From: an uncultured Hormoscilla sp. | Lineage (GTDB): Bacteria; Cyanobacteriota; Cyanobacteriia; Cyanobacteriales; Desertifilaceae | Reading direction: 5' to 3' | Length of the DNA stretch: 64,000 nt | Assembly (NCBI GenBank): GCA_963921275.4 | Contig: OZ001293.3 | Coordinates: forward strand, 1,696,001-1,760,000 | In this document: positions 1-64,000 of the stretch, one piece after another | How positions within the stretch are numbered: position 1 is the stretch's first letter | Layout: each line of letters opens with the position of its first letter | The notes under the pieces: generated by a model | The model's input: only the letters and a program-made list of their open reading frames with translations | What the model was told of the DNA's origin: nothing | Database searches by the model: none | Made by a program: the position numbers and the translations under genes

Positions 1-906
1 TATATCCTTGTCTTCGACGGCACAATGTTGTACGACTTCTTCGTGCAATACTGGTAGGGGGACGCCGACCCCCAGCATTAAGGAGGGACCGTAATTTTTG
101 AAGTAGCAGGCCCTGACCAACTTTGGGTTCATTTGCTTGGCATCGCCAATCAGAGCCAGGGTGGCAGCTGGACCTATTGGTGTATCATTGGGGAGGCGTT
201 TTTGTAAAGGGAAGTGCTGAGTTCCTTCCCAGGAAACATACCCGATCGCACCTCCTAATAATATCTGGCTGCCAATGCCAATCAGTTGCAGTTTGGGGTC
301 GTTCAGTAGGGGAGAAATGGCTCCCGTGTTGGAGTAGACGGCATTTCCCAGTTGCGGATGTAAGGGACCGAGGTAGGTAAACAGGGTGCGATCACCTCCA
401 TTGACTCCCACAATAAAATTCTGGTACAGATTGCGAGGATTGTATAAATAAAATTGGTTAATGGTCTTGCTGCTAATTGTGGTTTCAAAGGAGGCTCTCG
501 GATAACAATCTGTTACCTGTCCCAGAGCTCGTAGCTGCACTGATTTGGCAGCTATCAAGTTTTCAATCACGTGCGCGCCGCCGTGTTCTCTGGTATCTTC
601 CCCTTCTTCCCGCGTATCCGCTGGTTGAGTTGCTCCTATATATAAATCTACTGGCCCAAAACCGGAATAGGCCGGGATGCCATCTAACCAGCACTGGCGA
701 ATTTTGATCGGTGGATCGGTCTGTCCTAGGTTGATTATCGCTCCTGAAGACTCCATTGGCTCAAATGTGCCTGTGGCGATCGCATCCACTTCCTTGGCTG
801 CCTGGGTGACGCCAACTTCTGCTACTCGCGCCTTTACTTCCTCTACCGTCCACACTACTGCCTGTTTGCGGTTTATTTTGTCGTTAATTTCGGCAATCGT
901 TCTCAT
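1..906 (-). CDS. Homocysteine biosynthesis enzyme-like protein (DUF39 / aspartate-semialdehyde sulfurtransferase family), runs off the left edge
   Basis: Hand translation from ATG at 906: MRTIAEINDKINRKQAVVWTVEEVK...ATGTFEPMESSGAIINLG...EHGGAHVIENL; open to position 1, so not in the ORF track. Confidence 0.8.
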   Translation of the reverse strand, partial: MRTIAEINDKINRKQAVVWTVEEVKARVAEVGVTQAAKEVDAIATGTFEPMESSGAIINLGQTDPPIKIRQCWLDGIPAYSGFGPVDLYIGATQPADTREEGEDTREHGGAHVIENLIAAKSVQLRALGQVTDCYPRASFETTISSKTINQFYLYNPRNLYQNFIVGVNGGDRTLFTYLGPLHPQLGNAVYSNTGAISPLLNDPKLQLIGIGSQILLGGAIGYVSWEGTQHFPLQKRLPNDTPIGPAATLALIGDAKQMNPKLVRACYFKNYGPSLMLGVGVPLPVLHEEVVQHCAVEDKDI

Positions 907-1016
907 TATCCTTGCTCTATTGTCCCTCGCCAGCCAAGCGCGATCGCTACTATTATCGTCGGCAGCAGCACTGCTGTCAAGGCTATAAGTCCTGTGGCGG
1001 GCACTGATAGCTGTGG

Positions 1017-1125
1017 TACCCAGCACAACTGAGGGCTTTGGGATGTGAGTCAGGTCAGGGATACTTTTTCTCTAAGCCTTTGGATAGTGAATCTGCAAGT
1101 GAAATTATCGCGGCACACCCCCATT
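1017..1125 (+). pseudogene. C-terminal remnant of an EAL-domain protein
   Basis: LRALGCESGQGYFFSKPL is the EAL C-terminal motif; nothing coding upstream. Confidence 0.65.
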
Positions 1126-1513
1126 GGCGATCGCGTTTGAGGCATAGGACGGGTGGAGCGCCTGGGAGCCAGTTATATGTCCAAAAAGTGACCATGAAAA
1201 CCTTGCGAGATAAGAGATTTTCTTAATTTGAGTATGATTTTGAGTATGATAGAGACGCTGAAAAATTATACCTACACTCGTCATGGCGGCGGTCAAACGC
1301 TGACCCCTAACCTGAGCACCGGTCTAACTTGATGCCCGATCGCCTTCGCCACCATGTTGCATTCTTCAGGTGTAAGTGGGGAACTGCCCGAGGATGTAAG
1401 TTGCCCGCAGCCAGCGTTCGATGTGCTCTGCTGCTGTGTCTCCTGGGATCGCGCAGCCTGCGCGCAGCGCAGGCGCTAGAGCGTCGGTCAAGTAATAATA
1501 GTTGACAAATAAA

Positions 1514-1703
1514 CTGGACAGTGCGAAGTTCTATGGCTGCGCCACGCTAGGCGATTGGGGAACTGCTCAAGCATGGAAGCGGGTTTGGGCCCGAGAGACC
1601 TATATGCAGCAATTCGCTGGCTCCGAAAGGCTTACAGCCTTTTGGAGCCAGCGGTTCAGCTTTTAGGATAGGTCCTATTTTCAGAGAACTTCGCACTCTC
1701 CAG
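1514..1703. mobile_element. MITE family B (TIR CTGGASAGTGCGAA)
   Basis: CTGGACAGTGCGAAGTTC...GAACTTCGCACTCTCCAG flanked by direct repeat AAATAAA; second copy at 12760-12924; lies just inside an orphan family A end starting at 1476. Confidence 0.8.
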
Positions 1704-1910
1704 AAATAAAGCCTTTTATGTATATGGCAACTAGCACGGGAGTTTTCCTATATTTACGACTGAAATTATTATCCTGTAGACTTCTGACAGTTGAATGCTG
1801 AAGAAAAAAGGGGAGTGATGGATGTAGAGTAAATATATAGGTAAAATCAGGCAAATGGTTTTGGTTCATGACTCCTACCGCGAACCACTCTTAATAAATA
1901 AGAAAATATT

Positions 1911-3695
1911 ATGTCTGACCATGGTCCTTATCAAAGCAGATTATTAAACTTGCTGGTGCCCCAATATCGCCGGTTAGTAGAGAAGGGCGAGCGGGCGATC
2001 CGACAGATGAAGGTGGCAGTGTCCTGGGCCGCGCAGGTAGTGATTTACCCAGTCTACCTTTTATTGCAAACAACCAGACTAGCCTTCGGACAGCTGGGAC
2101 AAGCAGTAAAAGCACAATTACCGCAATTACGAGAGGAGGCCCCCGATGTGGACAGGCCCATTCAGGAAGTGCTGCTAGCAGTGCTTCCAGAAGAAGGGGA
2201 GTTAGTATTAACCCCTGACGTTGTCGGACTGCAGTCGCCGAAGCCAAATGTACCCCAGCATTGGGATTTGATTGTCAACAATACTCCTTTGGTGAGTCCG
2301 AAGCAACAAGAGAAAGCCGACCGCCTGCCGGAGGCCACCCCGAGGCCAGCCGATCCAAGGGGCGGGTACAAAGGACAAGTGATTCGGGGCGTCGCTACAG
2401 AGTTGACAAGCAAAAATCTCATCTTAGTCACAGCGGACAATCAGGAACTGGATATATTCACTCAGCAGCAGCAGAAAGAACTACAGCAATTAATTATTTG
2501 GCAACTGGCTAAATATCGGCGTCACTTGCGGCAGCTGGCTACGAGCAAAAGACCTCCAACCTGGGGGAAGTTAGCTGCTAGCAAAACTACCTTACTACCG
2601 ATTCGCCTTTTAGGGCAAGTAATGGCCTGGGAACAGAAAGGAACAGTGGCGCGGGAGATCGACCTTTTTGGTGAATCAAGTTTAGTACATCAGCCAATCA
2701 GGGAACTCGCGCATGATTCAGACTCAGTAGATGTGAAGCAACTAACAGGAAAGGGCATGGCTGGCGCCACCCTAGCGAGAACGGAACTGCCTTTCTCAGA
2801 AGGGCGATCGGGATGGCAAGGAATAAAAAATCAGGTGAGACGTATCCAGTCTTATCCGCAGTTGTTACGCGATAATAATCAACAAGAGGCTTCCCAGAGA
2901 TCAACTGGGAACCAGGCTGAGTTGGATCGGTCCGAGGTGAAGGCACTGTGGAACTCTCATGCGTCGGAAGTAACAGATGGTAAGGCTAGGGAAAAACAGA
3001 ATATTTTCGCCCCGATCGGAGCGGCGATCAGGTACTTTTTTGGCAACAAGAGAGGTGACAAAAACCTGCCAGGAACAGCTGACGAACAGGTGCAGCAACT
3101 GACAGGAAGTTTCGAGAGTGGATCCGAAAAGAGCAGCAGCGATGCACGCACGCTCCGGGAACCCTCCGCTACAAGGTTACCGGTCCTACGCGATTGCGCT
3201 GCGCGCACGCTACGCGAACGGAGATTAACAGGAGCAGAAAAGGGGCTCACGCCTCTCGTGGGCAAGTCAGTAAAAAATCATATATTGCGCATCCTGCGGC
3301 GGCCAGAGCAAGCAGTTGCCCAACCTCAGACTGGCTCCAGAGAAGCCCAAAGCAGTTCACAAGTTGAAGTTTCCGACTGGGTAAGCTGGAGCGATGTATT
3401 TGGCACCCTAGCAGAAAAGGGGAGGAAACAAGCTGTAGCACAACGGTCAGGGGCTGCAACAGCAGAGTCAGTCGGAAGCATGGTGGCGACAACAGCTTCG
3501 GGCTGGACACCGGACCAGCAGGCTCCGAGGGATAACATATATATAGAGCTGACACCGGACTGGATAGAAACCGCTGCCACTCCCAGCGGCTATGTAAAGC
3601 ATCCCCTAGAGAAGATATTAGCATGGCTAGACCGGGGTATCCTGTGGTTGGAAGAGCGGGCGATCGGGATATGGAAATGGTTTCGGGGACAGTAG
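1911..3695 (+). CDS. Conserved cyanobacterial hypothetical protein
   Basis: 594-aa ORF; C-terminus WIETAATPSGYVKHPLEKILAWLDRGILWLEE; contains repeat-derived segment near 3141-3220. Confidence 0.7.
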   Translation: MSDHGPYQSRLLNLLVPQYRRLVEKGERAIRQMKVAVSWAAQVVIYPVYLLLQTTRLAFGQLGQAVKAQLPQLREEAPDVDRPIQEVLLAVLPEEGELVLTPDVVGLQSPKPNVPQHWDLIVNNTPLVSPKQQEKADRLPEATPRPADPRGGYKGQVIRGVATELTSKNLILVTADNQELDIFTQQQQKELQQLIIWQLAKYRRHLRQLATSKRPPTWGKLAASKTTLLPIRLLGQVMAWEQKGTVAREIDLFGESSLVHQPIRELAHDSDSVDVKQLTGKGMAGATLARTELPFSEGRSGWQGIKNQVRRIQSYPQLLRDNNQQEASQRSTGNQAELDRSEVKALWNSHASEVTDGKAREKQNIFAPIGAAIRYFFGNKRGDKNLPGTADEQVQQLTGSFESGSEKSSSDARTLREPSATRLPVLRDCAARTLRERRLTGAEKGLTPLVGKSVKNHILRILRRPEQAVAQPQTGSREAQSSSQVEVSDWVSWSDVFGTLAEKGRKQAVAQRSGAATAESVGSMVATTASGWTPDQQAPRDNIYIELTPDWIETAATPSGYVKHPLEKILAWLDRGILWLEERAIGIWKWFRGQ

Positions 3696-3749
3696 CAATG
3701 GGGCAAATTTTCGGTATGATAAGAATTATGGTCTTTTGGAAACATCCCT

Positions 3750-3866
3750 ATGCTGACTCTGAAAATCGTTGTTAACATCGTTGTGCTCTTCTTCGTGGGT
3801 TTATTCGTGTTTGGCTTTTTGTCCAACGATCCCTCCCGCAACCCCGGACGGCAGGATATGGAGTAA
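3750..3866 (+). CDS. psbI: Photosystem II reaction centre protein I
   Basis: [38 protein letters not shown], 38 aa with the [11 protein letters not shown] motif. Confidence 0.97.
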
Positions 3867-4033
3867 ACTGGTACCCTCATTTTCACCCACACCAGAGTAA
3901 GTATGAGTAAGGGCGGGCGACAACCAGTCGCCCGAAAAGCTGCCACCAGCTAGCGATCCGGAGTCGCACGCTTACGCTGCTGCGCGCTCAGAGTTGCATT
4001 GGTCTGGGGCTGTGTTTTGGAATTTATAGAACT

Positions 4034-6166
4034 ATGCCCTACCCCCCAGTACCGCCGCCAGAACAGCCTCCTATAGTCTACAACTTACCGCCAGAGTCCG
4101 TAAGGGAACCGGCGGTAAAATATGTGTGGCTGACTGTGGCATCAGCAGCATCGGCAAAACTGCTAGGACCACCAATGACAGTGGGCTTACCAATTAAATC
4201 GGCTGCAGGACAAGCAAGGCAGCTGCCGGAGGTAACAAGGAATGATACTGCTGCGCAGGCCCCGGCTGCGCCAGACCCGTTGGACCGGGAGACAGGGCCA
4301 TCCGCTCCCCAGGAGGCGATCCCCGAACTCCAGCAATCCCTAATTCAATTAACAGCAGACCGGCAAGAACACGACACCAGACGGCAAGTATTTATAGCTT
4401 CCGGGAATGTCCAGATGAGGTTTGGAAATGCTCTGCTTCAGGCGGCCAAGCTGCAAGTGAATTTGGTAAATAGAATAGCAGTGGCACAGGAAAACGTGTC
4501 CCTGCTCACAGGAGAGCAGCTATTGCTAGGAGAACGCTTTGAGTACAACTTTGTACAGGGAACTGGGGTGATATCGGCGGCGAGAGGCTCGATTTTTGTG
4601 CCCACAACCTCGGAAGACCTGTCCGGTAATGGGACGACTTCTTTGGATGCCACTACAGTAGCAACAGGAACAGTAGGCGAACCCCTGGGGGCAGATCGAC
4701 CCCCGGAAAATGTCATAGTGACTGGTGGGGTGAGTATCGGTGGTGATGGCAACATCCCGGAAGCAGGGGGGGGGATCAGGCGCTTGCGGTTTGAGGCGGA
4801 ACGGATTGACTTCACCCCTGGGGGATGGGAAGCTACTAATATCCGCTTCACTAACGACCCGTTTTCACCACCGGAAGTGGAAGTGAGGGCAGATAAAGCC
4901 ACTCTCACGAGACTATCACCTTTGCAAGATGAGGTGAGGACAAGCAAAGCCCGCTTGGTGTTCGATCAACGTCTGTCCGTGTCCCTATTGCGAGATAGAT
5001 TGCTGATCGATCGCAGAGAAAGAGAACCAGCAATAATAAGCTTCGGTTTTGATGATAGCGACCGGGGAGGACTGTTCGCCGAGCGCAGGTTTAAGCCGAT
5101 CGCCACGGATAAAATATCTTTGAGCTTGACACCGCAGTTTTATCTCCAGAGGGCGCTCAAAGAGGGAAAATTCAACGACCTGAGCATCTATGGACTAAAA
5201 GCGGATCTGAACATGAGGCTAACGAGCACTACTTTATTGCGCTCAAAGGCTGCTTTTGTAGGTTTTGACGATGTCGGAGATACAGCCCGTGCAAGTCTGC
5301 GGGTGTCTCAGTCCATCAAGGACTATACCCTGACAGGAGAATATAGCTATCGCGATCGGCTGTTCAACGGCTCCCTAGGATATCAAACCGTGCAAAGGAG
5401 TATCGGTGCGGTCCTGACATCGCCAGCGATCCAGTTAGGAGATACTGGCATTAATTTCAACTATCAAATTGGCTATCAGGAGGTGAAGGCCAAGACGGAC
5501 CACCGCCGCTTGATTGACGACCCCTTCGATCCGGAAGAGAATGTCACCTTAAATCGCTTTCAAACCAGTGCGACCCTGAACCGAGATTTTATTCTCTGGC
5601 AGGGAGAGGCCCTACCGGCAACGGCTGAAGCAGGATTGAGATACACGCCAACACCAGTGGTGCCATACATCCAGTTGATTTCTCGAATTGTGGGCACCAC
5701 CAGTACCTACAGTAATGATGAAAACCAATCCTCCCTCAAGGGCTCTATTGGACTGCAAGGACAATTGGGTCATTTCTCCCGTCCCTGGTTTGACTATACT
5801 GGCTTTAGTCTGGTGTACTCTCAATTTATCCGCAATGGTGAATCGCCCTTTAAGTTCGATCGAATTGCAGACGTCAGAGTTCTCACGGCCCAACTCACCC
5901 AGCAGATTTATGGGCCATTTCGGTTGGGGGTGCGAACGACGATCAATTTGGATAATAGTGAAGGTCTGAGTACCGACTACACCTTGGAATACAGCCGCCG
6001 CACCTACGGAATGAGCTTGCGCTACAATCCAGTGCTAGGGCTTGGTGCCTTCAACTTCCGCATCAGTGACTTTAACTGGACTGGCAGCACTGAATCTTTT
6101 TCTGAATCGGAAGTGCGTTCAGGAGATGGTGATGTTGAAAATCGAGAATTGAAAATCGAGAATTGA
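4034..6166 (+). CDS. LptD/OstA-like outer-membrane protein (DUF3769)
   Basis: 710 aa; OstA-like N-terminal region, FTNDPFSPPE motif, beta-barrel-like C-terminus ending RISDFNW. Confidence 0.8.
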   Translation: MPYPPVPPPEQPPIVYNLPPESVREPAVKYVWLTVASAASAKLLGPPMTVGLPIKSAAGQARQLPEVTRNDTAAQAPAAPDPLDRETGPSAPQEAIPELQQSLIQLTADRQEHDTRRQVFIASGNVQMRFGNALLQAAKLQVNLVNRIAVAQENVSLLTGEQLLLGERFEYNFVQGTGVISAARGSIFVPTTSEDLSGNGTTSLDATTVATGTVGEPLGADRPPENVIVTGGVSIGGDGNIPEAGGGIRRLRFEAERIDFTPGGWEATNIRFTNDPFSPPEVEVRADKATLTRLSPLQDEVRTSKARLVFDQRLSVSLLRDRLLIDRREREPAIISFGFDDSDRGGLFAERRFKPIATDKISLSLTPQFYLQRALKEGKFNDLSIYGLKADLNMRLTSTTLLRSKAAFVGFDDVGDTARASLRVSQSIKDYTLTGEYSYRDRLFNGSLGYQTVQRSIGAVLTSPAIQLGDTGINFNYQIGYQEVKAKTDHRRLIDDPFDPEENVTLNRFQTSATLNRDFILWQGEALPATAEAGLRYTPTPVVPYIQLISRIVGTTSTYSNDENQSSLKGSIGLQGQLGHFSRPWFDYTGFSLVYSQFIRNGESPFKFDRIADVRVLTAQLTQQIYGPFRLGVRTTINLDNSEGLSTDYTLEYSRRTYGMSLRYNPVLGLGAFNFRISDFNWTGSTESFSESEVRSGDGDVENRELKIEN

Positions 6167-6331
6167 AAATCGAGAATTTGGCAAAATCTAAATATATGAA
6201 AATTTATGACTATAAAACCAACAGTCAACAATCAACAATTAACAACCACTATCATCCCGACCTTGTGCAACGCCCTGATAATTCACAACTAACAACTGAC
6301 AACTGACAAGGTATCGGCAATGGTATAAGGC

Positions 6332-7057
6332 ATGACAAAAGTAGCTACGAAACTATCCCAATTGGCACCAATAGACATCTTGTGGGGCGAGGCGAGGAGT
6401 ATAACCTCAGAAGATGCGAAAATAGCATGTCAAAACAAGTGGGATATACCAGTGGCAACCTCAAAGGCCTTAACCGAAGCCGCTGCCCTGCTGATTCATT
6501 ATAGCTTTGAGCTATGTGGCGAAAGTGTCAGTAGATTAATCAAGCGCCTCGGAAGTACAGGTCAGTCGGGGTGGGTACGCTTAGCTGTGATTGAGGCACT
6601 GTATCAAGGACGCTACAAAGCTATTTCGGTTGAGCAAATCTTAGCCTTGTGGCATCGGCGGGGTCAGCCAGTCTGTCATTTCAACCTGGAATTTGAACGC
6701 ATTGTTTGCAGCAGGATGCCTTTAGATCTGATAGAGCCAGAAAACTCCAGCGAGCAGTTGGCCGACCTACCGGCAGAAACTAATCCAGCCGAGGTATATG
6801 CCCATCAAGATTCATCAACTGAACCACCCTCCAAGTCACCAGACAGTACTGGAGATCGGGCAGCGACGCTGAATTTAAAAGAATTGGCTGCCCGACAGAG
6901 AGAAACCAACAATCTCGAACCCACAAGCAACACCCAGCCGGGAGGCTCTAAGTCTAACTCTAACTCTAAGTCTGAGCCGATTAGCCAATTTACTCCAGCA
7001 GATTCTGATTTTTCTGCCAAGCTCAAAGCCGTGGTATCACCTACTCAAGACCTTTGA
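6332..7057 (+). CDS. Conserved cyanobacterial hypothetical protein
   Basis: WVRLAVIEALYQGRYKAISVEQILALWHRRGQP motif. Confidence 0.7.
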   Translation: MTKVATKLSQLAPIDILWGEARSITSEDAKIACQNKWDIPVATSKALTEAAALLIHYSFELCGESVSRLIKRLGSTGQSGWVRLAVIEALYQGRYKAISVEQILALWHRRGQPVCHFNLEFERIVCSRMPLDLIEPENSSEQLADLPAETNPAEVYAHQDSSTEPPSKSPDSTGDRAATLNLKELAARQRETNNLEPTSNTQPGGSKSNSNSKSEPISQFTPADSDFSAKLKAVVSPTQDL

Positions 7058-7461
7058 TTCAACTTTTAAATTCAGCATATTCACGCTCGATTAATCCCAA
7101 GGGCGAAGCTGTGTCCCCCCTTTTGTGCGAGTAGCGCTCTGTATCTCCCCTTTTGTGCGAATAGCGCTCCCGAGAGACACCTCGCCCCGGGGGACACAGC
7201 CGGGAGCATCCAAGTTTTGCAGTAGGTAAAAAGACTTAAGCAGTATTTCCGTCGAGATTGAGATAGGCGCAACGCTGCTTCAACACCTGGTTGACATTCT
7301 CAGACTTCCATTGAGCCCCAGAAATCTTAAGCCGACGACCAATACGCTTAATCGTTGAGGAGACGGCTCCCGACCAATATCAATTTTGAGCTGCTGATCA
7401 GCTGCGTAGTTGGGTAGACGAGAGCGATGCCGGTCAAGATAAGCCAGGAAGTTGTCAACCT

Positions 7462-8455
7462 GTGGAGCTGGCTCCAGGTCAGGTGCTGTCTCCGATGGCA
7501 GGGCAAAATGAATTTCTCAGTGCTCTTGTGGGTGCAAAGGTGTTGGAAGGGTTTGTCAAACCTGAGATATTAGTTCAGATCGTGACTTGTGTCGAAGCAA
7601 CGATTCCCTTCCGAGGAAGGTCGCCCGAAGGTTTAACCCCTAGCGAGGGCCTATACGGGCGGTTGCAGTCAACCAATAGTAAGTTTAACCTGAAGTTGAC
7701 AGATACCCAAATGCGGTCAGCGGTGAGGCAGGCAGTGCGATTATCGAACCGGATGTCGGGGGTTTTGGTCATCCGAGTGCTGTCCTTTTATGGATAATAC
7801 CTGGAGTTTGTTACCGGAAACCAACCACAATCTCAAGAACTCAACCACCTACACAGTGCATGAGTACCGCATGGCCCTGCAAAAGATGGAAGGGTTTATG
7901 CATTTTCTGAAATTGGAACTGGTTTTTAATCAGTTCGACGGAGAGCCAAACGATCGCGATTACCGTAGTCTGCTGGCGAACTCAAAGCAGAATATTGAAA
8001 TAGGGAGGATTTACCTGGGAAGTAAACTGGCGTCGATCGCCATTCTGGAGGCTCTGTCTATACGGTTTGGGCAGGATATTCCCCTTTCGACTATGCTAGC
8101 AGGAGGATGGCCCGAGGAAGGATCGGGAGATACGTTGTCAGATATGCTGCCAACAATTGAGAAGCACTATGAACCTAAAACTGAGATTGAATGTGAGGTG
8201 TTGAAGTTGTTGGAAGTGGGACGAACCAAAAGCCCAGCTTACGATATTAAAAACTTACCCTTAGCAACGTTTATGGTCAAATATATGGGGTTTGACGAGA
8301 TTCTCTACCAGTTGAAGCGGGCGAAGGAGTTCTTTAAGGGCAATATTTCTGCTGAGGATTTTATCTCTAGTTGCGACCCTCACGTGCTCGAAGTGGTGAT
8401 TAACGGAGTCGTGAAGGTGTTTAATAGTCGCAAGGCGGCTTTGTGTCGCAGTTGA
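7462..8455 (+). pseudogene. N-terminally truncated, frameshifted hypothetical protein
   Basis: Overlapping ORFs 7462-7797 and 7790-8455 read as one protein (CVEATIPFR...DNTWSLLPETN). Confidence 0.55.
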
Positions 8456-8619
8456 CAAATGGGGATAATATGTTCTTGACCGCAAGGTTTAGTTGTAGGT
8501 TGGGTTGTCTCGCGTTACTCAACCTACAACTGCTGTTGGTGTTGAGCTGGTTGAGTTATCGTTTGTTACCCAACCTAGGTCGAACATGCATTGAGATGCT
8601 CCCATTCTAGCTTTCTATG

Positions 8620-8830
8620 TGAGCAAAATTACCTCAATAGCTCATAATTGACCTTGACTAACGAGCAAAAAAACCTCAAGGCCGAGGTATTGACCTTGAC
8701 TAACGAGCAAAAAAACCTCAAGATTGAGTCTTTTGCCTTGAGTAGCGAGCAAAAAAACCTCAAGACCGAGGTATTAACCTTGATTTATAAGGAAAATTAC
8801 CTCAATTGAGATTTCCTCACCTTGACTTTT
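8620..8830. repeat. Degenerate 21/42-bp tandem repeat
   Basis: Recurrent GAGCAAAAAAACCTCAAG...TTGACCTTGACTAAC with 42-bp period. Confidence 0.75.
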
Positions 8831-8857
8831 GAGGTGAATTACGTCATACTATGTAGG

Positions 8858-9415
8858 TTACCGTTGAGCAGAAGTCACCTCAGCAGGTTTAGGTGCAGTC
8901 ACGCCCATGCGAATTTCCGAGCAAAAGGAGGTGACATAGAAACCGCTAGCGGGTTTGCAGGTGCTAGTGCGGAACCGCAAGTTGTCAGAGGCAAACCACA
9001 GGCGCTCTTCTATGTGCGCAGTTTCAGAGGAGATAATTAATGTTAAGACCCGGTCACTGCCCATGAGATAACATCCTGTCCCTAGGTCTTGGTCAGGGGA
9101 GTTTCCCGAACGCAGTAATTTGCCGCTAGTGCGCGATCCTCCATCAGCCACCGCGACCAAAACGGTGGCACCGCTATGCCTTTTGATCTGTTGTCCAATA
9201 ATACCATCCCAGGTGACGCGAGTACCGCACAAAGCTAGTCCGGGGTCAATTTGGTATTTTTGGCAGAGTTTGCTCAAGTCAGGGTCAGTCTGGGGGAGGA
9301 AATCAATGACCAAACTTGATTTGCCGATCTCTAAGTCAGTGCTAGCCAGATGGTGAACGGTGCGTTGGGAAAACCATTTGCCTGCACTGAGTTGGAAAAA
9401 TTCTGTTATATCCAT
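8858..9415 (-). CDS. Phycobiliprotein lyase, CpcS/CpeS family
   Basis: MDITEFFQLSAGKWFSQRTVHHL...EERLWFASDNLRFRTS...SFCSEIRMG. Confidence 0.9.
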   Translation of the reverse strand: MDITEFFQLSAGKWFSQRTVHHLASTDLEIGKSSLVIDFLPQTDPDLSKLCQKYQIDPGLALCGTRVTWDGIIGQQIKRHSGATVLVAVADGGSRTSGKLLRSGNSPDQDLGTGCYLMGSDRVLTLIISSETAHIEERLWFASDNLRFRTSTCKPASGFYVTSFCSEIRMGVTAPKPAEVTSAQR

Positions 9416-9514
9416 CAATTACTTGTATCGCGCCAATATTTCTTAGAATATCTTACTTGGGAAGTCCCAGAGGAACTATAATCATTACCTACTAAGATCA
9501 AGAGATTTAAGAGC

Positions 9515-10576
9515 ATGACTGAATCAGATCAGCTTCCTTATCTACTGCGAGCAACTCGTGGCGAACGGCTATCCCGTCCGCCGGTGTGGATGATGCGGCA
9601 GGCGGGTCGCTATATGAAGGTGTACCGAGACTTGCGGGATAAGTATCCCAGCTTCCGCGATCGCTCGGAAAATGCGGAACTGGCGATCGAGATTTCCCTG
9701 CAACCCTATCACGCTTTCCAGCCAGATGGGGTGATTATGTTCTCGGATATTCTCACGCCGCTGCCGGGGATGGGCATTCCTTTTGACATTATAGAAAGTA
9801 AAGGTCCGGTAATCGACCCGCCCATTCGCAGTATAGAACAGATCCAGCAATTGCATCCCCTGGAACCGGCAGAATCTCTGCCCTTCATCCGGGATATTTT
9901 ACAGGCATTGCGTCAGGAAGTGGGCAATAAGGCAGCGGTGCTGGGTTTTGTGGGTGCGCCTTGGACTTTGGCCGCTTACGCGATCGAGGGCAAAACCTCG
10001 AAAAACTATAGCAATATTAAAGGGATGGCTTTTAGCGAACCCGCGATGTTGCATCTATTTCTGGGGAAACTTGCGGACGAGATCGCGACCTATGTCTGCT
10101 ATCAGATAGAAAGCGGTGCCCAGGTGGTGCAAATGTTTGACTCTTGGGCAGGTCATCTGAGTCCCCAAGATTATGAAATATTTGCCTTACCATATCACCA
10201 AAAGGTTATCAAGCAAGTGAAAAAGGTCTATCCCGATACGCCATTAATATTGTACATTAGTGGTAGCGCGGGAGTGTTGGAACGGATGACCAAATCTGGT
10301 GTAGATATGGTCAGTGTAGACTGGACGGTGGATATGGCTGAGGCGCGGAAGAGGCTGGGTAAGGACATGAAAGTACAGGGAAATGTAGACCCGGGTGCTT
10401 TGTTTGGTTCTCAAGAGTTTATTCGCGATCGCATTCTGGATACGATTAAGAAAGCTGGCGACAAAGGTCATATTCTCAACTTGGGTCACGGGATCTTGCC
10501 AGGGACTCCCGAGGAGAATGCGAAGTTCTTCTTTGAAACTGCTAAACAAGTAAATCTGCTACTAGCTGTTGCTTAG
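9515..10576 (+). CDS. hemE: Uroporphyrinogen decarboxylase
   Basis: [33 protein letters not shown] motifs. Confidence 0.97.
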
Positions 10577-10652
10577 ATAAAAAAGGCAGTTCGTAGTAAA
10601 TATTTTAGTCTCGATTTGGCAGGAGGACTAAAGTCCTCACTACAAACACCTA

Positions 10653-11714
10653 ATGACTACTAAGCGGATTTTTATGACAGGTGCTAGTGGCTGTATTGGT
10701 CACTATATAGCGCAATCTCTGATTCAGGAAACGGAGTACGATTTGTACTTACTAGTGCGGAATCAGGAGAAACTGCAGTTTTACTATAAGCACCCAGGCG
10801 TGACGATTTTGCAGGCAGATATGCGAGAAATTGAGCAATTTAGAGACATCCTGGAGACGATCGATGTGGCAGTTTTAGTCGCAACGGCTTGGGGTGGCCC
10901 GCAAGAGGTGTTTGAGGTGAATGTAGCTAAAACTGTTCAACTGGTGCAGTTGCTGAACCCGAATGTCTGTCAGCAGGCGATCTATTTCTCTACGGCTAGC
11001 ATTTTGGACAGCAATAATCAATTGCTTCAAGAAGCTGATGAGTTGGGAACTGATTACATTCGTTCTAAGTATGACTGTTATCGGGAGTTGTCGAAACTGT
11101 CGATCGCACCTCCCATTACGGTCCTGTTTCCAACTTTGGTCTTTGGTGGGGGCGACGATCAACCCTATTCCCACCTGTCAGCGGATCTGCCAGAGATTGT
11201 AAAATGGATTGACTTGGTGCGCTTTTTCCAAGCTGATGGTAGTTTCCACTTCATTCACGGGCGTGATATCGCTACTGTGGTACGTTATCTGATCGATTAT
11301 CCCCCAACCCCCACCCCCACCCCAGGCACTGTCCCCACCCCCACCCTAAAGGGTGGGACTACAGGAACAAAGCCCGCCTGCGCGGGCTATAATGGGATGA
11401 TGGGGGAAAAGTCACCTATAAGTCGTCAATTGGTATTAGGAAATGAGCCGATCGCTGTTAACGAGGCAGTAGCAGAGATTTGTCAGTATCTGGAGAAAAG
11501 GATTTATTTTCGTCTGCCTCTGTATATCTGGCTGGCTGATGTGTTAATATCATTGTTGCGAGCGATCGGGGTAAAGATTGAAATCGCCCCCTGGGACAAG
11601 TTCTGTATGGGCTATCGGCATTTCACTTACAAGGATGCAGTTAATCCTGCTACCTTGGGACTGCCAAGTTACTGCCCGACGCTGAGTGATGTCCTGAAAA
11701 TTAGCGGCATTTGA
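10653..11714 (+). CDS. NAD-dependent epimerase/dehydratase
   Basis: TGASGCIG Rossmann motif, YxxxK (YIRSK); in-frame repeat insertion near 11300-11390. Confidence 0.85.
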   Translation: MTTKRIFMTGASGCIGHYIAQSLIQETEYDLYLLVRNQEKLQFYYKHPGVTILQADMREIEQFRDILETIDVAVLVATAWGGPQEVFEVNVAKTVQLVQLLNPNVCQQAIYFSTASILDSNNQLLQEADELGTDYIRSKYDCYRELSKLSIAPPITVLFPTLVFGGGDDQPYSHLSADLPEIVKWIDLVRFFQADGSFHFIHGRDIATVVRYLIDYPPTPTPTPGTVPTPTLKGGTTGTKPACAGYNGMMGEKSPISRQLVLGNEPIAVNEAVAEICQYLEKRIYFRLPLYIWLADVLISLLRAIGVKIEIAPWDKFCMGYRHFTYKDAVNPATLGLPSYCPTLSDVLKISGI

Positions 11715-11817
11715 CCGGTGGCCAGTGACCAGTGACCACAAACCCAGGGGCGACCATAGCCAAATCACTACATCTTGACGACTACCGTGAAGGTGGCATG
11801 TCAGGAGGGAAAATGGA

Positions 11818-11936
11818 TATAGCATTTCTCAGATTAGTGAAATCTATGGTAAAATAGATAAAACCATTATGGTGTATGCAATTTACCGGCTCACATTTAT
11901 CTGAGACTCGGCTCACATTATCTGAGAAACGCTATA
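11818..11936. mobile_element. Small MITE (TIR TATAGCRTTTCTCAGAT)
   Basis: Terminal inverted repeats TATAGCATTTCTCAGAT / ATCTGAGAAACGCTATA; no ORF. Confidence 0.65.
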
Positions 11937-12002
11937 ATAACCCAAGTTACGACCTATTTAAAAAAATATGAATTCCCCACTTAGATTTTACAGATCTTTA
12001 GA

Positions 12003-12238
12003 CAATACTCCGGACAAAATTAGGAGGCTATGGCCCTGTAGGCAAGTAGGTTCTGGTAGTAGGGCGTGAGATTTAATTTTTCGTTGGCTCCAGGTCAAAC
12101 AAGGAAATAAATAAGTTCATGCATATGCTCTCAGAAGCGCCTGTACCGACGAGGGGGAGAGTGTAGTTGACAATGCCTAATAGCCACGAAAATGCTGGTT
12201 ATCAATGGTCAAGAAACTCAAAACTGTCCGGACTATTG
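12003..12238. mobile_element. MITE family C (TIR CAATASTCCGGACA)
   Basis: CAATACTCCGGACA...TGTCCGGACTATTG with 6-bp direct repeat TTTAGA on both sides. Confidence 0.8.
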
Positions 12239-12285
12239 TTTAGAGATTTATGTATTTTTTGATCCATAAAATTATTTTGATTGTG

Positions 12286-12481
12286 CTAGAGCGTCGGTCC
12301 ATTAATAATACTTGACAAATTCAAACATCTGTGAATCAACGAAAAATCAACATATTCTCGCCTCCCCCCCATGTCCTCCCTCTCCCCCTCATGATTTTAC
12401 CCATAGCGCTGCGCATGGCTGCGCCACGCTACGCTCTGGGGGGCGCAGCCATAAATTTGTTGTACTGGACCGATGCTCTAG
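12286..12481. mobile_element. MITE family A (TIR CTAGAGCGTCGGTCCA), CTAG target
   Basis: Inserted at a CTAG that is single in the intact IS982 copy; other copies at 24231-24433 and 31703-31910. Confidence 0.85.
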
Positions 12482-12759
12482 GTAGCGGGTTTGCTGTTTA
12501 TAGGTTATAATGTACTAAAATAACAGTTAATTGCTAGGGATGTAGATTATGGAATATATGATTACAACAATTTTTGTTCTTGGCGATGAGCTACTAAAAG
12601 ATTTAAATATCTTCATAAGATCCACAAGTGAAAATGAACAATGCAGAGGCAATGACAGTAGGATTGGTTGCTGCATATTTTTGGGGAGGACACCAGGCTC
12701 GCTCTTGTCAATTTATGGTCGAACACAATTATCTAAAAAATCCGTTAAGCAAAAGTAGG

Positions 12760-12924
12760 CTGGAGAGTGCGAATTTCTCCTGAAAAACGACCTAGTATAA
12801 AAGTTGAAACTCTTGCTGGGGGTGGCTTACAGCCAGTAGTGGCCCGCTTATTGATCATGGTCGGTCGATCGGACCAAAACCCGCTTATGACAAGCCGTTA
12901 TCCAAAGAAATTCGCACTGTCCAG
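12760..12924. mobile_element. MITE family B
   Basis: CTGGAGAGTGCGAATTTC...GAAATTCGCACTGTCCAG with 8-bp direct repeat AAAGTAGG. Confidence 0.85.
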
Positions 12925-13058
12925 AAAGTAGGTTCAATCGTAGATTACATAATATTGGCGAACCAATTTGGATGTTTTTATTCCAAGCCATAGCTCAAAC
13001 ATTTAAGGAGCTAAATCCGGGTCAAGAATATATTCTTGACAGTTTCCCCGTACCAGCA

Positions 13059-14090
13059 CTGGAGAGCGTCTATATAAAAGGATCGTCCGAAACCCTCATC
13101 CAGTAACTGACTTTTCCCGTTAAGTTTGGTGTGCCAGTTGTCATCCAATACATTCGAGAAGTCAACTCTAACCATCCCCGCCAAAGCACTTGAATACCAA
13201 TCGGTGTTTTACGTCGATGCTTCAAATACCCTCCTAATGAGGCCACAGTTTCAACAGCCCAACCCACAGTGAGGACTTGGGGCAACTTAGAGGTAATAGC
13301 CTTGAGAACTGCTAGTTGTACTGGCTGCAAAATTGTTGCAGCCGGAGCATCTGGTTGGGTTCTTTGCAGATAAGTTAATCGCAGTAACTCGGCAGCAATA
13401 ACCGTCAAAAACCCAAGCAATGCTTCCATACTTTTGGCAGCAAGACGATATTTTTCAACCTGACATCCCGATTTAAGAATTTTGTGATATTCCTCCACAT
13501 GCCAACGATAAGTGTAGCAACGTAAAATCCTAGCTGCTTCCGCAGTAGACGTAACAGCTTCAGTCCTTAGCAACATCCAACAAATACCTGGGACAGCTTC
13601 TGGAGGATTAATTTCACCTGCATAAACCGCCTAGAGAAGAAATGGTTCTTGGTTTGCCAGTCCTTCTGGAGATTTTAATGCTACGGAAGAAAATCTTACA
13701 ACTAAGGAAGCGGTCCTTTCCGATTGTTTTTCTATCGCTGTTACTTTAACCTCATACTCAAAAGCACTCTAGCTCGATTCCATATATGCCCACAAATGCC
13801 GAGTATCTTCATTTATACAACGGTCGCGCCTCAGCACGGACAAGCAATCCTGTTCGTCCTAGATCGCGTACCTTGTTAAACACTTCGGCAAGATCGGCTT
13901 CCGCATCAAATACGTGAACTATTCTGGTTGCTAAATCAATTGATTGATTACCACTATTCTCGTTTTTAAGAGAATAAAAATGTTTTTCAATCCTCTCAAA
14001 TTGAGCAGATATTTCCTCCAGGCCTCGACCCATCGATAAGATTCCTTTTCCTCAAACGGTCTGTTTTTATTAGCCTTGCCTTTGGCTGCT
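13059..14090 (-). mobile_element. IS4-family (IS50/Tn5-like) transposase remnant
   Basis: EEKESYRW, HVFDAEAD, YTYRWHVEEYHKILKSGCQVE, GGYL...PIGIQVLWRG fragments with stops and frameshifts; end CTGGAGAG at 13059. Confidence 0.85.
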
Positions 14091-14189
14091 TGATGAAAGT
14101 TTTCGCGATAGTTGTGTTGAATAATCTGGCTCCGAAGGCTCCTCGGGACGGTGCCTTCTGTTTTTGCAGAGCGCGGTGGTGAAGTGCCA

Positions 14190-14620
14190 AGAGATAGTTT
14201 TTCTTGTGGCGTTTCGCGCTCGTATTCCAGGCCGCCAGTTCGGATTGAAGAGTGGGAAGGTCCTCTATTCGCTGCGCGAGGCACTGGCCTGTAAGTGCGG
14301 CGAGTTCAATTTCGGCTATATTGAGCCAGGAACCCTGTTTGGGCGTATGATCGATTTCCAGGCGGTTTACTCATACGTCTAGCTTCCTGTGGTGGAAAGG
14401 TTTTGTCAAGAGCCGCAGGCTTGTGGGTGTTGAGGTGATCACAGACGAGAATAACCTTTTGGGCTGTTGGGTAGTCTACATCAAGTAGATGTTTAATTTG
14501 CAGCGCCCAATCAGTCATAGTACGGTGTTCATGAGCTTCGACAGTACGTTTTCCCGACAGAGGTTCACAGAACATGAAGATGCTAGCGGTGCCGTTGCGT
14601 TCCTATTCATAGTCATACCT
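14190..14620 (-). mobile_element. IS630-family transposase remnant
   Basis: ILVCDHLNTHKPA and surrounding DDE region, frameshifted. Confidence 0.75.
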
Positions 14621-14939
14621 TGTCCTCCGAAAAAATATGCAGCAACTAATCCGACTGTCATCACTTCGGCATTGTTCATTTTTACTTGTGGATCTTCTTT
14701 TATATTTAACGCTTTTAGTAGCTCGTCACAAAGAACAAAAATTGTTGTAATCATATCTTCCATCATCTACATCCCCCAGCAATTAACTATTATTTTAGTA
14801 CATTATAACCTATAAACAGCCAACCCGCCGTCTAGCACAAAAAAAATATAATTTTGTATCAAAAGCTACGAAATATCCCAAATATCTGTAAAGTCTAAGT
14901 GGGTAATTCATATTTTTTTTAATAGGTCGCAACTTAGGT
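14621..14939 (-). mobile_element. IS982-family 5' fragment
   Basis: Near-identical to the 5' end of the intact copy, including terminus ...GTCGCAACTTAGGT. Confidence 0.85.
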
Positions 14940-15156
14940 TACTATCAAGATCTTACCATCGACCTGATGTACTACACTCTGTCTAGTGTCAAGATTACCA
15001 AAAACAATATTGAACACAAACACATGGGTACAGATGGAGATTCATCGATGGTCAATCGCCTTTCAACCCATAAATTATGTACTACTATAAGTATCGCTAA
15101 TTGTAGGATATTCCTGGTTACTGGATCTAGACTTCTGTCAGCTAGCACTACTGATA

Positions 15157-15597
15157 TTGAAATACCGACTCGAAGCTAAAGAAAAACGTCCCGGTATTGA
15201 AATTATCAAAAAATACGGCAATTTACCCCCAGTGTCATGCTTTCCGGGACCAATTAACCAGGTTTTTATGAATATATTAGCAAATGCGATCGATGTTTTA
15301 GAAGAGTCAAATATAGGAGGTGAAGATCGCCAAACTAATCAAATTACTATTATAACAGAGGTAAAGGAAGGAAAAGCGCTCGTGCGGATTATAGATAACG
15401 GGATGGGAATGATAGAGGAGGTGAGGTGTAAAATTTGCGAGTCGGGATTTACCACCAAAGCGGTGGGAAAGGGCACGGGATTGGGAATGGCGATCGCCCG
15501 TCAGATTGTCGAAGAAAAACATGGCAGAACCATAACCTGTACCTCGGAGTTGGGCAAAGGAACGGAATTTACCATTGCTATACCGATTGAGAATTGA
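15157..15597 (+). pseudogene. Histidine kinase HATPase C-terminal fragment
   Basis: N box QVFMNILANAIDV, DNGMGM, FTTK..GKGTGLG; sensor and HisKA parts missing. Confidence 0.75.
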
Positions 15598-15877
15598 GAA
15601 TTGAAGCAGAAACCGGGTTTCTTTTATAGTCTCAGGCAAAAATTAGATATGATGACAACATCAACCCGGTTTATCGCTCTTCTGTCAGATCGGGAAAATC
15701 GTTATGTCAGCCAAGCGCTGAAAGCCTTATTAACTCAGTCATAGAGCGATCAGTTTCTATCAGAAACTCTCATCAAATAGCCTGAGAGCGCAAACGCCCA
15801 TATAATAAGGGTTCTAGATGAGCAGGATGCCCAGTTTGACAAAAGAGCGTTATTCACCGAGGAGTAGGCGATCGACC

Positions 15878-15962
15878 TAACCATTAGCAATTCGCCATTA
15901 GCAATTAACCATTAGCAATTCGCCATTAGCAATTCGCCATTCACAATTGGCAATTAGCCATT
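15878..15962. repeat. Heptamer short tandem repeat (STRR-like)
   Basis: Alternating CCATTAG / CAATTCG units; similar arrays near 6139-6180 and 6220-6310. Confidence 0.75.
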
Positions 15963-16491
15963 AACCTTTAATTTTTACATCAATCACACTACCATTAAAA
16001 TTGTAGGTTAAGCCTTCCAGTTCAACTGGGGTGCCAATTTTAAGTTTACTGTTACCCAGAACGACACCATTGTCAGAGATCTGAGCATTGCCAGCTAAAG
16101 TAAACAGCAGATCGATCGCCAAAGATTGAGAAAATCGAGGGTCGGGGTAAGCCTTGACCGAACCATCTGGTTGGGGAACGATCGCCTCTCGATTGAGGAC
16201 TTGTACTGATTTGACATCAACTTGACCGTAGGGCTGATTGCGGATAATAATATTGGTTTTCTTGCTTGACTGAAATTCAGAGACTAAACTCTGGGGGTCG
16301 CGCACACTCAAACCCCGGATCAGGACATCCACCTCTACAGGTTTTGTCTGCACTCCAATTTGCGCAACAGAGCCGGAAGTGCTAGGATAGAAAAAGATGC
16401 CGAAGATAACCAGTAGAATCACGAGGGCAGCACCGATATCCAGGATGCTGACTTTGCCGAATAAGCGACCTTTGTCATCTAAAATAGCCAT
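15961..16491 (-). CDS. DUF4330-family membrane-anchored protein
   Basis: MAILDDKGRLFGKVSILD followed by a TM helix; IIIRNQPYG. Confidence 0.75.
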   Translation of the reverse strand: MAILDDKGRLFGKVSILDIGAALVILLVIFGIFFYPSTSGSVAQIGVQTKPVEVDVLIRGLSVRDPQSLVSEFQSSKKTNIIIRNQPYGQVDVKSVQVLNREAIVPQPDGSVKAYPDPRFSQSLAIDLLFTLAGNAQISDNGVVLGNSKLKIGTPVELEGLTYNFNGSVIDVKIKG

Positions 16492-16715
16492 ATTGTTCGT
16501 TTGTAGGTGTTAACCGAGAAGCACTTCTAGATTCTCGTTGTCAGTCTGAGACTGGTGACGAGGCATTAGAGCCTCCAGATCATTGACAATGGTTAGAATA
16601 CCATGAGTTTTGCTCGTGCGGGCGATCGCAGCGATGGGAGGCTTTGGGGCAGCAACACCGCTGGTGGGAAATGCGTCTACCTATTTATCTTCATCAAATC
16701 GAGAGCATATTGACC

Positions 16716-17576
16716 ATGTTTAATCTCTTTGCTATAATCAAGAGACCTCTCAAGCGCCGGTTGTTCTATCCCTTGCTTTCCCTGTTGGTAGCTTTGGGTT
16801 TATGCCTGGGTTCTACCCAAAGCGCACCAGCGTTTTCTTGGTTTGACCTGCTGCGTCCAGCAATTCAAGCGATTCAACTGTCCAATATGTCGGACAAGCA
16901 AGAAGTGGCCCTGGGCGAGAAAATTAATCAGCAGCTAGTGAAAGAAGAGGTAAAACTTTATCGCGATCGCTCTTTGAATGCCTATGTGAATCAAATTGGT
17001 CAGCGGTTAGCACGGGAGAGTTCGCGCCCTCCGACCAAAGAGTATAAATACACTTTTCAGGTAGTGGACGATGATAACATCAATGCCTTTGCGACGATGG
17101 GTGGCTTTGTCTACGTGCATACGGAATTATTGAAAGCAGCGGATAATGAAGCCCAGTTGGCGAGTGTGTTGGCCCATGAAATTGGTCACATTACGCAACG
17201 TCATGCTATTAAACAAATGCGTCAGATGGCGATCGCCCTCGGTGTAGCGTCAGCAGCGGGACTGGATAACAACACAGCAGTCCAAATTGGTGTCGATCTA
17301 GCATTGCACCGTCCCAAAAGCCGCCAAGCTGAATATGAAGCCGATCGGGTGGGACTCCAGATGTTAGGGTCTGCTGGCTATGCCCAAAGCGCCATGATTG
17401 ACTTTATGAAAAAACTCCTGAATGGCCCATCGGTTCCTACTGTCTTGAGTACTCACCCCGGAACGCCCGATCGCATTCAAGCCTTGTCAGACAACCTTAA
17501 CCCAGCTTTTGCCGATCGAGGGGATGGCTTAAACGAGGCTGACTACAAAGCTAACATTAAACCAGTTTTGAGATAA
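16716..17576 (+). CDS. M48 family metallopeptidase
   Basis: INAFATMGG, LAHEIGH, EYEAD, STHP motifs; signal peptide. Confidence 0.9.
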   Translation: MFNLFAIIKRPLKRRLFYPLLSLLVALGLCLGSTQSAPAFSWFDLLRPAIQAIQLSNMSDKQEVALGEKINQQLVKEEVKLYRDRSLNAYVNQIGQRLARESSRPPTKEYKYTFQVVDDDNINAFATMGGFVYVHTELLKAADNEAQLASVLAHEIGHITQRHAIKQMRQMAIALGVASAAGLDNNTAVQIGVDLALHRPKSRQAEYEADRVGLQMLGSAGYAQSAMIDFMKKLLNGPSVPTVLSTHPGTPDRIQALSDNLNPAFADRGDGLNEADYKANIKPVLR

Positions 17577-17755
17577 TATCAAGTCCAGTTAAATGCTGAT
17601 AATAAAAAATGAGATCCTTTAGGTTGGGTTTCCGCACGAAACCTAACACGCTACGCTACCACATCGGGTTGGGTTTCGCGCTTAGATCGACCTAACCTAC
17701 AGTCCGATCGCCTGAAGTTGGCCCTAAAGCGCAAGAACAAACTCCCGATAGCCCA

Positions 17756-18535
17756 TTACTGAAGGTGTAACGATCGTACTACCGCTTCTCGAAGTTGCAG
17801 AACCCGGAGTTCGCGGGAGAACACATGCACCTGATAGACCAGAGAGTTAGTCAGATCTAGACCAGTCAACCAGCCACTCTTGCGATGATAGGCACCTGTG
17901 TCGATATCCAGCTAGCCACACCCGGAGGCTATTTTTCCCGGGGCTACTCCTGGCAGGGTAAAGGTGATAGTGTGGTCCGTGATAATCAGTTTATCAGGGA
18001 AGTAAGGCTGCTGCATATTGTGGAATGGCTGGCGAATCCAACATAACTCATGGGCTGTTTGCTCTTCGGGAGGAAATTCCGGATCGACTGCTCTCCTCTC
18101 CGCCTTCGCTAATGCGCTCAGGCTTCGGGATGCGCTAGCATGAGCTAACCACACATCCCCCAGATCCAAGTAAAGTGGCAACTGACGAATCCAGTGAAAA
18201 TGTTCTGTCAGTAGATGAACATCTTTGTTGTAACTAGCAACCGTCGCCAAACCGCCACTGTCAAGCCATGCTTGCAGAGATTGCCGATGAGGTTTCCCCT
18301 CCGGGAAGCTATCGATTAACATCTGTTCGTGGTTCCCCCGCAGGCAGTTGTAGCCATTTTCCTTGACAAAACTCACAACTCGATCGCTCTAGGGGCCCCG
18401 ATCGATCAAGTCCCCCAGCAAGTATACTCGATCGTCTGCACCTGGGGCGATCGCCTCTAGCAGTTGCATCAAGCCATCGTAATCGTAGTGGCTATGAACG
18501 TCTCCAATAAAAATACGCCGGTTAGTTACACTCAT
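17756..18535 (-). pseudogene. PPP-family Ser/Thr phosphatase (metallophosphoesterase)
   Basis: IGDVH, LGDLIDRGP, LRGNHE motifs; internal stops, frameshifts and a repeat insertion. Confidence 0.8.
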
Positions 18536-18742
18536 CTGTTAATTTTCTAGCTGAAAAAACAGTATCTTCATCCCATGCCGCCAGCTCAATAGCAGCCAAT
18601 TCCACCGATCTCTTATTATGTCTCGTTTGGCTGCAAATTTTATCAACTGATTGGCTATCTGTGTCAAATAACTTGCATTAGTTTTATCCTGGTCAGGCGC
18701 TGCTGGTGACTTAATATGTTAAAATTATACATATATTGGGGC

Positions 18743-19483
18743 TCACTGGCTCAAAGCTCGCAGGAAACTTTGCAGTTGTCCGAGAAAGCCTTTGCGCCGC
18801 TGCTGGGATGGTTGCTGTCGGTCGGGTCCGTCGGTCTGGGTTGCTGGAGCTAAAATCTGCTCTAAGGCTTCTCCCAGGGGTTTTTCAGCTGTTTCAGCAA
18901 TTAGTTTGTATTCAGACTCTGCTGTTTCTTGCCAGACTTGCCAGGGTTCGGGATACCAGCGGATCAGGGCAGCAGCTTTCAGGGGTTTAAGATAATAGCA
19001 CGAGAATATCTTATTCAGGAAGCGTTCCCGCAGCTGACGCCCCGCCAGGCCAATACCGACGATCGCTACATCTTCCAAGTTGGGGTTCAGTATGACTACG
19101 GGTCGATCGCCTGCTAGGTTGTAGAGCTTTTCTACCTGGGCGACTTCCACTGCTGAGGGGTTCACCACTAAGAACAGCTCATCTTCTGAATCTATTTTAC
19201 TATCTACGAGCGATCGGCTGCTGCCAATGTCATCAATCTTAAAGGGAACTTCTCCCCAGTCCCGGCGGGCCAAAGCTGCGGCCCCAGTGTCCGGAAACAA
19301 TACTTTCAACTGATATTCTTGAACAATGGGAATGAATTGTTGGGCAATTTTCTGAGCTTGGAGAGCGATTTCCGGGAACGCTAACTCCACTTGTAGGAGC
19401 CTGTATCCGTCATCTAGGGCTGCTTTCGTAGCTTGCATCGATTGAGCAACTGCCTCTTCTAATGTCTTGGGTAGTTCTGCCAT
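18743..19483 (-). CDS. DUF1995 (LPA3-like) protein
   Basis: FPDTGAAALARRDW motif. Confidence 0.8.
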   Translation of the reverse strand: MAELPKTLEEAVAQSMQATKAALDDGYRLLQVELAFPEIALQAQKIAQQFIPIVQEYQLKVLFPDTGAAALARRDWGEVPFKIDDIGSSRSLVDSKIDSEDELFLVVNPSAVEVAQVEKLYNLAGDRPVVILNPNLEDVAIVGIGLAGRQLRERFLNKIFSCYYLKPLKAAALIRWYPEPWQVWQETAESEYKLIAETAEKPLGEALEQILAPATQTDGPDRQQPSQQRRKGFLGQLQSFLRALSQ

Positions 19484-19545
19484 AGTCAGTCTTTTACTTA
19501 ACTTTAAACTTATCTTTGTAGTCAGTCATGAACTCCTCAACAGCA

Positions 19546-19968
19546 CTATTCATTCTGGGGCATAATTACAGGGATCGTTTGATTCCTATTCTTGCGGTAG
19601 ATCGAAAAGTCACTGTCTAAAGTCAACAGTGTACTCCCAGGGGACAATTCAGCCATCCGTACTAAACAGGCATCAGCACAAGACATTGGTACTGACTGAT
19701 AACGATTTATCAATTGTTCTATCGGGCCTGCTTCTGCTTGTAAGTCAAATGCTATCTGGATCAGTCCTCTGTTCACCAGCGAAATAACCGCTGCTGAACC
19801 TGGATAAACATTTCTCACCAGAAAACAAGCTTCTACAAGCACTGCTTCACAAGTCAATAAAGGTGGCTCAATTCTAGCTAACTCACCCATTATCCAGTTA
19901 TGAAACTCGTCTGAGCGATCCAGATAAGCTACCAACGGTCCAGCGTCAATCAGCACTTGTCGTTTCAT
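19546..19968 (-). CDS. PIN-domain (VapC-like) toxin
   Basis: VLIDAGPLVA, TCEAVLVEA, ADACLV, TLDSDF acidic residues. Confidence 0.85.
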   Translation of the reverse strand: MKRQVLIDAGPLVAYLDRSDEFHNWIMGELARIEPPLLTCEAVLVEACFLVRNVYPGSAAVISLVNRGLIQIAFDLQAEAGPIEQLINRYQSVPMSCADACLVRMAELSPGSTLLTLDSDFSIYRKNRNQTIPVIMPQNE

Positions 19969-20204
19969 GATGCCTTGGGTCCTTCAAGGTACTTTTTGTT
20001 ATAGGAAAGATCGCCTATGCCACTTTCCAAACAACCCGCCCATTTCTTGGCAGCAGTCAGAAAAGACACTGGTTCCTTCTCTTGAGTCTGGACTTCTTCG
20101 GTATGGAGTTGACTATGTAAGAATAACACAAAATCCAGGACTTCCTGCTGTTTGGGTGAGGGAAGACTTCTCAGCTTTTCGACTATTGTATCTTCAATGT
20201 TCAT
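19965..20204 (-). CDS. DUF2281-like antitoxin
   Basis: LRSLPSPKQQEVLDFVLFL; 4-nt overlap with the PIN gene. Confidence 0.75.
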   Translation of the reverse strand: MNIEDTIVEKLRSLPSPKQQEVLDFVLFLHSQLHTEEVQTQEKEPVSFLTAAKKWAGCLESGIGDLSYNKKYLEGPKAS

Positions 20205-21399
20205 AATTTTGATCTCCTCGCCTTGTTAACATCTTAGCTATTGCTAATTCTGGTCTTAATCTTGCCAAAACTTGCTTGAGTACCATTGCTGTCCAATCGA
20301 TATCTGCTATTGTGGTATCGCGCCCCAGGGTCAGGCGAATTCCACCCAAGGCAGCAGACTCACTATATCCCATTGCTAGTAAGATGGGACTAGGAGACAG
20401 TTTGCCGCTGTGACAGGCGGAACCCGCACTGATGCCAATTCCTGCTAGGTTCATTTGCCGCACCAGGGTTTTCCCCGTGATTCTTTCCGTATCTGTTAGG
20501 CAAAAACTGACATGATGGGGGAGGCGGTGCAGCAGATCGCCTGTTGGCACTAAACCCTCTACATCTGATAATCTATCAAACAGGCGATCGCGCAACCCAT
20601 ATAATCTCCGCATTTCCACTGATATTTTCGCTCCTGCCAATTCCGCCGCCACCCCAAACCCGGCAATTGCTGGCACGGCCTGAGTTCCAGAACGCAGTCC
20701 TCTCTCTTGTCCGCCACCACCCAATAACGGCATTAACTCCACCCCCGGACGCACGTAAAGCGCACCTGCACCTTGAGTACCGTAAATCTTGTGGCTAGAC
20801 ACAGATAGCAAATCTACTGGTAAACGCTGTACATCTATTGGCAAACGTCCGGCAATTTGCACAGCATCAGTATGAAAAAGCACCGTGCTTCTCCTACGAG
20901 AACGGAGAATATTCCCCAATACCTCGATCGGTTGTAAGGTGCCGACTTCACTCTGTCCGTAGATAATCGACACTAACACTGTGTTGGATTGTAAAGCCTC
21001 CTCCAAATCTCTAGGATTCACCCGTCCTTGGCGATTCACTGGCAACCGCGTCACTTCCCACCCCTGCTGTTCTAGAAATAGCACTGGCTGTGCGACAGCT
21101 GAATGCTCCACACTGGAAATAATCACATGCTGGGGTGTTCTATAATGACGAGTAACGCCCGTAATCGCTAAATTGTCAGCTTCAGTGCCACCAGTAGTGA
21201 AGATAATCGAGGCTGGATCGGGTGCATTCAATAATTGGGCCACCCGTATTCTGGCCTCTTCCACTACCGTTGCCCCCCTTTGCCCCCACTGATGTAAGCT
21301 CGAAGGATTGCCCCAGAGTTGGGTGAGAACTGATTGCATCGCGGCGATCGCCTCTGGGCTGGGGGGAGTTGTAGCACTGTAATCCAGATAGATTTGCAT
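20194..21399 (-). CDS. Cysteine desulfurase (IscS/NifS family)
   Basis: YLDYSATTP, GNPSS, HTDAVQ, SSHK, SAGSAC. Confidence 0.93.
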   Translation of the reverse strand: MQIYLDYSATTPPSPEAIAAMQSVLTQLWGNPSSLHQWGQRGATVVEEARIRVAQLLNAPDPASIIFTTGGTEADNLAITGVTRHYRTPQHVIISSVEHSAVAQPVLFLEQQGWEVTRLPVNRQGRVNPRDLEEALQSNTVLVSIIYGQSEVGTLQPIEVLGNILRSRRRSTVLFHTDAVQIAGRLPIDVQRLPVDLLSVSSHKIYGTQGAGALYVRPGVELMPLLGGGGQERGLRSGTQAVPAIAGFGVAAELAGAKISVEMRRLYGLRDRLFDRLSDVEGLVPTGDLLHRLPHHVSFCLTDTERITGKTLVRQMNLAGIGISAGSACHSGKLSPSPILLAMGYSESAALGGIRLTLGRDTTIADIDWTAMVLKQVLARLRPELAIAKMLTRRGDQNYEH

Positions 21400-21483
21400 A
21401 AGTCTTGAGTCTAAAGCACGCCGTCTAGGGACGGACTTGTTCAAAGAAGGCGGATATCTTTTTGGACCTCTAGTATATTAGAT

Positions 21484-21882
21484 TTAGCTGCCCGGTTTGC
21501 AAACGTTGTAGTCCTCGTGGGACAATACTTTTTGTGGCTCTAGGTTGCTACCTCGATCGCGGCAGATCATCCGGTAATGTCTAGTGATGGGGATGCTGAC
21601 GATCAAGCGGTTGTGCCTCAGTCGCTTGCCACCAAATTCGGTGTAGTTATTGCAATCAGCCAACCCAGCGATGATCTGCCGCGCCTTGACGACTACATGC
21701 TTGGGCAAGGTACTTAAGTCGATGGGATCTTGCTCAAAGGTTGCTTGCCACTCTCTTCTTTGCTCGCGTTTTTGCGCTTGGGTAAGGGCCGCTTTCGCCA
21801 GTGCTACCTTCTCCTGCGCACAACGATGACATTTTTGACCGTACCCTCTATGCCCGCAGGCAAAGGTCTTTTTCCTTCTCAT
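21484..21882 (-). CDS. Hypothetical protein with N-terminal Zn-ribbon-like motif and possible ParE/RelE-like C-terminus
   Basis: CGH...CHRC; ...YRMIC...LSHEDYN. Confidence 0.55.
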   Translation of the reverse strand: MRRKKTFACGHRGYGQKCHRCAQEKVALAKAALTQAQKREQRREWQATFEQDPIDLSTLPKHVVVKARQIIAGLADCNNYTEFGGKRLRHNRLIVSIPITRHYRMICRDRGSNLEPQKVLSHEDYNVCKPGS

Positions 21883-22086
21883 CGCGAAACTCCTTTTGGC
21901 TTAAAATGAAACCCTGACAGCATTGATGATCTCCGATTAGCACTCCATTTCTGGTATGCTGGCCGGAGTAGATTGCAAATGCCATCAATTATTATCAGAT
22001 TAAAACAAAATTATCATTGAATTCAAGGCATCCGATCCCCCAAGGACCAGGTGATTGGGGACCGGCGATCGAGGAATGATAAGCAG

Positions 22087-23703
22087 ATGTCAAAATTTTT
22101 ACCACTACATCTAGTTTCTGCCTTGCTGCTGGGGCTGACTATGGGTTGTCAGAAAGTTCCGCCTGAAAAGACGCGACCAGAACCTTTGCCTCAAGATACT
22201 TGGATTGAGGTACATTTTAATCAGTCCCAGTCTGGGGAGTATACGGAACCTTACCGGGAGGTGAGGCGTGAGGGGGACGACCTGGAACGGCTGATTGTTG
22301 ATACTATTAATCAGGCTCAGTCATCGGTGGATGTGGCAGTGCAGGAGTTGCGTTTGTCGAAAATTGCTCGGGCTTTAGTCTCACGTCACCAAGCTGGGGT
22401 CCAGGTGAGGGTAATCTTGGAAAATACTTACTCTCGCCCTTTGAGTGATATGATGGCTGCAGAAGTGGCGGCCTCGGATGGAGGAGATCGCAACCAGGAA
22501 TACTGGCAGTGGGTAGACCGCGATCGGGACGGAAAGCTTTCGGAAGCGGAAATCAACCAGGGAGATGCTTTGGCGATCTTACGTAATGCTAAGGTTCCCA
22601 CGATCGACGATACTGCTGATGGTTCTGCTGGCAGCGGTTTAATGCATCACAAGTTCGTCATTGTCGATGGTCGGACCTCGATCGTCGGTTCGGCTAATTT
22701 CACTCCTAGTGGCATTCACGGAGATTTTACCGCACCGAACAGTCGTGGCAATACTAATAATCTGCTAAAAATTGAAAGTTACGAGTTGGCACAGTTGTTT
22801 AACCAGGAGTTTAATGTGATGTGGGGAGATGGTCCGGGAGGAAACCCGGATAGTCGGTTTGGTCTGGCAAAAACCTGGCGACCTGTAAAGCAGGTGCAGC
22901 TGGGTGATAGCCTGGTATCAGTGCAGTTTTCCCCCATTTCCCCTACCCAACCTTGGAGTCAAAGCGGTAATGGACTGATTGCTAAAACCTTGGGTACTGC
23001 TAGTAAATCTGTTGACTTGGCCTTATTTGTATTCTCGGAACAGAAGCTGGTAAATGTCTTGGAATCTAACCATCGCCAGGCGGTGGAGATTCGCGCTTTG
23101 ATCGATCCCGGTTTTGCCTGGAGGAGTTACTCTGAAGCATTGGATATGCTGGGAGTGGCGATCGCATCTAACTGTAAGTACGAAGCTGATAACCGTCCCT
23201 GGGCAAGTCCGATCGCCACTGTGGGGGTACCGATTATGCCTCCGGGAGACAAGCTACATCATAAGTTTGCGGTGATCGATGGAGAAACTGTAATTACAGG
23301 TTCTCATAACTGGTCGCCAGCGGCTAATCATAATAATGACGAGACCCTATTGGTGATTAAGAATCCGACAGTAGCGGCTCATTTTGTCCGGGAATTTAAC
23401 CGACTTTATACTGATGCCCAGCTAGGGGTTCCCGCTAGACTCCAGCGTCAACTTCTGGCCCAAGAGCAAGAATGTCCTCAGATAACTACCCCATCTAACT
23501 ATAACTTAACTGGGCAGAAAGTCAACCTCAACACTGCGACCCAAGCAGAATTAGAAACTTTACCGGGTGTTGGTCCGAAATTGGCACAGCGAATTATCGA
23601 GGCGCGACAGCAGAAACCGTTTACTTCTCTAGAAGACTTGGACAATGTATCAGGAATTGGTCCCAAGATGTTAGAGAGATTGGAAAGTCGCGTTACTTGG
23701 TAA
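22087..23703 (+). CDS. Phospholipase D-like nuclease with ComEA helix-hairpin-helix domain (ComA-like competence protein)
   Basis: Two HHKFxxxD motifs; C-terminal VNLNTATQAELETLPGVGPKLA; lipoprotein signal. Confidence 0.88.
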   Translation: MSKFLPLHLVSALLLGLTMGCQKVPPEKTRPEPLPQDTWIEVHFNQSQSGEYTEPYREVRREGDDLERLIVDTINQAQSSVDVAVQELRLSKIARALVSRHQAGVQVRVILENTYSRPLSDMMAAEVAASDGGDRNQEYWQWVDRDRDGKLSEAEINQGDALAILRNAKVPTIDDTADGSAGSGLMHHKFVIVDGRTSIVGSANFTPSGIHGDFTAPNSRGNTNNLLKIESYELAQLFNQEFNVMWGDGPGGNPDSRFGLAKTWRPVKQVQLGDSLVSVQFSPISPTQPWSQSGNGLIAKTLGTASKSVDLALFVFSEQKLVNVLESNHRQAVEIRALIDPGFAWRSYSEALDMLGVAIASNCKYEADNRPWASPIATVGVPIMPPGDKLHHKFAVIDGETVITGSHNWSPAANHNNDETLLVIKNPTVAAHFVREFNRLYTDAQLGVPARLQRQLLAQEQECPQITTPSNYNLTGQKVNLNTATQAELETLPGVGPKLAQRIIEARQQKPFTSLEDLDNVSGIGPKMLERLESRVTW

Positions 23704-23846
23704 ACATAGTAGAGGATATTTTTGCTCATGATTACCAAGTAAATGACAGAAAGCTGGACAAGTCTCTAGCTTCAAAAATCGGAAAAAGCCTCCCCTGGCG
23801 GCGATCTTCTGAGCAAGAACGAACGGAATGTTATAATCTATCCATT

Positions 23847-24230
23847 ATGGCTGAACTAACCATTCAAGTGCCAGATGAACTGGCTCAACGCTTACAACCT
23901 CTCGAAAGTCGCTTGCCCAATTTGCTTAGTTAGCTAGTAGACACAGTTTACCCTAGGGAGTCTGCGGCTGAGTTGCTTCTAGCAGTTGCTAGTCCCACTG
24001 ACGTACCGCCAGTTTATACGGAAGTTATTGATTTTTTAATCAATGGTCCTAGTCCTGAATAAATTGCTGCCTTCAAGGTTTCTTCGATGTCTCTGGGGTA
24101 GTGCGGGTAGCGCGTCCCCTCTGAGGGACATCGAAAGCAGCACAAGGGCGTTTGCGATCGCTACTGGAGAAAACCCGGGAAGCAACTCTTGAGCGAAACT
24201 GAAATAGCCGAACTAGATCTGTACGAACAG
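23847..24230 (+). pseudogene. Small antitoxin-like hypothetical gene disrupted by stops, a palindromic repeat and a MITE
   Basis: MAELTIQVPDELAQRLQP...EVIDFL; internal stops. Confidence 0.5.
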
Positions 24231-24433
24231 CTAGAGCGTCGGTCCAGTAGAGGGGGTTGACAAAAAAAGAAAATGTGTATATGCCCGCTCGCGCGTTCAG
24301 TAGAACAGATTTGGATAAAATCATGATGTCCAGAGGGAGTGAAAGCCAGATATTTTTACGATAATATACTTATTTTTCGGACATACACAGTAGTTGAAAT
24401 TTGTCAAGTATTATTAATGGACCGACGCTCTAG
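24231..24433. mobile_element. MITE family A
   Basis: CTAGAGCGTCGGTCCA...TGGACCGACGCTCTAG. Confidence 0.85.
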
Positions 24434-24484
24434 ATAGACTGATAATTTTACTCAAAGCTCGATTCTACAGTAGAGGAAAGGAAA

Positions 24485-25042
24485 ATGGCTAAAGGAGAAG
24501 AAATGCTCTTTCTAACTATCGATCAGTTAACATTAATGCCCATGACAGCAGAAGCGATGGAAGACATTTTGAAAAGAACGTCTAAAGGCAAACCATTGAT
24601 GCTCAGAGCGGCTGACGGATGGCCGTCTTCTCATTTATTGGCAGCGCTGCAAACCTTTTCCAAGAAGTTGAAAAAGGATCCTTCTACCTTAGGTTGGTAC
24701 GTTTAGACAGTTACCCATCCGAACACAGGTATTATTGGGGAAGTTAGTTTTGGCGGTAAACCAGACTCTAGAGGCCAAATTACGATGAAATACGAAATCG
24801 TTCCTGAATACCGTTGTCAAGGGTATGGGACTGAAGCTGTATCCGCAGTGGTAAAATGGGCGTTTGATAAAATTGCCGTCAAGGGAATTGTCGCCTATTG
24901 TCCTGAAGAAAATATGCCCTCGGTGAAAATTTTGACCCGTCTGGGAATGCAACGGGTCGAATAGGTTGAAGAACCAGAAATCCCCAATTCACAAGTATGG
25001 AAATGGGAGATAACCAGACAAGAATACCGTATGCTGAATTAA
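24485..25042 (+). pseudogene. GNAT (RimJ/RimL-like) acetyltransferase
   Basis: EYRCQGYGTEAV and NMPSVKILTRLGM in frame after a premature stop at 24706. Confidence 0.7.
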
Positions 25043-25090
25043 TTGGGAAAATCAAGATGTGAAAATGAGTCGTTATTTGCGATCCAAGTC

Positions 25091-25618
25091 ATGACTAAAC
25101 TAGAAATAGACTTCAAGTGTAATCTCCTCCTGAATGTAAGCCGAGAACACAGATTAGAAGCAGAACGCAGGGCGACACAGATTTTCGTGCTAGCATTGTT
25201 GGAGATGGGCTCCCTTAATGTTGAAAAAGCGGCAGAAATGTTGGCAATAGATCGTCATGAAGTTGTTCAGATGGCAATCTATCTGGGTATTTCCACTAGA
25301 GAAATTGACTCAATGCGACTGTCAATAGATCCAGAGGCGATCGCCTACACCCTGAAAGAAGAGCCAAAGATGTTTAAAACACGTTTTGGCCTGGACAGAG
25401 AGGCGATCGCTTACACAAACCGTCAGGCTAATCTGTTTGAGCAGATGCGATCGGATTTATTAGAGGAATATGAGGGTAAGTGGGTGTTTTTTGAAGATGG
25501 CAAAGTCCTGGATGCGGACTTTGATCGTCATGCTTTGCTGAGTCGAGTTTATCAGACGAGGGGGAACCAACCCGTGTTTATTACCAAACTGCTTCCCAAA
25601 AGCCACAACAGATGGTAA
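25091..25618 (+). CDS. UPF0175-like HTH fused to a DUF5678-like domain
   Basis: LNVEKAAEMLAID; LLEEYEGKWVFFEDGKVLDAD. Confidence 0.6.
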   Translation: MTKLEIDFKCNLLLNVSREHRLEAERRATQIFVLALLEMGSLNVEKAAEMLAIDRHEVVQMAIYLGISTREIDSMRLSIDPEAIAYTLKEEPKMFKTRFGLDREAIAYTNRQANLFEQMRSDLLEEYEGKWVFFEDGKVLDADFDRHALLSRVYQTRGNQPVFITKLLPKSHNRW

Positions 25619-25650
25619 AAGTTCATAGTAGCTCTCCTGATTAATTAACT

Positions 25651-26046
25651 GTGACCACATACAGCTACACATTTGTCTCGCCCAACATCCCGCCAATTCC
25701 TCTGATTGCTGTTCAACTAACAACCCCTGAATCGTCTGCGGTTTTGGTTAATTGCCAAGGTATTCTAGATACGGGGTCTGATGTTACTTTAGTACCGCTG
25801 CCATTATTGGTGCGGGTTAATGCTGAGGTGGCGGCACGGGCAATTCGCATTCCCTTTAGCGGGACTGTGACATTAGGCATTTCTTACGATGTCGGTCTGA
25901 TTTTGGATAGATATATTTATGAAAAAATCAGAGTCTTTGGCTGTCCAGTTGACGAGGTGAACGAATCCCTGATAATTGGTCGCGATCTGATGAATCAACA
26001 TAACATAGAGTTTGACGGTCTTAACCTGACCTTTACTATTTTTTGA
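25651..26046 (+). CDS. Retropepsin-like (clan AA) aspartic protease
   Basis: ILDTGS and IIGRDLM motifs. Confidence 0.8.
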   Translation: MTTYSYTFVSPNIPPIPLIAVQLTTPESSAVLVNCQGILDTGSDVTLVPLPLLVRVNAEVAARAIRIPFSGTVTLGISYDVGLILDRYIYEKIRVFGCPVDEVNESLIIGRDLMNQHNIEFDGLNLTFTIF

Positions 26047-26225
26047 ATAGGACAGATCGCAGCTATACTGATAATTAGTGAAGTATTACTGACGACAATC
26101 ATTACCAACCCATTTCTGCAATTGTTTTGAAGTCTTCTCTAAACTTTTTGACTCCATAATGGATGGGAATTCGACGGCTACCTAGCAAGCGCAGGAATTG
26201 GAGTTGATTCATTAAAGATATTACC

Positions 26226-27125
26226 TTGAACTGGATTCTGATCGACCATGTGGCGGGGCTGATATATTTTCACATTCGGGATGTGTATTTAGGAAACAAA
26301 CAGATCCATTTTCCATTACAATTCTTTTTACAAGAACCGCTTATCTGGCTGGATTTGATCGATCGGTTTCAGGTTAGCATCGCCTTCGGTCCGAATTTTG
26401 CCTATAGCTTGGTCAATGACTGTGTAGAAGCGAACCCACAACGGCAGTGGGATTTATCGTCAATGAAATTCTTCTTGAACGGCGCTGAAGCCATTGTGGC
26501 GAAAACAGCGCGGCGTTTTTTGCAACTCCTGGCCCCTCACGGACTGGCTGATGATTTGTTTGTGGAAGTCGGGTCGCCAATTCCCGGAGTTGACCTGCGG
26601 ATTGTAGATGACCGAAACCAGGTAGTTGCAGAGGGAGAGATTGGCGCATTATAGGTTAAGGGGTTAACGGTAACCTCTGGTTATTATCAGAATCAGGAGG
26701 CTAACCAACAGGCTTTCACTGAGGATGGATGGTTCAACACGGGAGACTTGGGGTTTCTCAAAGATGGGCGTTTAACCATTACCGGGCGGGAAAAAGATAC
26801 AATTATTATTTACGGCGAAAACTATTATAGCCATGATATCGAAGTTGTCGTGGAAGAAGTTGAAGGGGTTGAAGTATCTTATACCGCTGCCTATGCAGTC
26901 AGAGAACCTGGGGACAATACCGATCGATTGGCAGTCTTTTTCAGTGCCACTGATACTGAATATTTTTCCTTAAACGTACTGATGCAGAAATTCGGAACAA
27001 CGTTGTCGAAAGGATTGGAGTGAGTCCAGATTACCTGATTCCGGTCCCCAAAGAGGCGATTCCGAAAACCGCGATCGGCAAAATTCAGCGCCAGGAACTC
27101 AGAAAAAATTTTGAAGCGGGTGGGT
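26226..27125 (+). pseudogene. Fatty acyl-AMP ligase fragment
   Basis: [35 protein letters not shown]; truncated, internal deletion, stop, frameshift. Confidence 0.8.
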
Positions 27126-27253
27126 TCGATCTCCGTTCGTAGTAAGGACTTTAGTCCTTGCCGATCGCCCTCTATTCTCAGGTTTGTAGTCAGGACTTTA
27201 GTCCTTGCGATCGCCCTTAGATAAGCGCTCAAGAGGTGCATCCTAAAATAAAA

Positions 27254-27805
27254 CTAAGCAGAAATACTCAGGAGAGAGGAATTATTAAGGTAAGCACATC
27301 GAAGACGGAGAATGCGAGGAACATTATCACGCTTCCAACGAGCACCAGAAAGTTTGACACGGGCAGCAACCTGTTTGATTTTGGACTCAACAGAACCCGA
27401 ACCGATAGTAATGCCCAATTGCCGATATTGGTGATAACAAGGAATGCGGTGGCGATGTTTACTTAGATAAGTTTGAAAATTGCGGGCGCGTTTATTCTTG
27501 AGGGCATCAAATTCAGCCATGGCCCTATCAACCCATCCATGCCAGAGAAAGTTTTCCACCCGCGCTAGACGTTGGAGCGACCCGCCAACCTTATAAAGAT
27601 TTTCCATCAAATGGAACCAATCTAAAACCTCACGCTTCAGGATGGGACGTTTTCCTCCTAGACTCTCGAATACATTCCAGACTCCTGGATGTCCATCTCC
27701 CAAACAAGTAAGAAGCCAATCGAAGGGTTGTTTTTCGCTCCATTGTTCCAAAGCATACGGGTCTTGGAAAAAGGCTTCGCAGACTTCACTATGCAGGTTC
27801 ACTAA
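27254..27805 (-). mobile_element. ISKra4-like transposase C-terminal fragment
   Basis: CLGDGHPGVWN, LDWFHL.ENL, IGSGSVESKIKQ, GARW. Confidence 0.75.
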
Positions 27806-27809
27806 CTTA

Positions 27810-28313
27810 GGGATTACCAAAAAATAAATTATCCAAAGCTTGGGGTAAATCCCAGATTATGTAGTAGAATAAGTTTAACGCAATAATCAGCAAGGTTTAC
27901 ACACATGGAATTAACTGATTCTTTAAAAAAATTATTGATTGAAGCCCAAAAACAATTGAAAGGCTCTGCTCGGCGGCGTTTTATGGCCCTCACGGTTAAG
28001 GAGCTGGGAACAGGTGGTCAGAATATTGCCGTTCATAGAACTCGGATGGAATCGAGGTACCATCCGTAAAGGAATTCGTGAATTAGATAGTGGTATAACT
28101 TGTGTCGATAACTATCCGAGGACGCAAGAAGATAGAAGAACATCTTCCCAATCTATTAGTCGATCTCAAAGCAATCGTAGATGGTCAGAGCCAAATCGAT
28201 CCTGACTTTAAAAGTAACCGTCTGTATAGCCGCTGTTGCCGAAGTGAGACAACAAATGCTCGAACAAAAAAATTATACTTCGTCAGAATTGCCGGAAACG
28301 ATTCGCAATCTCC
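27810..28313 (+). mobile_element. ISAzo13-like transposase N-terminal remnant
   Basis: MELTDSLKKLLIE...ARRRFMA...LGWNRGTIRKG..EL...QIDPDFKS, frameshifted. Confidence 0.7.
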
Positions 28314-30627
28314 TTAATCGATTAGGCGTCCCAGCTTAACTTGTTCCCTACCCAACTGCCCAGCCGCGATCGCCACTAGATCTGCTGCTTGTAGGTTTTG
28401 GGCGATATTCAAGGATTGCTGAGTTAGGTCTATTGCCTCGGACGACTGACCATTTTGGGCGTATAGCTGCCCCCACTTGGCTAATGCTTGGGCTTCCGCG
28501 CGGCCATCTTTGATAGTTTGAGCCGATCGCGTAGCGTGCGCACAGCGCAATCGCACCGCTGCTGCCAGCAACCTATTGGTAGCCGACCAATCGATCTGCT
28601 GTCCCTGGCGTTCCATGTACAGTAAGCTTTCGGCAAAGTACACAATGTTCTCTATTGCCATGCGACTAGGTGGCAGTGAGAATAGTTGGCTTTGTAATTT
28701 CCTGACTATGGTGCTTGCCTCCTGCCACTGTTTTAATTTTACATAAACTCTCAGTTGATTTAGTTCAGCTAACCGTCGATCTTCAGGATTCATTGCCGCT
28801 TGTTCGGCCCGTTGAAAATACTCCAATGCCCGGTCTGTTTCCTGTAGATATACGGCTGCATTGCCTAAACTCAACAGCGTCCTACTGACTTCTGCTGTCG
28901 CCCCAATCCCCTGGGCCACTTGCCAACTTTTTGTTAAGATCTCCTGACTTGCTTTAATCTTGCCCACCACTTGCAAGGCTATTGACAAACTCCGCAACCC
29001 ACTCACCTTAACTATCGAATCTGGCATATCGTCCATTTGTGCTGCCGCTGAGAGCAATTGGCCCTCGGCGCGGCGATAAAATCCCAAGCTTTGTAATGCC
29101 CTCGCTTGATTGATCCTACTTCCCAATACCCCCGTTTCATCTGCTGCTTCCCGATATAATGATTCGGCTCGTTTCCAAGTCTCCAGGGCCTCTTCAGCTT
29201 TTCCCCTTGCTAAGAGTATACTCCCTTGGCTATTCAAGGCTTGGGCTAGTACGATCGCCTCTACTTCTGCTTTGCCTGATCGCAGGATTTCTATGCTTGC
29301 TGCTACCGCTGAAGACGCTGCATCCCACTGACCCAATTCTTGATAAGCTATAGATATATAACTCAAGTTGCGACCTATAAAAATTGGATACAAAAAGCTA
29401 TGATAAAGAGAATTATTTTCAACTCTAATCCCTTAGATGTAACAGCATGAATTGACTTGGGAAACAAATTGGTGATTCGACTAAAACAGGTTTCAACTTG
29501 TTTTCTTGTTACTTTTTGTATATATTCAAAACAAGAATATTCTTTTCTTTTTGAGTTCTTTTTTCGCAAAGGTTTTAACATTATACTTGACGAGTCTTTT
29601 AGTAAATCCTCTAATTGATAATCATTATAAGCTTTATCTCCATAAACTATTGAATTTGATGGTAAGTCAAAGCCAAAAGATTGCAAAACTTTAACATCAT
29701 TATAACTACCAGGATCTAGATAAAATTCTATTGGCTTTCCATTTTTGTTTACCAACATATGAACTCTTAATCCATAAAAATAACGTTTTTTACTGGCAAT
29801 ATACCCTCGATATTCTTCCTTGTTATAAATTTGGCATCTATCAATCCTAATATTATCACATACTGGCACCGGGAAACTATCAAGAATATATTCTTGACCC
29901 GGATTGAGCTCTTTAAATGTTTGAGCTATAACTTGGAAGAAAAACATCCAAATTGGTTCCTCAATATTGTGTAATCGACGATTGAACCTACTTTTACTTA
30001 ACAGATTTTTTATATACTTGTGTTGGACCATAAATTGACAAGAGCGATCGTGGTGTCCTCCGAAAAAATATGCAGCAACTAATCCGACTGTCATCACTTC
30101 GGCATTGTTCATTTTTACTTGTGGATCTTTTTTTATATTTAACGCTTTTAGTAGCTCGTCACAAAGAACAAAAATTGTTGTAATCATATCTTCCATCATC
30201 TACATCCCCCAGCAATTAACTATTATTTTAGTACATTATAACCTATAAACAGCCAACCCGCCGTCTAGCACAAAAAAAATATAATTTTGTATCAAAAGCT
30301 ACGAAATATTCCAAATATCTGTAAAGTCTAAGTGGGTAATTCATATTTTTTTTAATAGGTCGCAACTTAGGTTATATAGATCAAGCTCAGAGCCCGATTT
30401 TCCCGATCGCCTTTTGCCCCGTAGGTTTGGGCAGCTGCTTGCCAAGCTGTTGCTGCTTCGGCGAAACGTCCAGCTTGATAAAAGCTTCTACCTGCCTGCA
30501 CGCGATCGCCCCTTCTCACCGACAGGTCATCAATCCTCGGGGCTTCCTGGGACACTCCCACTGCCGGGGTCATTCCCATTGTCATCGCGATCGCTCCTAA
30601 TCCTAATAATACTGTTAACTTATTCAT
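28314..30627 (-). pseudogene. Secreted TPR (CHAT-associated type) protein interrupted by IS982 and truncated by the ISAzo13 remnant
   Basis: Removing the IS plus one TATATA copy rejoins ...RALSLIY-ISIAYQEL in frame; TPR helices. Confidence 0.8.
29361..30372 (-). mobile_element. Intact IS982-family element (transposase 29375-30199)
   Basis: 274-aa ORF with LDSFPVPVC, YFYGLRVH, GDKAY, RKQVET; TIRs ACTCAAGTTGCGACCTAT / ATAGGTCGCAACTTAGGT; TATATA duplication. Confidence 0.93.
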
Positions 30628-30836
30628 TTGCCTAACAAACAATTTTCTCTTCTCAACCTTCTTGCTAGTAACATCCCCTAACACCACCCCACATCTGGGA
30701 GCAACGATAATCCATGCACGTTGCAAATGAAAAATTGCGTATACGCAGTGCGCGTATCGCTATGAAAAATGGAGCAATTCTCAATTTTTCATTCCCAATT
30801 TTCCATTTTCAATTCACCAGATGCACTCCATCATCT

Positions 30837-31202
30837 TTATAACTTTTCAATCGTGACCAATCCACCTTCTGTGAACTGCACTACAAGTTCATAGTCTGAC
30901 AAGAGGGCAGTTCCAATCAGGGGGCGAGACCCTGTAGCAAAAACGCGAACTTCTTGCTCTTCTCCATCCCAGAGAATAGTAGCTTCATGTACGGGCAATC
31001 TAACTTCACTGTTGTCTGCCAGATTTGCAGACATCTCATACAGAAAAGGCAAGTTTAATAATGCAACTGCCTCTGGTGGCAAGCAGAGAGCATCCGTAAA
31101 ACCTGTATCTATGACAAACTCAATCGCCATGTCTGGTCTATCGAAAAGGCGAAGCACGATAGTAACCCTTGCATATCCATCAATGACAATTCCAGATATC
31201 AC
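30837..31202 (-). CDS. Clan AA aspartic protease
   Basis: VIDTGF and PLIGTALL motifs. Confidence 0.85.
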   Translation of the reverse strand: MISGIVIDGYARVTIVLRLFDRPDMAIEFVIDTGFTDALCLPPEAVALLNLPFLYEMSANLADNSEVRLPVHEATILWDGEEQEVRVFATGSRPLIGTALLSDYELVVQFTEGGLVTIEKL

Positions 31203-31474
31203 TTATAAGTCTTCTCCATAATCCCACCACCAAAAGAAGCAGCAACATTGTAACCAATTTTGATCCCGAATAGTCGAGCGTAGGGATTTTTTTTGCGCAA
31301 ATATCGTGCCGAAGGCAACCCAGTTTTGTCAACCCCGTATTCCCCTGTTTCTATATCAATTATCACCATCTTACCGATATTTTCTTCTCGCTCTACCGAC
31401 CCACGAATTTTATTGTCGTATAACTCTTTCGCTCGCCTTGCAACTTCTGCGCTACTTAATAATATCGCTTCCAT
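31199..31474 (-). CDS. Small DUF5678-like protein coupled to the protease
   Basis: AKELY...NIGKMVIIDIETGEYGVD; GTGA overlap with the protease start. Confidence 0.65.
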   Translation of the reverse strand: MEAILLSSAEVARRAKELYDNKIRGSVEREENIGKMVIIDIETGEYGVDKTGLPSARYLRKKNPYARLFGIKIGYNVAASFGGGIMEKTYK

Positions 31475-31702
31475 AGTCTTGCTCCTTTCTAACTGCTGAA
31501 ATCTCTCTATTCTACCTCAATCTCAAATTATTGTATCATGAGATACTTCCTATTTCGCTTATCTCCATATATTTGCGCAGAAAATGCGAATCATAAGTGC
31601 CCGTAGCGCTAGCTGTTGCTGCTTGGGCGAATAGCTGGCTGCGATCGCCTGTTCCCACCGGTAGTCACACGATCGCCGGTACTTCCAATTCATCTGCGCT
31701 AG

Positions 31703-31910
31703 CTAGAGCGTCGGTCCAGTAGAAGTCGTTGACAAAAAAAAGAAAATGTGCATCTACTAAAATTGGTAGCGTCAATAACAATTTTGAGCCTTCGGAGCGA
31801 GTTCCCACAGGGCCATGAGTGAGGAACGGGAGACGAGCAGAAGAACGATTTTCCGATCTCAGCACAGATTGTTAAATTTGTCAAGCATTATTAATGGATC
31901 GATGCTCTAG
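31703..31910. mobile_element. MITE family A
   Basis: Same TIRs as 24231-24433. Confidence 0.85.
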
Positions 31911-32039
31911 CGTGAGAGAAGCTGTCCCCAGGGGAGTCCCTAACAGTTTAACTTCCACATGATTTACTCTATCATGTTTTCTCCAGCCACGCCAACTTTA
32001 CGAGCAAATGTGAAAAACTTGGGAAGAATGCAGATTTTT

Positions 32040-33307
32040 TTAATTGTCTCGTAGGGTATTCGAGGGAGTTCCATTACATCTGACCATCCCAGCTTGCATT
32101 TGGGCCTGATGCACCTGCGGGTCAAACACCAATTCTATTGTACCATCATCGCGTACTATCCAACGGTTTGCCTCTACTATCGCCCTTGAGTTATATCCCA
32201 TAGATTCTACTTCCCGGGACTGTATGTTTGTGCCCCGAAATGCTCCTATCTCCCGTAAATCTGCCCAGGGCCGATCGCTCCTGAGTACCTGGGAAGGGTT
32301 GGCAGCACGCGCTCCCCTGTGATGGTAATCGTTCCTCCCCGATCCGAAGCCCCTTCTTCAACATTGGCTTCAATCTCTGTAATGTAATTGGGGGATTCTT
32401 TATTTATTTCTACTTCTGTCGCCCTATATATCTCGACTCCCCCTCCATTTTTTGCTCCTTCTGTATTTCTGTAGATCCTCGAACCACTTTGCAAGGATAC
32501 GCGATCGCCTTGCAGTTGCACCGTTCCCGCACCTTCTCCACTCACATCTATGAAAGCATCGTTGCGCAGCTCTATATTTCCCATTTTTCCCACGGTTGGT
32601 TGGGTCTCTAATGTTAATTGACCGTTCTTTGAGGAAATGGAGATCGTCCCAGAAGAGGCCGCCGTTAATTCTACCCTTCCCTCTGGAGCAACGCTCGCAC
32701 CTCCTTCATATGTAATATCTTTTCCCACTAAAGCCAGGGTTTGTCCTCTGTTCGCGTTGAGTCCCTCTGTCGAGCTATTAACAATATTTCCGGGGTTGGG
32801 GCCTAATTGCAAGCCGACAGGAACGCTAATGGTTAATAATGGTTGTGACTGCGGTGCAGTTGCACTGTAGAAACTGCCATCTTCAAATAGCAAGCTGTTG
32901 GCGCTACTGCCAAAAAAGGAACCGCCGATATCCAATCGGGCGTTCGGTCCAAATATAATCCCACTGGGATTGAGTAAAAATAGATTGGCACTGCCATTGG
33001 CCCGAATTAATCCATCAATGTTGGAAATATTCCCACCCGTGACCCGGGTGAGGATGTTGTCTATACTGGTAGCATTGTTGAAAAATGCTTCACTGCCGGT
33101 GGGGACGGAAAATTCCGAGAAACTATGAAACAGGTTGCTACCTGCTGTAGTTCCCCCTTCTATCTTTACCACATTAGAGTTGGGGGTAACAATGTAATTG
33201 TTGGGCAACGTGGCATCCGGCACTATTTGCGCCTGTCCAACCGGTGTGAACGCTACCGATAGCAGCAAAGCGCTTGTAACTGTTGAAGTTTTATAGAGGT
33301 GTTTCAT
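32040..33307 (-). pseudogene. Filamentous haemagglutinin (TpsA) family protein with internal deletion
   Basis: [17 protein letters not shown] haemagglutination domain joined out of frame near 32310 to the family C-terminus (VLRSDRPWADLR...IVEANRWIV). Confidence 0.8.
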
Positions 33308-33332
33308 GGTACATTTAGAAAGGCGTGCCTCT

Positions 33333-36300
33333 TCATGCTGATAAGTCTCGCAAGTCAGCCCAAGGGCGATCGCTCCTGAGTACATCTGAAGGATTGGGTG
33401 GCAAACCTCCCCGTCTGGTGACCGTAAAGCTAGAGCCCACAGCTACCGCACAACCAACACTTAATTGATTGCTAGGATTTACCACATTTTCTGGCAGTTT
33501 CACCAATCCAGAAGTGGTATCTACATTAGGATTAATAATTTTGACAATCCCATCTAGACCCAACTCTGAAGTTGCAGTAATACTGCTATCGGGTGAGACA
33601 AAAATTCCTTCAACTGTTATTTGCACATTGCCTCCCGCACCAAGTTCGGCATTGGCACTAATGCTGCTATTGTTGATGAGAGCTAAGGTTTCCGTGTCAA
33701 TGGTGATATTGCCTCCCGTTGCTTCAGCAGTAGCATTACCACGAATGCTACTGCCACGGTGCATTTGTATGCTATCTGTATTGAGGGTGATGTTACCCCG
33801 ATCGCCCGATCGCACTTCCGAACTCAAGCGACCGTCTGCATCCAAATCGATCAGATCGGCTGTAATATTTAAGTTACCTGCATCTCCCGTTCCCTCGCTG
33901 CTGACCGTAATTTCTCCGCGATCGCGCACCCGCAGGCGATCGGCAGTAATATCGATGGAGCCAGCGGCAAAAGCGCTTGTCGATTCTGCCGAAATCGAAC
34001 TGGAAGAATCGCCAGAAATACCTTCGACGAGAATATCGTCCGCGCTTCGATGTCTCCGGAGAGCGCTACTCGCACTACTCCGGAGACATCGAATATTCAA
34101 GTTCCCAGCTACACCACCACCCCCAGTCGCAGCAGCAATATGTCCGCCATCAAACACTCGCAGGCGATCGGTCTCTAAGGTAATGCTGCCGCCCGAAGCC
34201 GTAGAACGAGACCCCACCGAAGCCGAGATGCCGCTACTGGTGCCAAAGAAATCCACCAAAGCACTGCTGACCTCAACATTTGTCGCCCGAATGTCAATAT
34301 TTCCCGCATCTCCTCCGCTTTGGGTGGTGGAGGTAATTTGCCCTCCTTCTGCTAGCCGCAGGGTATTCGTTTCCACAGTAATATTACCCCCGCTTCGATG
34401 CCTTCGGGATGCTTCGCAAAGACCCCTCAGGCATCGACCGCTACTTCCAGAAGTATTTACTAAGGGAGAAGATTGGCTAAAAATGCCGCTAAAAAAGTCT
34501 CCCGTCGGGTTCGTGCCCGCAATTTCTAATGTATCCCTTACCCGGAGGACAATATCCCCAGCATCCCCAAGCTGGGGTCGAGCCTATTGTCACCTCCCAA
34601 CCCTCCCTTTCGGAACCGTGCATGCGACTTTCACCGCACACGGCTACTGGGTAGATGCCCTTGTCCTAGATAGAATTACTCAGGATTACTCCCTTTGTTC
34701 CTTTCTTCATGCAATTTCACCCCTTATGGTTAGTCTCAGACTACATATATGCCCAATTCCGGAAGGTTCGCGGGGGATAACAGTACCAACCCATATTATC
34801 CGCTCTTTACTAACGTTTACCTAATTTATTAGGTTCTCCAAGTTTTACCCGGTCAGGTCTTTAGTCCAACACTCATTACCTAGGATTTCTCCTGGTCTAT
34901 AACATTAAGGTTACTTTCACCCAAAGATTCTATCTATCACCGACCCACGTCAGCATATCCATAGGTGTTACCCCAGGCGTTCGCTTCTTGGGCCATCTCT
35001 CTTCTCATGGCTTGCGCTTTACATCTAACTTGTCCAAATGAGGACAGCTCATGAGAAGTTACTTCGTTCCCTGGTCTCATTTCACGATATCCTTAGACCC
35101 TCACTTTACCCCGGTAGTTCTTCGAGCACGATATTGGTCAAAGTCCATAACCAATACTAACTACTTTTCCCTTTTGGGCCAGCGCATAAAGCCTTATTTC
35201 GCTGGTTCTACATTACGAGGCTTACACGAGTTTGTTTCTTCTGATCTTAGACATCTTTCCTAGCGGCGTCACTGATTTAGACTATCAGCTATCCTACATT
35301 TAAGTCCTCGCTTAGCACCGCGACGATGTGGCTCCGCAGCACCTCACGCGGTTACCCCCATGCCTAGGGAGAGGGAATTTAACCCCCATGAGTACCAGAG
35401 TTCCTAGTTTCCTAGGCTAGCGTTCCGTATTTGACCACGTTAGGCTATAACTCATCGCACGGACTATTTGTACTTGTTTGCACCCGCCCTTCGTCTAGCA
35501 ATTGGATGCGAGTTGTGTCAATGGTGATATTTCCGCCATCACCTCCTTGACCGATGTTGGACGCTAAAAAACCGCTAGCATTAAAACTGTCTGCCGTTGC
35601 TCCAATGGCCTGAATTTCATCCATCGTTACTGCTGTTCGTCACGGCTGCCACAAACCCTTGATTTGAGAGGTTGAGGGTTCCTTGGGGATTGTTAATGGT
35701 AATATTGCCCCCCCTGCCACTGTTAGGAGTAGCCGAACGAGTTAAAATCCCGCTAAATTGTCCTCTGGAGCTAAACCCAGAAATTGATATTTCTCCCGCT
35801 GCCTCAATTGAAATATTGCCGGAAGTTTCTGGGGCGGCAGTTACGGTTTGAATTCTCGAACCCCCCGTTACTGACAGAGAACCGGTATTCAGTTCAATAT
35901 TACCTCTATTTCCCACTGCCCCCAAGGCAACATCATTGGCAATAGTACTCCCTGAGTTCAAACTCGTGCTGTTGAAAACATCAATTTTGATGGTTCCTCC
36001 ATTGGTATTTGGGTCGTTTCCCCTCGCAGTTAAGCCAGCGTTCGCTGTACTAGACCTTAAACTCAAGTTAGCTGCATTAATTGCAATTGTACCTCCTGTA
36101 GCGGAGGTGACATCTATTTGGGTATTGTCTAGCTGAATTTCTCCTCCCTGGGTTGCATCCGATAGTGCTACTTCTCCACCCGGTGCCAGTAACCTAGCAC
36201 TATCCAGGTTCAGAGAGCCTCCTGCAAAGATCAGATTTTTTCTTGGTTTTACTGCTAGAGTAGAACCATTAACTCCCACGGGTTGGGGATTATTTCCCCA

Positions 36301-36804
36301 TTGCAAACCCAGGGGAACATTTATCGTTAGCAAGGGAAGTGCTTCCGGGTTGGTAGCGCTGAATGTCATGCCATTTTTAAAGACTATACCCTGGGCGCTA
36401 CTGCCCAAGAAGGAACCGCCGATATCTAGTCTGGCGTTCGGTCCAAATATAATCCCATTGGGATTGATTAAAAATAGATTTGCCCCACCATTGGCGCGAA
36501 TTAAGCAATCAATATTGGAAATGTTGCTCCCTGTGACCCGGGTGAGGATGTTGTCGATATTAATGGCATTGTTGAAAAATGCTTCGCTGCCGGTGGGGAC
36601 GGAAAATTCCGAGAAACTATGGAACAGGTTGCTGCCTGCTGTGGTTCCTCCCTCAATGGTCATCACATTGGAGTTGGGCGTGACAATGGAATTATTGGGC
36701 AATGTGGCATCTGGCACTATTTGTGCCTTGCCAACCGGTGTGAATGCCACCAATAGCAGTAAACTACTAGCTACTGTTGTTGCTGTTTTATAGAGGTGTT
36801 TCAT
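33333..36804 (-). pseudogene. Second TpsA-family protein containing a group II intron, two in-frame palindromic inserts and a frameshift near 35620
   Basis: N-terminal domain in 35617-36804; GGNITI repeats continue in 35461-35620 and 33333-34569. Confidence 0.8.
34570..35460 (-). ncRNA. ORF-less group IIB intron, copy 1 (891 nt)
   Basis: 5' GTGCG; domain V TAGCCGTGTGCGGTGAAAGTCGCATGCACGGTTC; domain VI; removal gives ...STNS-P-GDAGDI in frame. Confidence 0.93.
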
Positions 36805-37012
36805 GGTACATTTATCGGGGGATTTCCTTTATATATTCAGCTGACAAATATTATAAATAAAATGTAAAAAACTTGGAAGATTCAATATTATTTTAATCTG
36901 TCCGGCCCGGAATGGGACCTGGAGACGATCGTGTAAGTGAAAACCCGGGTTTTCTCAAAAACCCGGGTTTCTGAATTCACAACTGTTGGGTTAGGCAAGT
37001 GGACGATCGCCG

Positions 37013-37906
37013 TTAATCGCGAAGCAAATGTAAAAAGCGGCGAATCAGACCAATAGTAATAGCAGGAACTTCCAGCTGAGGGGTCAACCCGACATCTTCG
37101 AGCTGTTGAAATTCCCGGATTGCCTGGGGATTCAGTGCGGCCAAACGCTTGCCAATCTCTGGACCTGTAAACTGGGATTTCTCTCCCCAGATGATGGCAG
37201 TTGGCACGTTCAGCTGAGCAATATAGGCAGACAAATCGAAGCACAAATCCCCGCGTAAGAAGGCAAGTGCGGCATATTCGGCATTCGGTTGTTCGGCTGA
37301 TTCCAGGTAGGCGTCCGCGATTTCTTCATATATCCGATCGGGACTGGCAAACTGGCGGGAGAACAGAAAGCTGCGAATCCCTCCACTGGTAGCAATACCG
37401 GTACTATAGAGCAAGCGGTCCAGAATGGGGGTGCTGGCCAGTTGAGCAAAGAAGCTGCGGGAGTAATCTTCTCCAAAATCAGACAAACCCGCAGGCGCAG
37501 TCAAGATCAGGGACTTAAATAAATCTGGGCGGGTAATGGCCGCTCTGATCGTAAAAGCAGCTGTCAGAGAAGAAGCAATTACCGCAGTCGGTTCGCTACA
37601 GGTTTGCTCCAGAAACTCAATAATCGTCGTCAGATAATCGTCAATCTGGTAATTGCGTTCTGGATGCTCCGATCGTCCCCATCCAATTAAATCTGGAGCC
37701 AAAATGCGATAGTCCCAGGCAAAAGCAGGATAGACTTTTGACCACTCGTAAGCCGAGGAACCACCGCCAAAGCCATGGAGAAATACCAAAGTTGGTAAAT
37801 TATCCCCATTGGAGGGTTGCCTTGGCGCTTCAGTTGCGGTATAATATACCATCCTGCCGATGGAGGTGACAATTGATTGCTGGCCGAAGCCTGGTGGCAG
37901 AAACAT
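37013..37906 (-). CDS. Alpha/beta hydrolase fold protein
   Basis: FLHGFGGG, APDLIGWGRS. Confidence 0.85.
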   Translation of the reverse strand: MFLPPGFGQQSIVTSIGRMVYYTATEAPRQPSNGDNLPTLVFLHGFGGGSSAYEWSKVYPAFAWDYRILAPDLIGWGRSEHPERNYQIDDYLTTIIEFLEQTCSEPTAVIASSLTAAFTIRAAITRPDLFKSLILTAPAGLSDFGEDYSRSFFAQLASTPILDRLLYSTGIATSGGIRSFLFSRQFASPDRIYEEIADAYLESAEQPNAEYAALAFLRGDLCFDLSAYIAQLNVPTAIIWGEKSQFTGPEIGKRLAALNPQAIREFQQLEDVGLTPQLEVPAITIGLIRRFLHLLRD

Positions 37907-38327
37907 CCACTAATCCTCAAAAAACTGGTTGATTTGTTCCGATCCTGCCTTAATTTTCCCCTCTTATACCAAATGCATTGTCAGCGGTCAGTTGTCAGCG
38001 TCATCCCGTTTCCTCGGCCTGGTGGCCACTGGTAAGGTACGCGGTCGCTACCACCTGCGATCCGTAGAAAATATTCCTGCCAAAAATTGAAAAATCTCAG
38101 AGAATCTTCTATATTGGGGGGTATCACCCATCATCCGTAAATACATTAAGATAAAGATGGTGTCTAGTTACATCATCAAAAAGGGGGCATCCTTATCTGC
38201 ATAAATATTATTAAATGACATTTATTGAGTAGATAAATTGGGCTTCTAGAGCATAATAGAACGTTTTTGTTCTCCAGATGGTGGCTTTAAGAAGAGATTA
38301 AGGTTGGGGAGCTAGAACCGTAGATAT

Positions 38328-38995
38328 ATGGAGGATGATAGGTTAAAAATGACTGCTTTTAGTAAGTGGAAGGATGGGATGAAAGAAAAATATAGTCTTC
38401 AATTTGACGATCGCGACCTGTGGGAAAGACCGGCACGTGAGGCTTTTGTATTTGGTAAAGTAACAACGGAGAGAGTCTCATTGCTGGAAAAAATTCAGGT
38501 ACAAGATTCCGTGTCTAATTTACCTGCACAAGCGGACGGGCCCCCGAATGGCTCGGGTACTGCACGGAAGTGCATAGCCTTAAACTTGGAAAAACTCAAA
38601 TCTTTTGAAGTGCTAGACTGGCAGTTTGCCGAATTGGGGGTAACATTTACAAATGCGATCGTCCTACAGCCGTCTAATCCAGCTTTTCCACCCCGGTCTG
38701 GTACGATGGTATTAATCAGCGGTCCCAGAAGCGGCTGGCTGGAAGCTTCCTTCCGAGAACCAGTCTCTTGCGTCAGCTGCTTTGTCACCAGTTCCCGGCA
38801 GATGGTTCTTCTGCTTACGATCTCGACGACCAGCTGCTGACCCAAGTGGAAATTCCTGAGTCTAATTTAGCAGGATCTAAATTGGCGATCGGGCCCAACA
38901 GCAACCTGATATTACAGGTGCCGAACATCCGCCGAATTACCTTCTACGCCTTTGACGGTCAATTCAGCATCAATGACTTCAAATTTTCTATCTAG
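38328..38995 (+). pseudogene. Conserved cyanobacterial hypothetical protein, frameshifted near 38812
   Basis: NAIVLQPSNPAFPP continues in another frame as AYDLDDQLL...FSINDFKF. Confidence 0.55.
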
Positions 38996-38997
38996 GG

Positions 38998-39908
38998 ATG
39001 GCCAAACCTGACAACCTGTTAATAAAATACAGCAGTCGTTTGTTTGCGGATCCCATGGAACGAGAGCAATTTGTTAACGCCTTAACTTCTCCGACTTGCG
39101 AACAGGTTGCATTCTTTAGTGCCGAGAAAAGCCTACAAAAGATCTGTTTTCTATTGATGTGGCTCTGAGTTGGCAGCCTCAGTTTGTAGATCGCTTAACC
39201 CCGTCAGTCAGGCCGGGAAAACATTACTTACATATCAGTGGTGCATACTACTGTCTCGACTTTTCTTCTGTCTTTGCTGCTACCACTCTATTAGCAATTC
39301 CTACTCCTGTAAAATTAGTCTTGGATGTCTGTGCTGCCCTTGGAGGTAAGAGTATCTTTGCCTGGAGAGCTGGAGAGCCTGAATTACTCCTATGTAATGA
39401 AGTGATTGTGCTGCTCTGATCTCTAACTTAAGGCGGTGTAAAATTCATCGGGCTGCGGTTATGAGTCTGGATGCAAAAATCATGGCAGAAATAATAGCAA
39501 AAATGGCAGGTTTGGCGATCGTAGATGCTCATTGTAGCGGTCAATCTTTACTTGCTAAAAGAATAGCAAATCCTGGATGTTTTCATCCGGCCATTATTAA
39601 TAAAAATGCTAATCGTCAAAAAATAATCTTAGCCAATAGCGCTCAGTTAGTCGCAAGGCTATCTTGCTTATATGACCTGTACCTATGCGATCGCGGAAAA
39701 CGAGCAGGTATGTGCGTGGTTTCTGAACAGATTTCCTCAGTTTGTGCCAGTAGTTGTGCCCGATCTGGTTCCATATCAATCTCATCTGACCCACCTACCT
39801 TGCTATCGGATCTGGCCTCAATCTGGTCTGGGTGCAGGTGCCTTTACGGCCCTGTTTCACAATACAGAAGAGGGAAAAAGCGCAAGCATCCCTGATGATT
39901 TTTGGTAA
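38998..39908 (+). pseudogene. RsmB/NOP-family RNA m5C methyltransferase
   Basis: YYCLDFSS, LDVCAALGGKS, VDAHCSGQ, YMTCT..AENE; multiple frameshifts and stops. Confidence 0.8.
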
Positions 39909-39961
39909 CATTCCCGTTTAAATTATTTATAAGCGAAGAACGAGATATATCTCTATGAAAG

Positions 39962-40834
39962 CTATAGCTGCTCGATCCTTGTCTGTAATTCTATGAGATC
40001 GGAATGCTGAGTGATGTCAAGCTGAGTAATTGCCCAATCAAAAAAGCTCTTTAGAGAAATGTAACTAGGTTCTTGTTTTTGCATAGCCTTTTGAATATCT
40101 TTGCCGTGAAACCAAGTCAAATACTGCTTCTGTTCCCAAAACTCCGATCGAGCAAACTGCTGTTGATAGATAGCAAGGCTCTCTTCAAACTGAGCTCGTG
40201 TAATCGTTTCAATAGCCTGTTTAAATTCGTCAATTAATTTTAAGGCTTTAGTTTGACAATCTTCCAGAACTAATGAGGCCGGAAGTTTGCCACTACCACC
40301 TGTCCATGTGGTTTTGAGGTGTGTCCGTGCGGCGCCCGTGTTTACCAAGTCCGATAATGCCCATTTTACAGCTTGATACTCTTGCAGTATGCTGGCGCTA
40401 GCTTTAATCCATTCTGAAATGGTCTCCATTCCAGGGGAATCTCCATGTCCCCATTTAGAACTGGGATTTTCCTGCTTTTCTGTATACTTGGCTATCCAAT
40501 AGCTGTGAATTAGATTAGCATCTAAAAGATAGTTTTCCACGCAAGCACGATGAGTCAGAAACCTCCGTGGTTTGTCCAGTTCCAGTAATTGGATATTGGT
40601 AGTAGGTATACTGTCGAAATCCCGATCGCGGAAGATGATATATCGCTGTTCTTCTGCTTCATCTGGAAAAAAGTAACCCCGAGCAAAAACGGAAAAAGTA
40701 AACTTACCACCTGCTGCAACAATTGCAGGTCGATCTCCGGGCAGGCGATCGACTACTCTTTTAAGCAACCTGGCGTCTAAACTAGATTGCTTGCCTTCAC
40801 AAAAAATAATTTTTTTCCCACTAACGACACTCAT
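39962..40834 (-). CDS. TOPRIM/DUF4435-like putative nuclease (AriB-like)
   Basis: IFCEG...D, RDRDFD, VENY motifs; starts 2 nt after the ATPase stop. Confidence 0.65.
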   Translation of the reverse strand: MSVVSGKKIIFCEGKQSSLDARLLKRVVDRLPGDRPAIVAAGGKFTFSVFARGYFFPDEAEEQRYIIFRDRDFDSIPTTNIQLLELDKPRRFLTHRACVENYLLDANLIHSYWIAKYTEKQENPSSKWGHGDSPGMETISEWIKASASILQEYQAVKWALSDLVNTGAARTHLKTTWTGGSGKLPASLVLEDCQTKALKLIDEFKQAIETITRAQFEESLAIYQQQFARSEFWEQKQYLTWFHGKDIQKAMQKQEPSYISLKSFFDWAITQLDITQHSDLIELQTRIEQL

Positions 40835-40836
40835 AA

Positions 40837-41898
40837 TTATCCCTCTATGCGGATGATATTTTCCTCGGGCACTAATGCCTCTACATAATCAGAGTGCGTT
40901 GTAATGATGAATTGATTATTTTCACCTAACTTGGGCAATGCACTCAGCAATGCCTGTTGCATTGGCGGGTGTAAGTGCAACTCTATTTCATCAATTAAGA
41001 TAACTGAATTATGAATATTCCAACTGGCAAAGTCCATTAACATGGGAAATACAGCACGTTCTCCCCCAGACATCTCAGAAATTTCATACTGGTTTTTACT
41101 GTCGTAAAGATAAAACCAGGGTTCGCTGAAGATTTCATCGATATTCTCTCGGGGGACAGGACCTTCAAAACTACGATCGGGAAAAACTGCTTTTAATCTC
41201 GATTCTATTTCAGCATACAAGTCCTTTTGTCCCGGTCGAAGTTTCTGAAATTTTCCACTTTCGATATCTTGATGAAATTGCCGCAACTTGGAAAGGCGAT
41301 CGCGCAAGAAATTCTCGGTAATTTCCAGTCGGATATCGGAGTTTTCCAGGGTGAGGCTTGTGGAAGTTCTCTGTTCTGTATACCAAAGGACTGTGCCCAC
41401 CTGCTCGAACACCTGGAACCCTTCAGAACGAAGCAGTTGCTTGGCATATTCTCGTCCTTTGAATTGAAAGAATTCCGCAGCGGTATTTGCTTGCACGCGA
41501 TCGCGTTGCCATCGGAGCTTGACAATATGCTCTTGGGCAGGAGAAGATAAGTCGTGCCCCATCTGAAGTAATTTCTGCTGGAACTCGCGGACTGCTTGCA
41601 GTTCTGGGGATGAAAACTGTACCTGTAGAGTAACTTCCGGTTCAAAACGTCCCCAGTTGCTGCTAATCAGTTCGTAGTTAAAGCCCGGCCATTCCAAGTC
41701 AGATAGTTTTTTCAATCTCCCAGTTGCTACCCCCAATGTTGCCGCGATCGCCTGTAAAATGCTTGTCTTTCCCGCACCATTCATGCCGATCAAAACGATC
41801 AGATCTTTGGCTAATCCTGTTTCTGCATCGGTAAAATCGAATACTGGGGGCTGACGAAATCTCTTGAAATACTTTAACTCGATAGATTGAATTTTCAT
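40837..41898 (-). CDS. ABC/AAA_21-type ATPase (AriA-like)
   Basis: Walker A GMNGAGKT, signature MSGGE, Walker B ILIDEIE, ITTHS; no TM partner. Confidence 0.85.
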   Translation of the reverse strand: MKIQSIELKYFKRFRQPPVFDFTDAETGLAKDLIVLIGMNGAGKTSILQAIAATLGVATGRLKKLSDLEWPGFNYELISSNWGRFEPEVTLQVQFSSPELQAVREFQQKLLQMGHDLSSPAQEHIVKLRWQRDRVQANTAAEFFQFKGREYAKQLLRSEGFQVFEQVGTVLWYTEQRTSTSLTLENSDIRLEITENFLRDRLSKLRQFHQDIESGKFQKLRPGQKDLYAEIESRLKAVFPDRSFEGPVPRENIDEIFSEPWFYLYDSKNQYEISEMSGGERAVFPMLMDFASWNIHNSVILIDEIELHLHPPMQQALLSALPKLGENNQFIITTHSDYVEALVPEENIIRIEG

Positions 41899-42263
41899 AA
41901 GCTGTCCCCGATCGCCTGCACTGAAGAACCATCTGCGGCCTATTTTACTACAAACTAGCTGGCCGGATGTGCCAGCAGTGCCAGCGGTACTGGAGGAGAT
42001 CGGGCCATATCAATCTCACCCCCTCGCTCCGGAACCTCCTCACTACTGCCGGTGTATACAGGCCAGTTTCGCAATACAGAACGGGGCTCCGGATCGACCT
42101 GTATCCCTTTACCATATATTATCCACAAAAGCAAATATCTTAGATTTTTTTAACCCCTAGAATATTTATATGCTATGCTCTGGTCTATAACCAGGCAACA
42201 AAAAGCTAGGTTTATTTAAAAAAAATTAACATTTAGTAGCACAATTTAATAAAACCAGATCCC

Positions 42264-43378
42264 ATGTTGCTTTCAGAAACCACAACTCAACCAGTTAACA
42301 GCACCCCGTCGCGAAGGAAGAGCAAAGTTGCTGACAATAAAATAGATAGCACCTTCTCTAAATCCAATCAGCGCATGCTCGACATTCTAGAAAGCATCGC
42401 AGATGCAATTTTTGTCTTAGACCAACAGTGGCGGTTCACATATCTGAATGGTCATACAGAGTCACTATGGCAAAGGAACTGCGTACAACCCAAAGTCAGT
42501 TGGTGCAGAACCAGACCATGTCTTCTCTAGGTCGCTAGTTGCTGGTGTGGCCCATGAAATTAACAATCCTGTTAACTTCATTTACGGCAATGTGGTCTAT
42601 GCGAAGGAATATGCTCTCGACCTGACGCGCCTGGTTAATCTGTATAGTCAGCATTGTCCCCAGGCAGTACCAGAGATTGAAGCAGCAACTGATGAAATTG
42701 ATATCGAGTTCATCGCTGCTGACCTGCATAAACTATTAGATTCGATGAAATTGAGGGCTGAACGCATCCGCAATATTGTCCTGTCCCTGCGCGCAATTTC
42801 TCCCGCCTGGATGAGGATGGGTTAAAGGCGGTCGATATTCACGAAGGGATTGACAATACTCTGCTGATCGTGTAGCATCGCCTGCATCCTCAGCCGACAG
42901 GAAGAGATCGGGAGATTCAAGTCATCAAAGATATGGGTATTTGCCCTCTGTAGAGTGTTACCCAGGACAGCTGAATCAGGTGTTTATGAATGTCCTGAAT
43001 AATGCGATAGATGCTTTATCAGGTTCATTTGTCATCAGCAAATAATCTGGGAAAAAGGCAGAGTATGCTGCTAAGAGTGGCGGAAGTGGAGTTCAGAAAG
43101 CCCCCAAGATTTGGCTCGGGACTGAGGTGCTGAAAAAACATTCCCGCGTGGCTATCACAATTAGAGACAATGGACCCGGAATAGCTGAAGAGATCCTATC
43201 ACGCATATACGATCCCTTCTTTACTACTAAACCTGTGGGTGAAGGTAAGGGATTGGGTTTATCTATCAGCTACAAAATTATTGTCGAGAAGCATCATGGC
43301 ATCCTGAATTGTACTTCCCAACCTGGAGTTGGGACGGAGTTCGCGATCGAACTCCCTATCTTTCGCCGCCATAAATAG
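42264..43378 (+). pseudogene. PAS sensor histidine kinase, deleted and frameshifted
   Basis: PAS start, VAHEINNP H-box, DNGPG and G boxes split across frames. Confidence 0.8.
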
Positions 43379-43660
43379 GCGTCGTTCGTAGTAAGCACTT
43401 TAGTGCTTCCCGTTCGTAGTAAGCACTTTAGTGCTTCCCAGGCGCGAAAGCGCCTAGAGGTTGGGTTGAGGCACGGATGCTGTTGGCGAAATCAGTTTAA
43501 TTCTCTGAAACCCCTTTTCTACGGTAGACAGCATCAACGATAAATTTGGCTTTCTCCCAATTCGCCAACAGCATCAGGCACGAAACCCAACCTACAGATT
43601 AATTATAAATCAGATGGTTGGGAATTATAGTTTGTCATGATGGTAGATCCGAGCGCGTAT

Positions 43661-44260
43661 CTAAGTGAAGATACTTTGCAAATTATGTTTAGCCCGATCG
43701 AACTCCGGCACCTGCCAACTGGGAACGAGGGGACGATCGAGTTCTTGGGAGTTCAGATAGACTGGATAGCGCAATTCAATTTGTAAAGCTTCTACCTGGG
43801 GAGGTTGGCCGTAGTTGCGGACAATGTAACCTCCACTAAACACTTTGTTACGAACAATTTGATAGTCCCTGGCCCTAAAAGGGACAGTTGCGATCAAAAA
43901 CTCCGAACAACTCCGCTCGTTGGCATTTCCCAAGCAAACATCATCGACGATCGGTCCCAATAAGCTTGCAAATCTAACAGATAGACTTTACCAAATTGCT
44001 CGCTAGACTGATGTAGCAATTGCTGAAGTTGTTGATGATAGGGTCGATAATATTGCTCGATATAGCGACTATAGATTGCTTGTAAAACGGTCACGCCCAG
44101 ATCGGGCAATAAATCGTAGAGTTTGTCAAGCTGCCAGTCTTGGTTGGGGAGGTAATGCCGATGTTCTTCCCTCAATTGTAAAGCCATTTCGGAGGGAATC
44201 AATAGTCCGCTGTGGGGAATACTGGCAATAATGGGAGATCTTTTAGCTTTGGGGGTGTGG
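43661..44260 (-). pseudogene. N-formylglutamate amidohydrolase
   Basis: IPHSG, QYYRPYH, FSGGYIVRNYG, ALQIEL; internal deletion and frameshift. Confidence 0.75.
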
Positions 44261-44351
44261 AGAAGATGGGATCATGTCAGTGGTCAATTGACAATTGTCA
44301 ATTCTGAGTGATTTTGGGTTAAGATAAGAGATGTAGTTATCCAAGAAGTTT

Positions 44352-44582
44352 ATGAAATTAGAAAGGCGATCGCCCCAGATAGTGAACCTCAAATGGGGAC
44401 AATTATAAATTGAAGGGAAGCAGTATTTTAAGGATGTTAAACTTTTCCCAGGAAGTTCCCGAGAGTGGGATTGGCGCGAGATCGGTACTCGTCATTCCCC
44501 GGGAATTCAAAGCACGGATGTCGCAGAAATTCTCGATAATGGTGCTACCGTTGTGGTTCTCTCTAAGGGAATGTGGGAGTAA
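44352..44582 (+). pseudogene. Mth938/DUF498-like protein fragment
   Basis: KDVKLFPG.SREWDWREIGTRHSPGIQ; in-frame TAA; truncated at the IS66-like remnant. Confidence 0.65.
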
Positions 44583-45070
44583 CTCCTCACGGCAATAGAG
44601 ACAGCTTATTGAGAATGTAGAGCGAGCCATTCGGTATGGTGCAAAAATTCAGGGGGTAAAATCGCACCCCACCCTTGCAGTATAAAGATTTCAGCTCTCA
44701 AGGCTATGGTACAACTTCCATACGGCTGATTTATTTGAGCTCCGCTTGGGGTATGCTAGCTTATATGACCTTTACTGCTACACTACAGACCGAGGAGCTG
44801 ACATTCGCCGTCAGACGAGATGGCGAACTATGTGCTGCTGGGGTAAAGCAGCAGCAACTCATCAAAGAACAGCAGGCTAGAATTGAGAAGCAACAGAAAG
44901 AACTGGAGGCTCTCAACGAAGAAAACTTACAACTCAAGAACGAGCTGGACAAACTGAAAAATCGGTCGTCTCAAAACAGTTCCGTTCCCCCTTCACAAGA
45001 CATTGTCAAGAAACCTTCTGATAAAAGCAAGCGCAAAAAAGGAAAAAAGCGCGGTCCCAAATATAATCAC
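44579..45070 (+). mobile_element. IS66-like transposase N-terminal remnant
   Basis: GTAA terminus; coiled coil followed by SQNSSVPPSQD...KKRG. Confidence 0.55.
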
Positions 45071-45262
45071 TGTGGCGGAGACATCGTACTCGCACTACCC
45101 CTCGCGCATCAAGCGGCCATATTCGCCGGGAGCCCAGAAACCCGGTTTTGCCGGAATTACCGAGTTTCTTAATTTTGCCATTGAGTTGCTAGTTCATCCA
45201 GGTGCTCACATCCACTGCTAGCTTTTGACCTAACCGCAGTAGCTGATGACTCTGGGATAAGT

Positions 45263-47842
45263 CTAGCTTGGTTTCAGAAGTAGCACAGATTTCGACGCTA
45301 TTCTTTGATGATGCTTGAGTGAGCAAACACCGAGGCACAATCCGACTGTGGAGACAGTTGAAGTAAAGTTTCTGACAGCGATCGAGTGAGATACCGAGAT
45401 TGAGCCTTCGCCCACTTCAATCATCCTCTCCAAGCGTTGGATATCTGCAGAAACCGCAGAGTTACCATCATGCATTATATACCAGAGAGTGCGCAAAATC
45501 ATTCGTTCCAGGGTTTGCTTACCGTCGGCAACCTTCAGCTGACAATGGAGTTGATTGGCTTCCTTGGCGATCGCCTCCAGTTCGGCCAGGTGAGTCAACC
45601 CTAACTGGCGGTCGCCATTAGCTTGTTCTAGGGCCCGTAAGGATACCTGACAGCGATGAGACAGAGCAATTTCTGCGGCGACTTGCAACTCTGGGGGAAC
45701 TGGCAATTCATCTCGGTGGAATGCCATCAGGACACCATAGTTATCTCGGTAAACTTGGGTGTAGAGTTGATCGACACGGGTGAGAGTTTCTGCGGTTAAT
45801 AACTGCATGATCCGGTGACGTTCCTCAGCAAACAAGTTCCGTAAGCTAAAGGAGTGATCGTCTCCAAACAGCTGTCCCATGGCCAGGATAGCATGAGCAG
45901 CACTGGCATGTTGCAGGGCATTAAATAGCGAGTTTTTCAGCTGACTGTAGGCGAGGCGTCCGGAAAACTGTTGAATGCAGCAGTGGAAATCCCAGCCACC
46001 CAAATGCAAGACAGCAAACACACAATGATTCGTTTCCCGGGTAATTTCTGACTCCAGCTGTAACTGTCCTACGGCGAGAGTCATTGCTCCCATCCGTTGC
46101 AGCTGATAATCTAGCCGATCGGTCCTGTAGCAGTAGAGGCGATGGCTCTCGGGATAACTATAGAACAGGGAACTCATGGCGTAATCAGCCGCCACTTGTT
46201 CTAAGCTAATCTGGGCCGTAGCCACTAACTGACGATAGACAGCCTCACCATCACCGAAGAATTCTACATTGCTGGGTGCTGAAGCAAGGCGCTTGATAAA
46301 TTCTGGTTCCAGCATGGTACCCGCCACATCTCCAGCTAGTTCGATCGCCCGGGCCGCATAGCGCAGAATTTGCACTCCTTCGGGACGGGACAATTCTTCA
46401 AAAAACCAACCGCAACTGGTGAACATCAACAAGCTGTGACGCTGCATTTCTAACAGGCGTAAGGCGTCTACTTGTTCAGCTGGTGTTAGTTCGCGAGTGC
46501 AGTGACTAGATAGAAAGCTGTCAATGTTTTCCGGAGATTGATCGCGAATCACCTGAATATACTCATCCCTGGCCAACCAGGGGTCGCGGAATAATTTCCC
46601 TGCTTCCTCTTTATAAACCTCAATCAGCCGATCGCGCAGCCAGTTAAGGGAGTCTCGCAGGGGACGCCGCCATTTTTGGTGCCACTCGCCACCACCGCCA
46701 CAACCGCAATCATCCTGCCAGCGATCGACCCCGTGGGAGCAACTCCAAGCTGTGACTGGTTTGAGTTCCACTTCCCAGGTTGGTTCCGAAAGACTGAGGT
46801 AATGGGCAAAGTTAGTCACCGTCCAGCCACGGTGGGAGAATTCCTGCAAAAAGGCGTAGGCGAGGGTTTTTTCCGTGCCACCTTTATGATGACCGAAGGT
46901 TTCCCCGTCCGTCGCCACCGATATTAGCTGGGATGATCGCCGATCCCCGCGCACTGCTTGACCGATGCGACCCACGAAATGACCCGAGTTAAACAGCACA
47001 TCGCTAAAACCCATATCCCGGGAAATTGGGCCATCGTAAAAAAAGATATCGATATACTTGCCACCGTTAATAAAGCAGCGATAGGGGCGAGTGGGATCGA
47101 TTTGACTGCCCCCGACTTCGTGCCATTCCGGTTCCGGTTCCTCTGACCTGGGGAAGGGGCGACAGCGTTCCGCCTGGGAGGAGGCGAGAATGATAAATTT
47201 GATACCTTCTGCCACTAAAGCTGCCAAGGTGGCAGAGTCTACAGCTGTTTCTGCTAGCCACATACCTTCGGGATCGCGCCTGAAGCGGGATCGGAAGTCT
47301 GCTTTCCCCCAGCGGATCTGGGTGTATTTGTCCCGATCGTTCGCCAGAGGCATAATAATGTGGTTGTAGACTTGGGCGATCGCATTGCCGTGACCGTTCA
47401 GGCGCTGGCAACTTTGGCGATCGGCCTCCAGAATGCGCTGATATACCTCCACATCGTAGCGTTCCAACCAGGTCATCAGGGTCGGACCGATATTGAAGCT
47501 GAGATACTCGAAGTTATTGACGATATTGACGATCTCGCCTCGGTCATTTAATACCCGAGCAAAGGCATTCGGACGATAGCACTCGTGGTGAATGCGTTCG
47601 TTCCAGTCATGGTAGGGGGATGCACTCGGTTGGCGTTCGATCGCGTTTAGATAAGGATTTTCCCGGGGGGGTTGGTAGAAATGACCGTGAACCGTCACGT
47701 ATACTCCCGTAGCTGTCCGCAGGGGATCGCCTTTGGCATCGTCTTTGGAGACGATCTCCAGCAGATCGTCCCCGCTGTTGACCACTTGGGTAATGGCAGA
47801 CAATGGCGAATCGTAAGAAACTGCATCATAAGGAGAAGCCAT
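45263..47842 (-). CDS. Glycoside hydrolase family 57 / DUF3536 protein (probable frameshift near 45410)
   Basis: HGHFYQPPRENP, WLAETAV, ATDGETFGHH, TSCGWFF. Confidence 0.88.
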   Translation of the reverse strand: MASPYDAVSYDSPLSAITQVVNSGDDLLEIVSKDDAKGDPLRTATGVYVTVHGHFYQPPRENPYLNAIERQPSASPYHDWNERIHHECYRPNAFARVLNDRGEIVNIVNNFEYLSFNIGPTLMTWLERYDVEVYQRILEADRQSCQRLNGHGNAIAQVYNHIIMPLANDRDKYTQIRWGKADFRSRFRRDPEGMWLAETAVDSATLAALVAEGIKFIILASSQAERCRPFPRSEEPEPEWHEVGGSQIDPTRPYRCFINGGKYIDIFFYDGPISRDMGFSDVLFNSGHFVGRIGQAVRGDRRSSQLISVATDGETFGHHKGGTEKTLAYAFLQEFSHRGWTVTNFAHYLSLSEPTWEVELKPVTAWSCSHGVDRWQDDCGCGGGGEWHQKWRRPLRDSLNWLRDRLIEVYKEEAGKLFRDPWLARDEYIQVIRDQSPENIDSFLSSHCTRELTPAEQVDALRLLEMQRHSLLMFTSCGWFFEELSRPEGVQILRYAARAIELAGDVAGTMLEPEFIKRLASAPSNVEFFGDGEAVYRQLVATAQISLEQVAADYAMSSLFYSYPESHRLYCYRTDRLDYQLQRMGAMTLAVGQLQLESEITRETNHCVFAVLHLGGWDFHCCIQQFSGRLAYSQLKNSLFNALQHASAAHAILAMGQLFGDDHSFSLRNLFAEERHRIMQLLTAETLTRVDQLYTQVYRDNYGVLMAFHRDELPVPPELQVAAEIALSHRCQVSLRALEQANGDRQLGLTHLAELEAIAKEANQLHCQLKVADGKQTLERMILRTLWYIMHDGNSAVSADIQRLERMIEVGEGSISVSHSIAVRNFTSTVSTVGLCLGVCSLKHHQRIASKSVLLLKPS

Positions 47843-48312
47843 CTCTAAACCTCCAATACTAACTACTCAAAACTCCTGCGCCACCAGGCAGACGAGTCTG
47901 CGAGTCTGCCTGGTGGCTAAAGTTTGTGTTCTTAAAACCTGGTATATTTTCCGGACAGTGTAGGACGGATAGCGAGCGGTCTCCCGACCCCTAGGAGCAC
48001 TTCTCCCGGAGACACCGCCCACCTGTCAGCCGCCTCAAATTAATGTTTCAGGTACTTGAAAAGACTTTTGCTTTCTTGTAGGGTAGATGAGCCCCGTGCC
48101 GATAAACCTAAAGAAAATCTAAAACCACCCACCCCCACACACCTACCCACAGCTTACCGCTGGCTCACGTCCCAGGCCCAAAAGTTATGGAGTAAGGCAC
48201 CATCCAGTACAACATTTAAAAATTCTGCGGTCTATCCATTGATTGAAATCCATTCTAGCTGGGACAAATCCAGCTAGCATAGGTGAGACAACCTGCGGCT
48301 GGTGAAGGAGAA

Positions 48313-49407
48313 ATGCTGAACACAAATGCTATAATTTCCATTCTCTTGGTCTTTATTCCCATTTCCATTGCCGGTCACTTTCTGGATTGGGGCTCGACAA
48401 CGATCTTTATCACAGCGGGGCTGGCGATCGTCCCTCTAGCAGCTTGGATGGGGACGGCAACGGAAGAAATCGCCGTGGTGCTGGGTCCGAACTTGGGGGG
48501 ATTTTTGAATGCTACCTTCGGCAATGCCACAGAATTGATTATCGGTCTGGTGGCCCTGAATGCGGGACTGATTAATGTGGTCAAGGCCAGTATCACGGGT
48601 TCGATTATCAGTAACCTGCTGTTAGTGATGGGTTTTGCCATGTTTTTGGGTGGCATCCGCTACAGAGAACAGCAATTTCAGTCAGTGGTGGCGCGATTAA
48701 ATGCTTCGGCGATGAATTTAGCAGTGATTGCCATGTTGGTGCCGACTGCTGTAGATGTCACTTCCGACGGCATCTCAGAAGCTACCATGCAGACTCTTTC
48801 TGGGGCTGTAGCGATCGTGTTAATCGTGGTTTACTTGCTGACACTGCTGTTCTCGATGAAAACCCACTCCTTTCTCTATGATGTAGGTGTGGCCGATCTC
48901 GAAGCCGAAGAATCAGAAGAGAAACCGAACCTAGTGTTGTGGGTAATCGTGCTATTAGTATCAACCATAGTGGTAGCGGTAGAGTCGGAACTGTTGGTTG
49001 ACTCCCTAGAAGGAGCGACCTCTTATTTGGGATTAACGGCCTTGTTTACCGGGGTAATTTTAGTTCCCATTATTGGCAATGCGGCGGAACATGCTACGGC
49101 TGTGACGGTGGCGATGAAGAATAAAATGGATCTATCTGTCTCGGTGGCGGTGGGTTCAAGCTTGCAAATTGCCCTATTTGTAGCACCAGTATTAGTGCTA
49201 GCTGGCTTGATTTTTGGTCAACCGATGGACCTGAACTTTAATCCCTTTGAACTGGTGGCGGTGGTAGTAGCGGTGTTAATTGCTAATTCTGTCAGTTCCG
49301 ATGGTCGTTCTGATTGGTTGGAAGGTTCTCTACTATTGGCTACCTATGTAGTTTTGGGCCTGGCCTTCTTCTTCCATCCGGAAATCGCAGGTTTGGGAGA
49401 ACTTTAG
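48313..49407 (+). CDS. cax: Calcium/proton exchanger (CAX/ChaA family)
   Basis: NATFGNATELI and IIGNAAEH alpha-repeats; many TM segments. Confidence 0.92.
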   Translation: MLNTNAIISILLVFIPISIAGHFLDWGSTTIFITAGLAIVPLAAWMGTATEEIAVVLGPNLGGFLNATFGNATELIIGLVALNAGLINVVKASITGSIISNLLLVMGFAMFLGGIRYREQQFQSVVARLNASAMNLAVIAMLVPTAVDVTSDGISEATMQTLSGAVAIVLIVVYLLTLLFSMKTHSFLYDVGVADLEAEESEEKPNLVLWVIVLLVSTIVVAVESELLVDSLEGATSYLGLTALFTGVILVPIIGNAAEHATAVTVAMKNKMDLSVSVAVGSSLQIALFVAPVLVLAGLIFGQPMDLNFNPFELVAVVVAVLIANSVSSDGRSDWLEGSLLLATYVVLGLAFFFHPEIAGLGEL

Positions 49408-49725
49408 CTAGCTACCACACGCTACGCTGCCGGAACCCGTTCCCAGGCAGAGCCGTGGGAACAAGGGGTGGGGCTACAAAAACAAAGCAATGTCCGGAGC
49501 GAGCGTAGCGTAGCGTGTAGCCACCTTCCTGCGATGTCTCCTGTGTGCCGTCCGCGTAGCGTGGCGCAGCCATGTCCCTTGGGACAAGAGCACAATAGGA
49601 GATATCGAAGCGGGCTATATTTTAAAATTAGGTTACTACAGGCGAGCGCGACCAATACCATGTGAGTGTCGTGCAGATTTTGGCGGTTCGTCAGAACCCA
49701 ATTTTCATCCACTAAGGAGAAATTT

Positions 49726-49950
49726 ATGCTTGATATTGAAAGCTTAACAAGTGACTTTATCACCCTTTCTGAAACCGATCGACAACGGGTTTTAGATTTT
49801 GTAACTACTCTCAAGGAACGCTACGAACAAGCGCCAAAACCGTTAAATTTAGAAAATTCAGCGTTTGTAGGGATGTGGCGCGATCGCCTAGAAATGCAAG
49901 ATAGTATTGCTTGGGTTAGAACCATTCGACAACAACATTGGCGGAATTAA
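49726..49950 (+). CDS. DUF2281-like antitoxin; downstream toxin gene apparently lost
   Basis: RQRVLDFVTTLK...FVGMWRDR...WVR..R..W; next ATG reads only MTQIL before the direct repeat. Confidence 0.65.
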   Translation: MLDIESLTSDFITLSETDRQRVLDFVTTLKERYEQAPKPLNLENSAFVGMWRDRLEMQDSIAWVRTIRQQHWRN

Positions 49951-49963
49951 TATGACTCAAATT

Positions 49964-50126
49964 CTTGATGTTGTTAACTACATCGCCTTCAAGTCTCATT
50001 CCGGACAAGACCGCCTAATTTTGGGGGCTTTTTCAACATTACCGGCGATCGCATCCCCAAAATGTGCAACGCCCTTGTTCCACCTTCATAATCTAGCATA
50101 GCATCCACCTATTTTTCTATTTTTGG
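49964..50126. repeat. ~163-bp direct repeat, copy 1
   Basis: Near-identical to 52872-53035. Confidence 0.9.
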
Positions 50127-50297
50127 CGAAAAAAAATCAACCTTTTTTTGAAGGCGTTTCACCGGCGGTGAAGAGCATGAGTGAAGGCGTTTCACCGTTA
50201 GAAGCCAATCCAATTGGGACCGGTTCTGTGCCTAGGCCCAGGACCGGTAGTGGTTTTGACCGCTTGCGGTTATCCCTATTGGGTTGGGGCTAGAATT

Positions 50298-52830
50298 CTA
50301 AAACGCCCCATTATGACCAGGCGGTGGGTCGATCGAGATCATGATAAAGTCCTCAGAATTAGTCAGTCCGGAATCGATATTCGACAAGATGCCCAGTGTT
50401 TTCCCATTGGATTGAATATGAGTGTGCGTCCCTTCCTGGACGATACCCAGTTCCGAGAAATTCAAGCCTCCTTTCAACCCGATCTTGTCCAAGCCATCCT
50501 CAAAGTCTGAGATGGTATCCTGGCCCCCGACTAGCTCCAAAACAAAGGTATCCCGGCCTTCACCCCCGGAGTACCAGTCTTTTTCCAGGCCCCCATCAAG
50601 GGTGTCGTCTCCCTCGAAGCCATACAAACCGTCGTTTCCGGCGGTGCCTACAAGGGTATCTGGTCCGGATGTCCCTACAACGAAAGAGCTGGTATTTGCT
50701 GGAGCTACCATAATCTCAAAGGTATCGGAAACTTGGCCTTCAGCACTATCCGATGCCGTTACTGTTACAGCAAAATTGCCCGCCGTGGTAGGACTGCCAC
50801 TGAGCACTCCCATTTTGTTGAGGGTTAAACCTGGGGGTAAACCAGTGGCGCTGTAGCTGGAGATGTTGTTGTTGATGTCGCTGAAGTCCCCGCTAATGTT
50901 TAGATCGAACTCAGTCCCGACTTCTATCCGTTGGTCGGAAATCTCAGTCTTTACATAAGGGGGATTTTCTAAGAGTTTGTCTGCAGACAAATCTAAGACG
51001 CTTTGGGGGATCGACCCTGTCAGTTGGTTGAAGCCCAGAGAGAGGAATTCCAAATTCTCCAAATTGCCCAACTCTGAGGGGATCGAGCCTGTCAGTTGGT
51101 TGATGCCCAGAGAGAGTGATTCCAAATTCTCCAAATTGCCCAACTCTGAGGGGATCGACCCTGTCAGTTGGTTGTCGGACAGATAGAGGAATTCCAAATT
51201 CTCCAAATTGCCCAACTCTGAGGGGATCGACCCTGTCAGTTGGTTGTCGGACAGATAGAGGAATTCCAAATTCTCCAAATTGCCCAACTCTTAGGGGATC
51301 GACCCTGTCAGTTGGTTGATGCCCAGAGAGAGTGATTCCAAATTCTCCAAATTGCCCAACTCTTAGGGGATCGACCCTGTCAGTTGGTTGTCGGACAGAT
51401 AGAGGAATTCCAAATTCTCCAAATTGCCCAACTCTGAGGGGATCGACCCTGTCAGTTGGTTGTAGCCCAGATTGAGTAATTCCAAATTCTCCAAATTGCC
51501 CAACTCTGAGGGGATCGACCCTGTCAGTTGGTTGGATTCCAGTATGAGCCATTGCAAATTCTCCAAATTGCCCCCCAGTACTTTCATAGAGAGCCTTCAG
51601 GGCCGCATAATCACCGGCATTGAGAAGAACAACAATCTCAAAGGTATCGGAAACTTGGCCTTCAGCACTATCCGATGCCGTTACTGTTACCGCAAAATTG
51701 CCCGCCGTGGATAGGACACTGCCACTGAGCACTCCCATTTTGTTGAGGGTTAAACCTGGGGGTAAACCAGTGGCGCTGTAGCTGGAGATGTTGTTGTTGA
51801 TGTCGCTGAAGTTCCCGCTAATGTTTAGATCGAACTCAGTCCCGACTTCTATCCGTTGGTCGGAAATCTCAGTCTTTACATAAGGGGGATTTTCTAAGAG
51901 TTTGTATGCAGACAAATCTAAGACGCTTTGGGGGATCGACCCTGTCAGTTGGTTGGAGTCCAGTATGAGGAATTCCAAATTCTCCAAATTGCCCAACTCT
52001 GAGGGGATCGACCCTGTCAGTTGGTTGTCGGACAGAGAGAGGAATTCCAAATTCTCCAAATTGCCCAACTCTGAGGGGATCGACCCTGTCAGTTGGTTGC
52101 CAGTCAGTTGGTTGAAGCCCAGAGAGAAACTTTTTAAATTCTCCAAATTGCCCAACTCTGAGGGGATCGACCCTGTCAGTCGGTTGGAGTCCAGTATGAG
52201 TAATTCCAAATTCTCCAAATTGCCCAACTCTGAGGGGATCGACCCTGTCAGTTGGTTGGAGCGCAGATTGAGCCATCGCAAATTCTCCAAATTGCCCAAC
52301 TCTGAGGGGATCGAGCCTGTCAGTTGGTTGTAGCCCAGATAGAGGTCTTCCAAATTCTCCAAATTGCCCAACTCTGAGGGGATCGACCCTGTCAGTCGGT
52401 TGGACTCCAGATAGAGGTCTTCCAAATTCTCCAAATTGCCCAACTCTGAGGGGATCGACCCTGTCAGTTGGTTTAAGGTCAGATAGAGGCCTTCCAAATT
52501 CTCCAAATTGCCCAACTCTGAGGGGATCGACCCTGTCAATCGGTTGGACTCCAGATAGAGGTCTTCCAAATTCTCCAAATTGCCCAACTCTGAGGGGATC
52601 GACCCAGTCAGTCGGTTGGAGACCAGATCTAGTTTTGTCACCCTGTTACCCGTTACTGTCACTGCATACCAACTGTTAACAACAGAGGCCGGAGGAGGAG
52701 TTGAGCTGCTGACATCCCAGCCGCTGTTAGAGAACCAATTCGTCCCCCCAGTACTTTCATAGAGAGCCTTCAGGGCCGCATAATCACCGGCATTGAGAAG
52801 AACAACACCAGCATTTTTATTTCCTTGCAT
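50298..52830 (-). pseudogene. 24-aa LRR + Ig-like + RTX Ca-binding protein; two tandem modules, the second frameshifted with two stops
   Basis: 72-bp units encoding NxLTGSIPSELGNLENL; duplicated GLPPGL Ig-like domain; GTAGNDGLYGFEGDDTLDGG nonapeptides. Confidence 0.85.
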
Positions 52831-52871
52831 TTCAAGACCTCCTCTTTCCGCAAAAAATATACCAAGTTTAA

Positions 52872-53035
52872 CTTGATGTTGTTAACTACATCGCCTTCAA
52901 GTCTCATTCGGGACAAGACCGCCTAATTTTGGGGGCTTTTTCAACATTACCGGCGATCTGCATACCCAAAATGTGCAACGCATTTGTTCCACCTTCATAA
53001 TCTAGCATAGCATCCACCTATTTTCCTATTTTTGG
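52872..53035. repeat. ~164-bp direct repeat, copy 2
   Basis: Near-identical to 49964-50126. Confidence 0.9.
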
Positions 53036-53919
53036 AAGTATTGTTGTTGATGATGTCGCGGAAGTTCCCGCTAATATCTAGATCACCGGGGTTCGTCCCG
53101 CGTACCACCACATAGAAAAATCTCATCTCTGAGGTCTCTTCAACTCCGTTACCAAAAAATTGATATTCTAATTGTCCGGACATTTGACTTCCTCCTCTAA
53201 TACAGTTTTAACACTCTCAGTAATCCAAACGATAGCAGGTCTGCTCTTGTCAATTGATGGTTACGTTTACTGAAAAATATACGCAAACATGCAACTACGC
53301 TTTATTTGCTTATTGTAGCTGCTTCAGGTTTTAGTATTCCGGTAGCTTTGAGGCTACGGCCATAACGTTTATCAAGTACCCTTGCTCCAGCTTTTTGACG
53401 CCGTCAGTAGTTTAACCATTTACTCGATTTTCTCTCCTGGGGCTTGGGGCCTTGGGTTTCGGCATTAGGGCTTAGGGCCTAACCTAGCCTTGCTTGCCTT
53501 TCACTACTTTAACCCATTTTCTTTCTGACTGTCAAGTGTTCTACCGAATTTTTTTGCTTTTTCAACATTACCACTATACTGCACAAACTAGGCCGAAAAC
53601 CAAGCTTTTCGGTCGAATCGAAAGGAAATAGCTTGAGTATTGTTGCTTAGTCAAGAGACTAGATTAGCGGTCGTGTTTCCGCCATGTTTCCTGGAAGTGC
53701 TTCTAGCGCTCCCAGGAGACATGGCCTGTGTGCCGTAAACGCCGCGCTGGGGGCGCAGCCATGTCACCACCGGATAAGAGCAAGGAGCAGAGATATCGAA
53801 ACCGAACCCAAACCACCGGTATTCGCTCGCATTTGGTAGAGGCTTTCGGGTATCCACGAATTCTACAGTCTGTAAACTTTTGCCTACTCTGGCCAAGGCA
53901 GGTTGGGGGTTGTTGACCT

Positions 53920-54130
53920 AGAATAAGTCTATTCTGGATCAGAATAAGTCTATTCTGATCCAGAATAAGTCTATTCCGACTTAGAATAGATTTCCGACTT
54001 AGAATAGATTTATTTCGATCTAAAATAAGTCTATTATAGCCAATAATAGCCTATTATTGGCTATAATCAGTCGATTCTCTCTCACATTAAGCTTACTTTT
54101 GCCAAGAATCAGTCAATTCTCTCTCACATA
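53920..54130. repeat. Degenerate 21-bp tandem repeat with palindromic core AGAATA..TATTCT
   Basis: AGAATAAGTCTATTC three times at 21-bp spacing, then decaying. Confidence 0.75.
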
Positions 54131-54324
54131 AAGGATTTTTTGGGTAAGCTTACTCAATACCCCTAATCCCTCGTGGCCTGAACTACCATCCGTTGCTTTC
54201 GATGTCTAGCACTACTCGTACTGCCCGGCTGTATCACTTGACAAGCATGATATACTATCGTCTCATGCTTGTCAAGTGATACAGGTCGCACACGGATTTT
54301 TGGCAACCCCTTTGCGCCATAGCG

Positions 54325-55630
<1,306 letters not shown>

Positions 55631-55875
55631 GTAAAAAGCGCCGGTCCATAGCCCGAACCCGTGCAGGGTCCGGCTACAGATACAAAGCCCGCCGGCGCGG
55701 GCTATATTGCAAAACTGAGATGCACCCGACGCAATGCTTATAAGAAGAAGCGACAGCGAGTTTTGGGGAGTGCAACTAATCTGGTAGAAATAGATTTACC
55801 TTTTTTGCTGGGGTTGTCGCCAAAAAATAATGGAGAACCGCTGACAGTTCCTGCATAGGCAATGGTGATTGGCAA

Positions 55876-57135
55876 ATGGGAAAGATGTGGAAAAAGTTTT
55901 GGCAGTGGTTGCAGGGGTTGCTACGCAGGGGGCGATCGCACAAAAGAAGAGTCCCCCATAAACAGCAGGAAAATGTACCGTACCGGAAAAATCGGCCCCT
56001 TTTATATCAGAATTATGAGTTTCTGTTCCTGCGGTTGCTGGAAGGGGTTGCAGGCGGTTGGCAAGAACAACAGGTGTGGCAGTTTCTGGCAGAATGGGAA
56101 AATCGCACGACGGAAGCTGATTGGATAGCTTGGTTGCATAGCTTTGGAGAACGAACCCTGTATTCTCAATCGCCTAATGTAGAATTAGGACGGCGAATGC
56201 TGCTATTAAGTCAGATTGGTTGTGGAGAGTTGGGAAGAGTTGCTGGGGAATTTGGAGAAGAGTTGCTGAGGCGATATTCTCAAATACAAGAAGTCTCGAA
56301 TAGCCAGGATGCCGCCCCTCCTTCTATGGCTGAAACTCCTCCGGAACCAGAGGATACCCCCCCCGAACCAGTGTCTGAAACTCCTTCGGGAATAGAAGCG
56401 AATGCGCCCTCCGATAGACCGGAACAAAAACCAGATGCGATCGCCCCTGATCCTGTTTACGAAACTATCATCAAACCAGATGAGATCGCCCCGTTACCCC
56501 TGTACATAAAAGACAGAAAAGTAAGGCAAAGATGTCAAGCGCAACCAGACAGTTTGGATGGGGTATTGGCCATGTTACAAAATAATTCTGGGATGGTTAA
56601 GCAACTGGCTCTGCAGATAAGTATTCAAACAACAAACCCCCAGGTTATTCTCAGAGAACTGGAAGTTAGAGCTTGGATGCAAGAGGCATTGAGGTATGAG
56701 AAAGCTGGGAAGTTTTCAAGGGCGATCGCATGCTGCGATCGGGTCCTAGCCCTGAAAGCAGATTACCAGATCGGTTGGGCAATGCGAGGGGATGCGCTGT
56801 TTAAGTTAAAAAGATATGAGTTGGCAGTGGCGTCTTATAATAAAGCTACGGAACTGAAACCAGATGACTGGGAAGCTTGGTATAATCAAGCGATGGGATT
56901 GTTTAAGTTATCACGACATGCAGAAGCAGTTGATAGTTTCCAGCAGTCTCTGGAAATTAAACCAGATTTTGCCCCGGCTTGGAAAAATCTGGCCATCGCT
57001 TTGTTTAACCTGAAACTATACTCAGAGGCGATCGCATCTTGTGAGGAGGCCCTGAAAATTCAGCCCCAGGACCAAGTAGCGATCTCTTGTATGCAGAAAT
57101 CTAGGGCGGCTCTTAGGCACCAGGATGATGTATAG
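55876..57135 (+). CDS. TPR repeat protein
   Basis: C-terminal TPRs (AWYNQAMGLFKL, AWKNLAIALFNL). Confidence 0.85.
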   Translation: MGKMWKKFWQWLQGLLRRGRSHKRRVPHKQQENVPYRKNRPLLYQNYEFLFLRLLEGVAGGWQEQQVWQFLAEWENRTTEADWIAWLHSFGERTLYSQSPNVELGRRMLLLSQIGCGELGRVAGEFGEELLRRYSQIQEVSNSQDAAPPSMAETPPEPEDTPPEPVSETPSGIEANAPSDRPEQKPDAIAPDPVYETIIKPDEIAPLPLYIKDRKVRQRCQAQPDSLDGVLAMLQNNSGMVKQLALQISIQTTNPQVILRELEVRAWMQEALRYEKAGKFSRAIACCDRVLALKADYQIGWAMRGDALFKLKRYELAVASYNKATELKPDDWEAWYNQAMGLFKLSRHAEAVDSFQQSLEIKPDFAPAWKNLAIALFNLKLYSEAIASCEEALKIQPQDQVAISCMQKSRAALRHQDDV

Positions 57136-57191
57136 AGTGATGATTTGAACTTGAAAATAGTCAGCAATTAGCAATTAACTAACCCCAAATC

Positions 57192-58004
57192 ATGCACAAA
57201 ACATGGCTTTATGCTTGCCTGGCAATAATTTTATTAGTGGCAAGTGCCCGCAGTATATTTGCATCAGAAGCTCATACCAAAGCCGAAAACTTACAACAAA
57301 CTCAGACGCCTATGTACAGCTACCGCATTGTTAACCATTACCCCCACGACCCACAGGCATTCATACAAGGTTTGTTATACCACAATGGCGTACTTTACGA
57401 GGGCACGGGTTGGTGGGGCAGATCTTCTATACGCCGGGTTGAACTGGAAACTGGCAAGGTTTTGCAAATCTCACACGCGACTAGGCGCTACTTCGGAGAG
57501 GGTATCGTTATATGGCAAGACCGCATTATTCAATTGACTTGGAAGTCTAAGGTAGGTTTTGTCTACGATCGCGAAACTTTTGAGAAAATCAGCGAGTTTA
57601 AATATCTTACAGAAGGTTGGGGAATTACTCACGATGGCAAGCGCCTAATTATGAGCGATGGGACAAATATTCTGTACTTTTGGGACCCCGATAGCTTCCA
57701 GGAGATCGAGAAGCTGCAAGTGCGGGACGGTGATACCCCCGTCCCCCGACTCAATGAGTTGGAGTACGTTAAAGGGGAAATTTGGGCTAATGTCTGGGGG
57801 ACCAATCTTATCGCTCGCATTTCCCCCCAGACGGGTCAAGTTTTGAGCTGGATAGACTTGACTGGGTTGCTCGATATCGCACTGCGTCGGGATCCCAATG
57901 CGGTGCTGAATGGGATCGCTTATGACGAGAAAGGCGATCGCATCTTCGTAACAGGAAAGCTGTGGCCGACATTATTTGAAATCGAGTTAATTCCCAAACC
58001 CTAG
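57192..58004 (+). CDS. Glutaminyl-peptide cyclotransferase (beta-propeller type)
   Basis: YPHDPQAFIQGL, YFGEG, EGWG, LNELE, VLNGIA, VTGKLW. Confidence 0.9.
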   Translation: MHKTWLYACLAIILLVASARSIFASEAHTKAENLQQTQTPMYSYRIVNHYPHDPQAFIQGLLYHNGVLYEGTGWWGRSSIRRVELETGKVLQISHATRRYFGEGIVIWQDRIIQLTWKSKVGFVYDRETFEKISEFKYLTEGWGITHDGKRLIMSDGTNILYFWDPDSFQEIEKLQVRDGDTPVPRLNELEYVKGEIWANVWGTNLIARISPQTGQVLSWIDLTGLLDIALRRDPNAVLNGIAYDEKGDRIFVTGKLWPTLFEIELIPKP

Positions 58005-58101
58005 ACAACAGTTTGTAGTGAGGACTTTAGTCCTCAACGCGATCGCTAAAGCACTCACTACGAACTACAATAGAGAAGAAAGTTATCAGTAAAGACAAAT
58101 C

Positions 58102-58422
58102 ATGTCAAAGATAAAACAACAGATCCAACGGCTATTTGGCATCTCACAGCCCCAGACTACTCCCGAACCTCCCCCGACTGCTGCCAAGACGGATGCTGAA
58201 TTAGAAGCAACCTTCCAGCGCCTCCTGGAAGGAGTAAAAAATGGCTGGAGTCGGGGCAATGTATTGGGATTCTTCATCGGAGAGAAGACTACACAAGGGG
58301 AATTATCAGCCTGGTTGCGTCCCTTTGGAGAAACATTGCTCGCCTCACCCACCCAGCATGAAGAGTTAGCACTGGGGATGCGCGCGCCCTCAATCAGTTG
58401 CAGGTGCAAGGGCGAACGATAA
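58102..58422 (+). pseudogene. Truncated paralog of the N-terminal domain of the 55876 TPR protein
   Basis: FQRLLEGVKNGW...WLRPFGETLL resembles FLRLLEGVAGGW...WLHSFGERTL. Confidence 0.55.
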
Positions 58423-58813
58423 AGGTAAATCAGAGCAAGCGATCGGGACTTAAATAATACCGTCCAATATGCCAGCGTTGGGTCAGCAGTAAGCGGCGTC
58501 ACAGCCAGAAGACTATCAACCAAGCGGTCGCTGAATCAGAAAGAGATGTCCATACCAGAACCCTTTGGCTGGAGTGCGGTCTCGGGGATAGTAGCGATCG
58601 CGATAGTGGTAATCTGGAAAAAACTACGTCGCCACTAAAACGTAGTAGAGTTGATACCATTGTGTCAAAACAATGCTACAATTAGAAGCGTTATGTTATT
58701 AGTCGGTATAACACCGGCTCATACCGAGTTACCTGGGGACCGCCTGGTAACGCGCGGGGGTTTGAACCCCCGGCGGGCTGTAAAGAAAGAGACCCTATAC
58801 CCCCCACCTGCTA

Positions 58814-59647
58814 ATGTCAGACGAACGCACAATCAAAAGCCTGTACACAGATGGAGCATGCACCGGCAACCCAGGACCTGGAGGCTGGGGCGTCCTAGTA
58901 AACTTCAACGATGATTCTATCCATGAAATGGGGGGTGCCCTTGGGCAAACCACCAGCAACCGGATGGAACTGCAAGCCGCGATCGCGGCCTTAAGACTGG
59001 TAGCTAGCACGGGACAAACGGAACCAGTCACCCTCTACACCGATAGCGAATATGTCAGAAAAGGGATAACAAGCTGGATAGCCAGTTGGAAAAGAAATGG
59101 CTGGAAAACATCCCAAGGGAAACCGGTGCTAAATCAAGACCTCTGGGAAAGGCTCGCGAAGCTCAACAGCCAGCAGGTAAAGTGGGAATACGTCAAAGGC
59201 CACAGCGGCAACCCAGGCAACGAACGCTGCGATGCGATCGCCCGGGCCTTTGCCAGTGGCCAACAGCCCTCACTACAGCAAGCAGCAGCGAACCCCTTAG
59301 CCTTAGAAGAGAGCAACAATACCCTCGACAAAACGATAGAATCCAGTCAAGTTCCCCTCGATCATGCCATGAATGACTTGCCCATGCCTGAAGAACCCGC
59401 AGCAGATAGCCTGCCCCGCGAAATCAGAGTCGCCCAACTACGCAACCTGATAGAAACCTTGCAAATAGCCGATGAAATAGCCAGCAAAGGCTACCTGATC
59501 GCCAGTTCCGAAATCGCCGACCTCATGGATATCAACGCCAGTGCAGTCACCAGTCGGGGCGAGCACTGGGTGTGGCGTAACTGGGTAGTCTCCCGAGTCC
59601 GACGGGAAAGCAATCAAATCCTCTGGCAACTAGAACGAGTCGATTGA
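58814..59647 (+). CDS. rnhA: Ribonuclease HI with cyanobacterial C-terminal extension
   Basis: YTDGACTGNPGPGGWG, NRMEL, TDSEYV, VKGHSG..GNERCD. Confidence 0.95.
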   Translation: MSDERTIKSLYTDGACTGNPGPGGWGVLVNFNDDSIHEMGGALGQTTSNRMELQAAIAALRLVASTGQTEPVTLYTDSEYVRKGITSWIASWKRNGWKTSQGKPVLNQDLWERLAKLNSQQVKWEYVKGHSGNPGNERCDAIARAFASGQQPSLQQAAANPLALEESNNTLDKTIESSQVPLDHAMNDLPMPEEPAADSLPREIRVAQLRNLIETLQIADEIASKGYLIASSEIADLMDINASAVTSRGEHWVWRNWVVSRVRRESNQILWQLERVD

Positions 59648-59939
59648 ATTGTTAATTGTTCGTGCAATTAGCAATTCTAAATTGGCAATTCACCCAGGCA
59701 AGTCTGGCTAAGGCCAGGCTGGATCGGGAGCATCTCACTTTTGCACGTGGATTTGCAAATGGAAAAGGGTGCAACGATAAAGCATGTAATCTAGCCCGCG
59801 CAGGCGGGCTTTGTTCGTGTAGCCGGACCCTAAAGGGTCCGGGCGGCTTTTGTTAAGTTATGTTTAATATGATCTATCGGATGAGGTGGAGAGCATGGCA
59901 CAATACAGGAGAATTTCATCATAATTAGTCAGGTCTATA

Positions 59940-61977
59940 GTGAACGTAGAAATTATTATCATTGGTGTAGGAGTAGCGGCGCTGTCAATCGCCCTAGGGC
60001 TAGAATTACAGTATCGGCGTCGCCCGGGAAATAACCTGGAGTTGACTGCGGGAAACTGGAAACTAGACATGCCGTCACCGCAGCACTATCAGCTGACAGG
60101 GGAGCTAGAATTCATCAACCGGACCGAGGCGCTAGAGATCATGTTGCCAGAGGTCTGGGCAGAAATAAAGCTGTTGTCGGCATCCTCTCTAGAAGGTGTC
60201 AGTTGCAACTCGAAGGTGATTTCCATGCACTCCGATGTCCCTGCTAGAGAGGACGGTTACTGGGATGCGTACATCGTCAAGTGGGCCGCGAAAACCAAAA
60301 TTCAAGTCTCAGTGGAGATCGCAGGGGACAATCTCAGTCACATGCAAACAGCCTGGATTAAGATTTACTATATCACCTATGGCCCGGAAGGCAGAATTGA
60401 CAAGGTCCGCCATATAATTCATCCCTTGCAATATCCAGATAGAAGTATAGCGCCCAAAAAGATAAAAGTCAAGGGGGCAGAGGTATTGCCGATCCGGACT
60501 CACCTGCTCACGGAACTGGATAATCCAGTAGAGGTGGTAAAAAGTTATGTTCTGCCTCACGCCAAAGCAGGGGATATAGTAGCGATCGGGGAAACCCCGA
60601 TCGCCCTGATGCAGGGCAGATATCGTCATCCCAGTACGGTAAAGCCCGGATGGGCAGCAAAACGGATATGCTATTACTTTATGCCCACCTCCAGCTTAGC
60701 AACCGCTGGCGGCATGCAAACCTTAGTGGATCTGTGCGATTCGTTCTAGCCTAACGTGGTCAAACACGGAACGCTAGCCCGGTTTCATTAGCCGGGAACT
60801 CTGACCGCATGGGGGTTAAATTCCCCTCCCCCCAGGTACGGGGGTGACACCGGTCCTCGGTGCTACGAAGCGACATCATCGTGGTGCTAAGCGAGGACTC
60901 AAATGTAGGATAACTGGCAGCCTAAGCCGGTGACGCCGCTAGGAAAGATATCCAAGGTTAGAGCAGGCAAACATGTGCAAGCCTCGTTATAAGGAACCAG
61001 CGAAATAAGGCTATATGCGCTGGCCTAAAAAGGAAATGGTAGCTAGTATTAGTTTTAGACTCTGGCTAATATAGTACTCAAATAGCTCCCGGGGTATAGT
61101 GTGGACCTAAAGGTATCGCGAAATGTTGTTAGGGAACGAAGTAACCTCTCGTGTGCTGTCCATCAGGACAAGTTAGATGTTAAGCGCAAGCCACGGGGGG
61201 AGGGATGGCCCAAGAAGCGAATGCCCGGGGTAATTCCTGGGATAACATCTACAGTAATGTAGATGATGCTGGGTAGCCAGCGCTGACGTGGGTCGGTGAT
61301 ACTAGGAAGCTGCTGGAATGAGTAATCCTAAAAAGCCACGGAACTAATCCGAAACGCAAGTGGAGGATAAGGTATGGATAACTGGTAAAACTGACTTGAA
61401 AATGGTGATACTAACGGTTATCAGAACAACCACTCGCTAAACCAGGAAAGGGAAGAAAAGACAGGCGGCAAGGGCTAACGGAAGTAATTCCTATTAAGTC
61501 TACCTATGAAAAGGGCCTAGTACCCAGTAGCCGGATGCGGTGAAAATCGCAAGTCCGGTTCCGAAAGGGAGGGTCGGGAAGCGATTCCCGGCTCGACCCC
61601 ATCCAGTGGGACCAGTGCGGGTAGTGCTGGCCTTTGTCATCGGGGCGATCGCCAAAGCAGTATTGCGCAAGCCAGGAGTATTTTACCAGCTAGCGGGAGA
61701 GCAAGCCAGACTGATCGATGACGTAACGGGCACCCTGCCCCCCTACGATCAGTTTATCGTCCTGGGACCGGAAAATCCCCAACAGGTAGTGGCCGAGATT
61801 CAAAAAGAGACAGGATTGTCAGCGGCGATCGTAGATGTGAACGACTTAAAAGCGGTTAAGATATTGGCAGCAACCCCTGGTCTAGACACCTCCTTATTAG
61901 AGCAAGCTTTGATCGGCAATCCAGCTGGCAATGCTGACGAGCAGACGCCGGTAGTACTGATTGCGGCGAATAGCTAG
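59940..61977 (+). CDS. F420-0:gamma-glutamyl ligase-like protein; exons 59940-60733 and 61605-61977 (388 aa spliced)
   Basis: PIRTHLL, GETPIALMQGR in exon 1; LIDDVTGTLPPYD, IVDVNDL, NPAGNADEQTP in exon 2; junction MQTLVDL-VGPVRV. Confidence 0.85.
60734..61604 (+). ncRNA. ORF-less group IIB intron, copy 3 (871 nt)
   Basis: 5' GTGCG; domain V TAGCCGGATGCGGTGAAAATCGCAAGTCCGGTTC; domain VI with GCGA tetraloop and bulged A. Confidence 0.95.
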
Positions 61978-62049
61978 GGAATGGCTGCGTCCCCAGCGTA
62001 GCACCATCGGCTGGTTACAAGAGAAACTCCAACAGATGCCCCACCCAAG

Positions 62050-63303
62050 ATGACTCCTTTCTTCCCGGAAAATACCACAGCAACAATCCGCAACTTGACT
62101 CACCGTGACCTAGAGGCGATCGCTCAGCTGTTAGCAGCGCCTACAGTTTCGATATCTTCTGGGAGCGCTACCCGCACAAAAGAGAAGATATCGAAGAGTG
62201 ACCGCAACGATACCTTAATCCGACAGATGCTCCGTTGGTACGGTCTGTTAAAAATATTGAGCCTGTTTCCCAACCCCTGGCAGTACCTATTTTGCGCTTA
62301 CGTGGCACAGCAGGATAACCAAGTCCTGGGCATGATTCAAATCTCCCCATTTAACCGCACGCGCAGTACATGGCGGGTGGAACAGGTGGTGGTAGACGCA
62401 GCAGCTTCCAGGTATGTCATCGGTTCTCAACTCCTGCGTCACTGCTTGCAAGCAGTCAGAGAAGCACGCACCTGGTTGCTGGAAGTAGATGTAACTCATA
62501 CAGATGCGATCGCCCTCTATCGGCAAAATGGCTTTCAACCCCTGGCACAGATGACCTACTGGGAACTGCCACCAGCAATACTAGCTGCATTAGCCTCTCG
62601 GGAACCAAAATGGCCCAATCTACTACCAGTCAGGAACGCAGATGCCCAGCCCCTTTACCAGCTGAATACCGTGGCCATGCCGCCACTAGTGCGTCAAGTA
62701 TTCGATCGCCACATCGATGACTTCAAGACTAGCCTCTTAACCTCTTTCATGCAAGCATTGCAGCAGTGGATCGGTCATACTGAAGTAGTCAGCGGTTATG
62801 TATTTGAAACCCAGCGCCAAGCGGCGATCGGCTATTTTCAGCTGCGCGTCGCCGCAGATGGCCAGGGCCTTCACGTCGCCGACCTGACCGTACACCCAGC
62901 CTACACCTGGCTGTACCCAGAACTCATGTCCCAGATGGCACGCATTACCCAGGATTTCCCAAACCAATCCTTGCAGCTAACATCTGTTGACTATCAGCCA
63001 GAACGGGAAGAGTATCTCGAACGGCTGGGTGCTAGTCGGATAAAACACACCCTGCTAATGTCTCGTTCAGTCTGGCACAAACTCCGAGAGTCCAAGCTAG
63101 CCGTATCATTAGAAAATCTCCAGCTATCAGAGGTAATCCAAGGACTCCAGCCAGCTAAACCGGTCCCACTAGGCCAGCGGTCCTGGTCCTCTGTTCGCCA
63201 GCTGTCAGCTGATGCAGCTCCAGATTTATCTAAGGAGGAAGCAACTAATAATGGCTTTTATGGGTCCTCCGATTTCCCTCAGTTACCAGAGGAACAGCAA
63301 TAG
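62050..63303 (+). CDS. GNAT family acetyltransferase
   Basis: IGSQLLR, AIALYRQNGFQPL. Confidence 0.8.
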   Translation: MTPFFPENTTATIRNLTHRDLEAIAQLLAAPTVSISSGSATRTKEKISKSDRNDTLIRQMLRWYGLLKILSLFPNPWQYLFCAYVAQQDNQVLGMIQISPFNRTRSTWRVEQVVVDAAASRYVIGSQLLRHCLQAVREARTWLLEVDVTHTDAIALYRQNGFQPLAQMTYWELPPAILAALASREPKWPNLLPVRNADAQPLYQLNTVAMPPLVRQVFDRHIDDFKTSLLTSFMQALQQWIGHTEVVSGYVFETQRQAAIGYFQLRVAADGQGLHVADLTVHPAYTWLYPELMSQMARITQDFPNQSLQLTSVDYQPEREEYLERLGASRIKHTLLMSRSVWHKLRESKLAVSLENLQLSEVIQGLQPAKPVPLGQRSWSSVRQLSADAAPDLSKEEATNNGFYGSSDFPQLPEEQQ

Positions 63304-63318
63304 CTTGGACGGAAAACT

Positions 63319-63765
63319 ATGGTGATAATTTCAGCATTGGGTTTAGATATCGGCAAAAAGCGCATTGGAGTAGCTGGTTGTGATGGCACGGGATTGATAG
63401 CCACTGGACTGACAACTATCTCACGCACTTCCCGATCGCAAGTAGTGGCCTCCTTGGGAGAACTGGTCGTAGAACGCCAAGTTCAAGTTCTAGTAATCGG
63501 TTTACCCTATACTATGAAAGGCAGCTTGGGTTATCAAGCCAGACTTGTGCAAAAATCAGCTCGTGGCCTGGGCGCGGCCCTGCAGTTGCCAGTAGAATAT
63601 GTTGACGAACGACTGACTTCCGTGGAAGCAGAACAGCTATTAATTGACCAAAAGCTTTCCCCCTCTCGCCACAAGGAATTAATCGATCGCAAGGCAGCTT
63701 GCCTGATTTTGCAGCGATGGTTGGACTCACAGGCTACACGGCTACGCCTGCCGGGCATTAGCTAG
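63319..63765 (+). CDS. ruvX: YqgF/RuvX family nuclease
   Basis: LGLDIGKKRIGVA, VIGLP, DERLTS, ID..AA.LILQ. Confidence 0.92.
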   Translation: MVIISALGLDIGKKRIGVAGCDGTGLIATGLTTISRTSRSQVVASLGELVVERQVQVLVIGLPYTMKGSLGYQARLVQKSARGLGAALQLPVEYVDERLTSVEAEQLLIDQKLSPSRHKELIDRKAACLILQRWLDSQATRLRLPGIS

Positions 63766-63921
63766 TGTCAGCGTAAGGCAGGCGATCGGTACCCGTCCGA
63801 TACTAGCGCTATGAGATCAGTTCTAGATGTCCCACCGCGCCTGCGGCAGAGTCGTCAAAAATTAACAACTGTACTAGGGAATTTGAATTTAAGCCAAGTG
63901 TGAATAAGGAGAGTTAACTGG

Positions 63922-64000
63922 ATGGACGAAGAAAACATCGATATAGAGACTCCAACGGTTACTTTGACAGATGTAGCAGGACGAAAGCTCACCTGTTACC
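63922..64000 (+). CDS. DUF3727-like protein, 5' partial
   Basis: AGGAG-like RBS, then MDEENIDIETPTVTLTDVAGRKLTCY; usual neighbour of cyanobacterial ruvX. Confidence 0.6.
   Translation, partial: MDEENIDIETPTVTLTDVAGRKLTCY

Follow-up and report, generated by a model that had tools for sequence, protein, structure and literature searches.

How do group II introns without any reading frame of their own multiply in a bacterial genome and choose the sites they enter? A 64,000 nt window (contig OZ001293.3, positions 1,696,001 to 1,760,000) of an uncultured Hormoscilla sp. raises this question. A first-pass annotation of its letters had placed three ORF-less introns there. It had proposed that they form one family which spreads by changing its guide sequences, relies on an RT/maturase encoded elsewhere and has many more copies genome-wide.

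Three introns of one family

The introns lie at 34570..35460 (I1, minus strand, 891 nt), 54501..55335 (I2, minus strand, 835 nt) and 60734..61604 (I3, plus strand, 871 nt, group IIB-type), all ORF-less and exactly where they had been placed. Each starts with GTGCGA, and the 3’ ends match Rfam RF00029 (domains V-VI; gathering score 40) at 34571-34648 (46.8 bits), 54502-54579 (47 bits) and 61526-61602 (46.4 bits), respectively. Domains V and VI of I3 (61528..61604, plus strand) contain the AGC triad and a GAAA loop. A bulged A at 61596, read by eye 8 nt upstream of the 3’ splice site, is the putative branch site, and the surrounding DVI helix covaries (pairs 1306-1329). The penultimate base is C in all three introns, the usual base being A. 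I1-I3 can be aligned over their full length with a mean column identity of 79%, in line with the description as homologous but diverged members of one family.

In silico excision opens junction-spanning frames of 59+412 codons for I1 (a 471-codon frame), 83+58 codons for I2 and 269+124 codons for I3 (a 393-codon frame), all of which are lost when the 3’ boundary is moved by 1 or 2 nt. Exactly contiguous intron-free sites exist in congeneric genomes for two of the three introns. The exon flanks of I3 abut in one congener with 0 bases between them (1499|1498), and those of I2 are contiguous in two congeners. The proposed boundaries are thereby borne out. Moreover, 91 of 161 RNAalifold pairs display compensatory changes among 40 diverged copies, which indicates helices kept by selection on the intron RNA. 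Judged by these sequence features, I1-I3 are genuine ORF-less introns of group IIB type and belong to one family.

Host genes

The I3 host consists of exon 1 at 59940..60733 (plus strand, 264 codons plus 2 nt) and exon 2 at 61605..61977 (plus strand, 1 nt, 123 codons and stop). It encodes a protein that is conserved and resembles F420 ligases only weakly: PF01996 covers residues 185-332 of an intron-less orthologue, across the junction, at 22.2 bits (cut-off 25). The gene is uninterrupted in 4/4 congeners as a frame of 391-403 codons, 85-96% identical.

The host of I2 is a paralogue of a type II restriction endonuclease and has three intron-bearing copies. Its exon 1 (55336..55585) and exon 2 (54328..54500, both minus strand) match positions 80-158 and 160-203, respectively, of one profile (NF052465). 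The reading frame is open no earlier than profile position ~80, so that this copy is N-terminally truncated with ~80 residues missing. The I1 host (exon 1 35461-35639, exon 2 33336..34569, both minus strand) is a repeat-rich open frame 3’ of a TPS-domain gene. The TPS domain itself (PF05860) is encoded within 35620-36804, minus strand, in a different frame, so that a stop or frame change cuts the host off from it; relatives have frames of 838-2336 codons. Two of the three window hosts, those of I1 and I2, hence look already damaged, and their introns need not splice.

Such frame-broken or truncated hosts would suit relics of a finished burst, i.e. ribozyme-shaped DNA that neither splices nor moves, sits mostly outside genes and inactivates those it enters. 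The I3 host does not fit this unlikely explanation, being conserved, uninterrupted in four congeners and exactly in frame across the intron.

Guide sequences pair with the flanking exons

All EBS and IBS strings and coordinates of the first-pass annotation were re-read and are correct, and each intron matches its own exons. In I3 (plus strand), EBS1 AGACTC (61057..61062) pairs with IBS1 GGATCT (60728-60733) at 5/6 positions counting G-U, EBS2 TAAGG (60990..60994) with IBS2 CCTTA (60721-60725) at 5/5 and EBS3 T (61097) with the first 3’-exon base, A at 61605. In I2 (minus strand), EBS1 TGCACT (55009..55014) pairs with IBS1 AGCGCA (55336-55341) at 5/6 and EBS2 TCTAG (55077..55081) with IBS2 CTAGA (55344-55348) at five positions, while EBS3 T (54974) is opposite A at 54500. 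In I1 (minus strand), EBS1 GGACTT (35141..35146) pairs with IBS1 TAGTCC (35461-35466) at 5/6, EBS2 TGTAG (35208..35212) with GTACA (35469-35473) at 4/5, corresponding to the TGTA/TACA pair noted before, and EBS3 A (35106) is opposite T at 34569.

The pairing extends to the larger copy set. Covariation is seen at each of the 12 guide pairs in the 40 diverged copies, and 89.2% of 480 EBS-IBS cells pair compared to 45.1% after shuffling (0/500 shuffles reach the observed value). Sliding the partners by 1-3 columns reduces pairing to 36-43%. EBS3:IBS3 pairs in 37/40 copies. Across the 292 unique sites of the genome, mean pairing is 5.23/6 for EBS1, 3.84/5 for EBS2 and 0.83 for EBS3, against 2.64, 2.13 and 0.40 for mismatched guides and exons (0/5000 permutations reach the observed values). 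EBS-IBS pairing is thus far above chance, and the guides do track their exons, as had been expected.

The target logo of I3-type copies reads aaCCTta..GAGTCT|A, in which GAGTCT exactly complements EBS1 AGACTC; that of I2-type copies reads AAttaGa..aGTGCA|A. Apart from an A-A at -15/-14, the logos contain no positions beyond the 12 that pair, with ~10 bits in total, so that thousands of sites should be eligible. Target choice therefore appears to be made almost wholly by RNA. The A-A is common to both big subfamilies and left unexplained by pairing. As a plasmid-borne target for mobility with RT in trans we propose aaCCTTAnnGAGTCT|A.

Logos almost confined to RNA-paired positions would also be expected if the family spliced and reverse-spliced without an IEP, with an unrelated RT (of the host or of retron type) making the cDNA, or with integration through RNA-independent recombination. 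We regard this as improbable, and the A-A at -15/-14 rather fits a protein contact.

Family size and recent bursts

Searching the 7.03-Mb genome (one assembly of 7 contigs, from which all copy counts derive) with nhmmer gave 577 family matches, which together make up 5.61% of it (394,416 bp). The 5’ end is present in 454, the 3’ end in 404, and 326 are full-length, 324 of these with the GTGCGA start. The anticipated abundance is hence confirmed. The 326 full-length ORF-less copies occupy 292 distinct sites, defined by distinct 30-nt flanks, and represent ~50 guide-sequence types. I1 is one of only 2 copies of its type, the second being located at C1:1036263-1037154.

I3 and I2 belong to subfamilies of 137 and 71 near-identical copies. 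These two fixed-guide lineages comprise 208/326 copies with ~1-1.5 differences per copy, inserted at over 100 different, loosely matched sites. With two window introns in such bursts, most spread occurred without guide change. The claim that the family spreads by changing its guides thus holds insofar as ~50 types track their exons, but guide change is not the main route.

Among exact-length I3-type copies 61/122 are identical to the consensus (mean 1.02 differences per 871 nt), which suggests very recent activity. The best congener match is 92% identical, and no intron occupies the I3 or I2 site in the congeners examined. Both bursts therefore look very recent, which speaks against relics of a finished one, as does maintenance of the catalytic core and of the 91 helix pairs. 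Deletions in domain V occur in 4/40 aligned copies, which are plainly dead and would suit relics. Identity among copies could partly stem from gene conversion instead of recent insertion.

Copies might also have multiplied passively along with IS elements, RT-bearing introns, REP-like units or duplicated genes. Recurring flanks (one I2-type flank 9 times, one I3-type flank 8 times), the three intron-bearing copies of the I2 host and nested arrangements are in favour of this. The number of distinct flanks given above argues against it, 277 sites are left after dropping 80-nt flanks ≥70% alike, and 106/121 I3-type sites show no relatedness between positions -30 and +15. Passive copying, very improbable as the general explanation, accounts for at most ~15% of copies and is largely refuted by these counts.

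Genomic context

All three window introns are sense to their host genes. As a rule for the family this does not hold: among the 292 sites 57 copies are sense, 20 antisense and 215 outside coding-like frames. A sense bias exists nevertheless (57:20, binomial p 2.9e-5), and 1-nt shifted excision leaves only 8. Coding sequence holds fewer introns than expected (26% vs 47% for randomly chosen positions; Fisher p 9e-12). The depletion, the many sites outside coding-like frames and the 20 antisense copies, for which splicing would be unable to rescue the gene, are compatible with inert relics, whereas the sense bias speaks against them.

Supply of the reverse transcriptase

As claimed, I1-I3 lack an RT ORF. 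There is no RVT_1 match within the window (C1:1696001-1760000), the nearest being at 1671236 and 1776194, and tblastn detected no significant RT remnant in 33 subfamily representatives (E ≥ 0.48). Neither an RT-carrying member of the family nor, using the family HMM, a close RT-bearing relative was found in the genome. The predicted RT/maturase genes do occur elsewhere in the genome, with 93 RVT_1 and 75 GIIM matches, 22 of the RVT_1 matches in stop-free frames of at least 550 codons. Four RT ORFs examined have the domain order RVT_N+RVT_1+GIIM+HNH. Their best solved relative, with E values between 1e-113 and 1e-115, is 6ME0 chain C, labelled 'Maturase reverse transcriptase' in the structure record, which we take to be the T. 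elongatus T.el4h RT. The resident RTs thus seem to be T.el4h-like RT-maturase-HNH proteins, with 22 long frames apparently intact.

The missing RT-bearing relative and missing remnants could speak for spread without an IEP. Against this stand the at least 22 apparently intact RT-maturase-HNH genes and the family HMM, whose model positions 1 to ~520-650 align to the 5’ half of RT-bearing introns, albeit at ~45-114 bits vs hundreds for members; this shared fold could bind a maturase. Furthermore, ORF-less introns needed the RT of a related intron in the one tested precedent (Mohr 2010). We infer that an RT/maturase supplied in trans serves the family.

Proposed mode of spread

Very likely, then, I1-I3 are ORF-less group IIB-type introns of a lineage-specific family with at least 326 full-length copies and guide-directed insertion. 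In domain I, every copy has three guides, EBS2, EBS1 and EBS3, which pair with exon positions -13..-9, -6..-1 and +1, respectively. From known group II intron biochemistry, the following steps can be envisaged. The excised RNA would be bound by the RT/maturase of an RT-bearing intron elsewhere in the chromosome, reverse-splice into DNA sites matching its guides and then be copied into DNA. Splicing from transcripts would use the same pairings, which would make sense insertions in genes tolerable. The ~50 guide types, I1 being a rare one, arose through occasional changes of guide. Splicing, retromobility and the serving RT are all conditional in this scheme.

Comparison with known systems

Among the closest known systems is TeI3 of T. 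elongatus with 28 copies, 17 of them ORF-less, and 6 EBS families (Mohr, Ghanem & Lambowitz 2010, PMC2882425). Both are cyanobacterial CL/IIB-type introns in which ORF-less copies outnumber RT-bearing ones, diverged EBS1/2/3 matching the insertion sites set the families, insertion into other introns creates twintrons, and an RT/maturase is shared by related introns (presumably so here). The T. elongatus ORF-less introns are described as 85-100% identical to RT-bearing parents, with ORF remnants, and few are in genes, thermophily being argued to widen target access (PMC2882425). In contrast, the Hormoscilla genome has at least 326 full-length ORF-less copies, ~50 guide types, 93 RVT_1 and 75 GIIM matches; neither a close RT-bearing parent nor an ORF remnant was found, and about 77/292 copies are in coding-like frames with the 57:20 sense bias.

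Arthrospira platensis and other Phormidiaceae are listed with many CL-type introns, including ORF-less ones, in a survey of 1,790 representative bacterial genomes (Miura et al. 2022, PMC8919778). The highest number given there for any one genome, 101 introns, is the largest printed count found in our literature search. The single ORF-less family exceeds this more than threefold, an approximate comparison as methods differ. For Trichodesmium, Miura 2022 (PMC8919778) gives ~24 introns per chromosome; it also has a twintron, and nested introns must be removed to restore genes (Pfreundt & Hess 2015, PMC4649490). Splicing was demonstrated experimentally there, whereas our introns are known from DNA sequence.

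Organellar ORF-less group II introns depend on trans-acting maturases and include degenerate introns in protein genes. A similar reliance on factors encoded elsewhere is probable here. Unlike those mostly immobile, ancient introns, the present ones belong to a free-living bacterium, are near-identical and apparently continue to spread.

While the mechanism would be that of the Thermosynechococcus precedent, the novelty is the scale: with family matches covering 5.6% of the genome and more than 300 copies in one family, the intron load is unusually large for a bacterium.

Intron boundaries and host genes

The three ORF-less introns, I1 (34570-35460, minus strand), I2 (54501-55335, minus strand) and I3 (60734-61604, plus strand), were excised in silico at the boundaries proposed in the first-pass annotation. 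Excision results in an open frame across the junction of 59+412 codons for I1, 83+58 codons for I2 and 269+124 codons for I3. All three frames close if the 3' boundary is shifted by 1-2 nt. Orthologues of the I3 host show an uninterrupted frame of 391-403 codons in four of four same-genus genomes (congeners) with 85-96% identity across exon 1, and in one congener the exon flanks abut with zero bases between them. The I2 host is likewise uninterrupted in three congeners (211-225 codons), with contiguous flanks in two. As excision opens the frames and the empty sites of I2 and I3 are contiguous in congeners, the proposed boundaries are correct. A close orthologue of the I1 host was not found in the congeners (43-50% identity over parts), hence frame restoration is the sole support for the I1 boundary. 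I1-I3 end in a pyrimidine but have C in the position before it (..AGCT, ..GACT, ..ATCC) instead of the A of the AY consensus; a penultimate A is confined to ..TAAT subfamilies. The empty sites fix the boundary of I2 and I3.

Of the three introns, I3 alone clearly interrupts a gene dependent on splicing. Its host is a conserved gene of 393 codons, in whose intron-less orthologue a sub-threshold F420-ligase-like match spans the junction. Searches returned no family for this orthologue (NCBIfam) or for the I1 host exons and I3 exon 2 (Pfam and NCBIfam). Both I2 exons match one type II restriction endonuclease model (exon 1 positions 80-158, exon 2 positions 160-203); the copy in the window is without ~80 N-terminal residues and belongs to a set of three paralogues that all bear an intron. 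I1 is hosted by a repeat-rich frame located 3' of a TPS-domain gene with a stop or frame change in between.

Tandem TPS (two-partner secretion) domain genes at 32249-33385 and 35620-36804 (together 32249-36804, minus strand) lie on either side of the I1-bearing frame. It overlaps the first TPS gene by ~20 nt but is read in another frame, suggesting that a large exoprotein gene has undergone a frameshift. The remaining neighbours (hydrolase, GH57, Na/Ca exchanger, LRR, TPR, glutamine cyclotransferase, RNase H, GNAT, RuvX) represent ordinary chromosome.

Ribozyme identity and secondary structure

Group II introns are recognised by a domain V of ~34 nt with an AGC triad and a GNRA loop, followed by a domain VI with a bulged branch A. 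The sequences of I1, I2 and I3 show the AGC triad, a GAAA loop and, 8 nt before the 3' end, a bulged A. RF00029 (Rfam group II domain V/VI) matches all three 3' ends with 46.4-47 bits, above the gathering score of 40 (I1 34571-34648, minus strand; I2 54502-54579, minus strand; I3 61526-61602, plus strand). The 5' end reads GTGCGA in all three and in 324 of 326 full-length copies genome-wide (consensus GUGYG), and an end-to-end alignment of I1, I2 and I3 gives a mean column identity of 79%.

Folding of 40 diverged copies using RNAalifold yields a branched domain I as well as helices for domains II, III, IV and VI, in line with the six-domain architecture, and 91 of the 161 pairs show compensatory changes. 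A helix between the 5' GUGCG and the 3' strand of domain V was regarded as spurious mis-pairing; support for domain V was therefore taken from Rfam. The curated Rfam D1-D4 models gave one sub-threshold match (group-II-D1D4-2, 22 bits vs a gathering score of 36, E 0.043) and were dropped for class assignment.

Deletions in domain V are seen in 4 of the 40 aligned copies, which are presumably dead. In some copies, two kinds of small GC-rich palindrome are inserted in the loops of domains II, III and IV (alignment columns 615-640, 702-803 and 1110-1133; loci L031, L042, L059, L028, L030, L038, L053, L060 and L064). They look like miniature mobile repeats that invaded the introns.

Guide-exon pairing

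All exon-binding (EBS) and intron-binding (IBS) strings and coordinates of the first-pass annotation hold on re-reading the sequence. Its claim that each guide tracks its own exons extends to 292 unique sites, far beyond permutation controls. At these sites EBS1 pairs at 5.23 of 6 positions vs 2.64 if guides are set against exons of other guide types, EBS2 at 3.84 of 5 vs 2.13, and Watson-Crick pairing of EBS3 with the first 3'-exon base (+1) reaches 83% vs 0.40. With one site per guide type, none of 5000 permutations equals the observed pairing.

The alignment of 40 diverged copies with exon flanks leads to the same picture. Of its 480 guide-exon cells 89.2% are paired, compared to 45.1% in shuffles (0 of 500 equal the observation) and 36-43% when the partners are slid by 1-3 columns; two-sided changes occur at 12 of 12 guide pairs. 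EBS1-IBS1 and EBS2-IBS2 are paired in 92.5% and 84.5% of cells, respectively, and 11 of 11 pairs covary. EBS3 is the variable base of GGGGTA[N]AG, 35 nt 3' of EBS1 in I3, and pairs with +1 in 37 of 40 copies (UA 23, AU 7, GC 6, GU 1). The alternative class, IIA, would use a delta-delta' pairing beside EBS1. An EBS3 in domain I apart from EBS1, with EBS2 present, is the IIB arrangement.

The guides are diverse, with 51 combinations of EBS2, EBS1 and EBS3, 50 of them among the unique sites. After removal of near-duplicate flanks, the site logo (insertion point marked by a slash) reads aaCCTta..GAGTCT/A for the I3 type, i.e. the guide-sequence subfamily of I3 (106 sites), and AAttaGa..aGTGCA/A for the I2 type (54 sites). 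Informative positions are exclusively the paired ones and A-A at -15/-14, adding up to ~10 bits.

Copy number and mode of spread

A family HMM built from 33 subfamily representatives gives 577 matches in the genome, including 326 full-length single matches at 292 distinct sites. No member exceeds 1100 nt as a single match. The matches span 394,416 bp (5.61% of the genome), so the early expectation of many more copies genome-wide proved right. The I3 type accounts for 137 copies; among the 122 of exact length, 61 are identical to the consensus and the average is 1.02 differences per 871 nt. The I2 type has 71 copies (mean 1.47 differences per 835 nt), the I1 type two.

Because two guide types dominate and their logos hold ~10 bits, most of the spread is explained by unchanged guides inserting into many loosely matching sites. 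Guide change founded new lineages, yet yielded far fewer copies than fixed-guide insertion. The earlier proposal of spread by changing guides thus stands insofar as ~50 guide types arose, but does not account for the majority of copies. Alternatively, introns could have been copied passively along with other repeats. This explains little, since the 80-nt flanks are unrelated at 277 of the 292 sites.

The I3 sequence is strongly matched in the four same-genus genomes alone (best 92% identity), while 36 more distant genomes gave short matches only, up to ~150 nt and mostly at the 3' end. Word depth in one sequencing run (X1) is in the thousands in intron bins vs 54.8 and 13.1 on exons, which fits a high copy number, bearing in mind that depth is not copy number.

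Two further runs, filed under other organisms (X5 and X6), contain contigs that match the I3-type intron with zero or hardly any differences. Their flanks match other sites of the present genome, among them the I1 5' exon. Unrelated samples thus seem to contain this strain or one very close to it. The small contigs of the assembly carry zero intron copies; one of them (C3, 31,420 bp) has 17.6% G+C vs 42-49% in the other six contigs and may stem from contamination or represent an unusual extrachromosomal element.

Nested introns and repeat targets

Nesting is seen in three forms: ORF-less in ORF-less, RT-bearing in ORF-less and ORF-less in RT-bearing introns. The first is represented by units of 1742 nt with an I3-type intron within another I3-type intron at model position ~723 (main contig 1325884-1327625, 5180205-5181946, 4741852-4743593, 6029574-6031315 and 6410256-6411996). 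The insertion site inside I3 (..TTCCTATTAAGTCT/A) resembles the I3 target itself, which makes these units self-invading twintrons. In the second form a complete RT-bearing intron with a 592-aa RT-maturase-HNH ORF is located within an ORF-less member at model position ~710 (main contig 1143255-1147412, locus L021; similar at 6622865-6625992 and 5052255-5054161).

The third form includes a composite element of ~8-9 copies with identical flanks, in which an RT-bearing intron carries an I2-type intron inside its domain I, with an I3-type intron nearby on the opposite strand. Its RT frame has 486 codons vs ~590. Examples on the main contig are 1057198-1061068 and those starting at 2406917, 3087391 and 4451358, with reverse-strand copies at 1151072, 3654045, 4759460 and 6633502. 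The nested unit itself seems to have been duplicated.

Two Rfam matches to 'CRISPR-DR28' in the window (59792-59850 and 11366-11389; 36.6 bits vs a cut-off of 35) were rejected as single palindromic units and not arrays. The former belongs to a REP-like repeat (..CCCTAAAGGGTCC/GGCTACACGAACAAAGCCCGCC.., minus strand) that is a recurrent I3-type target elsewhere in the genome. By strict pattern the genome holds 50 copies, 3 occupied by introns and 47 empty, including 59792-59850.

Genomic placement and orientation

Intron sites were evaluated with a codon-usage classifier requiring a stop-free, coding-like window of 100 codons across the exact excision junction. It scored 57 of the 292 sites as sense, 20 as antisense and 215 as not coding-like, compared to 630, 659 and 1455 of 2744 random positions. 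Excision shifted by 1 nt left 6 sense, 2 antisense and 284 not coding-like, and 1 of 1000 shuffled sequences was scored. Coding sequence is depleted of introns (Fisher p 9e-12), and within coding frames the spliceable orientation is favoured (binomial p 2.9e-5; 9.6e-5 without paralogous sites). An earlier version of the test with a faulty random control, which is not relied on, counted 88 introns in sense and 52 in antisense at a frame length of at least 150 codons. The classifier agrees with the sense orientation assigned earlier to I1, I2 and I3. A replication-strand bias was sought as well, with no pattern of intron strand against chromosome position and weak GC skew.

Supply of reverse transcriptase

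I1, I2 and I3 have no RT inside, and a whole-genome RVT_1 search gave no match within the window (main contig 1696001-1760000). The ORF-less family is devoid of the RT/maturase ORF that autonomous introns carry in domain IV. Genome-wide, 93 RVT_1 and 75 GIIM matches are present, with 22 RVT_1 matches lying in stop-free frames of at least 550 codons. Four ORFs examined (588-592 aa) each comprise RVT_N, RVT_1, GIIM and HNH; three are 73-85% identical to the fourth, and the closest solved relative of all four is by far 6ME0 chain C (E 1e-113 to 1e-115). The family HMM matches the 5' halves (DI-DIII) of RT-bearing introns from model position 1 to ~520-650 with about 45-114 bits. RT-bearing introns of the same structural class, which could serve in trans, are hence co-resident.

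A recent origin from an RT-bearing copy would show in high identity and ORF remnants, and neither was seen: tblastn with 4 resident RTs against 33 subfamily representatives of the ORF-less copies gave nothing below E 0.48. This, together with the HMM scores of about 45-114 bits, argues that the ORF-less lineage did not arise by recent deletion from an RT-bearing intron of this genome. We infer splicing, retromobility and a helper RT for the ORF-less family.

Discussion

Every detail observed in the first-pass annotation was confirmed, and its interpretation is right in kind, matching a known mechanism. Mohr et al. (2010, PMC2882425) describe 28 CL/IIB1 introns in Thermosynechococcus elongatus, 17 of them ORF-less, with six EBS families matching their sites, twintrons, and RTs that splice and mobilise ORF-less relatives. 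The logic is the same as in the present family. The outstanding features here are scale and recency, the ORF-less family by itself making up ~5.6% of the genome. In their survey of 1,790 representative bacterial genomes, Miura et al. (2022, PMC8919778) counted at most 101 group II introns in any one genome, the largest published number we found. Full-text searches, incomplete for subscription journals, turned up no account of several hundred such introns in one cyanobacterium or other prokaryote, but one could exist. We tentatively raise the possibility, which we regard as somewhat doubtful, that this bacterium, with ~400 elements, holds more group II introns than any prokaryote described so far, and that a common trans-acting RT/maturase pool feeds an ongoing burst of RT-less introns.

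How group II introns attain high copy number is a standing puzzle, as most bacteria hold none or few; the 28 introns of T. elongatus are the benchmark exception. With more than 300 ORF-less copies, the genome offers a natural system for the rate of guide change (~50 types, two near-identical bursts), for how a shared RT/maturase pool serves degenerate introns and for selection on insertions, given the measurable sense bias and coding-sequence depletion. Congeners with far fewer or different copies provide a comparison to date the bursts. The I3 and I2 ribozymes are candidate programmable gene-targeting tools, as their target is very short and defined almost entirely by RNA. Should the organism be a mesophile, the burst would have come about without the high temperature that Mohr et al. 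(PMC2882425) considered a prerequisite for spread of this kind.

In the same tentative reading, ~10 bits of RNA-DNA pairing suffice for targeting, and some 50-60 coding frames would for this reason already be interrupted in spliceable orientation. Spliceosomal introns are presumed to descend from group II introns. If the proposed burst and shared pool are real, a present-day, free-living cyanobacterium would illustrate the early steps that have been put forward for the origin of intron-rich genes and of shared splicing machinery.
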